From assembly GCA_020848255.1 (NCBI GenBank), contig JADLAJ010000089.1:1-43833 (forward strand): a stretch of DNA of 43,833 bases. The letters run 5' to 3'. Position numbers and translations under genes: made by a program. The notes below the pieces were generated by a model, which was not told where the DNA came from, ran no database searches, and saw nothing but the letters and a program-made list of their open reading frames with translations. This document shows, piece after piece, positions 1 through 43,833 of the stretch. Positions within the stretch are counted from its first letter, which is position 1. Every line of letters begins with the position of its first letter. The DNA is from Chitinophagales bacterium (lineage in GTDB: Bacteria > Bacteroidota > Bacteroidia > Chitinophagales > JADIYW01).

Positions 1-1
1 C

Positions 2-520
2 AGAAAAGGAAATGTAGCCATAGTAAATGCTATGGGTAATGGTGTAGCGGATGACAAAGCCATTTACACTTATGTTCCGGATATGATAAAATATTATCTG
101 AATGAGGAACCTTTGCTTAAAAATGTGCCGACTTACAGAATGGAAATTCCGGAAGAAAGGGAGTATGCATTTAACAACATGCATAAAATGGTGATTAAAA
201 AAACTAATGAGTCCGGTGGGTACGGGATGCTGATGGGGGAAAGTGCCAGCGATGAGGAAATTGCTAAATTCAAAGAAGCTATACTGAAAGAACCGCGTTC
301 TTATATTGCACAACCTACCGTAAAAATATCTACCGTTCCGTGTTATTTAGATGGTAAATTAGTACCGCGGCACATTGACTTACGTCCTTATGCATTGTGC
401 GGCCCAGACGGTGTAAAGCTGGTGGCAGGAGGCTTAACCAGGGTGGCACTAAAAGAAAATTCACTGGTGGTAAATTCATCGCAGGGCGGCGGTAGTAAAG
501 ACACCTGGATAATTGATTGA
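2..520 (+). CDS. circularly permuted type-2 ATP-grasp protein, C-terminal part (5' end outside window)
   Basis: The frame is open from base 2 ([20 protein letters not shown]...) and continues into tracked ORF 32..520. The sequence resembles the C-terminus of the DUF404/DUF407 ATP-grasp family that precedes alpha-E and transglutaminase genes. Confidence 0.75.
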
Positions 521-596
521 TTGCTGTCATTGCGACTAACAGAAGAAATCTTGCTAGATTTCTCGCGATGCTCGAAATGACATTAAAAAGTAAAAC

Positions 597-1535
597 ATGC
601 TTAGTAGAATTGCAGAATCATTATTTTGGATGAACAGATATGTAGAACGTGCGGAAGGCATGATGCGTATGCTGAAAATCAATTATGTCACTTCTCTCGA
701 CAGAAGCGAAAAAGAAAACTACAACTGGAGTCCTGTATTGCAAATTTTCACAGAGCTGGAAGAGGATGAAATTGAAAAAATAAAAGACAATACGGAGGCA
801 ACCTTAAAATACATTATTTTAAACAAGAATAATACGAATTCCATCCGCTCTATTATTACAAAGGCACGTGAAAATGCTCGTGGGGTACAGGATCATATTA
901 CACGGGAAGTATGGGAAAGCATTAATGAATACTATCAGAAAATCAACAGTAAAAAAATAGAACAACTACTTGAATCCGGCGAACAACTCTATGCCATTTC
1001 TTCACTGATTGATGAAAGCCTTTATTTTTATGGGGTGGCAGAAGTAACCATGCCACGCGGGGAAGGCTGGAATTTTATGAATATGGGAAAGTTTATTGAA
1101 CGGGCCATTTTGACAGCTGATATTCTCGATATAAAATTTAACGACATCGAATACGACTTACACAACCCGATGGATATTCCCTACTGGAAAAATTTACTGT
1201 TATCGGTTTCCGGTTATGAATATTATATGAAAAGTTACCACACCGGTTTGCAGACACAAAATGTACTGGATATGATTGTGATGAATACCAACTTCCCTCG
1301 TTCTATTTTATATTCCGTAAAAAAGATCAGTCATATCATGGAAAAAATCACCCATGAACAAACAGATGCAGATGCAAATCTCGAAAAAGTAATAGGCAGG
1401 CTGCGCAGCAGAATCGAATATTCCGATCTGGATACGATTGCAAAAATCGGATTGCATAAATTTCTGGAAGAAATCATTGATGATGTCTATAATTTCAGTG
1501 ATAAATTAAGTAAAGTTTATTTTGCCTATCATTAA
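597..1535 (+). CDS. alpha-E domain-containing protein (DUF403)
   Basis: 312 aa ORF whose N-terminus, MLSRIAESLFWMNRYVERAE, is typical of the alpha-E family. It lies in the conserved position between the ATP-grasp and transglutaminase genes. Confidence 0.8.
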   Translation: MLSRIAESLFWMNRYVERAEGMMRMLKINYVTSLDRSEKENYNWSPVLQIFTELEEDEIEKIKDNTEATLKYIILNKNNTNSIRSIITKARENARGVQDHITREVWESINEYYQKINSKKIEQLLESGEQLYAISSLIDESLYFYGVAEVTMPRGEGWNFMNMGKFIERAILTADILDIKFNDIEYDLHNPMDIPYWKNLLLSVSGYEYYMKSYHTGLQTQNVLDMIVMNTNFPRSILYSVKKISHIMEKITHEQTDADANLEKVIGRLRSRIEYSDLDTIAKIGLHKFLEEIIDDVYNFSDKLSKVYFAYH

Positions 1536-1622
1536 AATAATTCTGAATTCAGCATTATGAATTCATCAATTAAAACTATACATTGTACACCATAAATCAT
1601 ACGTCGTAAATTACACATTCAG

Positions 1623-2564
1623 ATGCCTGTCTTCAAAATCCAACACATTACCAAATACAAATACGACAGACCTGTTCGGGAAAGTGCTAATCAGATAAAA
1701 ATATTTTCGTTTAACAAACCGGGCCAGGAAATCCTGAGCCACGAAATAGTGATTACAGACGAACCCAACATCAACAAATTCAGCGACTACTGGAGCAATA
1801 CGGTAGGATTTTTTACCGTTTCCAGGCCACATGAAGAATTAATCATCGACAGCAGGCTTATTGCAAAAACAACTTTACAGGAAATTGACGAAACGCTTTC
1901 TACTAAAGATGACTGGCAACTATTAGCAGATGAAATCTCCACTAATATTATTTTGTTAGACTTAGCTCAAAAAGAAAAAATAAAATCGCAGGAAAAAATA
2001 CAACTTATACTCGACCATATAACGTTTGACGCATGTTCACCGCTGGAAGCAGCGAAAAAATATTCTCAGTTTATTTTTGAGAATTTCAAGTATGTAAAAG
2101 GCATCACGAATGTAGAAACAAGGGTTGATGAAATCCTGGAGTTCCGTTCCGGTGTATGTCAGGATTTTGCACATGTTTTACTGCAATTACTTCGCACGAT
2201 CGGCATTCCGAGTCGTTACGTCAGCGGCTATATTTGTCCGAATAAGAACGGCATGAGAGGTGAAGGTGCCACCCATGCCTGGATTGACGCTTATATCCCT
2301 AAGCTGGGCTGGATTGGACTTGACCCTACTAATAATTGCTTCGCCAATGAACATCATATTCAACTGGCAGTAGGCAGAGATTTTTCCGATTGCACACCTA
2401 TTAAGGGAACATTTAAAGGTCCTGCAAATCATGAGCTGATGGTTTATGTTTCCGTTGGCTACGAAGACGGCACTGTATTTGAAGATGAAAATGAAGTTTT
2501 AATGAATAAGGAGGAAAGCGATAAAGCACCGGTTATTCATATTCAAAACCAACAGCAGCAATAA
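1623..2564 (+). CDS. transglutaminase family protein
   Basis: 313 aa ORF with a transglutaminase core Cys motif (SGVCQDFAHVLLQLLRTIGIPSRYVSGY) and downstream HAW and DPTN motifs, giving a Cys-His-Asp triad. Its N-terminal region resembles the bacterial transglutaminase N-domain. Confidence 0.85.
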   Translation: MPVFKIQHITKYKYDRPVRESANQIKIFSFNKPGQEILSHEIVITDEPNINKFSDYWSNTVGFFTVSRPHEELIIDSRLIAKTTLQEIDETLSTKDDWQLLADEISTNIILLDLAQKEKIKSQEKIQLILDHITFDACSPLEAAKKYSQFIFENFKYVKGITNVETRVDEILEFRSGVCQDFAHVLLQLLRTIGIPSRYVSGYICPNKNGMRGEGATHAWIDAYIPKLGWIGLDPTNNCFANEHHIQLAVGRDFSDCTPIKGTFKGPANHELMVYVSVGYEDGTVFEDENEVLMNKEESDKAPVIHIQNQQQQ

Positions 2565-3245
2565 TTACAAATTCGTCCACTTGCCGGTCAGGCTATCGAA
2601 TTTTAATCCTTCATTCAGCAGTCGTATAAATTCATTTCTGGAAATTTCTTTGGCACCCAGGGTGGCAACATGTTCCGTAAATACCTGTGCATCAATAAAC
2701 AGAAAGTTGTATTTTTTTAAAAACTCTACCATTTTTATCAGGGCAAATTTAGAAGCATTACTGACTGAATGAAACATGGATTCAGCAAAAAAACAATTAC
2801 CTAAACTAACTCCGTACACGCCGCCGACAATTTTATCATCCTGCCAGACCTCCACGGAATGCGCGAACCCCAGATAATATAGTTCTGTATATGCTTTTAT
2901 CATCTCTCCCGTTATCCAGGTTCCGTCCTGTTCTTTTCTGTCAGTGACAGCACACTGATGAATGATAAACGGAAAATCTGTATCGAATGTAACTTTGAAT
3001 GTATTTGAATTCAACACTCTTCGCATGCTTCTTGAAATATGTAATTCATCAGGCATCAGCACAAACCTGTCTTCGGGTGAGTGCCAGATAATCGGTTCTT
3101 CTTCGCTGTACCACGGAAAAATACCTTTTTGATAAGCCAGCAACAGGCGTTCCGGAGATAAGTCACCGCCAATGGCAACAATACCTTCTTCCGCACCTTC
3201 AACAGGCGGAAAATCAATCTTATCAGTTAGTAAATATATGGGCAA
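2565..3245 (-). CDS. aat: leucyl/phenylalanyl-tRNA--protein transferase
   Basis: 226 aa ORF containing GGDLSPERLLLAYQKGIFPW and LHISRSMRR. It appears collinear with E. coli Aat as recalled from memory. Confidence 0.9.
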   Translation of the reverse strand: MPIYLLTDKIDFPPVEGAEEGIVAIGGDLSPERLLLAYQKGIFPWYSEEEPIIWHSPEDRFVLMPDELHISRSMRRVLNSNTFKVTFDTDFPFIIHQCAVTDRKEQDGTWITGEMIKAYTELYYLGFAHSVEVWQDDKIVGGVYGVSLGNCFFAESMFHSVSNASKFALIKMVEFLKKYNFLFIDAQVFTEHVATLGAKEISRNEFIRLLNEGLKFDSLTGKWTNL

Positions 3246-3250
3246 ATTCG

Positions 3251-3556
3251 TTAATTGCAGGATTCTACGGCTGCAGAAATTCCTCTGTCGTGCAGCGCAT
3301 CTTTCATCGGTATTAATTTTAATTCATCACCGTGCAATACGGCATATTTTCCTTTAAAATGAATAAACATGGCACATTGAGTAGCCTGTTCATGTGTATG
3401 ATTACAAATCGCGATTAATGACTCTATAACCCAGTCGAATGTATTCACATCGTCATTATAGACTACTAACTGATGACTGAATTCGGTAGCCGTCTCTTCC
3501 AAAACAGCTCCGTCTTCCTGTACCAGCGTATCCGAATTAAAAGAATATATACTCAT
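3251..3556 (-). CDS. clpS: ATP-dependent Clp protease adaptor ClpS
   Basis: 101 aa ORF with the ClpS core VVYNDDVNTFDWVIESLIAICNHTHEQATQCAMFIHFKGKYAV. It sits 5 nt upstream of aat on the same strand. Confidence 0.9.
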   Translation of the reverse strand: MSIYSFNSDTLVQEDGAVLEETATEFSHQLVVYNDDVNTFDWVIESLIAICNHTHEQATQCAMFIHFKGKYAVLHGDELKLIPMKDALHDRGISAAVESCN

Positions 3557-3614
3557 GGAGGTAAAAATTTACACTACAAGATTACGAAAAAATTGAGATA
3601 TGAGAAAAACTAAG

Positions 3615-3685
3615 TTTCACAAAAATAAAAAAGGCCCGGGAAAACCGAACCTGTTTTTGTAGCGAGGACGGGAATTGAACCCGTG
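3615..3685. repeat. 71-bp direct repeat, copy 1 (tRNA terminator plus tRNA 3' acceptor/T-arm)
   Basis: tttcacaaaaataaaaaaggcccgggaaaaccgaacctgtttttgtagcgaggacgggaattgaacccgtg is identical at 3615..3685 and 3952..4022. Confidence 0.95.
3621..3652 (-). terminator. rho-independent terminator (copy 1)
   Basis: On the minus strand, aggttcgg/cccgggcct forms a stem of about 8 bp (two G-U pairs) followed by a T-run (ttttttatttttg). Confidence 0.5.
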
Positions 3686-3711
3686 TCCGCCGCGGCGGAT
3701 ATGAATCCTGC
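3660..3711 (-). pseudogene. tRNA-Met 3' fragment (non-functional remnant)
   Basis: It has the acceptor 3' strand and T-arm (agcgagg acggg aattgaa cccgt) and an anticodon-loop piece (atgaatcctgc) matching the intact tRNA at 26886..26959. The variable region and 3' anticodon stem are replaced by the palindrome tccgccgcggcgga. No D-arm or 5' acceptor follows. Confidence 0.65.
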
Positions 3712-3751
3712 ATATTTTAATGAAAAAATGACGGTAATATTTCCTTTTGAA

Positions 3752-3952
3752 TCAAATCCCTACCAACTCCAGACTTAAGGTATTTTTCTCTTTATATATC
3801 TCTGTATAGACCACTATCCAAGGCCTATACCTTATTGACCATCCCTTTTTTGAGTAACAATTATGTGATTTTAAACGCTCCTCTAAATCAGATGTAAAAC
3901 CCACATAAGTTTTATAATGACTTTGAGAATACAAGATATATACATGATACAT
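3752..3952 (-). CDS. GIY-YIG nuclease family protein (small URI-type), possibly frameshifted at the 3' end
   Basis: MYHVYILYS...YVGFTSDLEERLKSHN...KGWSIRYRPW matches the GIY-YIG motif layout. The expected C-terminal REKYLKSGVGRDLI segment is readable only in another frame, running down to a stop at 3717..3719. Confidence 0.7.
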   Translation of the reverse strand: MYHVYILYSQSHYKTYVGFTSDLEERLKSHNCYSKKGWSIRYRPWIVVYTEIYKEKNTLSLELVGI

Positions 3953-4022
3953 TTCACAAAAATAAAAAAGGCCCGGGAAAACCGAACCTGTTTTTGTAGC
4001 GAGGACGGGAATTGAACCCGTG
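3952..4022. repeat. 71-bp direct repeat, copy 2
   Basis: Identical to 3615..3685. Its first base is the last base of the GIY-YIG start codon. Confidence 0.95.
3958..3989 (-). terminator. rho-independent terminator of the native tRNA-Met (copy 2)
   Basis: Same hairpin and T-run as copy 1, immediately 3' of the displaced tRNA 3' half. Confidence 0.5.
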
Positions 4023-4038
4023 ACCTCAGGGTTATGAA
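3997..4038 (-). pseudogene. displaced native 3' half of tRNA-Met (attL side)
   Basis: t agcgagg acggg aattgaa cccgt gacct caggg ttatgaa comprises discriminator, acceptor 3' strand, T-arm, variable loop, 3' anticodon stem and anticodon loop. Similarity to the intact tRNA stops at 4039. Confidence 0.85.
4021..4038. repeat. attL core (18 bp, tgacctcagggttatgaa)
   Basis: Identical 18-mer at 26910..26927 inside the intact tRNA. Confidence 0.9.
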
Positions 4039-4098
4039 AACTGATTTACAAATAGTTACATTAATAAAAAGATGGTTTTAGTGTGGTTTAAGCCGTTT

Positions 4099-4124
4099 TC
4101 CTCACTCTAATTCCTCACTCTAAT
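4099..4124. repeat. tandem 13-bp repeat tcctcactctaat x2 near the island left end
   Basis: Perfect tandem copies at 4099..4111 and 4112..4124. A 12/13 match (tcctcactctaa) lies at 26805..26816 and a partial cctcactc at 26793..26800, near the right end. Confidence 0.9.
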
Positions 4125-4532
4125 ACTATCTAACGGTACTTTATGTACCTAAACCGTTCTTTGTAATCCACGTTTTTGTTGTAAAACAAATTACGGTTAA
4201 TGTGACTAAATTCTGAAAATATGCCCCCCTTCCTGCTACATGATTTTCTATTTAAACCGTTGCTGTTACCGAACTCCTATATATGTACACTTTAAACCAC
4301 ATAATAGCACATCACCTGAAAGCCGAACTGGCGACTAAAAAATTTTTTAAAAATTTAGAGCGTATCATTTTGAACCATTGATATAAATCAATTAATAAAT
4401 TTTTTTTACTGAAAATGTGCCTATATGCTACACTTTTAGAATTTCCGTACTATTTATTGATTCAGATGTGGGACAATAAATCTTGTATGGGATTCCTGTA
4501 TCAAATAACAAATATTATAATATGTATGAAAA

Positions 4533-5171
4533 ATGAAAAAATTAGAAAACCTAACAGAGTTTATCAAACGAACCAATAAAAGCAAAAGTAAAATATACAG
4601 GTTCTACAAATTAAATCAAGATTTGTTTTCAGAAACGGTGCTTAAAAAAAAGAGATTATTTCCTATTGAACATGAGAGATATTTCAACTCCGAATTAATG
4701 TTTGATGAAAATAAGATACTCCGAACAGAAAATAAGTCAATGAGAAATCTAATTGATTGTTTGGTAGATAAAGATAGCCTACAATTCAGACTTTGGGAAC
4801 TTGAATGGAGTTTCTTCTTTACCGTAGCATATCAAGCTGATAGAAATAAAAAATCTTGTTATAGACAGATTAATGGTATGTATGAGCATCTATTATCAAA
4901 ATACGGTGATGAAACTGGAGTACGAATATTTTTTACTACCGAACCATTTGCCAATAAAGCAGGTTATCATAATCATTTTGTGATTCACATAGAAAAGAAA
5001 TCTTTACATCAGGAAATTGTAGAAGAAATAAAAAGCTATTTCAGCTACGACAGAGTTGATGTGAGTTTATATGACCGATATAAAGCTGCTTTATTCTATG
5101 CTTCAAAAGAAGGCTTAGTGAATGAAGACTGGGATTTATTTGGCAATAAATTGAGTAACGAAAACAATTAG
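4533..5171 (+). CDS. hypothetical protein with HUH/Rep-like motif arrangement
   Basis: 212 aa ORF carrying FFFTVAY, GYHNHFVIHI and FYASKEG in the order and spacing of rolling-circle Rep motifs I, II and III. The N-terminus is basic. This rests on motifs only. Confidence 0.4.
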   Translation: MKKLENLTEFIKRTNKSKSKIYRFYKLNQDLFSETVLKKKRLFPIEHERYFNSELMFDENKILRTENKSMRNLIDCLVDKDSLQFRLWELEWSFFFTVAYQADRNKKSCYRQINGMYEHLLSKYGDETGVRIFFTTEPFANKAGYHNHFVIHIEKKSLHQEIVEEIKSYFSYDRVDVSLYDRYKAALFYASKEGLVNEDWDLFGNKLSNENN

Positions 5172-5173
5172 TA

Positions 5174-5311
5174 ATGAGAATTAAAATCACCAAAAAACAG
5201 TTTAAGTTGCTGTTTGATAATCTTTATATACTTTCAGAAAAAGGATTAGAGATGAAAATGAGTGGCGCAACATTTCTTTATTTATTTGGCGACGGTAAAA
5301 TCGCCAAATAA
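5174..5311 (+). CDS. small hypothetical ORF (45 aa)
   Basis: An ATG lies 2 nt after the stop of the preceding gene (MRIKITKKQFKLLFDNLYILSEKGLEMKMSGATFLYLFGDGKIAK). No recognisable motif. Confidence 0.25.
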   Translation: MRIKITKKQFKLLFDNLYILSEKGLEMKMSGATFLYLFGDGKIAK

Positions 5312-5327
5312 ATAAGTTTAAAGGTAC

Positions 5328-5762
5328 TTAGTTTATGTTTTTCAAATCATAGCTATACTTACCATTATTAAACGTAATTAGCATATTATAATCTTGATTT
5401 TTTTGTAAATCCAAATCGAATGTGGTGATGTTAAAATTCGTTTTTATATTAGACAACGGTACGCCGAGTTGAATCTGTATCTTCTCATTTGTTATTGGGA
5501 TTGTCGTACTAAATGACTTCTTAAAATAAAAAGATGACAACGATTCTTTATTCAAATATAAATCCAGTTTAAAGTCAAATAAATATGAACGTCCTACCCA
5601 TGAAATAGTTAGTGTTCCTGTCTTGTTATTTATGGTGGCGACACTTATAGAATTATCTTCATTATTTAAGGTCTCATTTTTCAAGTTTTCATACTCCGAA
5701 CTTGTTATTACTCCATCATCAAATAATTGTTTGAGTTCTTTAATTTTTTGTAGCTTATCCAT
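5328..5762 (-). CDS. SHOCT-like domain protein (N-terminal SHOCT plus beta-rich C-terminal domain)
   Basis: DKLQKIKELKQLFDDGVITSSEYENLKNETL matches the SHOCT consensus as recalled. The start overlaps the upstream gene's stop (ATGGATAA). Confidence 0.6.
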   Translation of the reverse strand: MDKLQKIKELKQLFDDGVITSSEYENLKNETLNNEDNSISVATINNKTGTLTISWVGRSYLFDFKLDLYLNKESLSSFYFKKSFSTTIPITNEKIQIQLGVPLSNIKTNFNITTFDLDLQKNQDYNMLITFNNGKYSYDLKNIN

Positions 5763-6168
5763 ACATTATGATATTAAAAGTTAGAATAATGATTAATGCT
5801 GCTATATCTGCGCCGAAAAGCAACCTATATTTAGATTTAATTAGTGACATGTGTCTGAATGCAATAAATTGAATTAATAGTCTAAAAGCTATTTGAGCAA
5901 TGATTATTAAGAAGTAAAAGACAGATTGATTATTTAAAGTATTTGCTTCTTTAAAATGAAATGATAAACAATTATATAAGCCTCTTGTCAGTCCACATGA
6001 CCTGCATTGATGACCATAAATAATTTTATACTCACATGGCATATTTAAACCAAAGAATCTATTTATAATAACATATAGTATTACAAACGAAATGAGGTAC
6101 ATAATCATACTATTAAAAAGTAAGTATGCTTCATATTCCTGAATCGATTTTTGTTTTAGAATTTCCAT
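5755..6168 (-). CDS. DUF2752-like membrane protein
   Basis: A CEYKIIYGHQCRSCGLTRG motif (C..G..C..CG.TR) flanked by hydrophobic helices. The start is chosen at the internal MEILKQK, which overlaps the upstream gene by 13 nt. The tracked ORF extends to 6222. Confidence 0.6.
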   Translation of the reverse strand: MEILKQKSIQEYEAYLLFNSMIMYLISFVILYVIINRFFGLNMPCEYKIIYGHQCRSCGLTRGLYNCLSFHFKEANTLNNQSVFYFLIIIAQIAFRLLIQFIAFRHMSLIKSKYRLLFGADIAALIIILTFNIIMYG

Positions 6169-6794
6169 CCAGCATTGAATAAAACAATAGCAATAAAGAT
6201 TTCTATCAACGATATAGCACAAAGTATTTTATCACCTACTGTCGCATCCATCCTACTTAAAATGAAGAAGGAAATGAATACCGAAGCAAATCCAGCCGAA
6301 CCAGCACCTAAGTATATCATACATGGTGACACGTTGATAAAGTACAAAACCGCTCCACCACACAAAACGTTTATAATACCAGCAGCAGCATAATTAAACC
6401 CTTGTCTATCGGAATTCATCTTAGCGATTTCTTGTGTCGAAAAGACTTTATTGCAAATGTCTATTTCATCTTTTGTCATCTCCGCAGGTGCATGAGTTTG
6501 TTTCATTTGGATAAACGGTTTTATTAAATCAAGTTCTTTATTACTTATGTTATTGAGGTCAAAATATTCTATCGGCGGCGGATTAATTAGTTTTCCGTTA
6601 GCATCGTTGAAAGACTTCAAAAATATTCTATGACCTTCACCAGTTTTGTTATTAGATGTATTCTGATTTACATTTAGTGATGTATTATTATCACTTAGAA
6701 TTTCCTTTTTCAGGTTTTCAAGTTCTTCAATTGTTATTGCTCCTGACTTGTATAGGTTATTTAGCTCCGCTAACTTCTCAATTTTATTATTCAT
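6156..6794 (-). CDS. SHOCT-like domain membrane protein
   Basis: N-terminal NKIEKLAELNNLYKSGAITIEELENLKKEIL is SHOCT-like. The C-terminal ~70 aa are strongly hydrophobic, consistent with 2-3 TM helices. Confidence 0.6.
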   Translation of the reverse strand: MNNKIEKLAELNNLYKSGAITIEELENLKKEILSDNNTSLNVNQNTSNNKTGEGHRIFLKSFNDANGKLINPPPIEYFDLNNISNKELDLIKPFIQMKQTHAPAEMTKDEIDICNKVFSTQEIAKMNSDRQGFNYAAAGIINVLCGGAVLYFINVSPCMIYLGAGSAGFASVFISFFILSRMDATVGDKILCAISLIEIFIAIVLFNAGWKF

Positions 6795-6824
6795 AGTATT
6801 GATTTATATTTTTTTGGTGTAATT

Positions 6825-6832
6825 CAAAAATA
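6825..6832 (-). promoter_or_regulatory. candidate Bacteroidota -7 promoter box (TATTTTTG on minus strand)
   Basis: Matches the TAnnTTTG consensus about 30 nt upstream of the ATG at 6794, with a TTG further upstream. Pattern match only. Confidence 0.3.
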
Positions 6833-6893
6833 AGAAAAAATTTCAAACAAGGGGCGTACTCGCCACCATTAATAAATTATTTACTTCGCACTT

Positions 6894-7136
6894 TTGAGTG
6901 TGAAAAACGAGGAGTGTTTAGAAGCATTTGGAGAACATTTAAAACTGCTCCGAAAAAAATATAAATTCAGTCAACAAGTTTTGGCGAACAAAGCCGATAT
7001 TGATAAAAAGACAATTCAGAGAATAGAGTTTAACCAGCTTAATCCATCTTTAGATACTTTGTGTTCCATTGCAATCGGATTTGATATATCATTAAGCGAA
7101 CTGCTGAATTTCAAATACACGGTTAGGAAAGATTAA
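6894..7136 (+). CDS. XRE-family helix-turn-helix transcriptional regulator
   Basis: 80 aa ORF with the HTH_3-like FSQQVLANKADIDKKTIQRIEFNQLNPSLDTLCSIAIGFDISLSELL. TTG start. Divergent from the SHOCT operon. Confidence 0.8.
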   Translation: MSVKNEECLEAFGEHLKLLRKKYKFSQQVLANKADIDKKTIQRIEFNQLNPSLDTLCSIAIGFDISLSELLNFKYTVRKD

Positions 7137-7363
7137 TTTCCTATAATACCTACCTCACCAATTAACAACACCAAACCACCCATTTTTCTATAAAATGTTC
7201 ACTATTATAAGAAGTGTACATTATAAAATCACTCATTCTGTTGATTGTCAGTCAGTTGGATTGTTTTTAATAATTTTAAGCAATATTAATGTTCACTTTT
7301 ATACAAATAGTTGTATATATGAACATTATTGTTTATCTTTACATATCATTAAAAATAAACAAC

Positions 7364-7927
7364 ATGAGTGCATTAGGAACGATAACGACAAGCGACTACA
7401 TCCAGTTTGACAGAGCAACAGCCGTCGGCGAAAAACTATTAAAAGACGAAAAATTAAAAACATTAGGATTATACATAATTGTATCAATCAACAGCGGTTT
7501 AAGAATAAGTGATGTACTGGCATTAAAAGGAGAAAATCTAAAAGCCGACACAATTAAGTTGGTAGAAAAGAAAACTAACAAGCACCGAGAAATAAAAATC
7601 AATGATAATATTAAAAAAGCTATCCAAGTGTATGGAACACTAAATGATAGTTATTTATTCGTTAGTCAGAAAAACACGGTGTATTCTATTCAATCTGTAA
7701 ATAGATTACTAAAAAGCACTTTCAAGAAAGAAGCTAAGACTTTAAATATCTCAACTCACTCTATGCGTAAATCATTCGGTCGCAAAGTTTACGAAAGCTG
7801 TGGTGAAAGCGAGAAAGCTTTAAACTACCTGTCAGAATTATTCAATCATACTTCGTTATCTGTTACACGCCGATATTTAGGAATTAGACAAGAGGAATTA
7901 AATAATATCTATGATTGTATAGCTTAG
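7364..7927 (+). CDS. short tyrosine recombinase (catalytic domain only)
   Basis: Catalytic signature present: GLRISDVLALK (Arg), HSMRKSF (HxxR), NHTSLSVTRRYLG (His, Tyr). The ATG at 7364 is preferred over the tracked 7289 start, whose N-terminus is low-complexity. Confidence 0.75.
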   Translation: MSALGTITTSDYIQFDRATAVGEKLLKDEKLKTLGLYIIVSINSGLRISDVLALKGENLKADTIKLVEKKTNKHREIKINDNIKKAIQVYGTLNDSYLFVSQKNTVYSIQSVNRLLKSTFKKEAKTLNISTHSMRKSFGRKVYESCGESEKALNYLSELFNHTSLSVTRRYLGIRQEELNNIYDCIA

Positions 7928-7939
7928 TTTTAGATATAA

Positions 7940-10297
7940 TTAATAATTTACAGTTAAACCTGCGCCGAAACCCATGTCACTATCATAGTGAATTTTTGCA
8001 CCTAAGTGTTTATTAATGATGTATTTTAATCCTACCATATATTCAGCATCCGTATTAACCATAAAATCCATTCTTAAACGTTTGGTTAAAGGTATATCGG
8101 TTCTCATTAGTTGTATTCTTACATAACCATTGTGATATACTTCAGCCTGTAATTTAATTAACAACGGCATGGTATATTCCAAACCAACGGAAGCTAAAAT
8201 TCTATGGTCTTTTGAGTTCTTTTGCTGGAATAAATTCTTTTCTACTTCAGCCATTCCTAATTTTCGATAACGATAATCAAATCCGACAAACAGTTGTAGA
8301 AATTGCATTTTATCTACATACCTACCTATGTGTGTTTCGATTTCCCAACCATGCATTTTATGATAACCTAAACGCCACTCTGTTCCGATACTCCAACGTT
8401 TGTTTTGCAACATCATTTCACCATCATTACCATTACTTGCAAAATCATTCTCAAACATGAAATGAAATTTTCTATCATCGGCAAATAATTTTCGTTTTGC
8501 TAATTTCGGATTTGGAATTAATGGATTTGGTGCTTGATTTTCATATGTAAACACTCTACCCATTCCACTCATCATGTGATATAAAATATGACAATGAAAA
8601 AACCAATCGCCTTCAACATTAGCATTAAATTCTAAGGTGTCGGTTTCCATAGGCATGATGTCGATTATATTTTTTAGGGGTGCATATTCCCCTTGTCCGT
8701 TTAATACTCTAAAATCGTGACCATGTAAATGCATCGGATGTCGCATCATGGATGCATTATCTAATATCAATCTAATGTTTTCGCCTTTTTTAATTAATAT
8801 TTTATCAGATTCTGAAACTACTTTATTATTTAAACTCCACAGGTATCGATTCATATTGCCAGTCAATGTAAATTTTAATTCTTTAACTGGCGCATCAATT
8901 GGCAAAGTAGTTTTTACAGGTGATTTCAGCATGGCATAATTTAAGGTGACAATATCAGATAATGCATTACCATTATATCTATTTGCGTCATCACTTTCCA
9001 TATCTTGCATTGCGTTATCGCCATTTAGATTCATCTTTTTTGCTAATACTTTATCTTTTCTGTTTTTTGCATTACCAGTTATTTCAGGGTACATTACCAC
9101 ATTCATATCCATTTGATTCAAACTCATTTTCATGCCCATATCGTTTAATTTACCACTCATCTTCATCATGTCATTCATCATCTTCATTCCTTCAAAATAT
9201 TTTAGCTTTGGCAATGAATTATCTAACTGTTTAATTCCATTGCCAATAAATATTGATGTTGATTTTGTTCTGTCTTCAGGTGTAGCTAAGAACTCATAAG
9301 AAATACTATCATTAGGAATTGTTACTATAACATCATAGGTTTCAGAAACGGCAATAATAAGTCTATCAACTTCTACTGGTTCTACATCATTACCATCGTT
9401 TGCTACAACTGTAATTTTTCCACCTGCATACGTTAACCAAAAATAAGAAGATGCACCACCATTTGAGATTCGCAAACGCACCTTATCACCACCTTTAAAT
9501 TGTGATAACTGACTTTCATTTTTTCCATTGATTAAAAATTTATCATAATAAACATCACTTACATCCATTGCTAATTGACGTTTCCATTCGTTTTTTAATT
9601 TGGTTTTAAACTGACCTGCTTTGATGGCTTCTAAATAACTTTGTGTAGTACCTTTTTTTATTGCAAACCAATCAGAAGCATTATGTAACATGCGATGTAC
9701 ATTCTCAGGTTTATAATTTGTCCACTCACTTAGTACAATTGGAACAGTAGGCAAATCATCAATACCTTTTCTAAAAGTAGAATCATCTGTTCTTTTATTC
9801 ATGACAAAACTTCCATACATACCAATTTGCTCTTGCAAACCGCTATGGCTATGATACCAATGTGTACCATGCTGTATTATTGGAAAACGATAGATATGTG
9901 TAGTACCAGGTTTTATTGGCATTTGCGTAAGATTAGGAACTCCATCTTCTTTATTTGGTAAAAACAAACCGTGCCAATGCAATGAGGTTGATTCTTTCAA
10001 TTCATTATGTACATAAATTTCTGCCGTGTCGCCTTCTGTAAAAACAAGTGTAGGCATCGGTATTTGACCATTTACTGCAATTGCATGTTTGGGCTTACCT
10101 GTAAAATTCACAATAGTATCTCTTACATATAAATCGTAATGAACTAATTTTTGTGCAAATGAATTATAAGAAGTTGTTACTGTCACAAATAAAAGAACCG
10201 CTTTACAACATTCTTTTTCACGAATAAAAATTCCTTTAAAAATTCTTTTTAAAAGATTGAAAATCCATTTTAGTATTTTGATTATTTTCTCTTGCAT
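7940..10297 (-). CDS. multicopper oxidase fused to a C-terminal CopB-like outer-membrane domain
   Basis: All four MCO copper motifs are present (HWHG, HWYHSH, HPMHLHGH, HCHILYHMMSGM), with a signal-like N-terminus and a Met-rich segment at 9089..9187. The C-terminal ~180 aa (about 7943..8480) resemble copper resistance protein B and end in an aromatic residue (LTVNY). Confidence 0.8.
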   Translation of the reverse strand: MQEKIIKILKWIFNLLKRIFKGIFIREKECCKAVLLFVTVTTSYNSFAQKLVHYDLYVRDTIVNFTGKPKHAIAVNGQIPMPTLVFTEGDTAEIYVHNELKESTSLHWHGLFLPNKEDGVPNLTQMPIKPGTTHIYRFPIIQHGTHWYHSHSGLQEQIGMYGSFVMNKRTDDSTFRKGIDDLPTVPIVLSEWTNYKPENVHRMLHNASDWFAIKKGTTQSYLEAIKAGQFKTKLKNEWKRQLAMDVSDVYYDKFLINGKNESQLSQFKGGDKVRLRISNGGASSYFWLTYAGGKITVVANDGNDVEPVEVDRLIIAVSETYDVIVTIPNDSISYEFLATPEDRTKSTSIFIGNGIKQLDNSLPKLKYFEGMKMMNDMMKMSGKLNDMGMKMSLNQMDMNVVMYPEITGNAKNRKDKVLAKKMNLNGDNAMQDMESDDANRYNGNALSDIVTLNYAMLKSPVKTTLPIDAPVKELKFTLTGNMNRYLWSLNNKVVSESDKILIKKGENIRLILDNASMMRHPMHLHGHDFRVLNGQGEYAPLKNIIDIMPMETDTLEFNANVEGDWFFHCHILYHMMSGMGRVFTYENQAPNPLIPNPKLAKRKLFADDRKFHFMFENDFASNGNDGEMMLQNKRWSIGTEWRLGYHKMHGWEIETHIGRYVDKMQFLQLFVGFDYRYRKLGMAEVEKNLFQQKNSKDHRILASVGLEYTMPLLIKLQAEVYHNGYVRIQLMRTDIPLTKRLRMDFMVNTDAEYMVGLKYIINKHLGAKIHYDSDMGFGAGLTVNY

Positions 10298-10301
10298 ACT
10301 A

Positions 10302-12842
10302 TTACAGTTTTATACTTCTTAATCTTAATGAATTTACTATTACTGAAACCGAACTGAAACTCATAGCAGCAGCAGCAATCATAGGTGATAATAATATTCC
10401 GAATACAGGATATAAAACACCTGCTGCAACAGGAATACCTAATACATTATAGAAGAATGCGAAAAATAAATTTTGTTTGATATTTCTCATTACTGAATGA
10501 CTTAAATTTTTAGCTTTTACAATTCCTTGTAAGTCGCCTTTAAGTAAAGTTATTTCAGAACTTTCGATAGCAACATCCGTTCCTGTACCCATTGCAATGC
10601 CAATATCTGCTTGTGCTAATGCAGGTGCATCATTTATACCATCACCAGCCATTGCAACAATTTTGCCTTCTGCTTGTAATCGTTTAATTTCATTCAATTT
10701 ATCTTGAGGTAAACATTCCGCTTTAAAGTTGGTTAGATGCAATTCATCTGCTACCGATTTTGCTGTATTATGATTATCACCAGTCAACATGATAACTTCA
10801 ACGCCTTGTTCCATTAATATTTTTATAGCATTCTTACTCGTTGTTTTAATAGCATCTGTAATTGTTACATATCCTTGTATAATTCCATCAACAGAAATAT
10901 AAGAAACTGTCTTACCCAATATCTGTTCATTTGTAATTTGCTTTTCAATATCAGATGAAATAACGGCTTGTGCTTGTTCCATTAGCTTTTTATTACCTAA
11001 AGCTATTTTCTTATCTGAAATTGTACCTATAACACCTTTACCTGCAACGGCTTCAAAATCCTTAACATCAACAACAGCTATGGCTTTTAATTTTGCGTAT
11101 TTTACTACAGCTTCTGCTAACGGATGTTCACTATATTGATTTAATGATGCGATGTATTTTAGTAGTTCATTTTCATCGAATGTATCAAATGCTACTATTT
11201 TTTCAACGGATGGTTTTCCTTCTGTTATCGTTCCTGTTTTATCCGTAATCAATACATTAATTTTATTCATGTTTTCTAATGCTTCTGCATTTTTTATGAG
11301 TACACCATTTTGCGCACCTTTACCGACACCAACCATTATTGACATTGGCGTTGCTAATCCTAATGCACACGGACAAGCTATAATTAAAACAGCGATAGCA
11401 TTAACAAAAGCAAAAACATAAGCCGATTCAGTACCAAATATTGCCCAAACAACAAATGTAATTATTGAGATTACCAAAACAATAGGAACAAAGTATTTAG
11501 AAATTCTATCGGCTAATTTTTGAATAGGTGCTTTAGAGCGACTGGCATTGTTTACCATTTGAATAATTTGTGCAAGTAATGTTTCCGCTCCGATTTTTTC
11601 TGCCATCATTACAAATGATTTTGTACCGTTAATCGTTCCTGTACTTACTTTATCATCTTTCTTCTTATCAACTGGAATTGGTTCACCTGTAATCATTGAT
11701 TCATCAACGTTACTGCTTCCATCTGTTATAATTCCATCAACAGGAATTTTTTCGCCAGGTTTTACACGCAATAAATCACCTTTTTTAATATCATCAATAG
11801 CAATGATTTTATCTTTACCATCAATCACTAATGTAGCTTCTGTCGGTGCTAATTTTAATAGTTCTTTAATTGCTCCATTGGTTTGACTATGCGCTCTTGC
11901 TTCTAATAATTGCCCTAATAAAACTAATGTAAGAATAACCGTTACGGCTTCAAAATATACAAAGACTGTTCCGTTATGACTTTTAAATTGGTCAGGAAAA
12001 ACATTAGGGAAAAGCATAGCAATTACACTAAAAATAAATGCAGCACCTGCGCCAATACCTATTAATGTAAACATATTCAAATTCATGGTTCTAATAGAAG
12101 TCCACGCCCTTTGAAAGAACATCCAACATGCATAAAAAATAACAGGTATGGACAAACCAAATTGTAACCAGTTCCACGCTATTTGTGGCATTAAAGATGT
12201 TAGGTGTAAATTTGGTATCATTTCAAGCATTGCAATTAAAAATACTGGAACTGTAAAAGCGGTTGAGATTATCATTTTCTTTGATAATTCTTTATATGTG
12301 TTATCTTCTTCTCTAACTGCTGTTACTATAGGAATTAAATCCATACCACAAATAGGACAAGCACCTGCAACATCTCTAATAATTTCAGGATGCATCGGAC
12401 ATGTGTATTGAGTTTTTTGTATAGTAAGTTCAGGAACTTTTTCTAAATTCATTCCGCATACAGGACAATTACCTGCTTTGTCGTACATTTTATCTCCTTC
12501 ACAATGCATCGGACAATAATATTTCCCACTACTGTTTTTAGCAAACGGTTTTACTTCTGAATCTTGTTTGTTATGTGTTGAACAACACGATTTTGTTTCA
12601 ATGCTACTTTCTTTATTGTCAGCTATATTCTGACTATCGGACATTTGTATTGTATAATTACCAGCAGCAGTTAAAGCCGTTTGCAGTTGTTCAATGGGAA
12701 TATGCTTTTCCATAGTAATAGTTGCAATTGGCGGTTCTAATGTAACAACAGCAGAAATGCCAACAATATCATTCAATGTTTTTTCAACTTTTGAACGGCA
12801 TCCATTACAAGTCATTCCTGTGATTATATATGTGTGTGTCAT
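10302..12842 (-). CDS. copA: copper-translocating P1B-1-type ATPase
   Basis: Contains an HMA domain (GMTCNGC), two YxCPMH...CPxCGM modules, CPC in TM6, DKTGT, YN in TM7 (FFYNVLGIP), MSFSS in TM8 and GDGINDAP. Confidence 0.9.
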
Positions 12843-12847
12843 TGTAT

Positions 12848-13312
12848 TTAATTTAATGATGAAAGACTGTCTTTTGTTTTATTTGACCAGTCTATAATTA
12901 ATGCTTTATCTTTTGTTGTTAGAATTGCATCTTTATGTATTACGGTATAAGAAGACAAAGGCATTTTATCATCTTTGATTTGGCTGATAATTGACCTTAG
13001 TTTACTCATTTGTCTGCGCCGTGAATATGAACCAAAATCACTAAAATTAAGTTTATCTTTTCCATTCTTAATATGATTATTCAGCATCCATCCAACAGGT
13101 TCTATATTGACGTAAAAAGGATAGTTAGTGTTATTGCTATGACAATCATAACAAGACATTTTTAATGCATTTAAAACGCTGTCTGGTACATTTAACGTCT
13201 TTATTATATCTGTTGATAATACCTGTCCGCTTTCGTTGCGAACAGGTCTGATAAATTGAATGCCAATAAATACAATTAGCAACACTAACAATATCTTTTT
13301 TATGATGTGCAT
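12848..13312 (-). CDS. heme-binding-domain protein (Haem_bd-like)
   Basis: [40 protein letters not shown] is typical of this family. The start is chosen at [10 protein letters not shown] (TM anchor), which avoids overlap with the upstream gene ending at 13318. Confidence 0.65.
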
Positions 13313-13317
13313 AAAAG

Positions 13318-14004
13318 TTATTTTAATTCCTCTTTCATCGAACCACAAGATGACATTGATTTGCCATAATATGGATTTTTTATTTCCTTCGCTTCGCTTA
13401 ACCATATTGCACCTTTATTGTCATTATACATTGGACAAAAATCTTTATATAAGGTTTGACCTGCACCAAATGCTTTTACTAAATCATACATATCTTTGCT
13501 CAATAAATCAAAGTGTTCTCTTTGATGTTCAATTTTTCCTGCATTTGTTCCGATATGTTCGGCATGTTCTATTGCATCGGTTTGAATATCTTCAAAGGTT
13601 GTCTTTTGTTCTGCTGTTAATGCCGACTTATCGAAATTTTTTAAAGCTGTTTCTAATGCTTTGCCAGCTGTTGCTGCATCATTCGTATTGTCTTTAGTAA
13701 GAGCATTTTTTAATTGCAAATAGTTGCTTACAATTTCTTTTATAGAAACCGTTGCAGTAGCTTCTGTAGTTGCTTGTACAGTAGTTGCTTGTACCGTTTC
13801 ACTTTTTACAGGTTCTGTTAATTCCATGCCACATTCAGAGCATTTATCACCTTTTTTTCCTGTAATATCAGGATGCATAGAACATGCATACAATTGGTCT
13901 GATTGTTCTGTTGATGTTGTTTCCGTTTCTGATGTTTGCTTAGTGTTACAAGCTGTAAATGCAATAACAATTGCAAGCATAATAAAGATTGTTGTTGTTT
14001 TCAT
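13318..14004 (-). CDS. lipoprotein with HMBD module and DUF3347-like C-terminal domain
   Basis: Lipobox IAFTAC; YACSMHPDITGKKGDKCSECGMEL; C-terminal CPMYNDNKGAIWLSEAKEIKNPYYGKSMSSCGS. Start chosen at the internal MKTTTIF. Confidence 0.7.
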   Translation of the reverse strand: MKTTTIFIMLAIVIAFTACNTKQTSETETTSTEQSDQLYACSMHPDITGKKGDKCSECGMELTEPVKSETVQATTVQATTEATATVSIKEIVSNYLQLKNALTKDNTNDAATAGKALETALKNFDKSALTAEQKTTFEDIQTDAIEHAEHIGTNAGKIEHQREHFDLLSKDMYDLVKAFGAGQTLYKDFCPMYNDNKGAIWLSEAKEIKNPYYGKSMSSCGSMKEELK

Positions 14005-14020
14005 TTTTTTTGATTTTAGA

Positions 14021-14947
14021 TTATTTAATGGTTTCTTTAATACTTCCACAAGTCAACATTGACTTACCATAATATGGATTTTTTATAGCTGATTCCTTGC
14101 TTAACCAATACGCACCTTTATTATACATCGGACAATAATCAACATAGATAGTGCCATCATCTTTAATTTTTAATCCTTTTACAGTTAACCATAAATTAGA
14201 AGATAATGAAGAAAAAGCAGTACGTTGTTTTGCTAAGTTTTTAGCGGTGCTTATTTGTGCTGCGTCTGTTTTTAATTTGTCGAAATATTTCATCCATACG
14301 GTGTGTTCTGCTGCTGACATAGCTTCCATTTTTACTGCATTTATTTCTGTTAAAAGTGCTGCGGCACTCTTGCTGGCTGATGCTGCATTATCTGCAATAA
14401 GCGCATTTTTTAGTGCAAAATATTGTGTAAGTAATGAAGTAAAATCTGTTTTATCATTCACTGATTCCGTTTTAGCTGGAGCAGGCATTTCAGGTTTCGT
14501 AACAGCTTGTACAGTATCTTTTGTATCAACTGTCACAGGCATATCATCCATTTTTTCCTGTGCTGTTGTTTGTACATTAGGCACTATATCGGAATTTTTA
14601 CTAACGAACTTTCTATTGTATTGACAACAAGTGTGTAAGTTGTTGTAAACTTCATCAGCGGCAAGGTATTTATCATTATCGTAACCAACATTAGCTATTC
14701 GTTTAAGAATTTCATCGGAATTTGTTTTTGTGGAATCGTAAGTAAGGATAAGCATTTGCGTTTTGCTATTCCAAATACCTAATGCATCTTTGTTTTGCTT
14801 AACGGTAGTCTCAATTGTTTTTTTACACATACTGCAATTGCCATACACTTTATATGATTCTGTTTTTGGGTTTTTGATTTTTGCATAACTGCTTACATTA
14901 AACAGCGCAATGCTTATCGTTAATAATATTAATTTTATTGTATTCAT
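14021..14947 (-). CDS. secreted HMA-like plus DUF3347-like protein
   Basis: Signal peptide; YKVYGNCSMCKKTIETTV (HMA-like CxxC); C-terminal CPMYNKGAYWLSKESAIKNPYYGKSMLTCGS, paralogous to the downstream gene. Confidence 0.7.
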   Translation of the reverse strand: MNTIKLILLTISIALFNVSSYAKIKNPKTESYKVYGNCSMCKKTIETTVKQNKDALGIWNSKTQMLILTYDSTKTNSDEILKRIANVGYDNDKYLAADEVYNNLHTCCQYNRKFVSKNSDIVPNVQTTAQEKMDDMPVTVDTKDTVQAVTKPEMPAPAKTESVNDKTDFTSLLTQYFALKNALIADNAASASKSAAALLTEINAVKMEAMSAAEHTVWMKYFDKLKTDAAQISTAKNLAKQRTAFSSLSSNLWLTVKGLKIKDDGTIYVDYCPMYNKGAYWLSKESAIKNPYYGKSMLTCGSIKETIK

Positions 14948-14974
14948 TTTAGAAATTTTTAATTTACAATATGA

Positions 14975-15487
14975 TTAAAGTGACCCTTTACGGATAATCT
15001 TTGAAGGTTGGTATGTTGTAACTTTTTTAGCGGAAAGTGCCATACCGCACTTTGTGCATTTTCCTGCATCTTTTTCTAACTCAGATGGATGCATAGCGCA
15101 TTCATACTTATTTTCAGAACTGCCAATATTTTTAAATGTTGCGGTAATTAACAACAAATTTGTACCGTTTTTAAAACGTAAAGTGGCAACAATTTGCTTG
15201 AAGTCTGAAATCTCATTATTAATTACAAAAGCAGATTCACCAAATGTCTTCAATAACACTTCTTGTTTATTTCCATCTGTCTCTTTTATTTTAGCTGATG
15301 CTGTCACATCCTTATTAGAATATGGTGAGTTTTTTTCATCTGTAATAAACAGGTAGAACTTTCCGTCCATTCTCATTAACTGTGCTTTTAGCACTAAATC
15401 TGATTTAATAGCTGTTTGAGCATTTATTGTAATTGTACTTGCTATTAATAGTATAACAGCAAATAACATCTTTGATATTGTTTTCAT
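14975..15487 (-). CDS. secreted HMBD-containing protein
   Basis: Signal peptide MKTISKMLFAVILLIASTITINAQ and C-terminal YECAMHPSELEKDAGKCTKCGMAL. Internal start preferred over the tracked 15577. Confidence 0.6.
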   Translation of the reverse strand: MKTISKMLFAVILLIASTITINAQTAIKSDLVLKAQLMRMDGKFYLFITDEKNSPYSNKDVTASAKIKETDGNKQEVLLKTFGESAFVINNEISDFKQIVATLRFKNGTNLLLITATFKNIGSSENKYECAMHPSELEKDAGKCTKCGMALSAKKVTTYQPSKIIRKGSL

Positions 15488-15580
15488 TTTAAAGAATTTA
15501 ATAGTTGAATAAATAATAGAATTAAAAGTTTCATTTATCGAAACTTCATTGATTTCCTGAGTGGAAATTATAATCAACTA

Positions 15581-16015
15581 CTAACAACGGAAAATCTGCA
15601 ACTCAACAGGAGTTGGTCGCAATAAATATTTTATGGTGTATAGATTATCAGGTGGTGGAATACCTGTAATGTATCTATCATAATTAATTTGATGATTGAA
15701 TGAGTATGAGCTTATCCAATAATCGTTTAATACTAATTTCTCAAAAGGTTTTAATTCTATTTGATTTGCTGTAAATCCTTCAATTGGTAATTTTTTGAAA
15801 AACTGTTTATGTTCACAGCAACCATTTCTATTAATTACTTTCTTAGCACAACAAGATGAAACTTGTTTTTCCATGTCACAGGCAGCCGTAGTAAATAAAG
15901 ATAAATCACGTGTTTTTGATGAATTACAAATATGCTCTGATAAAACGATACCGTTACTTGCTATAAAAACAAGTAATGCCATAAATAATGCGGGTATGTT
16001 CGTTTTGTACTTCAC
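15581..16015 (-). CDS. HYC_CC_PP-like small Cys-rich protein
   Basis: TM/signal N-terminus followed by EHIC, SCCAKK, GCCEHK and GIPPPD motifs in the order described for the HYC_CC_PP family (recalled from memory). Confidence 0.5.
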   Translation of the reverse strand: MKYKTNIPALFMALLVFIASNGIVLSEHICNSSKTRDLSLFTTAACDMEKQVSSCCAKKVINRNGCCEHKQFFKKLPIEGFTANQIELKPFEKLVLNDYWISSYSFNHQINYDRYITGIPPPDNLYTIKYLLRPTPVELQIFRC

Positions 16016-16089
16016 CTAAGATTACAAAGTTAGACCTTAATTTAATCATTTGCAACACCAAATAGTTTATATACTGTTAAAATCATGTT

Positions 16090-18072
16090 CTAAAACTTCA
16101 TCCGCTGTATTCTAATGGCATTTAATATGGCTAATAATGCTACACCAACATCTGCAAAAACCGCTTCCCACATAGTTGCTAAACCACCTGCACCGAGTAT
16201 CAGCACAGCGGCTTTTACCGTGAATGCCAAACCTATGTTTTGCCAAACAATTCGTTTTGTTTGTTTGCCAATATTTATTGCCATTGCTATTTTAGATGGT
16301 TCATCGTTTTGTATTACTACATCAGCTGTTTCAATAGTTGCATCACTACCTAATCCACCCATTGCTATACCTACATTGCTTAATGCTACTACTGGTGCAT
16401 CATTCACTCCATCGCCGACAAATGCAACTGTTTCATTCTTATCTTTAATTTCTTTTACCTTGTTTACTTTGTCTACAGGTAACAAATCACCAAATGCATT
16501 ATCAATGCCTAATTTATCGGCGATGAATTTAACAACAGAAGTTTTATCACCACTCAACATTGTAGTTTTTACTTTCATGCTGTGCAACTTATTTACGGCA
16601 TCTTGTGCATCTTCTTTTATTTCATCGGCAATAGTTAAATATCCAGCGAATTTTTTATCATAAGCAATCGCAATTACAGTATAAACAAGTTCATCGGTAT
16701 TTACATCATACGAAATATTGAATTTATCCATTAACTTGAAATTACCGACTAATAATTCTTTACCATTGATATTAGCTTTTAATCCATGACCTGCAATTTC
16801 CTCAACGTTGGTTAATTGAATGGATGTGTTTACATTTCCTACATACTTTTGAATAGCAGTAGCAACTGGATGTGTGCTTTGGCTTTCTAAAGCATTTACC
16901 ATTTGCAGTATCTCATCTTTATTAAATTCGGTTTTGATATTCACTTCTTGTACATGAAACACACCTTTAGTTAATGTTCCTGTTTTATCCATCACCACAT
17001 TTTGGATATTGGCAATAATATCTAAAAAATTACTTCCTTTAAATAGAATACCGTTCCGAGATGCTGCACCAATACCACCAAAATAACCTAATGGAATACT
17101 GATAACTAAAGCACATGGACAAGAGATAACCAAGAATACTAATGCTCTGTAAAGCCAATCTCTAAATACATAATCACTAACAAATAGCATTGGCAATACA
17201 CAAATGGCAACAGCTAAGAATACAACAATAGGTGTGTAAACTTTGGCGAACTTTCTGATAAATAATTCTGTTGGTGCTTTTTGTGCGGTAGCATTTTGTA
17301 CCAATTCTAATATCTTTGATAGCTTACTATCTTTATATGCCGTTGTTACTTTAATTTGAGAAACTGTATTTAGATTTATCATACCTGCTAAAACAATTTC
17401 ACCTTTTTGTTTGGTATCAGGTTTGCTTTCACCTGTCAACGCTGCTGTATTGAAAGATGCAGTTTCCGAAAGTAACTCACCATCTAAACCTAATTTTTCA
17501 CCTGACTTTAATTGTATAATATCACCAATATTTACCGTTTCTGCTTTTACTGTTTTAGCTTCGTTGTTTTGCAAAACGGTTACTGTATCAGGTCGTTGGT
17601 CAAGTAATGTTTTAATATTGGCTTTGGCTCTTTTAACTGCTAATGTTTGGAATACTTCACCGATTGCATAAAACAACATTACAGCAACACCTTCAGGATA
17701 TTCACCAATAGCAAATGCACCAATAGTTGCAATACTCATTAATAAAAACTCAGAGAATATTTCGCCTTTGCTGATACTCTCAAATGCTTCTTTAAGTACA
17801 GGAAAACCAACAGGAATATAAGCAACAATATACCATGCAATGCGTATATATCCAGTAAACCATGATTGGGTAATGTAGTTATCAAATACAATGGCAATTA
17901 ATAACAATGCTAAAGAAATAATTGCTGGTAAAAACATCCTGAATGTGCTTTGACTTTCTGTATGTTGGTGTTCGTCTTCAACAGAGTGTTTTTCAGCAAG
18001 TTGATTTATTTTTTCTTCCTGAGTACAGCAAAGTTGTTTGCCGTCTTTATCGTAAATATGCTTGTGTTCCAT
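16090..18072 (-). CDS. Zn/Cd/Pb-type (P1B-2-like) heavy-metal P-type ATPase
   Basis: CPC (SCPCALVIS), DKTGT, a TM7 Lys (FTVKAAV), a TM8 DxG (FADVGVALL) and GDGVNDAP. His/Cys-rich N-terminus with no HMA fold. Start at MEHKH (18072) avoids overlap with the upstream gene; the tracked start is 18096. Confidence 0.85.
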   Translation of the reverse strand: MEHKHIYDKDGKQLCCTQEEKINQLAEKHSVEDEHQHTESQSTFRMFLPAIISLALLLIAIVFDNYITQSWFTGYIRIAWYIVAYIPVGFPVLKEAFESISKGEIFSEFLLMSIATIGAFAIGEYPEGVAVMLFYAIGEVFQTLAVKRAKANIKTLLDQRPDTVTVLQNNEAKTVKAETVNIGDIIQLKSGEKLGLDGELLSETASFNTAALTGESKPDTKQKGEIVLAGMINLNTVSQIKVTTAYKDSKLSKILELVQNATAQKAPTELFIRKFAKVYTPIVVFLAVAICVLPMLFVSDYVFRDWLYRALVFLVISCPCALVISIPLGYFGGIGAASRNGILFKGSNFLDIIANIQNVVMDKTGTLTKGVFHVQEVNIKTEFNKDEILQMVNALESQSTHPVATAIQKYVGNVNTSIQLTNVEEIAGHGLKANINGKELLVGNFKLMDKFNISYDVNTDELVYTVIAIAYDKKFAGYLTIADEIKEDAQDAVNKLHSMKVKTTMLSGDKTSVVKFIADKLGIDNAFGDLLPVDKVNKVKEIKDKNETVAFVGDGVNDAPVVALSNVGIAMGGLGSDATIETADVVIQNDEPSKIAMAINIGKQTKRIVWQNIGLAFTVKAAVLILGAGGLATMWEAVFADVGVALLAILNAIRIQRMKF

Positions 18073-18076
18073 ATAA

Positions 18077-18430
18077 TTATTGTTTACAGCATCCATCTAA
18101 TTGTTCTACATATTCAGCAGCAGCCTTTTGGTCGTCGGCATCATAACCAGCTTTATTTATTTGGTCTCTAATGCTTTTAATCTTTGTTTCTGTTGGATTG
18201 TAAGAAACCTTGATTCTTGAATTTGGCACATCTAATGTTACAGTTTTAACTCCTTTTAGTTTCTTTACTGTTTTCTCTATACGAGATTTACATGATTCGC
18301 ATTTACTGCAATGGTCGCAATAGATTTTAGTTTTAATTGTTGCTACTGTATTTGGTGTTTGTGCTGTGCTATTATTTGAAAACATAAATAAAGCTGCTGT
18401 AATTAGAATTAAATTGATTATTGATTTCAT
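18077..18430 (-). CDS. secreted heavy-metal-associated (HMA-like) protein
   Basis: Signal peptide; IYCDHCSKCESCKSRIEKTVKKLKGVKTVTLD; C-terminal GCCKQ. Confidence 0.65.
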   Translation of the reverse strand: MKSIINLILITAALFMFSNNSTAQTPNTVATIKTKIYCDHCSKCESCKSRIEKTVKKLKGVKTVTLDVPNSRIKVSYNPTETKIKSIRDQINKAGYDADDQKAAAEYVEQLDGCCKQ

Positions 18431-18456
18431 TGATTTATTTTTAATAGTGATGAATA

Positions 18457-18825
18457 TTAATTTTTAGTGTTATTGATAATTTCTTTCAAGTCGTTTGGAA
18501 TTTCCATTACCTTTAAAGGTGGTACATTTGCGCCACCTGTATTGCCAGTAGGTATTGTGCCAACAAATGATTTAACACCACCGACTAACAATCGTGGAAT
18601 TTGTCCAATGACTTCTTTTGTATCTTTAATTTTGATACCGAACAAAAGCATTTGCCAATGAACTGCTGTATGTTCTATTGGATAAGGTTGTGCTAAGATG
18701 TGCGCACGTTCTAAGTGATTCCAACTAACAGCTAATTCATTTTTCTGAAATGATACTTTTGCATTGTTTAATTCGGATTGATAGAACGGAATTAATTTAA
18801 CTGGCATTATAGTATTTATCTTCAT
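18457..18825 (-). CDS. DUF3703-like protein
   Basis: 122 aa ORF. HLERAHILAQPYPIEHTAVHWQMLLFGIKIKD is characteristic of this family as recalled. Confidence 0.55.
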   Translation of the reverse strand: MKINTIMPVKLIPFYQSELNNAKVSFQKNELAVSWNHLERAHILAQPYPIEHTAVHWQMLLFGIKIKDTKEVIGQIPRLLVGGVKSFVGTIPTGNTGGANVPPLKVMEIPNDLKEIINNTKN

Positions 18826-18836
18826 AGCATTTAATT

Positions 18837-20138
18837 TTAGTGTTCGTGTGCTTCACCTTGATTAGTTAATTTAGCATTGACAAAGAATGCACCTTTGGTT
18901 ACAATCTTTGCATCTTTAGGTATTTCATTTACTGTGGTTATTGCAGTATAACCAATATTAGAAATACCTTTTACAACTTCGATTCTCTCAAAATTAATAG
19001 TTGGTTGTTTTTCTTTTTCTTCATCGTGTTTTTCATTTGCTGAATGCTTGTGTCCTTCTTCTTCATCGTGATGTTCATCAGGTTTTTTATCAGTAATAAT
19101 AAAAATAAAACTTCTACCTTCTGCATCAACAATAGCTTCATTTGGAACGGCTGCTGTTGTAATATTATTTAAACTCACAATAGCAGTAATATTCATACCA
19201 TCAATTAAACCTGTTTTATTACCTTGTACAGTACAATGTATAGGAATAGTTTTGCTATCATTTTCAAAAGTAGTACCTATACTATAAATTTTAGCATCGT
19301 ATTCGTTAACAGGATTATTTGTAAGTGTAAAGTGAATTACCTGACCAACTTTAAGTAACGGCAAATCTTTTTCAAAAATATTTAAGTCTAAATGCAATTG
19401 ACTATTATCTACAATTTCTGCAACTGGTGATGATACATCTACATAGCTTCCTATTTTAGAAAACACATTACTGATTGTACCACTAATAGGACTTTTAACT
19501 ACTAATGCAGAACGTAAATTATTATTGCTTACACTACTCGGATTAATTCCCATGAGTTGTATTTGTTCTTGCAGAGATGCTTTGCGTGTGCGCAATGTTT
19601 TGAGTTCTGCATCTGCACTCTGATAATTTTTTAAAGCACCTGCGTTGCCATCACTTAATTCTTTTTGTCGTGCCAACTCTTGTTCTGCATAAATAATTTT
19701 ACTTGTCACGGTTAAGTATTCTTCTTGTAATTGTATAAACTGTGGATTAGTGATAGTGGCAATTACCTGACCACTTTTTACATTGCTTCCGACTTGAACA
19801 TTAATTGTTTTAATAACACCACCGTACAAAGATGTTGCATTTGCTTTGTTGTTATTTGGCACACGCAATGCACCGTTAGCTTTAAGTGTAGCTGTTAATT
19901 GTTTTTGTTCAATGCTGCCAAACTGAATACCTACCGTTTTGATTTGTTCATCAGTAAGCGATGCAATAGTAGCTTCTGTGCTTTCTTCTTCAACTTCACC
20001 TGTTGTTTTTTCTTCTTTAGCTTCTTGTGTTGTGCCGTGTTTATGTCCGTCACTTTCATTGTGCGAACAAGCAGTAAGTAGCACTACAAATAGTAGCATT
20101 AAATACTTATTGTTTAAAGATTTTATATTGATTGTCAT
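18837..20138 (-). CDS. efflux RND periplasmic adaptor subunit (CzcB/CusB-like), His-rich
   Basis: Lipobox LLTACS, a coiled-coil hairpin region and barrel-sandwich motifs. His/Glu-rich stretches (HNESDGHKHG, DEHHDEEEGHKHSANEKHDEE, terminal GEAHEH). Immediately downstream of the RND gene. Confidence 0.85.
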   Translation of the reverse strand: MTINIKSLNNKYLMLLFVVLLTACSHNESDGHKHGTTQEAKEEKTTGEVEEESTEATIASLTDEQIKTVGIQFGSIEQKQLTATLKANGALRVPNNNKANATSLYGGVIKTINVQVGSNVKSGQVIATITNPQFIQLQEEYLTVTSKIIYAEQELARQKELSDGNAGALKNYQSADAELKTLRTRKASLQEQIQLMGINPSSVSNNNLRSALVVKSPISGTISNVFSKIGSYVDVSSPVAEIVDNSQLHLDLNIFEKDLPLLKVGQVIHFTLTNNPVNEYDAKIYSIGTTFENDSKTIPIHCTVQGNKTGLIDGMNITAIVSLNNITTAAVPNEAIVDAEGRSFIFIITDKKPDEHHDEEEGHKHSANEKHDEEKEKQPTINFERIEVVKGISNIGYTAITTVNEIPKDAKIVTKGAFFVNAKLTNQGEAHEH

Positions 20139-20144
20139 CTTAGT

Positions 20145-23100
20145 TTATTTACTGATTAGATAATTGATATTAACTACTGTTTGATTAATTTGATGAATAG
20201 ATTGCAGATACTTTAATTCTACATCCGTTTCATTTTGCAATGCCAGTATATATTCAATATAACTTGCATCACCTGTTTTATAACCTAACTTTGCTGCCTT
20301 TATTATTTCTGCTGCTGTCGGCAATGCTTGTTGTTTATAATAATTATATTGCAACATATACTGGTTGTATTGCTGAAACGCATTTACCAACTGAATTTCT
20401 ATTTGATGTTGTTCGTTTTGTGCGGTAGCTTGTAATGCTTGTTTTTGATAATCTAAAGATTTAATTTTTGCCTTAGTTGCGCCAAATGTAAGTGGTATGC
20501 CAATGCCAATAGAACCAACATGAAAACGGTTTCCAGCGTTAAAATATTTTTCCTGATTATTAATCGTTTGAAAGCCGATTAAAGATTGATTATTGTAACC
20601 AAAAGTAAAATCAGGTAAACCAATTGCCTTCTCTACTTTTTTATTTTGTTCGGCAACTGTTGCTTCTTGTAATATCTTTTTAATAATCGGATTTTGTGCA
20701 AGCAAGTTAGTATCTACAATTGTAACAGTTTGCAATGGTAGATACGGTTGTACAGTAGCAATAGAAAAATCATCACTTGTATTCATCCACATTTTTAGCA
20801 GATTATACGTTGCAGTAATATTGTTTTCGCTTTCTTGCAACAATAATTTTATTTCACTTCTTTTTGCTTCGGCTGTTGTTTTTTCTAATTGCTTTGTTTC
20901 ACCAGTTATAAATCTTAAAGCAGATGCGTATACAAAATCAACATACAAGCTGTCTAAATGCAGTAGTTTGTTTTTATTGTTTTCAAAAAATACTAACTGA
21001 TAATAATACGTTTGTACTTGCGCTTTAATTTCGTTTTCAGTTATCTGCTTAGAAAGTTCTTTACTAATAACTTCTGCTTTAACCGCTTCTCTCTTTGCTG
21101 AAAATAAAGAAGGAAACGGAATCGTTTGTGAAATTTCAAAAGCATTATCAAATTTCTTACTGTTGTATTGACCTAACTGTACATTGAAATTTGTTTTAGG
21201 TATTTCTTTTGCAGATTTACTTAAACTTTTAGTTGCTAATACTGCTAATTCATCTGCCTTTAGTTTAGAACTATTCTTTAGTGCAACACTTGTGATTTCT
21301 TCTAAACTTAATTGATTGGTTTGTGCATTAGCAAAATGTGTAGATAATAATAGTATTACTAAGATGCTTGTTATTGATTTCATTGGCTTTTTGTTTAATG
21401 AAATTTTAGAATTGAAAATGATGTATAACAATGGTAATACAAACAAGGTTAAGAAAGTAGCAGTTATTAAACCACCAATTACAACTGTTGCTAATGGTTT
21501 CTGAACTTCTGCACCAGCACTACCACTTAATGCCATTGGTAAAAATCCTAATGAAGCTACGGTTGCTGTCATTAAAACTGGTCGTAAGCGAATTTTTGTA
21601 CCTTCAATAACACGGCTAACAACGTCATTCCAGCCATCTTTTTCTAACTGGTTAAATGTGCCAATCAAAACAATTCCGTTTAAAACCGCTACGCCAAACA
21701 ATGCGATAAAGCCAATACCTGCTGAAATGCTAAAAGGCATACCACGAATTAATAAAGCAAAAACACCACCGATAGCACTCATTGGAATAGCAGTAAAAAT
21801 TAAGGTTGCTTGTTTCAAAGAATTAAACGTGAAGTATAAGAGCATAAAGATTAACAATAAAGAAATTGGTACTGCTATCATTAAGCGTTTAGATGCTTTT
21901 TGAAGATTTTCAAACGTACCACCATAAGTGAAATAATAACCTGACGGCAATTTAATTTCAGCAGTAAGTTTGTGCTGAATCTCCTCCACAACACTTTGAA
22001 CATCTCTTTCATCTACATTAAAACCGACGACTACTCTGCGCTTACCTGCTTCACGGCTAATTTGTGCTGCACCTAATTTATAAGATACGTTTGCAACTTG
22101 TGATAACGGTATTTGATTGCCAAATGATGTAGGTATAAATAAATTATTTACATCGTCAATGGTACTTCTATATGCACTATCTAAACGAACTACTAAATCA
22201 AATTTCCGTTCATTCTCATATACAACTCCAGTAGATTTTCCTGCAAATGCAGTACTGATAATATCGTTTACATCTTCAATATTTAAACCGTAGTTTGCTA
22301 ATCTCATTCTGTCATACTCTACATTGATTTGAGGTAAGCCATCTACACGTTCAATCATTGGTGTTGTTGCTCCATCTACCTTTTGGATAATCTTGCCTAC
22401 TTTGTTTGCATACGCCAAAAGTGTGTCCATATTTTCACCGAAAACTTTAACTGCAACATCTTGTCGAATACCTGTCATTAACTCATTAAATCGCATTTGT
22501 ATCGGCTGATTTTTCTCAAAGAAAACGCCAGGAATAGCTTCTAATCGCTCGATGATTTCATCAGCTAATTCATCATAACTTTTATCTGATTTCCATTCTT
22601 TTTGAGGTTTAAGAATTATCATCATATCTGTTGCTTCAGGTGGCATTGGGTCGGTTGGTACTTCTGCTGCTCCAGTTTTGCCGACAACCATTTTTACCTC
22701 ATCAAATTGTTTTATAATTCGAGATGCTTGCATGGATGTTTCTAAACTTTGGCTAAGAGATGTGCCTTGTGGTAAAATACAATGAAAAGCAAAATCACCT
22801 TCCTGAAGTGTCGGAATAAATTCGCCACCCATTCTGCTAAATATAAATAATGAGGTAGCAAAAAGTATAACTGTAATTGTTATCAGCACGTACTTTAATC
22901 TAATAGCTTTATTTAATAATGGTTGATAGATTTTGTAAAAGAATGCCATCATTTTATCCGATATAGTATCATGTGGTTTTAATTGTTTAGGCAATATTAA
23001 AGCACACATCATAGGTATATAAGTTAACGACAATATCAATGCACCAAAAATTGCAAAGCTAACTGTCATTGCCATTGGCTTGAACATTTTACCTTCAATA

Positions 23101-24503
23101 CCTATTAAAGACAAAATAGGTATATACACTATCAAGATTATTATTTCACCAAAAGCAGCACTACTTCTGATTTTTGAAGCCGACTGAAATACTTCATCAT
23201 CCATTTCTGATTGAGATAGTTTCTGTACGGATTGCCTTAACCCTAAATGGTGTAAGGTGGCTTCTACAATAATTACAGCTCCATCTACAATTAAACCAAA
23301 ATCAATAGCACCTAAACTCATTAAGTTGGCACTAACACCGAACACATTCATTAATGCTAATGCAAATAACATTGATAATGGAATAGCAGAGGCAACAATT
23401 AAACCTGCTCTTAGATTTCCGAGAAACAACACTAAAACAAATATGACTATTAAAGCACCTTCAATAAGATTTTTCTCTACTGTTGATATAGCACGTTTTA
23501 CTAAATCTGTTCTATCTAAATACGCTTCAATTATTATGTCATCAGGTAATGATTTTTGTATGGTTATCATTTTCTCCTTGATGCGTTTTACAACCTCATT
23601 GCTGTTTTCGCCTTTTAGCATCATTACCACACCACCAACTGCATCTACTTCACCGTTATATGTCATAGCACCGTACCGAACAGCATTGCCAAATTTTACT
23701 TCTGCTACATCTTTAATAAAAATTGGTACGCTATTGGCATTACTTTTAACAACAATATTTTTTACGTCTTCTAATGAAGTAACCAAACCAACACCACGAA
23801 TAAAATATGCATTAGGTTTTTTGTCGATGTATGCACCGCCAGTATTTTGATTGTTTTTTTCTAAGGCATTAAAAATATCAGGTATAGTTATACCCATTGC
23901 TTTTAGTCGATTAGGATTGATGGCAACTTCATATTGCTTTAGTTTGCCACCAAAACTATTGACTTCTGCTACTCCTTTTGTACCATTTACTTGACGTGCT
24001 ACAATCCAATCTTGCATGGTGCGCAAATCCATTGCAGTATAGTTATTTTCACTACCTTTTTTGGGATGTAATACATATTGATATACTTCGCCAAGTCCTG
24101 TACTAACTGGTGCTAATTCAGGAATGCCAACGCCTTTTGGTATATCTTCTTCTGCTTCTTTTAGTTTCTCATTAATGAGTTGCCGAGCAAAGTATATATC
24201 TACTTTCTCATCAAAGACAACTGTTATAACAGACAAACCAAACCTTGATATACTTCTTGTTTCTTCAATATCAGGTAGGTTTACAATACTTTGTTCAATA
24301 GGAAACGTAACTAATTGTTCTACTTCCTGACCTGCCAAAGTAGGACAAATAGTAATTATTTGTACCTGATTATTAGTTATATCAGGTACGGCATCAATAG
24401 GTAATTTTGTGGCACTCCACAAACCCCAAATAATAAGTAATAAAGTCATTAAGCCAATAATGAATTTATTTTTTATACTAAAATGAATGATTTTGTCTAA
24501 CAT
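20145..24503 (-). CDS. CzcA-family heavy-metal RND pump fused in frame to a TolC-like outer membrane factor
   Basis: 1452 aa with no stop. Residues 1 to about 1035 are RND, with AIDFGLIVDGAVIIVE in TM4. Residues 1041..1452 start with the signal-peptide-like MKSITSILVILLLSTHFANAQ (Met codon at 21381..21383) and continue as a TolC/CzcC-like domain. Confidence 0.85.
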   Translation of the reverse strand: MLDKIIHFSIKNKFIIGLMTLLLIIWGLWSATKLPIDAVPDITNNQVQIITICPTLAGQEVEQLVTFPIEQSIVNLPDIEETRSISRFGLSVITVVFDEKVDIYFARQLINEKLKEAEEDIPKGVGIPELAPVSTGLGEVYQYVLHPKKGSENNYTAMDLRTMQDWIVARQVNGTKGVAEVNSFGGKLKQYEVAINPNRLKAMGITIPDIFNALEKNNQNTGGAYIDKKPNAYFIRGVGLVTSLEDVKNIVVKSNANSVPIFIKDVAEVKFGNAVRYGAMTYNGEVDAVGGVVMMLKGENSNEVVKRIKEKMITIQKSLPDDIIIEAYLDRTDLVKRAISTVEKNLIEGALIVIFVLVLFLGNLRAGLIVASAIPLSMLFALALMNVFGVSANLMSLGAIDFGLIVDGAVIIVEATLHHLGLRQSVQKLSQSEMDDEVFQSASKIRSSAAFGEIIILIVYIPILSLIGIEGKMFKPMAMTVSFAIFGALILSLTYIPMMCALILPKQLKPHDTISDKMMAFFYKIYQPLLNKAIRLKYVLITITVILFATSLFIFSRMGGEFIPTLQEGDFAFHCILPQGTSLSQSLETSMQASRIIKQFDEVKMVVGKTGAAEVPTDPMPPEATDMMIILKPQKEWKSDKSYDELADEIIERLEAIPGVFFEKNQPIQMRFNELMTGIRQDVAVKVFGENMDTLLAYANKVGKIIQKVDGATTPMIERVDGLPQINVEYDRMRLANYGLNIEDVNDIISTAFAGKSTGVVYENERKFDLVVRLDSAYRSTIDDVNNLFIPTSFGNQIPLSQVANVSYKLGAAQISREAGKRRVVVGFNVDERDVQSVVEEIQHKLTAEIKLPSGYYFTYGGTFENLQKASKRLMIAVPISLLLIFMLLYFTFNSLKQATLIFTAIPMSAIGGVFALLIRGMPFSISAGIGFIALFGVAVLNGIVLIGTFNQLEKDGWNDVVSRVIEGTKIRLRPVLMTATVASLGFLPMALSGSAGAEVQKPLATVVIGGLITATFLTLFVLPLLYIIFNSKISLNKKPMKSITSILVILLLSTHFANAQTNQLSLEEITSVALKNSSKLKADELAVLATKSLSKSAKEIPKTNFNVQLGQYNSKKFDNAFEISQTIPFPSLFSAKREAVKAEVISKELSKQITENEIKAQVQTYYYQLVFFENNKNKLLHLDSLYVDFVYASALRFITGETKQLEKTTAEAKRSEIKLLLQESENNITATYNLLKMWMNTSDDFSIATVQPYLPLQTVTIVDTNLLAQNPIIKKILQEATVAEQNKKVEKAIGLPDFTFGYNNQSLIGFQTINNQEKYFNAGNRFHVGSIGIGIPLTFGATKAKIKSLDYQKQALQATAQNEQHQIEIQLVNAFQQYNQYMLQYNYYKQQALPTAAEIIKAAKLGYKTGDASYIEYILALQNETDVELKYLQSIHQINQTVVNINYLISK

Positions 24504-24592
24504 AGTTAAAATTTAATAATCGTGAATAATGCCGTATCGAATGAATCAATAAGCATAAAAAGCATTACAGCGTAATGCAACAGAATAAACGA

Positions 24593-24904
24593 TTAAGAAA
24601 TTTTAGGTGGCTGCCAAATACTGGCACTAAATTGAGAGCTAAATGTTTGATTGTATATTGCTATACTTTTATTAAAGATTTCAGGCTTTAAAATAGTTTG
24701 TGCTACTGGATAATTAATTTTACTTGTAACAGGCTGACCGCAACAAGCACAAATACAAAACGGCGTACAATTTTCGTTTTCGTGCTTGTGGCTGTTATGA
24801 GATTGTTCAGATTTATTTCCCTCATCACATTCAACACTATCGCTACACGGCGCAAGTGAAAGCACCAAAATGTATATGCTAAATATGATTGTGAAAAATT
24901 TCAT
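24593..24904 (-). CDS. DUF6660-like small Cys/His-rich protein
   Basis: MKFFTIIFSIYILVLSLAPCSD...HKHENENCTPFCICACC is the pattern of the family that typically precedes czcA-like genes in Bacteroidota (recalled). ATG at 24904 preferred over the tracked TTG at 24922. Confidence 0.55.
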   Translation of the reverse strand: MKFFTIIFSIYILVLSLAPCSDSVECDEGNKSEQSHNSHKHENENCTPFCICACCGQPVTSKINYPVAQTILKPEIFNKSIAIYNQTFSSQFSASIWQPPKIS

Positions 24905-25161
24905 TGAGCCAAATATAGACAAAAATAAGTAAAGTCAATTCTAATATGTGTTAACGGTGGTTTACAATTTATTAATATTGTGTGCCGAAATTAGACTTGA
25001 TACATTGAATACAATGGAGTAGTTTTGGATAAATAAAGAAACTCCAGGAATTAAACCCAAACCTATTGTCCTGGTTCTTAACACTTTGTATCTTTAATAC
25101 ATGTTAAGAAGGTTAAATGCTCTTATGTGTAAAATAACAACGAATCAAATTCATTCACCAA

Positions 25162-25524
25162 ATGTCAATCGGTGCTGAATCTCCACTAATTAGTATTAGT
25201 GAAATTGCTGCAATCTTAAAGAAGAAAAATGATGCAGCTATCAAATGGCTAACAGAACATAAAGTTTCAATTCACAAGTTCGGTAAAAGCAGCCATGTTT
25301 ATAAGATTGATTGGTTAATTCTATTAGGTAAAATCTATGCTAAAGAATTAAGAAAAACCTATCCGAATACATGGTCAGATAAATACCGAATGATTGAAAA
25401 AAATGAAATCATATCAGGTATGGTAATACATGAATTGGCTTCTGAAAAAGCATGCTTGCCAACAACGGTGGTTAAACCGATAAATAACAATGATAAAACA
25501 TTTTTAAAAAGTATAACAAGATGA
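25162..25524 (+). CDS. small DNA-binding (excisionase-like) protein
   Basis: 120 aa ORF whose stop overlaps the integrase start (ATGA). The N-terminal ISISEIAAILKKKNDAAIKWLTEHKV resembles an HTH. The function is inferred from position. Confidence 0.4.
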   Translation: MSIGAESPLISISEIAAILKKKNDAAIKWLTEHKVSIHKFGKSSHVYKIDWLILLGKIYAKELRKTYPNTWSDKYRMIEKNEIISGMVIHELASEKACLPTTVVKPINNNDKTFLKSITR

Positions 25525-26816
25525 AAAAACTAAAATTACCAAAGAAGCCTTATACTGGCATGAAAGTATATTGCAATATCTGCAAGAAAGATAACGCAGG
25601 TTGTTCACATTATGACGAACAGAATTATAGAATCAGAATTCACGTCCCTAATACAAAGAATAGAGTTAAAGTAAAAATCTTTGATACTGACGATTACAAT
25701 GATGCCGTCGTACAAGCAATTGAATTTAAAAAACAACTTAATGCCACGAATTATACTCGCATAAAGGTCACAACGGACGGCAATGATTATTCATTAGCTG
25801 GTGCGCTATTAAAGTATAAAAATTACCTTGAAGGCAACCATGAATTAGAGCAAAATAAGAAGTCGGTCTCTAAAGGTCATATAAATGAATCTCTAAGATT
25901 CTGTAAGTTTTTTGCTGGAGTAATTAGTGAAAGAATAAACATACACAATATAAGAGTGATGGATATAGATAAATATGATGTATCTGATTTTTATAAGGCA
26001 TTAAAGAAAAAGAAGTATGAAGGGAAAACATTCAATAAGTGTTTGGCAGCATTGAAAAGGTTTTTTAAATACCTAATAGATGTAGAAGAGATTGATATGA
26101 AAAACCCGTTTGCAGAATATGAATCTAAATCTGTTGCTAAGAAGAATATTATCTCCATCTCAAAAGAAGAATTTTTAAGTATCATTAATGCTGTTGATAC
26201 AGCAAGTCCGTATCAACAATTAGGTGGCAAGGGTGAGGTTAAAAACATGTATAAAGACTATCTAAAGATTGGATTTTGGCTGTGTCTATATACTGGTGGC
26301 AGACGAGAAGAAGTCGTCAACTTGAAATGGAATGATATGGTAATGACAATAAGCGGAAACCTATCGTTTGAAGTCCATAATCTAAAAGTCAATAGAAGGA
26401 ATAATAACGATGATGCTAAGAAATACTTTCCAATATATCCTGATTTTGCCAATCTATTGTATGAATTAGGTTATCCTGATAAAATCAATCGCAACGGATA
26501 TATTCTACATCCTGAAAGAGTGGAATCGGCGCAAACTATAATGGATGCCTTGTCAAAAGCATTTACACATTATAGAATTGCAGCAGGTATTAAAAGAGAT
26601 ATTAGTTTGAGTACACTACGAAAAACATTCATAAGTTGGTTAAATGAAGCTGTCGGCGTAGAAACTGGCTTGTTAACTTCACACACTACCGAAGATGTAT
26701 TAAAAAATCATTATATAGATTCTCAAATTGCATCTGCGATTGATAAAGCAACACATAATGTTAGAATTTTTGGTAAAGATGATTTAGATAAACCTCACTC
26801 CGCATCCTCACTCTAA
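25521..26816 (+). CDS. site-specific tyrosine integrase
   Basis: 431 aa ORF with GGRREEVVNLKWND (Arg), LRKTFISWL and HTTEDVLKNHY (His, Tyr). It lies 70 nt from the tRNA 3' end. Confidence 0.85.
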   Translation: MKKLKLPKKPYTGMKVYCNICKKDNAGCSHYDEQNYRIRIHVPNTKNRVKVKIFDTDDYNDAVVQAIEFKKQLNATNYTRIKVTTDGNDYSLAGALLKYKNYLEGNHELEQNKKSVSKGHINESLRFCKFFAGVISERINIHNIRVMDIDKYDVSDFYKALKKKKYEGKTFNKCLAALKRFFKYLIDVEEIDMKNPFAEYESKSVAKKNIISISKEEFLSIINAVDTASPYQQLGGKGEVKNMYKDYLKIGFWLCLYTGGRREEVVNLKWNDMVMTISGNLSFEVHNLKVNRRNNNDDAKKYFPIYPDFANLLYELGYPDKINRNGYILHPERVESAQTIMDALSKAFTHYRIAAGIKRDISLSTLRKTFISWLNEAVGVETGLLTSHTTEDVLKNHYIDSQIASAIDKATHNVRIFGKDDLDKPHSASSL

Positions 26817-26885
26817 AAATTAGCATTTCGTGCAAAAAAAACACTAAAAAGAAAAACCCTCTGATAATCAGAGGGTTTCTTAAAG

Positions 26886-26959
26886 TAGCGAGAAGGAGAA
26901 TTGAACTCCTGACCTCAGGGTTATGAATCCTGCGCTCTAACCATCTGAGCTACCTCGCC
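26886..26959 (-). tRNA. tRNA-Met (anticodon CAU; an Ile2/lysidine identity cannot be excluded)
   Basis: Manual cloverleaf: GGCGAGG-TA-GCTC-AGATGGTTA-GAGC-G-CAGGA-TTCATAA-CCCTG-AGGTC-AGGAG-TTCAATT-CTCCT-TCTCGCT-A. CCA is not encoded. Confidence 0.9.
26910..26927. repeat. attR core (18 bp, tgacctcagggttatgaa)
   Basis: Identical to 4021..4038. Confidence 0.9.
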
Positions 26960-27066
26960 ATAATTTGAGGTGCAAAAGTACTATTTTAAATTTAAATTGA
27001 AAGTATTTTTTAAAATTCTACTGTCAAATTAAGTTTACATTTTCATAAAAATCATACTTCTGAATT

Positions 27067-27106
27067 ATAAAAAAAGCCTCTCCAATGGAGAGGCCTCTGT
27101 TTTTTG
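27067..27106 (-). terminator. rho-independent (bidirectional-looking) terminator
   Basis: gcctctcc-aat-ggagaggc hairpin flanked by an A-run on one side and a T-run on the other, just downstream of the gene ending at 27118. Confidence 0.6.
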
Positions 27107-27117
27107 CTATTCGAAGA

Positions 27118-27396
27118 TTATTTCTTCACAGCATCTTTAGCAGCATCAGCAGCTTTGTCTACTGCAGCTTTACCAGCTTCAGCAGCCTTGTCTACCGCAC
27201 CAGCAGCAGCGTCAACAGCAGCACCTGCAGCAGCAGAAACACTGTCAGTAGCAGCAGTAGCAGCTTCAGTTACAGCTTCTGTAGCTTCAGTTGCAGTTTC
27301 AGTAGCAGCTTCAGTTGTTTCTTCAGCTGTTTGTTTGCAAGCTTGAACACCTACGAAAAGTGTTGCAGCTGCGAATAATACGAATAATTTTTTCAT
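27118..27396 (-). CDS. small Ala/Thr/Glu-rich lipoprotein
   Basis: MKKLFVLFAAATLFVGVQAC lipobox followed by low-complexity repeats (TEAATETATEATEAVTEAATAAT, AAVDKAA). Start chosen at the internal MKKLF. Confidence 0.6.
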   Translation of the reverse strand: MKKLFVLFAAATLFVGVQACKQTAEETTEAATETATEATEAVTEAATAATDSVSAAAGAAVDAAAGAVDKAAEAGKAAVDKAADAAKDAVKK

Positions 27397-27480
27397 TTTA
27401 AATTGGTTTAATTGGGTCAAAAATAAATCATTTTTAAAAAATACCAATAGTTTAAGTGTTAAAATTTGTCAACAATGGTG

Positions 27481-27510
27481 AAAATAAAAAAGTCCCGATA
27501 AATCGGGACT
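27481..27510 (-). terminator. rho-independent terminator
   Basis: agtcccg...cgggact hairpin followed, on the minus strand, by ttttttatttt. It lies downstream of the gene ending at 27535. Confidence 0.55.
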
Positions 27511-27534
27511 TTATAATTCTGTACTGGTACCGAA

Positions 27535-27726
27535 TTATTTTGCAACAGCAGCTGAATCAGCAGCAGGTGCAACAACAGCAGCTGAATCTACAACAGCAGT
27601 TGAATCTGTAACAACTTCAGTTGTTACTTCAGTAGCTTCTTCAGTAGCAGCTTCTTCTTTTTGTTTGCAAGCCTGAACACCTACGAAAAGTGTAGCAGCA
27701 GCGAATAATACGAATAATTTTTTCAT
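27535..27726 (-). CDS. small Ala/Thr/Glu/Val-rich lipoprotein (paralog of 27118..27396)
   Basis: Identical signal/lipobox MKKLFVLFAAATLFVGVQACKQ and a nearly identical 5' leader. Confidence 0.6.
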   Translation of the reverse strand: MKKLFVLFAAATLFVGVQACKQKEEAATEEATEVTTEVVTDSTAVVDSAAVVAPAADSAAVAK

Positions 27727-27822
27727 TTTAATTGGTTTAATTAAGTGCAAAGATAAGCTAATCATTTAGATTTATCATTAATCCAATTTTAATAAATCTA
27801 TACCTAACTGTTGATAAATCTG

Positions 27823-29337
<1,515 letters not shown>

Positions 29338-29376
29338 CTAAATATAAAAAAGAATATTTATGCATAATTAAAAAGT

Positions 29377-29412
29377 TAAAAATAAAAAAAGTCTCACCAT
29401 TTGGCAAGACTT
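29377..29412 (-). terminator. rho-independent terminator
   Basis: On the minus strand, aagtcttgcc-aaat-ggtgagactt followed by tttttttattttt. It lies downstream of the OMP gene. Confidence 0.55.
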
Positions 29413-29432
29413 CGTTATTTTCAACCGATTAT

Positions 29433-30044
29433 TTAAAACTTAAACGCTAAACCAATCTTAGCGTAAGATCCTTCACAATAGCCAGCTTCTATGTTAGCAC
29501 CGATATGTTCTACAAAATAATACGTCATACCAATACCGGAACCAACGATAGCACCACCTTTAAATTTCTGAAACTCTGCCAGTGAACTTCCTTTGCTTTT
29601 CAAACGAAATCCTCCTCCAACAGCTAAGGGAATGTATACATCGAATTTATCTGCGTCGAGTTTGGTATTGCCTTTTTCAGAAATCAACTGATATAAATGG
29701 AATACACCCCGCATTCCCACTCCAAAACTTCTGTATTTCAAATCAAATAATACACTGCTGGAATCTTTGGTATAGGATCTTCCCGAAAAAGTAAACCAAC
29801 CGCCTATACTGAAATATGGGCTTGCTGCATAATCCATATTCATCGTCACTCCGGGAATAAAGCCAAATTTTTCAAATTTACCTTTGGTTCCGTTAAATGC
29901 CTTCAGTTCATACACAGGAATAAAACTATGGTGCCCTAAATTGGTCGTCAGATTTACATGAAAATCTCCTTTTTCCACAGCTTTTACCTGCTGTGCCTGA
30001 GCAAAAACAATAAAAACGATGATAAATTTTACTAAATGTTTCAT
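29433..30044 (-). CDS. outer membrane beta-barrel protein
   Basis: Signal peptide, alternating hydrophobic beta-strand pattern, and a C-terminal GLAFKF. Confidence 0.6.
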   Translation of the reverse strand: MKHLVKFIIVFIVFAQAQQVKAVEKGDFHVNLTTNLGHHSFIPVYELKAFNGTKGKFEKFGFIPGVTMNMDYAASPYFSIGGWFTFSGRSYTKDSSSVLFDLKYRSFGVGMRGVFHLYQLISEKGNTKLDADKFDVYIPLAVGGGFRLKSKGSSLAEFQKFKGGAIVGSGIGMTYYFVEHIGANIEAGYCEGSYAKIGLAFKF

Positions 30045-30074
30045 ACTGTCTGAATTAATTATGGTGTAAAAGTA

Positions 30075-32177
30075 TCAAATATTTCCATTGTATTTACGAA
30101 TAAACCATTCACTTATCAACAGTAACAGAATGATAAAAAACAACCATTTCATGTCAATCAGAGGGCGTGTACTAAAAGTATCATACAGAATGGATTTTAT
30201 AGTAGCATTTTTTTCTATATCATCCGCGATGCCGGACATCGTTGCCGGAGTGTACGATTTTCCTCCGGATTGTGTGGAGATGATGTTCAATAACTGATGA
30301 TTTGCCTGTGTATTCAATGTCTCAATAATTACCGGGCGAACAGAGAAATTGCTCGTTGCCGCATTCGCTTTTCCTTTGTAGGTAGCTTTTGCATTGATAG
30401 TATAATTCCCTACCGGCAAAACTCCTGCATTTAAGGTATATGCGTTAATCGTTTTATCAAAAGTATAGGCATACTCTTTGCCATTGTCGCCTTTTACCAC
30501 ACAGTTGGCATCCACATCGTTCACCAGTTCATAACTTTCGTTATACAATTCTGCATCTATCTGTATCGCTTCGTTGGCATTAAATACATTCTTCGGGGTA
30601 TGTACGCGGAAACGGCGCTTATCTCCTTTTACGGTTAAATACTGTATGCACTTGTTAATGATTTCATCGGTAGCATCAAATTTTTTGGTTTGAGCAAATT
30701 CTGTCAATCGCCAGCGCCAGATACCTTCGCCACATATGATTCCTGTTTTTTTCCCGTTTACTTCATTAAATGCAATCAACGGATTTCCGGTTGGAACTGA
30801 GCCAATCTTCTGTTTGTAAAAAATATCCAATGTGGTGGCAATCAGGTATTTTCCAAAAGGTGCCAGCAATGGCGGTAAGGTTTGAATGGTTTTATCTGCG
30901 GTTTCACTAAGTGTAAACTTGGAGAACGCAGGATTGTAAATCGGATAAACGTCATTACCATTCAGCGACGAACCCGTTACCTGTAAAATTTGCTGTAAAC
31001 TATTGTACTGAGCCAGGTTGGTATTGGCAGAAAGCACAAAAAATAAAGGCGTACCGGATGCAATGATCTCCGAAATCAAATTAATTTTTGCGGCTGCTCC
31101 GTTGGATGGCAATCCATGCAGAATAATTAAATCATCCTCTTTATAATTGCCGTTATAGTTTTTAATATCTGCTTCTTCAAACTGATAGTTTTTGTTTTGT
31201 TCGATGGCATTTCTGAATGCCTTCACATCAGGGTGCGGGGCATCGTAGAGCATCAGCACTTTCTGACGTCCGTCTATCACCTCCACATAAGCTATGTCAT
31301 AATTATTTTCAGTAATCGTTTCGCCGGCTAGTGTTTTCAGTTTTATTCTGTACTGCAACACACCCGGTTTCAGGGCATCACCCACGGCATCTGTCTGAAA
31401 AGTAAATCTGTCCTCTGTGATACTGATAACTTTATTTAAAATCACTTTTCCGTCCGGTGCCGTAATTTCCAGCACGGTACTTTGCCCCTGCAGGTGGTTG
31501 GCTTCTATCTGCACATTGATGGTAAACTGATCACCGAGGTAGACGATTTCCGGGTAGCGCACGCTTTTTATGAGTGCATCTTTTTTGATGGAAGTATCAC
31601 CGAGTGCGATGGTATAAAACGGAATGCTTAATGCATTTCTATTGTACAACGGAGAATTTCCTTTGTTGAAAATTCCGTCGGATGCCAAAATAAGCGCGCC
31701 GATATTTTGTGAGCCATGTCGGGTAAAAACTTCATCTATGGCGTTGGAAATATCGGTTTCTTTTTCCGTATAAGCGGGCGATTTAAAATCTGTTAATGCA
31801 TCACCGAAATTATAAGAAACCAGTTCATATTTATCTTTTATTTTTTCCTGCAGTGTCTGTAATTGCTGCGCATACTTTTCTTTGGAGAAATTCCCAAATG
31901 ATACATTTAGTGAAGAAGAATTGTCCTGCAATAACAGTATAATAGGTTTTTCCTCTTCCGTTCTTTTCGTTTTGATTAATAAAGACAACAATAAAAAAGC
32001 AATCAAACTGGTGGATAAAAACCGCAGGAATGCCAATCCATATCGCCACCATTTATGTTCATTTTCAGAGAAAACAAACTTCTTTCTGCCATATAAAATA
32101 TAGGCAAATAAAATACCTGTTGCTATACAAAACAGCAAAAACCACCAGGGATATTCGAGCATGAAAGATGTTTTCAT
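30075..32177 (-). CDS. membrane-anchored VWA-like domain protein
   Basis: 700 aa ORF with two N-terminal TM helices, ILLLQDNSSSL (VWA MIDAS-like DxSxS) and a C-terminal TM (WLFFIILLLLISEWFIRK). Confidence 0.5.
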   Translation of the reverse strand: MKTSFMLEYPWWFLLFCIATGILFAYILYGRKKFVFSENEHKWWRYGLAFLRFLSTSLIAFLLLSLLIKTKRTEEEKPIILLLQDNSSSLNVSFGNFSKEKYAQQLQTLQEKIKDKYELVSYNFGDALTDFKSPAYTEKETDISNAIDEVFTRHGSQNIGALILASDGIFNKGNSPLYNRNALSIPFYTIALGDTSIKKDALIKSVRYPEIVYLGDQFTINVQIEANHLQGQSTVLEITAPDGKVILNKVISITEDRFTFQTDAVGDALKPGVLQYRIKLKTLAGETITENNYDIAYVEVIDGRQKVLMLYDAPHPDVKAFRNAIEQNKNYQFEEADIKNYNGNYKEDDLIILHGLPSNGAAAKINLISEIIASGTPLFFVLSANTNLAQYNSLQQILQVTGSSLNGNDVYPIYNPAFSKFTLSETADKTIQTLPPLLAPFGKYLIATTLDIFYKQKIGSVPTGNPLIAFNEVNGKKTGIICGEGIWRWRLTEFAQTKKFDATDEIINKCIQYLTVKGDKRRFRVHTPKNVFNANEAIQIDAELYNESYELVNDVDANCVVKGDNGKEYAYTFDKTINAYTLNAGVLPVGNYTINAKATYKGKANAATSNFSVRPVIIETLNTQANHQLLNIISTQSGGKSYTPATMSGIADDIEKNATIKSILYDTFSTRPLIDMKWLFFIILLLLISEWFIRKYNGNI

Positions 32178-32325
32178 TTTAATATTTACCCTTATTCAGA
32201 ATAAAACAACGTATTTTATAAATTCTCTGCACAAAATAACGTAAAGAAATTGGGTAGCAAAGTTAATAAAACAAAAAAGCAGTTTGAAAATTCAATCTGC
32301 TCAATTGTTCATCTATCTGTGTGTA

Positions 32326-33198
32326 TTATTTTGCTAATGCTTCTGCTACGGTTTTACCGATAAATGCCGGTGAGTCTACGACATGAATACCGCATTCTGC
32401 CATAATTTTCATTTTAGCTGCCGCTGTATCATCTGCTCCGCCAACAATAGCACCTGCATGCCCCATTCTTCTGCCTTTCGGTGCTGTTTGTCCTGCGATG
32501 AAACCAATCACCGGTTTTCTTAAATTATCTTTTATCCAGCGTGCCGCATCTGTTTCCATGCTTCCGCCAATTTCACCAATCATAACAATAGCTTCTGTGT
32601 CGTCGTCGTTCATAAACATTTCCACCGCTTCTCTGGTAGAAGTGCCGATAATCGGGTCGCCGCCGATACCGATTGCTGTAGACACACCAAAACCGGCTTT
32701 TACCACCTGATCTGCTGCTTCATATGTCAATGTGCCTGATTTAGAAACGATACCGATTTTTCCTTTTTTGAATACAAAACCCGGCATGATACCGATTTTA
32801 GCTTCATCCGCTGTGATGATGCCCGGACAGTTTGGTCCTATCATTCGCACGCCATTATCTGTAACATATTTTTTTGCTTTAATCATATCCTGCACCGGAA
32901 TACCTTCCGTGATGGTTACAATTAGTTTAATACCTGCATCTGCTGCTTCCATGATAGCGTCTGCTGCAAAAGCCGGGGGAACAAAAATGATAGATACATC
33001 AGCGCCTGTTGCTTTAACCGCATTTTCAACGGTATTAAACACAGGTTTATCTAAATGGGTTGTACCCTCTTTGCCCGGAGTTACGCCACCTACTACATTG
33101 GTGCCGTATTCTATCATTTGTGTAGCGTGGAAAGTTCCTTCTTTTCCTGTAAAACCTTGTACGATTACTTTCGAGTTCTTATTTACTAAAATGCTCAT
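32326..33198 (-). CDS. sucD: succinate--CoA ligase subunit alpha
   Basis: 290 aa ORF with [23 protein letters not shown] and MGHAGAI (active-site His). Confidence 0.95.
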
Positions 33199-33201
33199 AT
33201 T

Positions 33202-33984
33202 TTATTTGGATAATTTTGATATTAATCTATCGTGCCTTGCATCACGTGCTTCTTTTAAGAAATCGGATGCAAATATAAAATCTATCAGTTCTTTGTTATC
33301 TGATTCAAATAAAGAAACCTTGTCTCCTTCCCAGTGTTTGGAACCTTCATGCAGAAAAATAATTTTATCACCATTGGTAATTACACTGTTCATGTCATGT
33401 GTATTGGTAATAGTGGTGATTTGATATTCTTCCGTAATCTCCATGATTAATTCGTCGATTACAATAGATGTTTGCGGATCTAAACCGGAATTCGGCTCAT
33501 CGCAAAACAGGTATTTCGGATTCATTACGATGGCTCTTGCAATACCGGTACGTTTTTGCATACCGCCGGAAAGTTGTGAAGGGTATTTCGCATTGGCATT
33601 CACCAGATTTACGCGTTTCAATACTTCGTTTACTCTGTCTTTCTTTTCTGACATCGGCATTTTGGTAAACATATCGAGCGGGAAACGAACATTTTCCTCC
33701 ACTGTAAGTGAATCAAATAAGGCTCCACCCTGAAACAACATACCTAATTCACGGCGAATTTCATTCTTATCATTCATTCCCATCGCCACATAATCCTTGC
33801 CATCAAAAAATATATGCCCGTCTGTCGGGGTTAATAAACCCACTATGCATTTAAGCAAAACGGTTTTTCCCGACCCACTCTTTCCGATAATTAAATTATT
33901 CTTTCCTGCTTCAAAGAGTACAGAAATCCCCTTCAACACTTCCTGTGTTCCAAAAGCTTTTCGTACATCTTTTACTTCAATCAT
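33202..33984 (-). CDS. ABC transporter ATP-binding protein (MlaF-like)
   Basis: Walker A GKSGSGKT, signature LSGGMQKR and Walker B LFCDEP. Adjacent to an MlaE-like permease. Confidence 0.85.
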   Translation of the reverse strand: MIEVKDVRKAFGTQEVLKGISVLFEAGKNNLIIGKSGSGKTVLLKCIVGLLTPTDGHIFFDGKDYVAMGMNDKNEIRRELGMLFQGGALFDSLTVEENVRFPLDMFTKMPMSEKKDRVNEVLKRVNLVNANAKYPSQLSGGMQKRTGIARAIVMNPKYLFCDEPNSGLDPQTSIVIDELIMEITEEYQITTITNTHDMNSVITNGDKIIFLHEGSKHWEGDKVSLFESDNKELIDFIFASDFLKEARDARHDRLISKLSK

Positions 33985-33997
33985 TCTTTACTATCTT

Positions 33998-34762
33998 TTA
34001 ATTTAACAACAACCAGGCTAACACGAAATCTGCGATTAACACCATAATACTGCTTAACACCACTGCTTTGGTACTGGCTTTTCCTATTTCAATAGAACTA
34101 CCGTAGGCATAAAAGCCCTGATAGCAGGAAATGGAAGTCAGCAAAAACCCGAAAACAGCTGCTTTGGTCAGCATGATGTAAATATTCTTCGCCACGAAAT
34201 TCATTAATATACCTTGTGTAAAATCAACGCTGGAAACATATCCTGTTAAATCACCTGCTACTAAACCGCCAAAAATACCGGTTATTGCAGAGATAACAAC
34301 CAGTATAGGAATCATAGTAACCGCAGCTGCCAGCTTAGGACCAATCAGGTAAGAAATGGTATTCACGCCCATTATTTCCAAAGCATCGATTTGTTCTGTC
34401 AAACGCATGGTGCCCAATTCAGAAGAAAGGTTAGAGCCTACTTTACCGGCTAAAATCAAACCGGAGATGGTTGGAGCCAATTCAAGAATCAGGGATTCTT
34501 TCACCACATAACCCACGTAATACATCGGCACCATGGAGCCCGAAAGGTTGTAGGCAAACTGCACCGCAGAAACCGCACCAATAAAAAATGAAATCAGAAT
34601 GATAATCATCACAGAACCCACACCGATATTAGACATCTGACGCAAGGTTTCTTTCCAGTACATAGCAGCTCGTTCCGGTCTTGTGAAACAGCGTTTTATC
34701 ATCAGTATGTATCTACCAATGTGAAATATCGGACCTCCGGAAGCATGAATGTATTCTGCCAT
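33998..34762 (-). CDS. MlaE-family ABC transporter permease
   Basis: 254 aa ORF, multi-TM, with the MlaE-like ELGTMRLTEQIDALEIMGVN. Confidence 0.85.
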   Translation of the reverse strand: MAEYIHASGGPIFHIGRYILMIKRCFTRPERAAMYWKETLRQMSNIGVGSVMIIILISFFIGAVSAVQFAYNLSGSMVPMYYVGYVVKESLILELAPTISGLILAGKVGSNLSSELGTMRLTEQIDALEIMGVNTISYLIGPKLAAAVTMIPILVVISAITGIFGGLVAGDLTGYVSSVDFTQGILMNFVAKNIYIMLTKAAVFGFLLTSISCYQGFYAYGSSIEIGKASTKAVVLSSIMVLIADFVLAWLLLN

Positions 34763-34912
34763 GAATGTTTTCCCTTTTTTAAAAGTGGTAAAAATAGTCT
34801 ATTTTTAGTAATTAGTAAAAAGTAAAAGCCAAAAGCCAAAAGAATTTATAATTTTATGACATTAACAAAGCCAGTTTCCAGGGCTTTGATAAAAAAAAAG
34901 CGACAAACAGAT

Positions 34913-35596
34913 ATGAATATTGTAATTACAGGTGCCAGCAGAGGAATCGGAAAGGCTATTGCGGAGAAGTTTGCCGCTGCCGGCCATCAGGTAATCGTCT
35001 GCTCCAGAGATGAACAAAAACTGAGTGAACTGAAAAAACAGCATGCTGGTATTATTACTTTTTCTTGTGATGTGTCTAAAAAAGAAGAAATTCAACGATT
35101 CGGCGACTTTATTCTCCAAACATTCGACAAAATAGATATTCTGGTTAATAATGCCGGTATCTTTTTGCCCGGAAAAATTACAGAAGAAGAAGACGGCATT
35201 TTAGAAAAAACGATAAATACCAACTTATACAGTGCATATTATCTGACTAAAAAATTAGCACCGAGATTTATTGAACAAAAAGACGGCTATATTTTCAATA
35301 TGTGTTCGGTAGCCAGTATGAAAGCTTATGAAAACGGCGGCAGTTATTCCATTTCAAAATTTGCTTTGCTGGGTTTTTCTAAAACACTGAGAGAAGAACT
35401 GAAACCGCACAATATAAAAGTAACTTCCATTTTGCCGGGCGCTACGCTTACAGATTCCTGGCAGGGAACAGATTTACCGGAAAGCAGATTCAGCAAAGCA
35501 GAAGATGTAGCGGAATTAGTTTATGCAGTTACTCAACTTAGCAAATTTTCAGTGGTAGAAGATATTGTAATTCGTCCGCAATTAGGCGATATCTAA
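34913..35596 (+). CDS. SDR family oxidoreductase
   Basis: MNIVITGASRGIG (TGxxxGxG), NNAG and YSISK (YxxxK). Internal start preferred over the tracked 34856. Confidence 0.85.
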   Translation: MNIVITGASRGIGKAIAEKFAAAGHQVIVCSRDEQKLSELKKQHAGIITFSCDVSKKEEIQRFGDFILQTFDKIDILVNNAGIFLPGKITEEEDGILEKTINTNLYSAYYLTKKLAPRFIEQKDGYIFNMCSVASMKAYENGGSYSISKFALLGFSKTLREELKPHNIKVTSILPGATLTDSWQGTDLPESRFSKAEDVAELVYAVTQLSKFSVVEDIVIRPQLGDI

Positions 35597-35636
35597 CATT
35601 TTCCGCATTTCAATTCATAATTACTAAATTTTCACA

Positions 35637-36482
35637 ATGACAAACAGAAGTATACATCAGGTAATTCCTGCACGCCTATACAACATGGGCGACTTAAAAG
35701 TGCGGCAGCCGCTGCCATCCGCAGAACTGGATTATTTTGATCCCTTTGTTTTGCTGCACCACGCACATACTTTCTTTGATGAAAATATTCCACTGCATCA
35801 AACGGGTGTGGGTCCTCATCCGCATCGTGGTTTTGCGCCGGTTACCTTTGTATTTAAAGGCGGCAGCCATCACCGCGACAGCAGAGGCAATGACGAAAAA
35901 GTAAGTGAAGGCGGCACGCAATGGATGCATGCAGGTATGGGCATTGTCCACAGTGAACGACCGCTGGCCTATGAAATGGAAATCATTCAGATGTGGATTA
36001 ATTCTCCTGCAAAAAACAAGAAGGAACAGCCATTTTATTTTCCGCTGAAAAAGGAAGATACGCCTGTTTATATGAATGATAACAATACGGTTACCGTTAA
36101 TATTATTTCTGGAAATTTGCATGATATCAAAGGACCGATTCCGACTTTATCCCCTATCAATTCATTTACGGTTTTTGGGAAACAAAACGGCAAAATCACC
36201 ATTCCGCTCCCGTCTTCACACAACGTATTTTTGTATTTACTGGATGGTCTTGTCAAAATAAATGAACGGGAAATCACCGGTAAGAACTTCATTCAGTTTA
36301 AAACGGATGGGGAAGCTATATCTATCGAATTCATAGAAGACACAAGATGCCTTTTGATGAGCGGCGAACCAATAGGTGAAAAAATAATTGCCCAAGGGCC
36401 GTTTGTCATGAACTCTGAAACGGAAATACTGGAAGCTTACCGTGATTACCAGATGGGCAAAATGGGCGTATTGATAGAATAA
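35637..36482 (+). CDS. pirin family protein
   Basis: 281 aa ORF with the GPHPHRGFAPVTFVF metal-binding motif and a two-cupin layout. Confidence 0.85.
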   Translation: MTNRSIHQVIPARLYNMGDLKVRQPLPSAELDYFDPFVLLHHAHTFFDENIPLHQTGVGPHPHRGFAPVTFVFKGGSHHRDSRGNDEKVSEGGTQWMHAGMGIVHSERPLAYEMEIIQMWINSPAKNKKEQPFYFPLKKEDTPVYMNDNNTVTVNIISGNLHDIKGPIPTLSPINSFTVFGKQNGKITIPLPSSHNVFLYLLDGLVKINEREITGKNFIQFKTDGEAISIEFIEDTRCLLMSGEPIGEKIIAQGPFVMNSETEILEAYRDYQMGKMGVLIE

Positions 36483-36509
36483 AAAAAGCACACGAAAATT
36501 CCGTGTGCT
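36481..36509 (-). terminator. rho-independent terminator of tpx
   Basis: On the minus strand, an agcacacg/cgtgtgct hairpin followed by ttttttt. Confidence 0.55.
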
Positions 36510-36531
36510 CTATATCTGCAAGATGAGATAA

Positions 36532-37023
36532 TTATTTCAGTGCAGCCAATGCCGCTTCATAGTTTGGTTCATTCACGGTTTCCGCTACTTGTTCTGTATA
36601 AATTACTTTTCCGTTTTCATCTGCAACAATTACACTTCTGCTTAACAACCCTTTTAAAGGTCCGTCGATAAATGTAATGTCATCAAATGCATTGCTTCTG
36701 AATGCCGATAAAGTTTCTACGTTTGAAATTCCTTCCGCACCGCAAAAACGGTTCAATGCAAAAGGTAAATCTTTAGAAATACACAAAACGGTTGTATTTT
36801 CCAGTTTAGATGCATCCACGTTAAAATGACGTACCGATGCCGCGCAGGTGCCGGTATCAATACTCGGGAAGATGTTTAAAACCAATCTTTTTCCTTCAAA
36901 ATCTCCCGGAGATTTTTCTGACAGGTTTGAAGCCACCAGACTAAAGCTTGCCAGTGAATCGCCTACTGCGGGTAAGCTTCCGTTTGTATGAATTTCGTTG
37001 CCTTTTAATGTTACAGTTGCCAT
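36532..37023 (-). CDS. tpx: thiol peroxidase
   Basis: [13 protein letters not shown] (peroxidatic Cys) and [16 protein letters not shown] (resolving Cys). Start chosen at MATVTLKG. Confidence 0.9.
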
Positions 37024-37146
37024 AGCTATTTTTTTGTGCAAGATAAGATTTTATCGAAATTTTAACGCATAATATTTCAAATAGATTAGCTCTCCATTTG
37101 CTATAGAAAAAAATAATTATTAACTTAGATATCAAACCATATAGCT

Positions 37147-38253
37147 ATGCGTAAATACTATGTACTTCTGTTGCTTTCATTAAGCATTGCAAGTTGCCAA
37201 AACAGTGACGCCAAAAAATCCGGAAACAACAATGCATCTGAAAATCCGGCAGGTTCGTCTGACTCCAAAACGTCCGGAGCAAAATCTAACGGATACTGGG
37301 AAAAACTGGTAATGAATGAGATAGGTGACGGGAAAGGTGGTGTGGCCGCCATTATGCCAATGCCTGCCGGCTGGAAATTTGTGAAAGGCGGTATCACCGG
37401 TCCACACGGTGTTAAGGTAACTGATTTTGCACTTCGTTCTTTTATGATTAATTACAACCAGAGTTTACAATATGCCTATTCTCAGACCCAACAGCGTTCA
37501 TTACCGGATATTGAAACATTGATACAAGAGGATTTTGTACCGGTAGGTGCAAAAAATGGATTAACTTATATAAAATCTTATGAGTTGCCCGAAGTATCAA
37601 AAATGGATAAATGGTATAGTGACCAATTATTTAAAGCTCTTCCAAGCACTTCCGAAGTAAAAGCATACGGCACGGAATGGAAATACCAAAATGGAAATCC
37701 TTATTTTTTAATCATACATGTGAATGCAAGCACTTCGCAAACCATGCAGAACTGGTATTATATGTCATCCGGTTTGGATGCAGAACCCGCGTATTTTGAA
37801 ACGGCCAAAAAACAATATATTTTTTCTCTGGCAAACACGAGATATAATATCGAACCGATTATAGCATATAACAAAGAAGAAGCACAACGTTGCGGGCAAA
37901 GCTGGGCGGCATTCAACAAAAAAATGGCGGCTAACCAGGCGGCTTTTGAAGCTTCACAGATTGCACACATCAATAAATCAAATGCCATCAACGATGCGAT
38001 TATGAGTAACTGGAAAGCGAATGATGCGGCCAGCGACAGACAACAGGAAAGAACCATAGATGGTATTTACGAACGTACGAATGTACAAAATACGGAAACC
38101 GGCAAAAACTATAAAGTGCAGGAAGGAGCCAATCAATACTGGATGAATAACGACGGAGAATACATCGGCACTAAACAGCAGGGCTATAATCCAAATCTGG
38201 ATGAAAGTATGAACGAGCAGAAATGGCAGGAATTAAAAAGGATAAAAAAATAA
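37147..38253 (+). CDS. hypothetical lipoprotein
   Basis: 368 aa ORF with the lipobox LSIASC. No recognisable catalytic motif. Confidence 0.5.
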   Translation: MRKYYVLLLLSLSIASCQNSDAKKSGNNNASENPAGSSDSKTSGAKSNGYWEKLVMNEIGDGKGGVAAIMPMPAGWKFVKGGITGPHGVKVTDFALRSFMINYNQSLQYAYSQTQQRSLPDIETLIQEDFVPVGAKNGLTYIKSYELPEVSKMDKWYSDQLFKALPSTSEVKAYGTEWKYQNGNPYFLIIHVNASTSQTMQNWYYMSSGLDAEPAYFETAKKQYIFSLANTRYNIEPIIAYNKEEAQRCGQSWAAFNKKMAANQAAFEASQIAHINKSNAINDAIMSNWKANDAASDRQQERTIDGIYERTNVQNTETGKNYKVQEGANQYWMNNDGEYIGTKQQGYNPNLDESMNEQKWQELKRIKK

Positions 38254-38262
38254 ATTTTGCAG

Positions 38263-39315
38263 CTATAGAGAAATATAGAAAGCAAGACTTTCTATAATTT
38301 CTTCTGCGGAGATTTCTATATTGTATTCGCATTTACCGATTTCAGGAAGCAAGGCAGCGAGGATAGTAGCACCTTCATTTTTCTTATCAATGCTCATAAT
38401 GGTCAGCAACTTTTCCGTATCAAAGTCAGTGATATCATATTTAGGAAAATGCTTCAGCAACACTGTCTTAATTTCTTCCAGTTCGCTTTCTGTCAGTCCT
38501 GATTTTTTTACAGAGAGATAAGCCTCGCAAATCATACCGATGGCGATGGCTTCTCCGTGCAGTAAACTATCTTTTTCATTTTCCAAAGAGTACGCTTCTA
38601 TTGCATGTCCAATGGTATGTCCGAAGTTCAAAATCTTGCGCAATCCTTTTTCAAAAGGGTCCGCTTCTACTACTGCTTTTTTTATTTGTAAAGAATGAAA
38701 GACGATATCATTCATGTCTGTATGCAGCACATCCATTTCTTTGTATTGCTGCCACTGATCCTGATCCTGAATCAACCCATGTTTGAAAATCTCTGCCCAT
38801 CCGTTAATAAACTGGCGCTGCGGTAATGTTTTAAAAAATACCGGAGAAATAAAAACCGCTTTCGGATTCCGGAACAAGCCGATTAAATTTTTTCCATATT
38901 TAAAATCGATGCCTAATTTACCGCCGATGGATGAATCTACCTGCGATAACAAAGTTGTAGGAATGTTGATGAAATCAACACCGCGTTTGTAGCAACTTGC
39001 CGCAAAGCCGCCCATATCTCCTATTACGCCACCGCCGAGATTTACAAATAGTGTTTTTCTGTCGGCATTATGTTCTATCAACTGCTGCCAGATACTTTCA
39101 CAGGTACTAAGATTTTTATTTGTTTCTCCGCTTTTTGTTTCAATTACAGTATATGAGGAAATGACTTTACCTAAAACAGGTAAACAATGCAGCTTTGTGT
39201 TTTCATCCACTAAAACAAAAACGGAAGAATAATTAGCCGCAGACATAAAATCCTTTACCGATTCCAAAGAATCATCAAAAATTATTTCATAATCGTTAAG
39301 TTGTATATCTTTCAT
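38263..39315 (-). CDS. aroB: 3-dehydroquinate synthase
   Basis: 350 aa ORF with LGGGVIGDMGGFAA, NFGHTIGHAIE and HGEAIAIGM. Confidence 0.9.
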   Translation of the reverse strand: MKDIQLNDYEIIFDDSLESVKDFMSAANYSSVFVLVDENTKLHCLPVLGKVISSYTVIETKSGETNKNLSTCESIWQQLIEHNADRKTLFVNLGGGVIGDMGGFAASCYKRGVDFINIPTTLLSQVDSSIGGKLGIDFKYGKNLIGLFRNPKAVFISPVFFKTLPQRQFINGWAEIFKHGLIQDQDQWQQYKEMDVLHTDMNDIVFHSLQIKKAVVEADPFEKGLRKILNFGHTIGHAIEAYSLENEKDSLLHGEAIAIGMICEAYLSVKKSGLTESELEEIKTVLLKHFPKYDITDFDTEKLLTIMSIDKKNEGATILAALLPEIGKCEYNIEISAEEIIESLAFYISL

Positions 39316-39427
39316 ATTTATTTTTTGTCAGAATTGGGATTTATTGGATTTAAAGATTTCGGGATTATAAGTATCCAATCATTCATTAATCTTGTAAATC
39401 CATCCCGATAGTTATCGGGACAGACCT

Positions 39428-39724
39428 TTAAGGCAAATCCACTATTTTATCAAAACTCCACACTTCTGCTTTGGCACCAAACCATTGTTTTACCGTTTTC
39501 CAGAACTGCAAAAAGAAAGCAGAATCCCGGTATTTATCGAGATAGACTTCACTATCCCACAAACTATAGGTAAAAAAAATGGACGGATTATTTATATCCT
39601 GCCAGGCCTGCAGTAAATTACAGCCTTCCTGATGGCGGATGGTATCGCACACGGTAGCGAAGTACGTTTTAAACGTTTCCACTTCTTCTTCCCGCATCGT
39701 CAGTTTTACTATTCTGATAATCAT
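39428..39724 (-). CDS. antibiotic biosynthesis monooxygenase (ABM)-like small protein
   Basis: 98 aa ORF with a ferredoxin-like pattern (IVKLTMREEEVETFKTYF...GCNLLQAWQD...FFTYSLWDSE). Its start overlaps the upstream stop by 4 nt. Confidence 0.55.
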   Translation of the reverse strand: MIIRIVKLTMREEEVETFKTYFATVCDTIRHQEGCNLLQAWQDINNPSIFFTYSLWDSEVYLDKYRDSAFFLQFWKTVKQWFGAKAEVWSFDKIVDLP

Positions 39725-40488
39725 TCAAATAATATTTGCACGGCATCGCCTTTTGTTAAACCTAACAAATCGGCGGCATTACCGCAGTTAATACACAATT
39801 CAAGATATCCCAGCGAATTAAATCTCGCTAAACTATATGTTTGCGGAACATCTGTATAATTTTCTACCATCCGATCGATAAAATCATATTTGCGGTAATT
39901 GATACGCATCTGTTTGTTCTTATCAAACCTTTTGATTTCATCCACATGAATATTGGTAATTGCATTGCCAAAATTATCTACATAAATGACATTACCAATA
40001 ATTTTATCTTCCTGCAGCACCGGCATCATGGCTCTTTTTTCCACATAATCAGAAGTGGCAATACCGATAGAACCGATGTTGTTATTAAACGTAATTTCTT
40101 TTACCACACGGCAGTAATACTCTTCCAGCGTATTCAGTTTTGCCTGCTTCATATCAATCTCTACAATCAAATCCGGTTTTTCATCAAATACCAAGGTCAG
40201 AAAACCATTATCCGGAGCAATGAAGTAGTAATTCTGGTACTTTGCGGCCAGTAATTTTTGTTTTCCCAGGCCCTGTTCATATACTCTGGCAATGTGAATA
40301 GTGCCTTTCGGGTAATGTGCGTATACATTTTTCAGAAAAAAAGCGCCGGTAACAATATCGTACGGCGGTATGGAATGTGAGATATCCACAATCTTGGCAG
40401 AGGGGCTGGAAGCGTATAAATCGCCTTTAAATAAGCCCACATAGTAGTCTTTATCTCCAAAGTCTGTTAATAACGTTATTACTGCCAT
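39721..40488 (-). CDS. SAM hydrolase / SAM-dependent halogenase family protein (DUF62)
   Basis: 255 aa ORF with the family-typical N-terminus ITLLTDFGDKDYYVGLFKG. Confidence 0.8.
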   Translation of the reverse strand: MAVITLLTDFGDKDYYVGLFKGDLYASSPSAKIVDISHSIPPYDIVTGAFFLKNVYAHYPKGTIHIARVYEQGLGKQKLLAAKYQNYYFIAPDNGFLTLVFDEKPDLIVEIDMKQAKLNTLEEYYCRVVKEITFNNNIGSIGIATSDYVEKRAMMPVLQEDKIIGNVIYVDNFGNAITNIHVDEIKRFDKNKQMRINYRKYDFIDRMVENYTDVPQTYSLARFNSLGYLELCINCGNAADLLGLTKGDAVQILFE

Positions 40489-40587
40489 TTAAAATTTTAT
40501 GCTATTTTCAAATTGATAACAATATTCAGCAATACAAAGGAAGTGAAAAAATATTCTTTGTATTCGAAAACAAAAATAAGAAAATAA

Positions 40588-41559
40588 TTGAGCGAACTAA
40601 CTATTAAATTAGAAACTGTCGATCCGGTAGAGTTCTTCGGTTTCAACAACAACAAGCTTAAAATTCTGAAAAAAGAATTTAACAGGCTTAACATCAGCGC
40701 AAGAGGCAATAAAATAATAGTTGCCGGCTCACAGGAAGACCTGGAAATTTTCAGCGAAAAAGTACACCAGCTCGTGGAATACCTCGAACGCTACGGAAAA
40801 ATCTCCGACCAGCACATCGAGGAAATCCTGCATGGCAGAAATCCGTATGAAACGAATTTCCCGCAGTTTCAGGATAATGTGCTGGTGTATGGCAACAACG
40901 GCACACTGGTTCGTGCCCGAACCGAAAACCAGCAAAAGCTCGTGGATTCTTCTGAAAACAACGACATCTTATTTGCTATCGGACCTGCCGGAACCGGAAA
41001 AACCTATACTGCGGTGGCCTTAGCCGTTCGTGCGCTGAAAAATAAATCGGTGAAGAAAATCATTCTGACAAGACCTGCTGTGGAAGCCGGTGAAAGTCTG
41101 GGATTTTTACCCGGTGATTTAAAAGAAAAAATAGACCCATATTTACGTCCGTTATACGACGCACTGGACGATATGATTCCGCCGGATAAACTGGCGTATT
41201 ATATGCAAAACCGTGTTATTGAAGTGGCACCACTGGCTTATATGCGCGGTCGTACCCTGGATAACGCCTTTATGATTCTGGATGAAGCACAGAATGCCAC
41301 GACTTTACAGTTAAAAATGTTTTTAACCCGTATCGGACCATCAGCGCAGTGTATCATCACCGGTGATATGACGCAGATAGATTTGCCTAAAAACCAGCAA
41401 TCCGGTTTGAAGAAAACCATGCAGATTTTAGACGGTATTGAAGGCATCGGCATGGTGCATCTTTCTGCAGAAGATGTGGTGCGTCACCGCTTAGTGAAAG
41501 ATATCATTAAAGCTTTTGATAAAGACGCTGAGCGCGAGCAGCACTTCAAAAATAATTAA
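40588..41559 (+). CDS. phoH: PhoH family ATPase
   Basis: 323 aa ORF with Walker A GPAGTGKTY and ILDEAQN. TTG start. Confidence 0.9.
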   Translation: MSELTIKLETVDPVEFFGFNNNKLKILKKEFNRLNISARGNKIIVAGSQEDLEIFSEKVHQLVEYLERYGKISDQHIEEILHGRNPYETNFPQFQDNVLVYGNNGTLVRARTENQQKLVDSSENNDILFAIGPAGTGKTYTAVALAVRALKNKSVKKIILTRPAVEAGESLGFLPGDLKEKIDPYLRPLYDALDDMIPPDKLAYYMQNRVIEVAPLAYMRGRTLDNAFMILDEAQNATTLQLKMFLTRIGPSAQCIITGDMTQIDLPKNQQSGLKKTMQILDGIEGIGMVHLSAEDVVRHRLVKDIIKAFDKDAEREQHFKNN

Positions 41560-41588
41560 GCTATTTCTCCTTATTTGTTTTTTTATTA

Positions 41589-41623
41589 CGTTTCCAAAGT
41601 TGGGCTTTGGAAACGTTTTTTTA
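41589..41623 (+). terminator. rho-independent terminator of phoH
   Basis: cgtttccaaag-ttgg-gctttggaaacg hairpin followed by ttttttta. Confidence 0.7.
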
Positions 41624-41913
41624 TTTTAATAAATTCTAAATAGAATAGACCTGGAACACAAAGATGCGACCGAATAGAGTTAGGTTTTATTGGACACAGC
41701 AATAGCTGTAAAATAAACGAAGGGAAGGCAATCAGCATTTGCGTTTATTTTATCAGCGGTTGACCTTCGACGAAGGAGAAGTCAAATTGCCTTGTACAAT
41801 AAAAAAGCTTTTTGGTTACTTTTTTGGCTTCAAAAAGTGACAAATAAAATCTCCGTGTTTGGTGGTATAGGAAACGATTTCCTTTTCGTATAAATTTCAT
41901 AAAAATTAATACT

Positions 41914-42498
41914 ATGAGCGAACTAACTTTAAGAGCGAACAACGGAGCACATTACAAAACGGATTTTCTTTCCTGGTTTGACGGCATCGATGCTATGCTG
42001 AAACCGACACCAGATGCGCCACTGCCCAATGTGCTGGTGCATGTAGCCAGAATCACCAAAACACCGGCAGGCATGACACCGGGCGGCATGTTACTCATCA
42101 ATCCTGACAACAAAGAAATGCCGGACGTATTCGGATTTATCTGCGAAGACGAAGAGTTGGGGAAATATTACGGACCGAAAATTTTCAAAGGCACACCGTT
42201 TGAAAACGCGCCGGTACTGAAAGCGAACATTTCCGTGCAGGTGGATTTCCCTAATAAGGTAAATACCAGAATAGAAGTAGCCGGACACGTGATAGAACTG
42301 GAATTATCAGAATTTGACGAAGCGCAATATTACAATCGTGTGGGCGGCATGCCATTTACACAAAATGTAGTGGAAGCGCTGGCACATAAAGCGGTTATTA
42401 AATTTGACGGCAGAATTTTGGAAGGTGCATTGCCACCGGACGGCATTGGCGGCGGATTACCGGCGGTATATTCACCGAGTGGCTTATACTACATCTAA
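41914..42498 (+). CDS. hypothetical protein
   Basis: 194 aa ORF with flank-like GC content, followed by a clean terminator. No recognised motif. Confidence 0.55.
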   Translation: MSELTLRANNGAHYKTDFLSWFDGIDAMLKPTPDAPLPNVLVHVARITKTPAGMTPGGMLLINPDNKEMPDVFGFICEDEELGKYYGPKIFKGTPFENAPVLKANISVQVDFPNKVNTRIEVAGHVIELELSEFDEAQYYNRVGGMPFTQNVVEALAHKAVIKFDGRILEGALPPDGIGGGLPAVYSPSGLYYI

Positions 42499-42526
42499 TT
42501 TTTATCTCATTTTTGTTTTTATATAT

Positions 42527-42552
42527 GCAACCCGAAAGGGTTGCTTTTTTTA
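42527..42552 (+). terminator. rho-independent terminator
   Basis: gcaaccc-gaaa-gggttgc hairpin followed by tttttttta. Confidence 0.7.
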
Positions 42553-42608
42553 TTTAAATTTTATGGAAATTTAGCTGTTTTTGTCTCTCAATAGTAAACA
42601 ACAAACTA

Positions 42609-43673
42609 ATGGCTGTAGCAATAAAATATGAATTGGATGTACATGAAGGTAAAAATGTTATTCTGATAAAATTTCCATACGACAAGGAATTGGTGGAACG
42701 GGTAAAAAAGCTGGTGGGTGTAAAATGGAGCCAAAGTAAAAAAGCCTGGTATGTGTTGGATACGCAACAATACCGCGAAAAGTTTGGAATGGAAAATAAA
42801 CCTATTGGTAAAGAAATCTTATTAAAAATTCATCCAATAAATCAAGATGCCCTCCGTTCGTTAATAGAAATGCTACAATTGAAAGTATATAGCCAGAGTA
42901 CGATAAAAACATACCGGAATGAATTTGCGCAACTATTGTATATCTTAAAAGATTTTCCTGTAGAGAATTGTGATGCATCTAAATTAAAAAGCTATCTATT
43001 ATATTGTATAAATGAGTTAAAACTGACAGAAGCTACTTTGCACAGTCGCATGAATGCTATAAAGTTTTATTTTGAACAGGTATTGAAAAGAGATAAGTTA
43101 TTTATGGAAATACCTCGACCAATCAAGCCATCTAAATTACCTAAAGTGATTAATGCACAAGATATTAAAAAGCTCTTTGAACAAACAATCAATTTAAAAC
43201 ACAATACCATGTTGAAGTTATGCTATGGCATGGGTTTGCGTGTTTCTGAGATTATAAATCTGAAAATTGTTGATATTGATAGTAAAAACATGCAAGTATT
43301 TATTGAAAGAGCTAAAGGGAAAAAAGACCGATATGTAAATTTACCGGAGAGCATTTTAGAACAATTACGAGCATACTTTAAAGAATACAAGCCCAAAAAA
43401 TATCTTTTTGAAGGGCAATATGGTGAAAGATATAGTACCAGAAGTGCACAAAAAGTTTTTAAAGCAGCTATGAACAAATCACATATAAATAAAGATGTAG
43501 GCATACATAGTTTGCGCCACAGCTTTGCCACGCATTTGTTAGAAAATGGAACAGATATTAGCTTTATACAACAATTATTAGGGCATAATAGCATTCATAC
43601 GACATTGATATATACTCATGTAACTAAGAAAGATTTAAAAAAGATAAAGAGTCCACTAGATAATATTCAGTAA
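42609..43673 (+). CDS. tyrosine-type site-specific recombinase/integrase
   Basis: 354 aa ORF with GMGLRVSEIINLK (Arg), HSLRHSFATHLL (HxxR) and LLGHNSIHTTLIYTHV (His, Tyr), plus an N-terminal SAM-like domain. AT-rich compared with the preceding genes. Confidence 0.85.
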   Translation: MAVAIKYELDVHEGKNVILIKFPYDKELVERVKKLVGVKWSQSKKAWYVLDTQQYREKFGMENKPIGKEILLKIHPINQDALRSLIEMLQLKVYSQSTIKTYRNEFAQLLYILKDFPVENCDASKLKSYLLYCINELKLTEATLHSRMNAIKFYFEQVLKRDKLFMEIPRPIKPSKLPKVINAQDIKKLFEQTINLKHNTMLKLCYGMGLRVSEIINLKIVDIDSKNMQVFIERAKGKKDRYVNLPESILEQLRAYFKEYKPKKYLFEGQYGERYSTRSAQKVFKAAMNKSHINKDVGIHSLRHSFATHLLENGTDISFIQQLLGHNSIHTTLIYTHVTKKDLKKIKSPLDNIQ

Positions 43674-43683
43674 TTATGTTGTT

Positions 43684-43743
43684 CGCATTTTGTATTGTCG
43701 CCAGATAAAACAATACAAAATACGAAGTACGCATTTTGTATTG
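43684..43743. repeat. direct/inverted/direct 14-mer set (cgcattttgtattg)
   Basis: A1 at 43684..43697; inverted copy caatacaaaatacg at 43711..43724 (one mismatch); A2 at 43730..43743. Both direct copies are followed by ccag within a few nt. Confidence 0.85.
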
Positions 43744-43833
43744 CCAGTAAATCTAAGCTATTGACAAATAGTTAATTATAATTAAAAGTACAAATATTTT
43801 GAAAATACATCAATTTCGCCTATTTTAGAGTTA

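Follow-up and report, generated by a model that had tools for sequence, protein, structure and literature searches.

The locus analysed here raises the question of whether the roughly 23 kb between an intact tRNA-Met gene and a distant copy of its 3′ half were inserted into that tRNA gene by site-specific integration, as a sequence-only reading of the same DNA had proposed. The window is the whole stretch of 43,833 nt (GCA_020848255.1 JADLAJ010000089.1:1-43833) from a metagenome-assembled genome (MAG) of a Chitinophagales bacterium (87% complete, 381 contigs, 3.13-Mb assembly). On recomputation, the sequence facts of that reading (tRNA, 18-mer, distal half, stems, integrase, terminator, AT-richness) all hold. 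We conclude with a probability of about 0.93 that positions 4039..26927 are an integrative genomic island, 22,889 bp in size when one core copy is counted, which arose by tyrosine-integrase insertion of attP into an elongator tRNA-Met gene.

The anatomy of the attachment sites can be read directly from the window. The integrase-proximal junction displays the following features:

26886..26959, minus strand: hybrid tRNA-Met(CAT) of elongator type (ARAGORN 26885..26959; Rfam 26886..26959, 64.1 bits)
26910..26927: 18-bp core on the integrase side, spanning tRNA positions 32-49 from the anticodon loop to the first T-stem base
26885..26909, minus strand: T-arm (AGGAG/CTCCT) and 3′ acceptor strand (TCTCGCT) contributed by the island, by sequence comparison
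26852..26880, minus strand: island-supplied intrinsic terminator for the hybrid tRNA, a 13-pair stem followed by a T run, also present in genome G005

ARAGORN and Rfam agree on the intact tRNA, the only one of elongator type among four CAT tRNAs in the assembly. It is composed of a host 5′ part (26959..26928), the shared core, and a T-arm and acceptor 3′ strand derived from the island. Its Rfam score compares with 70 bits for the uninterrupted gene of the congener G003, at a threshold of 29 bits. Island half and native half show five differences, all compatible with the cloverleaf: two compensated T-stem pairs (50-64 and 52-62) and an exchange C66>U. The hybrid still scores as a tRNA because these differences amount to compensated T-stem pairs and one G-U wobble. 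The T-stem and acceptor differences described earlier are exactly those found here, and the predicted pairing is borne out as well, with G7-C66 for the distal copy and, through C66>U, a G7-U66 wobble in the present tRNA. The AGGAG/CTCCT T-stem is absent from all 18 tRNA-Met of the genus that were inspected.

The distal junction carries the counterparts of these elements:

4021..4038: distal copy of the 18-bp core, from an exact repeat search
3996..4020, minus strand: T-arm (ACGGG/CCCGT) and 3′ acceptor strand (CCTCGCT) of the host in displaced position, matching exactly the 3′ portion of the uninterrupted tRNA-Met in G012, G003 and G007
3959..3989, minus strand: host terminator of the pre-insertion tRNA-Met, with its stem at 3989..3969 followed by a T run
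4100..4123, plus strand: two tandem CCTCACTCTAA repeats, candidate arm-type sites 62-85 bp inside the distal junction, kept in metagenome contigs L034 and L035

The 18-mer TGACCTCAGGGTTATGAA occurs twice in the window (4021-4038 and 26910-26927; 0 occurrences expected from shuffles), and it is likewise found at two sites in the 3.13-Mb assembly with one mismatch allowed, not at many unrelated loci. It is part of a 48-nt repeat at the two island ends that is 85% identical, the copies lying 22,889 bp apart, in agreement with the distance of about 22.9 kb given before; the distal tRNA half is a partial copy at 3996/3997..4038.

This arrangement points to the following course of events. Strand exchange took place inside the 18-bp identity block TTCATAACCCTGAGGTCA (tRNA strand), which begins in the anticodon loop, covers the variable loop and ends with the first base of the T-stem; the exact cleavage positions within it are inferred. 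The integrase-proximal junction thereby received a new T-arm, acceptor 3′ strand and terminator from the island, and the hybrid tRNA gene would stay functional, read from the host promoter. The host T-arm, acceptor strand and terminator were displaced to the far junction.

Empty sites are observed in related genomes. When 26959..26928 is joined to 4038..3996, the rebuilt gene is base-identical to the uninterrupted tRNA-Met of the congeners G012, G003 and G007, as predicted for attB. The gene order tRNA-Met, terminator, clpS and aat is found in G022 and G012, and also in G004, there together with a decayed GIY-YIG remnant; an uninterrupted tRNA-Met followed by the terminator had been expected in relatives. 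The windowed GC profile confirms the greater AT-richness of the island, with 0.30-0.34 inside and 0.38-0.40 outside. Overall, the island has a GC content of 32.1% at a genome mean of 37.5% (5-kb windows, sd 2.05%), and its windows belong to the lowest ~3%. A block of 23 kb without any empty-site variant and with flank-like composition, named beforehand as the pattern that would speak against integration, is not what these data display. The rebuilt attB, GC content, rarity of the 18-mer and patchy distribution all favour the reading as classical tRNA-3′ integration.

The distribution is patchy indeed. The integrase was found in 2 of the 31 genus genomes searched, and in 3 of 399 genomes of the order; in the third of these it is no more than 31% identical and adjoins a tRNA-Asn. 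G005, a 3-contig genome, carries the island at the same locus with the same two junctions; identity to it is 67-69% in the left flank, 85-96% in the island and 73-77% in the right flank. The distal end of the island also occurs in the metagenome contigs L034 (3.4 kb at 99.6%) and L035 (4.7 kb at 99.87%), in both cases joined to host flanks unlike those of the window. For L034, the host flank matches G003 at 98.8% identity, and at this locus G003 has an intact tRNA-Met. Judged by sequence identity, these near-identical copies in other species would indicate that the island is spreading now. One metagenome scan yielded no excised circle or attP junction, both matches (L034 and L035) being integrated copies.

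An older element lies immediately beside the distal junction:

3716..3952, minus strand: frameshifted GIY-YIG gene of an older cassette, outside the island (Pfam GIY-YIG, E 2.9e-12, first 60 codons), its C-terminus carrying on in another frame
3615..3706, minus strand: broken tRNA-Met copy (from position 27) with a second terminator copy, below the Rfam threshold

Over 74 nt the broken copy is 99% identical to 3952-4025; its terminator is at 3652..3632, and the palindrome CCGCCGCGGCGG takes the place of most of the 18-bp core. The stretch 3615-3952 fits a cassette layout in which a small GIY-YIG gene has a working tRNA on one side and, on the other, a partial copy of this tRNA that is interrupted by a palindrome. 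The same layout is found at tRNA-Lys on contig C373 of the source genome and, in four tandem units, at tRNA-Arg in G010, and GIY-YIG cassettes are also present at tRNA-Met in G004, G005, G010 and L035. Compared with known tRNA-linked mini GIY-YIG/palindrome cassettes, 3615-3952 is alike in its GC-rich palindrome plug but has lost the reading frame of its GIY-YIG gene; the island is not of that type. The distal half had been taken as native. It did belong to a working tRNA, but this target of the island was already the working copy of the older cassette (3615-3952).

The recombination functions of the island are concentrated at its tRNA end:

25521..26816, plus strand: tyrosine integrase of 431 aa (PHROG 1, E 1.4e-26; partial XerD/XerC matches; Pfam Phage_integrase)
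25162..25524, plus strand: 120-aa ORF (orf120) overlapping the integrase start, found directly upstream of the integrase in L031, L032 and L033 at 30-39% identity
26793..26816, plus strand: two CCTCACT repeats 13 bp apart, candidate arm-type integrase sites overlapping the last integrase codons

The PHROG and XerD/XerC matches mark the gene beside the tRNA as a probable tyrosine recombinase, in line with the earlier reading; the score against Pfam PF00589 (Phage_integrase) is 25.2 bits, below the cut-off of 27.1. Across 15 integrase homologs, residues R262, K289, R367, W373 and Y398, assigned by motif order rather than structure, show no variation and follow the expected order. At the histidine position of the HxxR motif, three residues ahead of R367, family members carry S/N/R/K instead; an N-terminal CxxC...CxH cluster is invariant. 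The integrase gene closes at 26816, with 69 bp separating its stop codon from the 3′ end of the tRNA. Pfam, NCBIfam and PHROG return no family match for orf120, which is possibly a conserved integrase partner, acting as directionality or DNA-binding factor. G005, L032 and L031 likewise carry the 13-bp-spaced CCTCACT pair at the 3′ end of their integrase genes. The recombination module would comprise the integrase (25521-26816), orf120 (25162-25524) and the candidate arm-type repeats (CCTCACT) that flank the core on either side.

Relatives of the integrase point to a common target. Three class-level relatives, at 50-53% identity, all adjoin tRNA-Met. In G504, the same 17-bp core flanks an element of 18.1 kb that has the host-type half at its far end and is otherwise unrelated to the island. 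In L031 the tRNA-Met is co-directional with a stop-interrupted integrase, and therefore the geometry of integrase and tRNA is not universal in the family.

The remaining genes of the island are as follows:

7940..24922, minus strand: metal-resistance cargo (Pfam, NCBIfam)
5328..7927: genes for SHOCT/DUF2752/SHOCT and XRE-type HTH proteins and for a second, short tyrosine recombinase of 212 aa (family searches)
4533..5171, plus strand: 212-aa protein (orf212) with a predicted N-terminal helical domain and C-terminal HUH Rep-like domain (AlphaFold, fold match)

The cargo encodes a multicopper oxidase, two P-type ATPases, HMA/HMBD/DUF3347 proteins, a CusB-like adaptor, a DUF6660 protein and an RND pump fused to an outer-membrane factor, which by family membership is a predicted copper/silver and zinc/cadmium-type resistance set. 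The block 5328..7927 is present in G005 and, up to 7311, in L034. Searches of Pfam, NCBIfam and PHROG gave no match for orf212. Its AlphaFold model (pLDDT 77.6) has its best structural match in the SIRV1 ORF119 Rep (Z 9.0, rmsd 2.7, 103 residues), followed by other Rep nuclease domains at Z 5.8-6.9; F95, T97, H146-N-H148, Y189 and K192 are invariant, in the order of H-x-H and Y-x-x-K motifs. On the Z 9.0 fold match and this motif order, orf212 is a candidate rolling-circle initiator or relaxase. Located at the distal end, such a Rep-like HUH protein may drive replication or mobilisation after excision. No canonical relaxase, oriT or conjugation genes were found in the island, and no mating-pore or MobP gene is present among its 21 ORFs (Pfam, NCBIfam). 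Classification as an integrative conjugative element was considered and rejected, since searches of Pfam and NCBIfam found no type IV secretion or coupling-protein genes in 4039-26927.

Several other explanations have to be weighed against integration. The 23 kb might be ancestral to the genus and lost from relatives through deletion between the tRNA repeats, the empty sites being deletion products. Direct repeats could mediate such a loss, and in G005, too, the block is found at this locus. However, the source genome and G005 share 85-96% identity within the block whereas both flanks reach 67-77%, copies with 99.6-99.9% identity reside in two further host backgrounds, and the low GC, the 2 of 31 genomes with the integrase and an integrase-side tRNA half unlike every genus tRNA-Met inspected render this history very improbable. 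We give equally little credit to the idea that the neighbouring GIY-YIG cassette made the duplicated half 3996-4038 and that the 23 kb arrived by another route. The distal copy is free of a palindrome and begins exactly at the core common to the integrase-side junction; the same junction exists in L034, at a G003-like locus without a GIY-YIG gene in the 650 nt downstream of the tRNA, and the same core repeat bounds the unrelated element of G504. These observations outweigh the direct contact between junction and a cassette with a duplicated tRNA 3′ part, as well as the habit of such cassettes of duplicating parts of other tRNAs in these genomes.

As to the kind of element, a prophage or self-transmissible conjugative element, rather than a plain or mobilisable island, would likewise integrate at a tRNA next to a tyrosine integrase, and PHROG 1 is a phage-derived integrase family. 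Yet the 21 ORFs gave no match to capsid, tail or terminase families, nor to those of type IV secretion or coupling proteins; virion, packaging and lysis families are lacking in Pfam searches of all island ORFs, and a PHROG search of four ORFs returned integrases alone. Moreover, tblastn of the integrase against 50,697 phage records gave no match, and the P-type ATPase segment is the only part matched in plasmid records; both identities are thus highly unlikely. Least probable of all is a mis-assembly in which the tRNA locus was fused with an unrelated low-GC contig: fragmentation of the MAG into 381 contigs might invite it, but both junctions lie within one contig, recur in the 3-contig genome G005 and, for the distal one, in two independent metagenome contigs.

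Integration of an island into tRNA-Met thus remains the preferred reading, and the locus is a clean, fully delimited tRNA-targeted integration in the Chitinophagales, a poorly studied group; sites both with and without the island are in hand, together with two variants of it and four host backgrounds. A 23-kb copper/zinc-type resistance package appears to pass between species at >99.6% identity, and the compact module (integrase, orf120, 18-bp core, arm repeats) could serve as a candidate site-specific integration tool for Bacteroidota that have this conserved tRNA-Met. Going further, we tentatively consider, as a possibility with the odds against it, an undescribed family of tRNA-Met-specific Bacteroidota integrative elements. 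Its backbone would consist of a tyrosine integrase whose N-terminus bears a Cys/His cluster and of a conserved 120-aa partner, in many cases joined by an HUH Rep-like protein; after excision the element would replicate by rolling circle or be nicked for mobilisation. The metal-resistance cargo would now be moving between Chitinophagales species. In the spare tRNA copy, the palindrome of the neighbouring GIY-YIG cassette destroys the core used by the integrase, so that two selfish elements would compete for one tRNA gene.

The integration mechanism is the ordinary textbook integrase route and reveals nothing new about integrases. Tyrosine integrases reportedly use the anticodon-loop sublocation of tRNA genes. 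In such integration, as in the island, the tRNA 3′ part downstream of the crossover is replaced, the integrase adjoins the regenerated tRNA and the host 3′ part forms the far direct repeat; there is no difference in principle, the integrase of the island belonging to a Bacteroidota family with sparse annotation. The element NBU1 has tRNA-Leu as its target and encodes a MobP relaxase (PMC5704250). Integrative mobilisable elements of this Bacteroidota type share with the island a single tyrosine integrase, site specificity for a tRNA 3′ part and the lack of own mating-pore genes (PMC5704250). In contrast to NBU1, the island targets tRNA-Met, is about twice as large, carries metal-resistance cargo and has a predicted Rep-like HUH protein but no MobP-type gene. 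The 10K genomic island of Riemerella anatipestifer occupies a 53-bp site at Arg-tRNA with an IntN1-like integrase, and its integration and excision were demonstrated experimentally (PMC6764341). It belongs to the same phylum and likewise has a tyrosine integrase by a tRNA and direct repeats at both ends, whereas the present island, known from sequence alone, has an 18-bp core inside tRNA-Met. The island is a new member of an already known type of tRNA-integrated element.

The window contains a single tRNA gene by ARAGORN, a tRNA-Met(CAT) on the minus strand at 26885..26959 (26886..26959 by Rfam). The 18-mer TGACCTCAGGGTTATGAA is found in the window only at 4021-4038 and 26910-26927, where 0 occurrences are expected by chance, and has no further copy in the 3.13-Mb assembly. 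These are the two sites at which the sequence-only reading had placed it, in the tRNA and in a distant tRNA 3′ half. A repeat finder extends it to a 48-nt direct repeat (85% identity) whose copies are separated by 22,889 bp, the length of the proposed island (4039..26927). The features on which the argument draws are the following.

3706..3615, second partial tRNA-Met copy (copy 1), beginning at tRNA position 27
3952..3716, frameshifted GIY-YIG gene, directly outside the island
3989..3969, displaced host terminator
4533..5171, orf212 (212 aa), distal end of the island
6894-7927, XRE-type HTH gene and a 212-aa tyrosine recombinase consisting of the catalytic domain only
20145-24503, RND pump fused to an outer-membrane factor, a single ORF of 1452 aa
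25162-25524, orf120 (120 aa), overlapping the integrase start
25521-26816, integrase, a divergent tyrosine recombinase of 431 aa
26880..26852, island-supplied terminator
26885..26959, minus strand, tRNA-Met(CAT)

On the tRNA strand both copies of the repeat read TTCATAACCCTGAGGTCA and then diverge, the distal copy continuing as CGGGTTCAATTCCCGT CCTCGCT AC and the tRNA-resident copy as GGAGTTCAATTCTCCT TCTCGCT AC. Four of the five differences between the 3′ halves form two fully compensated T-stem pairs (50-64 is C-G in the distal copy and G-C in the tRNA copy, 52-62 is G-C and A-T, respectively), and the fifth turns G7-C66 into G7-U66, so that the T-stem and acceptor differences described earlier, including the G-U at position 7, are borne out by both sequences. 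Against the Rfam tRNA model the hybrid scores 64.1 bits, versus 70 for the uninterrupted gene of a congener (threshold 29 bits). This elongator tRNA-Met has a G1-U72 pair and an A31-C39 mismatch at the base of the anticodon stem, both kept in 18/18 genus sequences inspected.

The clpS-aat locus was gathered from 19 congeners, and 18 genus tRNAs were inspected. Joining the 5′ part in the window to the distal copy yields, base for base, the tRNA-Met of three congeners (G012, G003 and G007), and the AGGAG/CTCCT stem of the resident half occurs in none of the 18 tRNAs. On this sequence comparison, the distal 3′ half belongs to the host and the half now in the tRNA gene to the island, the exchange that the sequence-only reading had proposed. 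The promoter region upstream of the tRNA 5′ end (TTTGCACCTC...AATTAT) is common to the host and its relatives. Uninterrupted loci, which had been suggested as a check, exist: G022 and G012 carry tRNA-Met, terminator, clpS and aat with nothing between, and G004 has the same order plus a palindrome-plugged tRNA copy and the remnant of a decayed GIY-YIG gene, matching the window as it was before the island arrived. The crossover must have fallen inside tRNA positions 32-49, because on the left the island end (CAGTT) differs from the host (CAGGA) and on the right the T-stems differ. The orientation of tRNA-Met, promoter and terminator included, varies among congeners: the gene is found between clpS and an Ala-rich lipoprotein gene on the minus strand (window 27118..27396), pointing the same way as clpS in the host genome, G004, G005, G012, G022 and the metagenome contig L035, and divergent from it in most others (window 26885-27447 versus L008-L024).

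The gene at 25521..26816, called an integrase in the earlier reading, is a tyrosine recombinase by PHROG 1 (E 1.4e-26) and partial XerD/XerC matches, with Pfam PF00589 just under the cut-off; it has no sequence match in the PDB and none in phage records. It belongs to a populated family of ~420-aa Bacteroidota proteins of ~50% identity. In an alignment of 15 members, R262, K289, R367, W373 and Y398 are invariant and in canonical order, and the HxxR motif lacks a conserved His. An N-terminal C18/C21/C28/H30 cluster (residues 1-30, window 25521-25620), invariant in 15 homologs, may form a zinc-binding arm-site domain. Three class-level relatives from three other families (50-53% identity) all adjoin tRNA-Met(CAT). 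In the more distant genome G504, the 17-bp core occurs again on the same strand after 18.1 kb, the half at the far end being of host type; this element has the same architecture as the island, with other contents. The product of orf120 matches no family, and its gene lies directly upstream of the integrase in 3/3 distant loci (30-39% identity). CCTCACT repeats with 13-bp spacing occur at the integrase 3′ end in the window, in G005 and in two of the class-level loci (L032, L031), and another tandem pair is found within the island, 62-85 bp from the distal junction, which fits candidate arm-type binding sites. The last eight integrase codons (PHSASSL and stop; 26793-26816) are encoded by two of these repeats, and most homologs lack the PHSASSL extension. 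Literature searches turned up no paper on islands at tRNA-Met with an integrase of this family.

A region richer in AT than its flanks had been noted, and the GC profile agrees: the island has 32.1% GC versus 37.5% for the genome (sd 2.05%, 5-kb windows), and its windows are in the lowest 2.65%. The integrase was found in 2/31 genus genomes and 3/399 genomes sampled from the order, the third being 31% identical and located beside tRNA-Asn; a scan of genome contigs with the integrase returned the G005 record only. This second carrier, a Chitinophagales MAG (JAXLTY010000002.1), carries the complete island at this locus. Its left flank is 67-69% identical to the window, its island 85-96% and its right flank 73-77%, the steps falling at both junctions, and the island-supplied half has yet another T-stem, fully paired (GGGGG/CCCCC). 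An exact-pattern scan of metagenomes for the distal junction matched two contigs, L034 (Ga0116157_10032343; 3.35 kb of island, 99.6% identity) and L035 (Ga0075163_10034671; 4.7 kb, 99.87%), both integrated copies with a T-arm of host type; no circular junction appeared in this one scan. The host flank of L034 is 98.8% identical to the locus of G003, where tRNA-Met is intact, and the flank of L035 is only 79% identical to that of the window. This places the island in at least four host backgrounds, with near-identical island DNA in three. Integration into tRNA-Met is real, correctly read and well supported by the rebuilt site, the empty loci and the pair of L034 (occupied) versus G003 (empty).

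In G005 (L026:12019-12133; G005:C2:912019-912133), a tRNA-Met 5′ half (GGCGAGG...) is fused to a stub plugged by a palindrome. A complete tRNA-Met whose acceptor stem differs (GGCGGGA...) follows just downstream, and it is this complete gene that the island uses. Here the cassette seems to have taken the place of the entire working tRNA.

Such cassettes form an older layer at the far junction. In copy 1 the palindrome CCGCCGCGGCGG stands where most of the 18-bp core would be, and a repeat of 74 nt at 99% identity covers the T-arm, acceptor strand and terminator. Copy 1 might be taken for the scar of an older integrase-borne island. This was dropped, because palindrome-plugged copies also adjoin GIY-YIG genes at tRNA-Lys and tRNA-Arg. 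The common layout is a small GIY-YIG gene directly 3′ of tRNA-Met, -Lys or -Arg, followed by a palindrome-interrupted partial copy of that tRNA. It recurs at tRNA-Lys in the host genome (contig C373, L039:1380-1900; palindrome TCCCGATAGCTATCGGGA), at tRNA-Arg in G010:C6 (L048:1400-2850; four identical tandem units with a 300-bp period, the partial copies having a 20-nt hairpin within the T-loop), and at tRNA-Met in G004, G005, G010 and L035. No paper on these cassettes was found in the literature. The island is integrated into the working tRNA copy of the cassette; the spare copy is ruled out as a second attB by the palindrome, which takes the place of most of its core, and the insertion reconstruction is unaffected, because L034 has the same junction and its host locus lacks the cassette. 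In L035:4700-5330 the GIY-YIG gene is seemingly intact with plugged tRNA-Met copies on both sides, versus one side only in the window, as if the first copy had been lost from the window by deletion between the repeated T-arm and terminator. Elsewhere, G010:C1:167466-170240 (L054-L061) has eight matches to GIY-YIG that recur at intervals of exactly 366 bp, and ARAGORN found no tRNA in the two end loci scanned (L054, L061).

The cargo comprises a multicopper oxidase, two heavy-metal P-type ATPases, HMA, HMBD and DUF3347 proteins, a CusB-like adaptor and the fused RND pump (complete ACR_tran at 1-1030, OEP to residue 1450); small Cys-rich proteins and a SHOCT/DUF2752 trio are also present. The only match to plasmid records (77.5% identity) is 16093-17949, within the gene of a 668-aa P-type ATPase (16090-18096), and resembles a heavy-metal ATPase gene of two Ornithobacterium rhinotracheale plasmids (NC_011414.1, NZ_CP094847.1). 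The XRE-type HTH gene and the short recombinase (PHROG 216, E 9e-36) are both conserved in G005; the island stretch of L034 stops at 7311, so that it includes the HTH gene and just the opening bases of the recombinase gene. Among the island genes, none of phage, secretion or MobP relaxase type was found.

The product of orf212 matches no family. Its model (pLDDT 77.6) combines a helical N-domain with a beta-alpha-beta-beta-alpha-beta core, for which the best structural match is the SIRV1 ORF119 Rep protein (Z 9.0, rmsd 2.7, 103/116 residues), followed by Rep nuclease domains of parvovirus, Vientovirus and pMV158 (Z 5.8-6.9). Foldseek against the PDB gave generic ferredoxin-like matches only (E > 0.001), and in a protein atlas the matches were unnamed Bacteroidota clusters, with a lead of 0.78 to rolling-circle Rep proteins. 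The family invariants F95/T97, H146-N-H148 and Y189...K192 follow the HUH motif order. Together with the model, this makes a moderate case for a putative Rep or relaxase. The gene lies near the integrase in the genome G528; it is not a universal backbone gene, because no homolog was found in G504 or G666.

Integration into tRNA genes at the anticodon-loop sublocation was reportedly described by Williams in 2002, and the island is a classical case of it. The event is of an ordinary kind, and its documentation is unusually complete. The nearest described Bacteroidota elements are NBU1, whose tyrosine integrase targets the tRNA-Leu 3′ end and which encodes a MobP relaxase (PMC5704250), and the experimentally tested 10K island of Riemerella at Arg-tRNA (PMC6764341). 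Both differ from the present island in target, integrase lineage, cargo and Rep-like gene, and both follow the same principle.

Follow-up and report, generated by a model that had tools for sequence, protein, structure and literature searches.

Membrane-based systems for exclusion or abortive infection in prophages and other elements include RexAB of lambda, SieA/SieB of P22, Imm/Sp of T4 and KwaAB of Kiwa. SHOCT and DUF2752, the two protein families treated here, are widespread and have no assigned function. Full-text literature searches found no paper that names DUF2752, and searches that combined SHOCT with defence terms returned only irrelevant matches. C-terminal placement is typical of the SHOCT motif, though not strictly defining, and the N-terminal position is a documented minority architecture, found for example in 12 Tic20-type membrane proteins from Bacteroidetes and other phyla (PMC3581485). 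N-terminal SHOCT-like modules have been documented as well in a further study, in which they are predicted to be inner-leaflet anchors for the attached domains and are found in envelope-stress (PSP-type) contexts (PMC11237479). Oligomerization via SHOCT has been tested once and was not supported (PMC3581485). The gene cassette described below gives both families a defined and testable context, namely three to four co-evolving proteins on small elements that can be delimited, together with a candidate regulator and a candidate operator.

Results

Three overlapping genes and a divergent regulator gene

The window, that is, the whole stretch of 43,833 nucleotides of a Chitinophagales bacterium that was analysed, contains three overlapping minus-strand genes for small membrane-associated proteins, with an XRE gene transcribed divergently from them. 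The first gene, g1 (6156-6794), encodes a protein of 212 aa with a SHOCT motif and three transmembrane (TM) segments, the second, g2 (5755-6168), a DUF2752 protein of 137 aa starting with the ATG at 6168, and the third, g3 (5328-5762), a soluble protein of 144 aa with a SHOCT motif and a beta-rich part. The original prediction of three coupled minus-strand genes agrees with the open reading frames in the sequence, which overlap by 13 nt (g1/g2, 6156-6168) and by 8 nt (g2/g3, 5755-5762). A mechanical list of reading frames starts g2 with a TTG at 6222; the short form was adopted because it is backed by 31 homologues. Comparison with one relative of 80-94% identity yielded dN/dS values of 0.07 for g1, 0.26 for g2 and 0.19 for g3, and the cassette genes are under purifying selection.

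A perfect 15-bp stem with an 8-nt loop (5278-5315) is located between g3 and a convergent 45-aa reading frame on the plus strand (5174-5311) that is present in all close relatives. It is probably a bidirectional terminator that closes the operon. A consensus terminator scan, which is uninformative for Bacteroidota sequence, made no call at 5278-5315, and a sigma-70 promoter scan was likewise uninformative for such sequence. A 16-nt inverted repeat (5626-5641 and 6860-6875) was considered as the boundary of an invertible segment beside the small recombinase gene and was set aside, because its count is at chance level (by our own estimate, about one such pair per 4.2 kb of AT-rich DNA) and one arm lies inside coding sequence.

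Features of the three proteins

SHOCT matches were found at residues 6-33 of g1 (23.8 bits) and residues 6-29 of g3 (26.1 bits), both somewhat below the Pfam gathering score of 27. The scores of the orthologues are 27.7-34 bits, and the motif was matched in 11 of 11 homologues of g1 and 10 of 10 of g3, with best E values of about 1e-7. Across the first 50 residues g3 is 46% identical to g1, and the two modules are by this comparison paralogous. The motif is thus N-terminal in both paralogs, as had been stated, whereas the view that this is an oddity in itself has to be abandoned, the architecture being documented already (PMC3581485, PMC11237479).

In g1 the motif is followed by a low-complexity linker, a conserved helical cytoplasmic region (approximately residues 85-135) and the C-terminal TM segments. 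A hydropathy scan assigned three C-terminal TM segments to g1, three to g2 and none to g3; two to three had been proposed for g1, together with the SHOCT-like motif and the linker, and this description was borne out, with a Pfam match near the cut-off. Invariant residues are K92-P-F...P103-x-E-M-T-x-D-E...M126-N-S-x-R-x-G-F-N in the helical region and S156-P-C158, D183, T185 and D188 in the TM region. The g1 protein is the most conserved of the cassette (45-50% identity to its homologues in distant loci); its TM region matches no family, and profile and sequence searches of the PDB gave no informative match.

The g3 protein contains neither a TM segment nor a signal sequence, and its beta-rich C-terminal domain matches no family, in agreement with the proposed fusion of a second N-terminal SHOCT-like motif, recovered in all 10 homologues, to a soluble beta-rich domain. 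AlphaFold2 predicted two helices (residues 3-15 and 21-32, pLDDT 74-90) within a g3 model that has a pLDDT of 56 as a whole, and gave a g1 model with a pLDDT of 51, both from shallow alignments. Because both models are of low confidence, no complex or fold is established for g1 or g3. Foldseek with the low-confidence g3 model found nothing meaningful in the PDB (TM-score at most 0.38). Sequence and profile searches of the PDB with g3 gave no match apart from one below the threshold, between the beta domain and the arrestin-like N-domain of TXNIP (E 0.07), which is at most a hint of a beta-sandwich.

The g2 protein matches DUF2752 (PF10825) over residues 45-91 with 27.8 bits, above the gathering score of 27. 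After TM1 it carries the motif C45...C55-x-x-C58-G-L-T-R62, and the loop with this motif is the most K/R-rich stretch of the DUF2752 protein. C45, C55, C58 and R62 are invariant across 32 DUF2752 sequences, and N79 and S82 are invariant too; the profile score and this invariance substantiate the earlier description of g2 as a DUF2752-like polytopic protein with a Cys motif. The subfamily is narrow (26 representative clusters at E<1e-10), and sequence and profile searches of the PDB gave no informative match. CxxCxxxR after TM1 is a possible link to DsbB-type membrane thiol oxidoreductases. A reading of g2 as a DsbB-like thiol oxidoreductase was rejected: hhalign of the 32-sequence alignment with Escherichia coli DsbB aligned 10 columns with a probability of 0.15%, and the Pfam scan of the window contained no DsbB match.

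The XRE gene and the divergent control region

The presence of a divergent XRE gene beside the cassette was confirmed by an HTH_3 match (PF01381; 43.4 bits, cut-off 23) of the gene at 6894-7136 on the plus strand. It encodes 80 aa if read from the TTG at 6894, while 78 aa are called in the relatives, in agreement with a GTG at 6900. The protein also has weak matches to antitoxin-type HTH models.

The 99 nt between g1 and the XRE gene (6795-6893) contain a dyad and a -7 box. The GC-rich mini-palindrome noted originally, ggcgtactcgcc at 6853-6864, is indeed present as a dyad of 4 + 4 bp with a 4-nt spacer; alone it would be at chance level, but relatives lend it support: in loci L007/L001 the equivalent place holds GCGAATTCGC, a perfect palindrome of 10 bp, and in L021 a dyad of the 7-4-7 form lies in the interval from XRE to g1. 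A GC-rich dyad is found between the two genes in three different XRE lineages. A -7 box of the Bacteroidota type TAnnTTTG, TATTTTTG, is located on the minus strand at 6825-6832, and the g1 ATG follows about 30 nt downstream of it. From these features we infer that the dyad is a candidate operator and the -7 box a candidate promoter of the g1 operon.

Recurrence of the cassette in distant loci

Word-indexed searches with the three proteins retrieved only relatives of 80-100% identity, all from the same island, and are silent on co-occurrence. A genome scan with an alignment of 11 DUF2752 sequences yielded 12 distant loci, the DUF2752 proteins of which are 36-47% identical to g2. A g1 homologue lies directly upstream of DUF2752 in 11 of the 12; the remaining locus (L033) is cut by the contig end, and its upstream reading frame has a Cys-rich extension like that of g1 in L027, where a Cys-rich module of periplasmic type is fused after TM3. 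In L021 this module is a separate lipoprotein. A g3 homologue is located downstream of DUF2752 in seven of the 12 loci, and the third gene of L031/L032 joins a SHOCT motif, a TM segment and the domain of a further protein, g4, in one reading frame. Among the carriers is a strain in culture, Flavobacterium glaciei DSM 19728, which has g1-g4 (NZ_QQBA01000016.1, region 44279-52480).

The 8-nt overlap of g2 and g3 was retained in all eight loci measured. Pairwise identities of g1, g2 and g3 correlate (r = 0.80-0.86), and the three genes co-diverge. Most relatives contain g4 as a fourth coupled gene, in the order g1-g2-g3-g4, and the window lineage is without it; judged from these loci, the usual unit is of four genes and g4 has been lost in the window lineage. 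It is well supported by the comparison that g1-g2-g3 form the central part of an operon that is conserved and translationally coupled, and the coupled three-gene operon proposed for the window thus has its gene order repeated in distant genomes.

The cassette belongs to small integrative elements

In the window, the cassette lies on a 22.8-kb island at tRNA-Met that contains integrase, Xis-like and Rep-like genes as well as about 17 kb of heavy-metal resistance genes. One end is marked by a displaced duplicate of the tRNA-Met 3' portion (3996-4043, minus strand), with an older second copy beyond it (3659-3706), and the intact tRNA-Met (26885-26959, minus strand) is the attachment site at the other end. 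The GC content is about 31% inside and about 39% outside the island. With a tyrosine integrase at a tRNA, a duplicated tRNA segment and atypical GC content, the island is by its sequence features a tRNA-targeting integrative element, and the proposed location of the cassette on a mobile island was upheld by the integrase, the tRNA-Met ends and the GC shift.

The Xis-like gene (25162-25524, plus strand, 120 aa) and the tyrosine integrase gene (25521-26816, plus strand, 431 aa) are 39% and 53% identical to their counterparts in L021, and the Rep-like gene 37%. The latter (4533-5171, plus strand) encodes HUH-type motifs in the order FFTVAY, H-N-H-F-V-I and Y189-x-x-K192, which are conserved in three lineages; the protein had no match in Pfam, NCBIfam, PHROGs or PDB and is, assigned from motifs only, a candidate HUH-type Rep/relaxase. 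A small tyrosine recombinase gene comprising only the catalytic domain follows the XRE gene (7289-7927, plus strand); its probable start is M26 at 7364, which gives the 187 aa called in relatives. The heavy-metal genes (7940-24922, minus strand) encode a multicopper oxidase, two P-type ATPases, HMBD/DUF3347 proteins, a CusB-like protein and an RND-OMP fusion.

Much smaller elements carry the cassette elsewhere. Repeats of tRNA-Met delimit the 7.37-kb element L021, and L020 is a 6.5-kb element adjoining tRNA-Gln. Beyond the cassette, and with the exception of two small lipoprotein genes in L021, each gene of the two elements is of the integrase, excisionase-like, Rep-like, resolvase or XRE type or is a short unassigned reading frame. 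The cassette, in L021 together with these lipoprotein genes, is thus the only content that does not serve DNA processing. Recombinase genes were found beside the cassette in all eight loci with enough flank, at least three different integrase families are represented, and linkage to Rep-like or recombinase genes is constant. A cassette kept on different backbones might just as well act in the life cycle of the element itself, which counts against exclusion.

The comparison gives good support to the view that the cassette belongs to small Bacteroidota elements inserting at or next to tRNA genes, and that one of these (integrase, Xis-like, HUH-like Rep, XRE, second recombinase and cassette) acquired about 17 kb of heavy-metal genes in the window lineage. 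The original placement of the cassette in an accessory arm was therefore incorrect: it is linked to the integrase, Xis-like and Rep-like genes that a family of small integrative elements conserves, and the heavy-metal genes, which are beside the cassette in none of the distant loci, are the accessory cargo. The neighbourhoods bear out the co-occurrence of the trio and its mobile-element context; only two of the eight loci with enough flank have defence-type neighbours, a C5 methylase (L028) and a multiubiquitin/E1 set (L030). The window island is widespread in activated-sludge metagenomes.

Searches against known systems

That the cassette is not any named system was corroborated by PADLOC-DB 2.0, in which neither g1-g3 of the window nor g1-g4 of L022 had a credible match, and the XRE protein had generic HTH matches only. 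PHROGs yielded only SHOCT-motif matches (families annotated as function unknown), the HTH of XRE and the integrase/excisionase genes. The cassette had no match in 50,697 phage records, nothing was found in IMG/VR with DUF2752 and g1 patterns, and these searches gave no sign of a prophage or phage-borne module. Searches of plasmid and phage records by tblastn with g1, g2 and the Rep-like protein, and of plasmid records by blastn with positions 3600-8000, likewise returned nothing. Domain and profile scans of the window detected neither toxin families nor PspA/PSP-family domains. Nor does the arrangement fit a type II toxin-antitoxin system with XRE as antitoxin, in which the two genes would be an adjacent, co-transcribed pair with a recognisable toxin fold: the XRE gene is divergent from the operon, and the scans gave no toxin match.

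Discussion

Our leading guess, which we hold tentatively, as a possibility and not as the probable outcome, is that the proteins of the cassette form a complex in the inner membrane, under XRE control, by which incoming DNA is excluded or aborted. The reading is drawn from the genomic context. The g1 protein, with three TM segments and its conserved cytoplasmic region, and g2, with three further TM segments, would form the core in the inner membrane. By the positive-inside rule the Cys motif of g2 would be cytoplasmic and might bind zinc, and the paralogous bihelical N-termini of g1 and g3 might tether the soluble g3 to the cytoplasmic side of the inner membrane. The g4 protein of the relatives, predicted to be anchored N-in with a periplasmic domain, and their Cys-rich module would carry the complex on into the periplasmic space. 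Transcription of the operon would start at a Bacteroidota-type promoter in the 99-nt divergent region, with the GC-rich dyad probably bound by XRE. In the last and weakest step, the envelope complex would act on an incoming phage or competing element, to the benefit of the resident element. The absence of the periplasmic g4 and the Cys-rich module from the window lineage is awkward for a cell-surface mechanism.

An envelope function that benefits the host, such as protection against membrane stress or a thiol or metal role of DUF2752, might fit a copper-resistance island and would be in line with SHOCT-like modules in PSP-type stress contexts (PMC11237479), with conserved cysteines adjoining a TM helix and with the adjacent heavy-metal genes of the window. 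We regard it as unlikely, as no distant locus has metal-resistance genes beside the cassette, the DsbB-like resemblance is unsupported (hhalign 0.15%) and no PSP-family domain was detected.

Alternatively, the membrane complex could be needed for the horizontal movement of very small elements, for example by coupling Rep-processed DNA to export, to the transfer apparatus of a helper element or to membrane vesicles. The strong conservation of g1, the gene content of the 6.5- and 7.4-kb elements and the retention of the cassette with at least three integrase families and always with Rep-like or recombinase genes would be expected. Nevertheless, this seems quite unlikely, because profile searches found no homology to ATPases, coupling proteins, relaxase accessory proteins or secretion systems, and the window lineage is without g4 and yet its island is widespread. 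Mobilisable elements of Bacteroidota are not known to need such proteins. A far more specific version, which we consider a long shot, is that the 6.5-7.4-kb elements form a previously unrecognised class in Bacteroidota that spreads with no conjugation machinery, and that the cassette is their module for transfer or morphogenesis: the HUH-like Rep would make transferable DNA, and g1-g4 and the Cys-rich lipoprotein would load it into membrane vesicles or export it otherwise. If so, the elements would be virus-like or 'plasmid-vesicle'-like.

The cassette might instead stabilise the element by addiction, with g1 or g2 as a holin-like toxin that is neutralised by its partner, XRE limiting expression and loss of the element killing the cell. 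Consistent with this idea, a mobile element encodes small membrane proteins with tight regulation of the XRE type, and XRE itself has weak matches to antitoxin-type models. However, it is improbable: the XRE gene is divergent and does not share a transcript with a toxin gene, none of the proteins matched a toxin family, and three to four co-diverging genes with periplasmic components are unlike known toxin-antitoxin pairs. Finally, the idea that unrelated small genes lie together by chance, or that the reading frames are spurious, for which only the two marginal of the three Pfam matches in the window could be cited, has next to no probability and can be regarded as already refuted, because the trio recurs in distant genomes, with order, overlaps and lengths conserved over 12 distant loci, with co-divergence and with low dN/dS.

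If the exclusion or defence reading is true, the cassette would be a new envelope-level system from a phylum that is under-represented in defence catalogues; if it serves the movement of its own element, it would show by what means integrative elements of very small size are disseminated. In addition, the comparison illustrates the growth of a 7-kb element into a 23-kb metal-resistance island.

Compared with described SHOCT proteins (PF09851; Eberhardt et al. 2013, PMC3581485), g1 and g3 have the same 28-residue bihelical motif, and Bacteroidetes Tic20-type proteins also fuse an N-terminal SHOCT to a membrane domain; here, in contrast, two paralogous N-terminal SHOCT proteins share an operon with DUF2752, and the attached domains match no family. 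The PSP-type SHOCT-like modules (PMC11237479) are likewise N- or C-terminal fusions to diverse intracellular domains and predicted tethers under the membrane, but the cassette has no PspA, PspC, LiaF, Toastrack or Band-7 partner and resides on a mobile element, not in a stress regulon. Within DUF2752 (PF10825), g2 scores above the gathering cut-off and shares the family motif Cys-x-x-Cys-Gly-x-Thr-Arg after the first TM segment, but belongs to a narrow subfamily. Like integrative mobilisable elements with an HUH Rep or relaxase, the elements described here are small and combine an integrase, an excisionase-like gene, a Rep-like gene with HUH motifs and tRNA-linked att sites; unlike them, they have a Rep-like protein that matches no family, and they are only putatively mobilisable. 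With lambda RexAB, SieA/SieB, Imm/Sp and KwaAB, the cassette shares no sequence or profile similarity that was found, and the number of components differs. The likeness is an analogy only and lies in a small membrane protein with a soluble partner, carried by a mobile element beside an XRE/CI-type gene and probably expressed from the integrated state.

The gene set and its conservation

Three minus-strand genes, g1 (6156-6794, 212 aa), g2 (5755-6168, 137 aa) and g3 (5328-5762, 144 aa), were confirmed from the six-frame ORF list and the sequence to be coupled as in the original prediction, with overlaps of 13 nt between g1 and g2 (6156-6168) and of 8 nt between g2 and g3 (5755-5762). The start codon of g2 is the ATG at 6168, which is backed by 31 homologues; the mechanical ORF begins at a TTG at 6222. 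The Pfam profile for SHOCT matches residues 6-33 of g1 (23.8 bits) and residues 6-29 of g3 (26.1 bits), both just below the 27-bit cut-off, and the N-termini of the two proteins are 46% identical over 50 residues. At the level of sequence this assignment can be regarded as secure, because the orthologues score 27.7-34 bits and the profile is matched by all g1 homologues (11/11) and all g3 homologues (10/10), which bears out the predicted N-terminal motifs in both proteins. The proposed DUF2752 identity of g2 likewise holds at 27.8 bits (cut-off 27), including its Cys motif, C45...C55-x-x-C58-G-L-T-R62; residues C45, C55, C58, R62, N79 and S82 do not vary among 32 sequences.

Word-indexed searches returned only matches 80-100% identical to the queries, and the contigs of these close relatives carry this island in an unchanged chromosomal position, beside clpS, with a nucleotide identity of about 90% or more, so that the co-occurrence of the three genes among them is trivial. 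An exhaustive HMMER search with g2 yielded 133 representative clusters at E<=1e-3, 26 of which, at E<1e-10, are full-length and 32-45% identical to g2. The DNA around relatives was gathered by pattern scans with a sub-alignment. Of the 12 distant loci obtained, nine come from metagenomes; the three in reference genomes are those of F. glaciei DSM 19728 and of two MAGs, one of Flavobacterium and one of Bacteroidia.

In 11 of these 12 loci, the gene directly upstream of DUF2752 is a g1 homologue (45-50% identical); the twelfth, L033, is cut by the contig end, and its upstream ORF has the same Cys-rich extension as is found after the third transmembrane (TM) segment of g1 in the distant locus L027. 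A g3 homologue (31-39% identical) comes next in seven loci, and the third gene of L027 keeps the SHOCT module with a different C-terminal domain. Most relatives have a fourth gene, g4, which encodes 156-165 aa; the N-terminus of its product is rich in lysine, and a single TM helix accompanies a conserved helical domain for which no family match was found. It is coupled to g3 in eight distant loci and is missing from the window's lineage; in L031 (2534-3226) and L032 (1041-1733) the third gene incorporates the g4 domain and encodes a 230-aa fusion with a g3-type SHOCT module and a TM helix, devoid of the beta-rich domain. This Rosetta-stone-type fusion is evidence that the products of g3 and g4 would act together.

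The 8-nt overlap of g2 and g3 is identical in all eight loci measured, while g1 and g2 overlap by 4 nt in six of them and by 13 nt in the window, and are separated by 5 nt in L028. The pairwise identities of g1, g2 and g3 correlate across loci (r = 0.80-0.86), and dN/dS against a relative 80-94% identical is 0.07 for g1, 0.26 for g2 and 0.19 for g3. The conserved gene order and overlap, the correlated identities and the low dN/dS exclude chance adjacency, and the trio is a real unit.

In L028 (2441-4991 and 5691-6686), three more proteins that each start with a SHOCT-type segment are encoded downstream of g1-g4, followed by a C5 cytosine DNA methylase. Two of these SHOCT segments are above the Pfam cut-off and the third was recognised by eye only; their C-terminal regions differ (zinc-ribbon-like, TM-rich), which suggests that SHOCT is a common handle for interchangeable modules.

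Association with small integrative elements

The genome of the window belongs to the Bacteroidota, and identical proteins occur in the annotation of MAGs assigned to Chitinophagales and Sphingobacteriales, most of them from activated sludge. The segment that contains the genes has a GC content of about 31%, versus about 39% in its flanks, and is bounded by an intact tRNA-Met (26885-26959), adjoined by a 431-aa tyrosine integrase, and by a displaced copy of the tRNA 3' part (3996-4043); it is thus an integrative island of 22.8 kb. Its largest block (7940-24922) consists of heavy-metal resistance genes: a multicopper oxidase, two P-type ATPases, HMBD/DUF3347 proteins, a CusB-like protein and an RND-OMP fusion. 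The latter is an unusual joining of inner- and outer-membrane components in a single ORF of 1452 aa (20145-24503), with a complete AcrB/CusA-type RND pump (residues 5-1030) and an outer-membrane efflux domain (residues 1267-1450).

The far end of the island (4043-7930) encodes a 212-aa HUH-motif protein, a 45-aa ORF, g3-g2-g1, an XRE regulator and a small tyrosine recombinase. The HUH-type motifs of the Rep-like protein (4533-5171) are in canonical order (FFTVAY; HNHFVI; Y189-x-x-K192) and are kept in three element lineages. Searches of Pfam, NCBIfam, PHROGs and PDB and of plasmid and phage records gave no match for the protein, which could belong to a hitherto unrecognised Rep/relaxase family found on integrative elements of Bacteroidota. 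The recombinase beside the XRE gene (7289-7927, about 187 aa) consists of the catalytic domain only, without the N-terminal core-binding domain; a partial homologue, 42% identical, adjoins the cassette in L028. The enzyme may act in resolution or inversion.

Several features of the island ends should be mentioned. On the chromosomal side of the far end (3615-4043), a 74-nt segment with the tRNA-Met 3' part occurs twice, 337 nt apart (3615-3688, 3952-4025), with a 66-aa GIY-YIG-like ORF on the minus strand between the copies (3752-3952); relatives have a GIY-YIG gene of 83-106 aa at this spot, and the duplication resembles a scar left when an element integrated or was excised at an earlier time. 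Just beyond the island, two 214-nt direct repeats, 73% identical, lie 330 nt apart (27213-27756), the first overlapping a 109-aa ORF (27118-27447). In L001 (2856-5700), whose island is a variant about 90% identical to that of the window, an insertion of about 2.7 kb separates the Rep-like gene from the end of the island; it carries an IS1595-family transposase and several small ORFs.

A recombinase lies beside the cassette in every locus with enough flank (n=8), be it a tyrosine integrase, a serine recombinase or both; the tyrosine integrases belong to at least three unrelated types. Since the same cassette occurs with different integrases, it can move between element backbones. Two elements were delimited. 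In L021, direct repeats that include the 5' half of tRNA-Met lie 7,367 nt apart; between them are genes for a Rep-like protein and an XRE regulator, g1-g4, two genes for small lipoproteins, and genes for a serine recombinase, a 130-aa protein and an integrase. In L020, repeats adjoining tRNA-Gln lie 6,545 nt apart and flank g1-g4 together with genes for an excisionase-like protein, a Rep-like protein, a resolvase, an XRE regulator and an integrase. With the exception of the two lipoprotein genes of L021, the cassette is the sole content of both elements beyond DNA processing and regulation. Because its integrase, a 120-aa gene and the Rep-like protein resemble those of L021 (53%, 39% and 37% identity), the island in the window is, judged by these proteins, an L021-type element enlarged by the metal-resistance block. 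The predicted location on a mobile element is therefore correct, but the operon is not part of an 'accessory arm' of variable cargo; it is tied to the conserved element genes shared with L021.

Topology and a putative complex

Hydropathy indicates three TM segments in g1, all C-terminal, three in g2 and none in g3. Without a TM segment or signal sequence, g3 is predicted to be cytoplasmic. In g1, the SHOCT module would lie in the cytoplasm, as would a helical region that is strongly conserved; the C-terminus would lie outside, because the Cys-rich module fused after the third TM segment in L027 is a separate lipoprotein in L021. The g4 protein is predicted to be anchored N-in with its domain outside, and the Cys-motif loop of DUF2752, as the most K/R-rich part of the protein, probably faces the cytoplasm. 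The fusions of SHOCT with the g4 domain (L031, L032) and of g1 with the Cys-rich module both speak for a single physical complex across the inner membrane. The AlphaFold models of g1 and g3 were both unusable. In the literature, SHOCT is covered by predictions only (PMC3581485, PMC11237479); oligomerisation was tested and not supported (PMC3581485), and SHOCT has been proposed to tether domains beneath the membrane (PMC11237479).

Regulation

The predicted divergent XRE regulator is present at 6894-7136 (HTH_3, 43.4 bits in Pfam), and the gene is divergent from g1 in the window's lineage, L020, L021 and L031. The GC-rich mini-palindrome between the two genes (6853-6864), noted in the original prediction, has only 4+4 bp and is not significant by itself, but the palindrome found at this position in the intergenic region of the island relatives L007 and L001 (74% identical), GCGAATTCGC, is perfect over 10 bp, and L021 has TTCGGCA-AGTA-TGCCGAA between XRE and g1. 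A conserved Bacteroidota-type -7 box (TAnnTTTG) precedes the g1 ATG by about 30 nt, and a perfect 15-bp hairpin follows g3 (5278-5315). We infer that the dyad may be the operator, the box the promoter and the hairpin the terminator. The XRE gene and the intergenic region of the window (6795-7136) are about 74% identical to L007 (8631-8968) at the nucleotide level, with saturated synonymous change, and are far more diverged than g1 (94% protein identity); the regulator thus appears to have been exchanged by recombination within one island lineage.

Possible functions and comparison with known systems

It is well supported that the cassette is a conserved and coupled set of three or four genes, with products that together span the membrane, on small integrative elements beside an XRE gene. 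As a mobile-element gene set in this position, probably expressed from the integrated state, it might mediate envelope-level exclusion or abortion of incoming DNA, a tentative reading that nevertheless ranks first. Another envelope function, beneficial to the host, is rather unlikely, a role in the element's own transfer is more doubtful still, and an addiction module is the least probable of the four; functions not listed here account for the remainder.

In line with the original prediction, the combination matches no named system. The defence- or exclusion-type module suggested there is speculative: defence-type neighbours were found in only two of eight loci with enough flank, namely the C5 methylase of L028 and a multiubiquitin/E1 set in L030. 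The latter (6143-10094), on the far side of the integrase that comes after the cassette, comprises an HTH-peptidase M78, DUF3368, Multiubiquitin and DUF6791-ThiF (E1-like) genes and a small Cys-rich ORF, which we take to be DUF6527-like; these genes form a ubiquitin-like conflict-system neighbourhood.

The cassette proteins showed no homology to characterised systems in PADLOC, or to anything characterised in NCBIfam or among PDB sequences and profiles; searches of phage and plasmid records found no homologue, and IMG/VR gave no match. In PHROGs, the SHOCT motif, the HTH of the XRE protein and the integrase/excisionase genes accounted for all matches. SHOCT and DUF2752 are known, uncharacterised families, and the N-terminal position of SHOCT, originally seen as a departure from the norm, is real in both proteins, but this architecture has already been documented. 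To the extent that these tools can show it, neither the four-gene cassette nor its association with small integrative elements has been described. The cassette is a well-defined candidate for a new membrane system borne by mobile elements, and a carrier strain is in culture for testing.

Follow-up and report, generated by a model that had tools for sequence, protein, structure and literature searches.

One open frame for two components of an efflux system

In the literature, a tripartite efflux pump is a set of three separate proteins. In the 43,833-nt stretch of Chitinophagales bacterium DNA that we analysed (GCA_020848255.1 JADLAJ010000089.1:1-43833, hereafter the window), an RND pump of the inner membrane and a TolC-like outer-membrane factor (OMF) appear as a single gene product. 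The locus raises the question of whether this fusion is genuine and how one reading frame could supply proteins for two membranes.

The frame at 20145..24503 (minus strand) is stop-free across 1452 codons, by ORF listing and by translation, and its seam reads ...LLYIIFNSKISLNKKP-MKSITSILVILLLSTHFANA-QTNQLSLEEI..., as had been claimed in an earlier note on this DNA. It comprises an RND pump (residues 1-1034), a 26-residue Sec-signal-like seam (ANA↓Q) and a TolC/CusC-like protomer (residues 1061-1452). The features of the gene, all on the minus strand, are as follows.

20145..24503, minus: fused czcA~czcC-like ORF (P0001), 1452 aa, single open frame, ACR_tran plus OEP
21402..24503, minus: HME-RND pump part, residues 1-1034, 12-TM, CzcA/ZneA-like, aligned end to end with ZneA and CusA
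23259..23303, minus: TM4 proton-relay motif D401-F-G..D407-G-A..V-E414-A415, from the ZneA alignment (DFGIIVDGAIVVMEN), N replaced by A
21378..21401, minus: basic cytoplasmic loop SLNKKPMK, residues 1035-1042, with Met1041 as candidate start in an A-rich context
21342..21377, minus: putative signal-peptide hydrophobic core, residues 1043-1054, SITSILVILLLS; a short uncharged core across fused homologues
21324..21341, minus: c-region THFANA with predicted SPase I site A-N-A↓Q (small-x-small, then Q), cut after residue 1060
20148..21323, minus: predicted mature OMF, residues 1061-1452 (392 aa), from AF2 model and Foldseek

Pfam ACR_tran matched residues 5-1030 (E 1e-290; profile positions 1-1020 of 1021), and Pfam OEP (PF02321) matched two stretches, the last ending at residue 1450 (E 1.9e-26). 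NCBIfam TIGR00914 (CusA/CzcA) scored 1192.5 bits against a cut-off of 701.45 over residues 1-1034, and RND homology stops at residue 1034. The same open frame is present in an ENA protein of 94% identity and in a 97%-identical copy from another genome of this genus, assembled in 3 contigs. The occurrence of ACR_tran and OEP in one conserved frame bears out the claim of a real RND-OMF fusion.

The pump part resembles divalent-cation transporters

ZneA (PDB 4k0e) is the best solved relative of the pump part, with 663 bits over residues 1-1034; CusA (3k07), of the Cu/Ag systems CusCFBA/SilCBA, is nearly as similar overall at 622 bits. The last TM bundle of the pump gave 146 bits to ZneA vs 72 to CusA. 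In TM4 the string DFGLIVDGAVIIVE carries the proton-relay residues D401, D407 and E414. D401-F-G, D407-G-A and V-E414 are kept, the D-F-G..D-G-A..V-E pattern being common to ZneA, but the Asn that follows VE in the CzcA/ZneA type and in the published DFG-DGA-VEN signature is Ala (A415) here. This signature is reportedly that of divalent-cation HME-RND pumps, as described by Nies in 2003. The earlier reading of the motif as divalent-cation rather than Cu/Ag in type is upheld; its VEN ending is not, since the pump has VEA.

The Cu(I) site of CusA is a periplasmic methionine triad, M573/M623/M672 (PMC8092243). This triad is missing in the pump, where the aligned residues are H574/A624/E674, and a His-Cys pair (H574-C575) lies at the place of CusA M573. 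A CusA-type Cu(I)/Ag(I) pump was ruled out by the absent triad. The higher score to ZneA than to CusA, the lack of the CusA triad and the Zn/Cd-type neighbouring genes together suggest a Zn/Cd/Co-type (divalent-cation) HME-RND pump, a substrate class drawn from these three kinds of evidence only.

The neighbouring genes run in the same direction.

24593..24922, minus: DUF6660 small protein gene, first in the operon (PF20365, E 1.6e-10)
18837..20138, minus: periplasmic adaptor (MFP), 433 aa (HlyD_D23, TIGR01730), 6 nt downstream of the fused ORF
18457..18825, minus: DUF3703 gene, downstream and co-directional
18077..18430, minus: exported HMA protein gene, downstream and co-directional
16090..18096, minus: Zn/Cd-type P1B ATPase gene, downstream and co-directional (TIGR01512, 483 bits)

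The last three together span 16090..18825 (minus), and ZntA-type models score below their own cut-offs on the ATPase. The order of pump and OMF, fused or split, followed by the adaptor is kept in relatives L048-L054. In itself the gene is an unremarkable determinant of metal resistance, carried on an island that moves horizontally.

The C-terminal part is a complete outer-membrane factor

The AF2 model of the OMF part (pLDDT 90.6) contains a unit of short helices, strands and a long hairpin that occurs twice. The two OEP repeats make a complete protomer with long helical hairpins and four barrel strands. Foldseek matched the model to SilC (9rmm), CusC (3pik), TolC and OprM with TM scores of 0.77-0.80 over about 400 columns, SilC and CusC being the best. 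The TolC/CzcC-like domain proposed after the seam is thus confirmed by OEP, fold and structural matches. CusC is a lipoprotein with an N-terminal Cys, whereas the site predicted here is ANA↓Q and has no Cys. None of 47 genome seams has a lipobox Cys at +1, and a lipoprotein OMF of the NodT/CusC/OprM subclass was ruled out on the +1 residue.

The seam has the character of a signal peptide

The segment had been described as a complete Sec signal peptide with an ANA-Q site, and its grammar agrees: an n-region KKPMK, the core SITSILVILLLS, THF-A-N-A and then Q, with the predicted cut A1060↓Q1061 falling between 21324 and 21323 (minus). Sites were assigned from rules, both by visual inspection and with a script. 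Over the 47 genome seams and 56 distinct metagenome seams with an assignable site, the loop has a net charge of +2 to +6, the core is short and uncharged, A, G or S stands at -1 and Q at +1. Across the fused genes the core has about 11-16 residues; its sequence varies and its character is constant.

In five split relatives (L051-L054 and L138) and eight stand-alone OMFs, the OMF starts at the seam position with a signal peptide whose end is A↓Q or G↓Q. Because these OMFs begin with a signal peptide at the same place, the seam is the homologue of a genuine one. The segment here is not N-terminal; it begins at residue 1041, behind a 12-TM protein, and this internal position is what distinguishes the fused form from an ordinary signal peptide. 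To our knowledge, bacterial internal cleavable signal peptides behind a 12-TM domain are rare.

Under the Bacteroidetes Q-rule, Q occupies +1 in 71% of SPase I substrates on average (PMC5837995); the supplements of that paper hold no CzcA/RND entry. The genome that the window comes from (86.6% complete) encodes SPase I and has no match to PF05096, which covers the plant-type glutaminyl cyclase family only.

The fusion is common across Bacteroidota

Stop-free fused frames of 1437-1523 aa were found in 124 of the 401 Bacteroidota genomes sampled, and in 68 of their 179 genera. Genomes of Flavobacterium johnsoniae and Chryseobacterium, for example, have fused homologues. Each of the top 120 homologues has a length of 1436-1458 aa, with 72-94% identity. 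Metagenomes yielded 463 relatives, of which 80 were kept and counted, 78 of them fused. Cluster members and ESM Atlas matches included no taxa beyond Bacteroidota/Chitinophagaceae. A genome scan with P0127, one of the eight stand-alone OMF representatives, returned only fused loci. Homologues do not uniformly have a stop at the seam: 77 of the 81 close RND relatives are fused.

The RND tree gathers the fused genes into a single clade that also contains, at separate positions, four two-gene relatives, L051-L054, which split four separate times from fused ancestors. RND-part identity is 57-59% for L051-L053 and 55% for L054. Pump and OMF are parted by an in-frame TAG in L051; in L052, L053 and L138 the frame changes and the OMF ATG lies 6-25 nt downstream; in L054 the OMF ATG overlaps the pump stop. 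The pump-channel fusion is real and common across Bacteroidota.

From the data on the open frame, domain identities, fold, conservation and distribution, split relatives and start-codon statistics, we consider it likely that the fusion is a genuine, anciently joined gene of a three-part heavy-metal RND efflux system whose precursor is cut by SPase I, with an internal start probably also used in its own subclade. A broader reading we favour by a lesser degree, as somewhat better than an even chance: a natural polyprotein for two membranes, cut by SPase I at an internal signal peptide, that arose once and that selection has maintained in roughly one-third of the sampled Bacteroidota genomes, some lineages having added a selected internal start and so gained two routes to one channel.

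A proposed route by cleavage

We infer the insertion topology, cleavage, pyroglutamate formation, localisation and stoichiometry as follows. The ribosome would produce a 12-helix pump whose cytoplasmic C-terminus passes via a short Lys-rich loop into the OMF's own signal peptide. This would go in N-in/C-out as a short thirteenth helix, with the OMF part threaded through the Sec translocon; the proposal that an extra helix puts the OMF part into the periplasm is to that extent supported. SPase I would cut after Ala1060, leaving Gln1061 as the new N-terminus, which is expected to be cyclised to pyroglutamate as in Bacteroidota, and the signal peptide would stay attached to the C-terminus of the pump as a tail. 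The released 392-residue OMF would move to the outer membrane, trimerise and dock on the pump trimer through the adaptor encoded 6 nt downstream. This route assumes efficient SPase I access to the internal site, and would give pump and channel in equal amounts. In the own subclade, separate translation from Met1041 would probably supply part of the OMF, and the same signal peptide would direct its export. The 1:1 co-expression that the earlier note took to be enforced either way would hold for the cleavage route only; the internal-start route would not impose a strict 1:1.

The gene product is, as judged from its sequence, most likely cut into two ordinary proteins. Cleavage of the precursor by SPase I is the best explanation family-wide, because many fused seams have no start codon yet all have the signal-peptide grammar.

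Probable internal initiation in the own subclade

The Met1041 codon is ATG (21383..21381, minus). In 121 close homologue proteins the seam column holds M in 89, V in 26 and other residues in 6 (M or V in 115), and in the DNA of the own subclade the codon is ATG in 15, GTG in 7 and other in 4. All seven Val codons at the seam are GTG, whereas GTG makes up 14.5% of the Val codons in these genes. Of 15 columns that are all Val, the seam is the sole one to use GTG throughout, and fourfold sites are close to saturated between lineages. This pattern supports maintenance of ATG/GTG at the seam by selection in the own subclade. Given the seven GTG codons and the near-constant ATG/GTG, independent internal initiation is probably also used there, and because ATG/GTG is conserved, the OMF could come mostly from internal initiation in this subclade, with the full-length product minor. 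About 20 of 47 genome seams have no ATG, GTG or TTG upstream of the hydrophobic core, and 8 of 56 distinct metagenome seams have no start codon anywhere in the scanned stretch, which reached into the core. Since many fused seams lack a start codon upstream of the core, an internal start cannot, from these seams, be the general route of the family. Between cleavage and the internal Met, which the earlier note had offered as alternatives, cleavage is favoured family-wide and an internal start is supported as well in the own subclade.

Alternative explanations

The OMF might be made essentially only from Met1041, as an ordinary operon gene without an upstream stop, the 1452-aa read-through being a by-product that is perhaps processed. 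The conserved ATG/GTG and the consistent use of rare GTG fit this account, as do the separate starts of the five split relatives and the A-rich context upstream of Met1041, a feature reported for SD-less initiation in Bacteroidetes. Many fused genes of other subclades, however, have no start before the core and still have an intact OMF and signal peptide. Moreover, ribosomes translating the pump encounter no stop codon and have to continue into the OMF, which means that the fused product arises regardless, and the frame is open in those 77 of 81 close RND relatives although one-step Lys-to-stop changes would seem easy in the loop. A Bacteroidetes-type promoter motif is also absent near the seam: TTTG..TAnnTTTG occurs twice in the window vs 3.5 expected, both on the plus strand. 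Sigma-70-like sites are not in excess (49 in the window vs 43.7 in shuffles), and an internal promoter was rejected on these two counts. We regard the Met1041-only account as unlikely.

It is far less probable that the seam is a permanent thirteenth TM helix and that the OMF-like domain works tethered to an uncut protein. A hydrophobic segment behind a cytoplasmic C-terminus can serve as a membrane anchor. The core here, however, is short, and behind it comes a polar c-region that has small-x-small↓Q at all assigned seams, a combination that marks cleaved signals and not anchors. The tether would be a linker of about 12 residues between the core and the first helix of a full beta-barrel-forming OMF that must get to the outer membrane, and in the AF2 model the OMF N-terminus lies about 40 helix residues beneath the barrel. 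Given the known architecture of AcrAB-TolC and CusCBA, such a linker is far too short to reach from the inner membrane to the assembled channel. The split relatives further indicate that the OMF works as a free protein. A permanent tether was ruled out on core length, cleavage motif and geometry.

An error of assembly or sequencing, or a pseudogene whose stop codon was lost, is next to impossible as the origin of the fusion. The window does come from a fragmented assembly (381 contigs, 86.6% complete), but the same frame recurs in independent genomes and metagenomes by the hundred, at OMF-part identities as low as 30-35%, which rules out assembly error, and purifying selection is clear on both halves.

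Comparison with known systems

Two tripartite HME-RND systems for divalent-cation efflux, CzcCBA of Cupriavidus metallidurans and ZneCAB, are likewise built from an HME-RND pump, an adaptor and an OMF. Each of those proteins has its own gene, whereas the locus here encodes pump and OMF together in a single ORF (order A~C, then B), and the signal peptide of the OMF is internal. The classical czc gene order is C-B-A. The split relatives L051-L054 and L138 have the same A-C-B order and the same OMF signal peptide as the fused gene but, unlike it, a stop codon between the genes. The Bradyrhizobium japonicum cytochrome b-c1 precursor FbcH is said to be split at an internal signal peptide, in work by Thony-Meyer and co-workers from about 1989-1991. 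The likeness lies in a single ORF that encodes a bacterial polytopic membrane protein and, after it, an exported partner, in a signal sequence inside that ORF, and in processing that yields two subunits, the last being proposed here. The FbcH families are unrelated to the RND-OMF fusion, and both FbcH products are at the inner membrane, whereas the second product here would go to the outer membrane.

We found no description of an RND-OMF fusion, and no proteomic evidence for one, in the searchable literature, whose coverage leaves out most subscription journals. A pump-channel fusion is mentioned neither in a major tripartite-efflux review (PMC8277102) nor in a 2024 HME pump phylogeny (PMC10872679).

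If the precursor is cut, the gene would provide a rare example from bacteria of a cleavable signal peptide that lies inside one translation product and sorts its halves to different membranes, a natural means of fixing a 1:1 pump-to-channel ratio and a handy system for Sec and SPase I action behind a polytopic domain. If the polyprotein reading is true, the pump would bear a leftover thirteenth helix, and Bacteroidota, which lack Shine-Dalgarno-based translational coupling, may fix subunit ratios by ORF fusion. The fused genes are named in databases just 'CusA/CzcA family RND transporter'. As a result of this RND-only naming, genome surveys undercount the outer-membrane factors of Bacteroidota and may score such operons as channel-less.

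A single reading frame encodes the pump and the outer membrane factor

The ORF at 20145..24503 (minus strand) contains 1452 uninterrupted codons in both the ORF listing and the translation. The single frame that an earlier note had read through the junction is thus open, and the seam sequence given there matches the translated window. In Pfam searches the ORF carried a complete ACR_tran domain at residues 5-1030 (E 1e-290) and two stretches of OEP up to residue 1450, while residues 1-1034 were assigned by NCBIfam to the CusA/CzcA family TIGR00914 (1192 bits vs a cut-off of 701). The fused ORF lies in a tightly packed operon with all genes in the same direction:

24593..24922, minus strand, DUF6660 gene, preceding the fused ORF
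20145..24503, minus strand, fused pump and outer membrane factor (OMF) gene
18837..20138, minus strand, adaptor (MFP) gene, 6 nt 3' of the fused ORF
minus strand, DUF3703 gene, after the adaptor
minus strand, gene for an exported HMA protein, after DUF3703
minus strand, gene for a Zn/Cd-type P1B ATPase, after the HMA protein gene

The interval separating the DUF6660 gene from the fused ORF contains a terminator-like hairpin with a T-run (24562..24578, minus strand), which could act as an attenuator or partial terminator. Elsewhere in the window, Pfam coverage of a 785-aa multicopper oxidase ORF (7940..10297, minus strand) is confined to residues 60-588, its final ~200 residues giving no Pfam match at E 1e-5, and two further ORFs, 30075..32177 (minus strand, 700 aa) and 37147..38253 (plus strand, 368 aa), matched no Pfam family at the same threshold.

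We modelled residues 1061-1452 with 38 aligned homologues (pLDDT 90.6, pTM 0.81). Both repeats of the model comprise short helices, barrel strands and a long-helix hairpin, with a longest helix of ~70 residues, and Foldseek matched it to SilC, CusC, TolC and OprM at TM 0.77-0.80 over ~400 columns. As modelled, this half is a complete OMF protomer and no mere fragment.

The fusion is real and widespread

The best 120 database homologues were all 1436-1458 aa long and 72-94% identical, with a query coverage of 100% (99% for three), and the same frame is present in a 97%-identical copy from a three-contig genome of the same genus. When 551 residues across the seam were used to query a sample of 401 Bacteroidota genomes, a full-length match in a stop-free frame of 1437-1523 aa was found in 124 genomes, representing 68 of 179 genera, with identity falling to 30-35% in distant groups. 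Two large families in this sample had no fused match (0/87 and 0/17). Among 1.84 billion cluster representatives, 899 clusters matched at E <= 1e-30, and of the 150 top-ranking ones nearly all span the seam in a single stretch. A metagenome scan yielded 463 relatives; among the 80 kept, 78 were fused, one was split and one was frameshifted within the signal peptide. At the metagenome locus L099 (JAABUN010003936.1, 3352-3590) a one-base frame change in the signal-peptide region gives the pump a foreign tail and leaves the OMF without start or signal; this locus is a pseudogene or else has been misassembled.

A further query, restricted to RND residues 560-1040, was run against 201 genomes. At 51% identity or above, 77 of 81 matches were fused and four were not; below ~47% identity only ordinary pumps of about 1030-1065 aa were found. 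The artefact that the earlier note had considered, a stop at the junction in all homologues, therefore does not apply, and the recurrence of the frame in genomes and metagenomes excludes an assembly error. The fusion is real.

Functionally, the system is of the same type as CzcCBA/ZneCAB. Unlike these, its gene order is A~C followed by B, and the OMF signal peptide is internal. Thousands of such genes stand in databases under the name 'CusA/CzcA family RND transporter', and both Pfam domains are noted in their entries. We found no account of the fusion or of its biogenesis in the full-text literature covered, which took in the main review of tripartite pumps and an HME phylogeny from 2024 but few subscription journals. 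The fused ORF represents a well-known system in a widespread form that has apparently not been studied. The cellular role of the gene is ordinary; the point of interest is the biogenesis route, which is directly testable. In Bradyrhizobium, FbcH, a cytochrome b-c1 precursor, reportedly also joins a polytopic protein to an internally signalled partner; it is the only bacterial precedent known to us.

Split relatives

Pump, OMF and adaptor keep this order in the four unfused relatives and in one metagenome locus, but a stop ends the pump ahead of the OMF:

L051: in-frame TAG two codons ahead of the OMF ATG
L052, L053 and L138: OMF ATG in a different frame, 6-25 nt further downstream
L054: OMF ATG overlapping the pump stop

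All five split OMFs open with an ordinary N-terminal signal peptide that occupies the place of the fused seam and ends in A|Q or G|Q, and eight stand-alone OMF representatives (33-52% identity) look the same at their N-termini. When the RND part was placed in a maximum-likelihood tree, unfused HME pumps fell outside a single clade of fused and split genes (support 95/75; 100/100 for the inner 54 rows). Four split forms occupy four separate positions, each next to fused genes (100/95, 100/99, 97/93 and 81/53). The simplest history suggested by this tree is a single fusion with four or more later reversions.

The seam has the grammar of a cleavable signal peptide

RND homology ends at residue 1034. 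Next come the basic loop SLNKKPMK, a hydrophobic core of 12 residues, THFANA and Gln1061, a few residues before the first OMF helix. In all 47 seams taken from genome loci the loop carries a net charge of +2 to +6. The uncharged run of core and c-region is 13-25 residues long (median 19), with A (in fewer cases G, S or T) at position -1 and Q at +1. The same pattern recurs in the 56 distinct seams from metagenomes for which a site was assignable. The segment's own sequence drifts freely, so it is the grammar typical of cleavable Sec signals that has been conserved, consistent with the signal peptide and ANA-Q site predicted in the earlier note. This +1 Gln matches the Bacteroidetes Q-rule, by which SPase I substrates of the phylum have Gln at +1 in 71% of cases on average, the exposed Gln then being cyclised (PMC5837995). 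An SPase I gene was found in the window's genome.

Probable cleavage and internal initiation

Upstream of the core, no ATG, GTG or TTG is present in about 20 of the 47 seams from genomes, and eight of the 56 metagenome seams, including a marine subclade, have no start codon anywhere in the scanned stretch; signal and OMF are nevertheless intact. Furthermore, with no stop after the pump, each ribosome completing it must continue into the OMF. Both observations favour cleavage as the general route, and we read the cleaved precursor as the ancestral route too.

The internal Met1041 (21381..21383), which the earlier note had offered as an independent start, gains support from codon usage in the gene's own subclade. 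This column holds M in 89, V in 26 and other residues in six of 121 close proteins. At the DNA level, relatives with 60% identity or more have ATG here in 15 cases, GTG in seven and another codon in four. GTG accounts for 7/7 Val codons in this column, compared with 14.5% (126/866) for Val codons overall in these genes, and among 15 columns with Val in all seven sequences only this one is GTG throughout. Fourfold sites are only 34-46% identical between the deepest of these lineages. Taken together, these figures show that it is a start-capable codon that selection maintains, and not the amino acid. The stretch ahead of the codon is rich in A. Initiation at Met1041 is therefore probably a second route, adding OMF in this subclade to that from the precursor; both routes would share one signal peptide and yield an identical mature OMF.

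An uncut working protein is rejected on structural grounds, which again favours cleavage: only about 12 residues separate the core from the first OMF helix, the OMF N-terminus lies ~40 helical residues below the barrel in the model, and, judged by the published AcrAB-TolC and CusCBA structures, that end would be far from the inner membrane in an assembled pump.

Metal type of the pump half

ZneA (PDB 4k0e) aligned with the pump half over its full length at 663 bits and CusA slightly lower at 622; over the last transmembrane bundle the scores were 146 and 72 bits. In TM4, D401, D407 and E414 are retained and the next Asn of the published signature is replaced by Ala. The Cu(I) triad of CusA, M573/M623/M672 (PMC8092243), aligned with H574/A624/E674. 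The ZneA likeness, the TM4 residues, the missing Met triad and the adjacent Zn/Cd-type ATPase together suggest a divalent cation as substrate, in agreement with the earlier proposal. A His-Cys pair, H574-C575 (22779..22784, minus strand), sits at and beside the position of the CusA copper ligand M573, and D626 corresponds to CusA E625; H574-C575, E674 and D626 may form a variant periplasmic metal site.

Mobility of the operon

An integrase-like 431-aa gene (25521..26816, plus strand) adjoins the operon upstream. The layout of 431-aa gene, fused ORF, 433-aa adaptor and ATPase is repeated in a Chitinophagales MAG (related locus L050, 431-aa gene at 568-1863), and the RND-part tree does not follow taxonomy. 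Horizontal movement follows from these two observations, which point to a mobile metal-resistance island. Within the window's genus, some genomes have diverged fused paralogues, in two (G015) to four (G013) places and 40-81% identical to the window's gene over the seam and OMF part.
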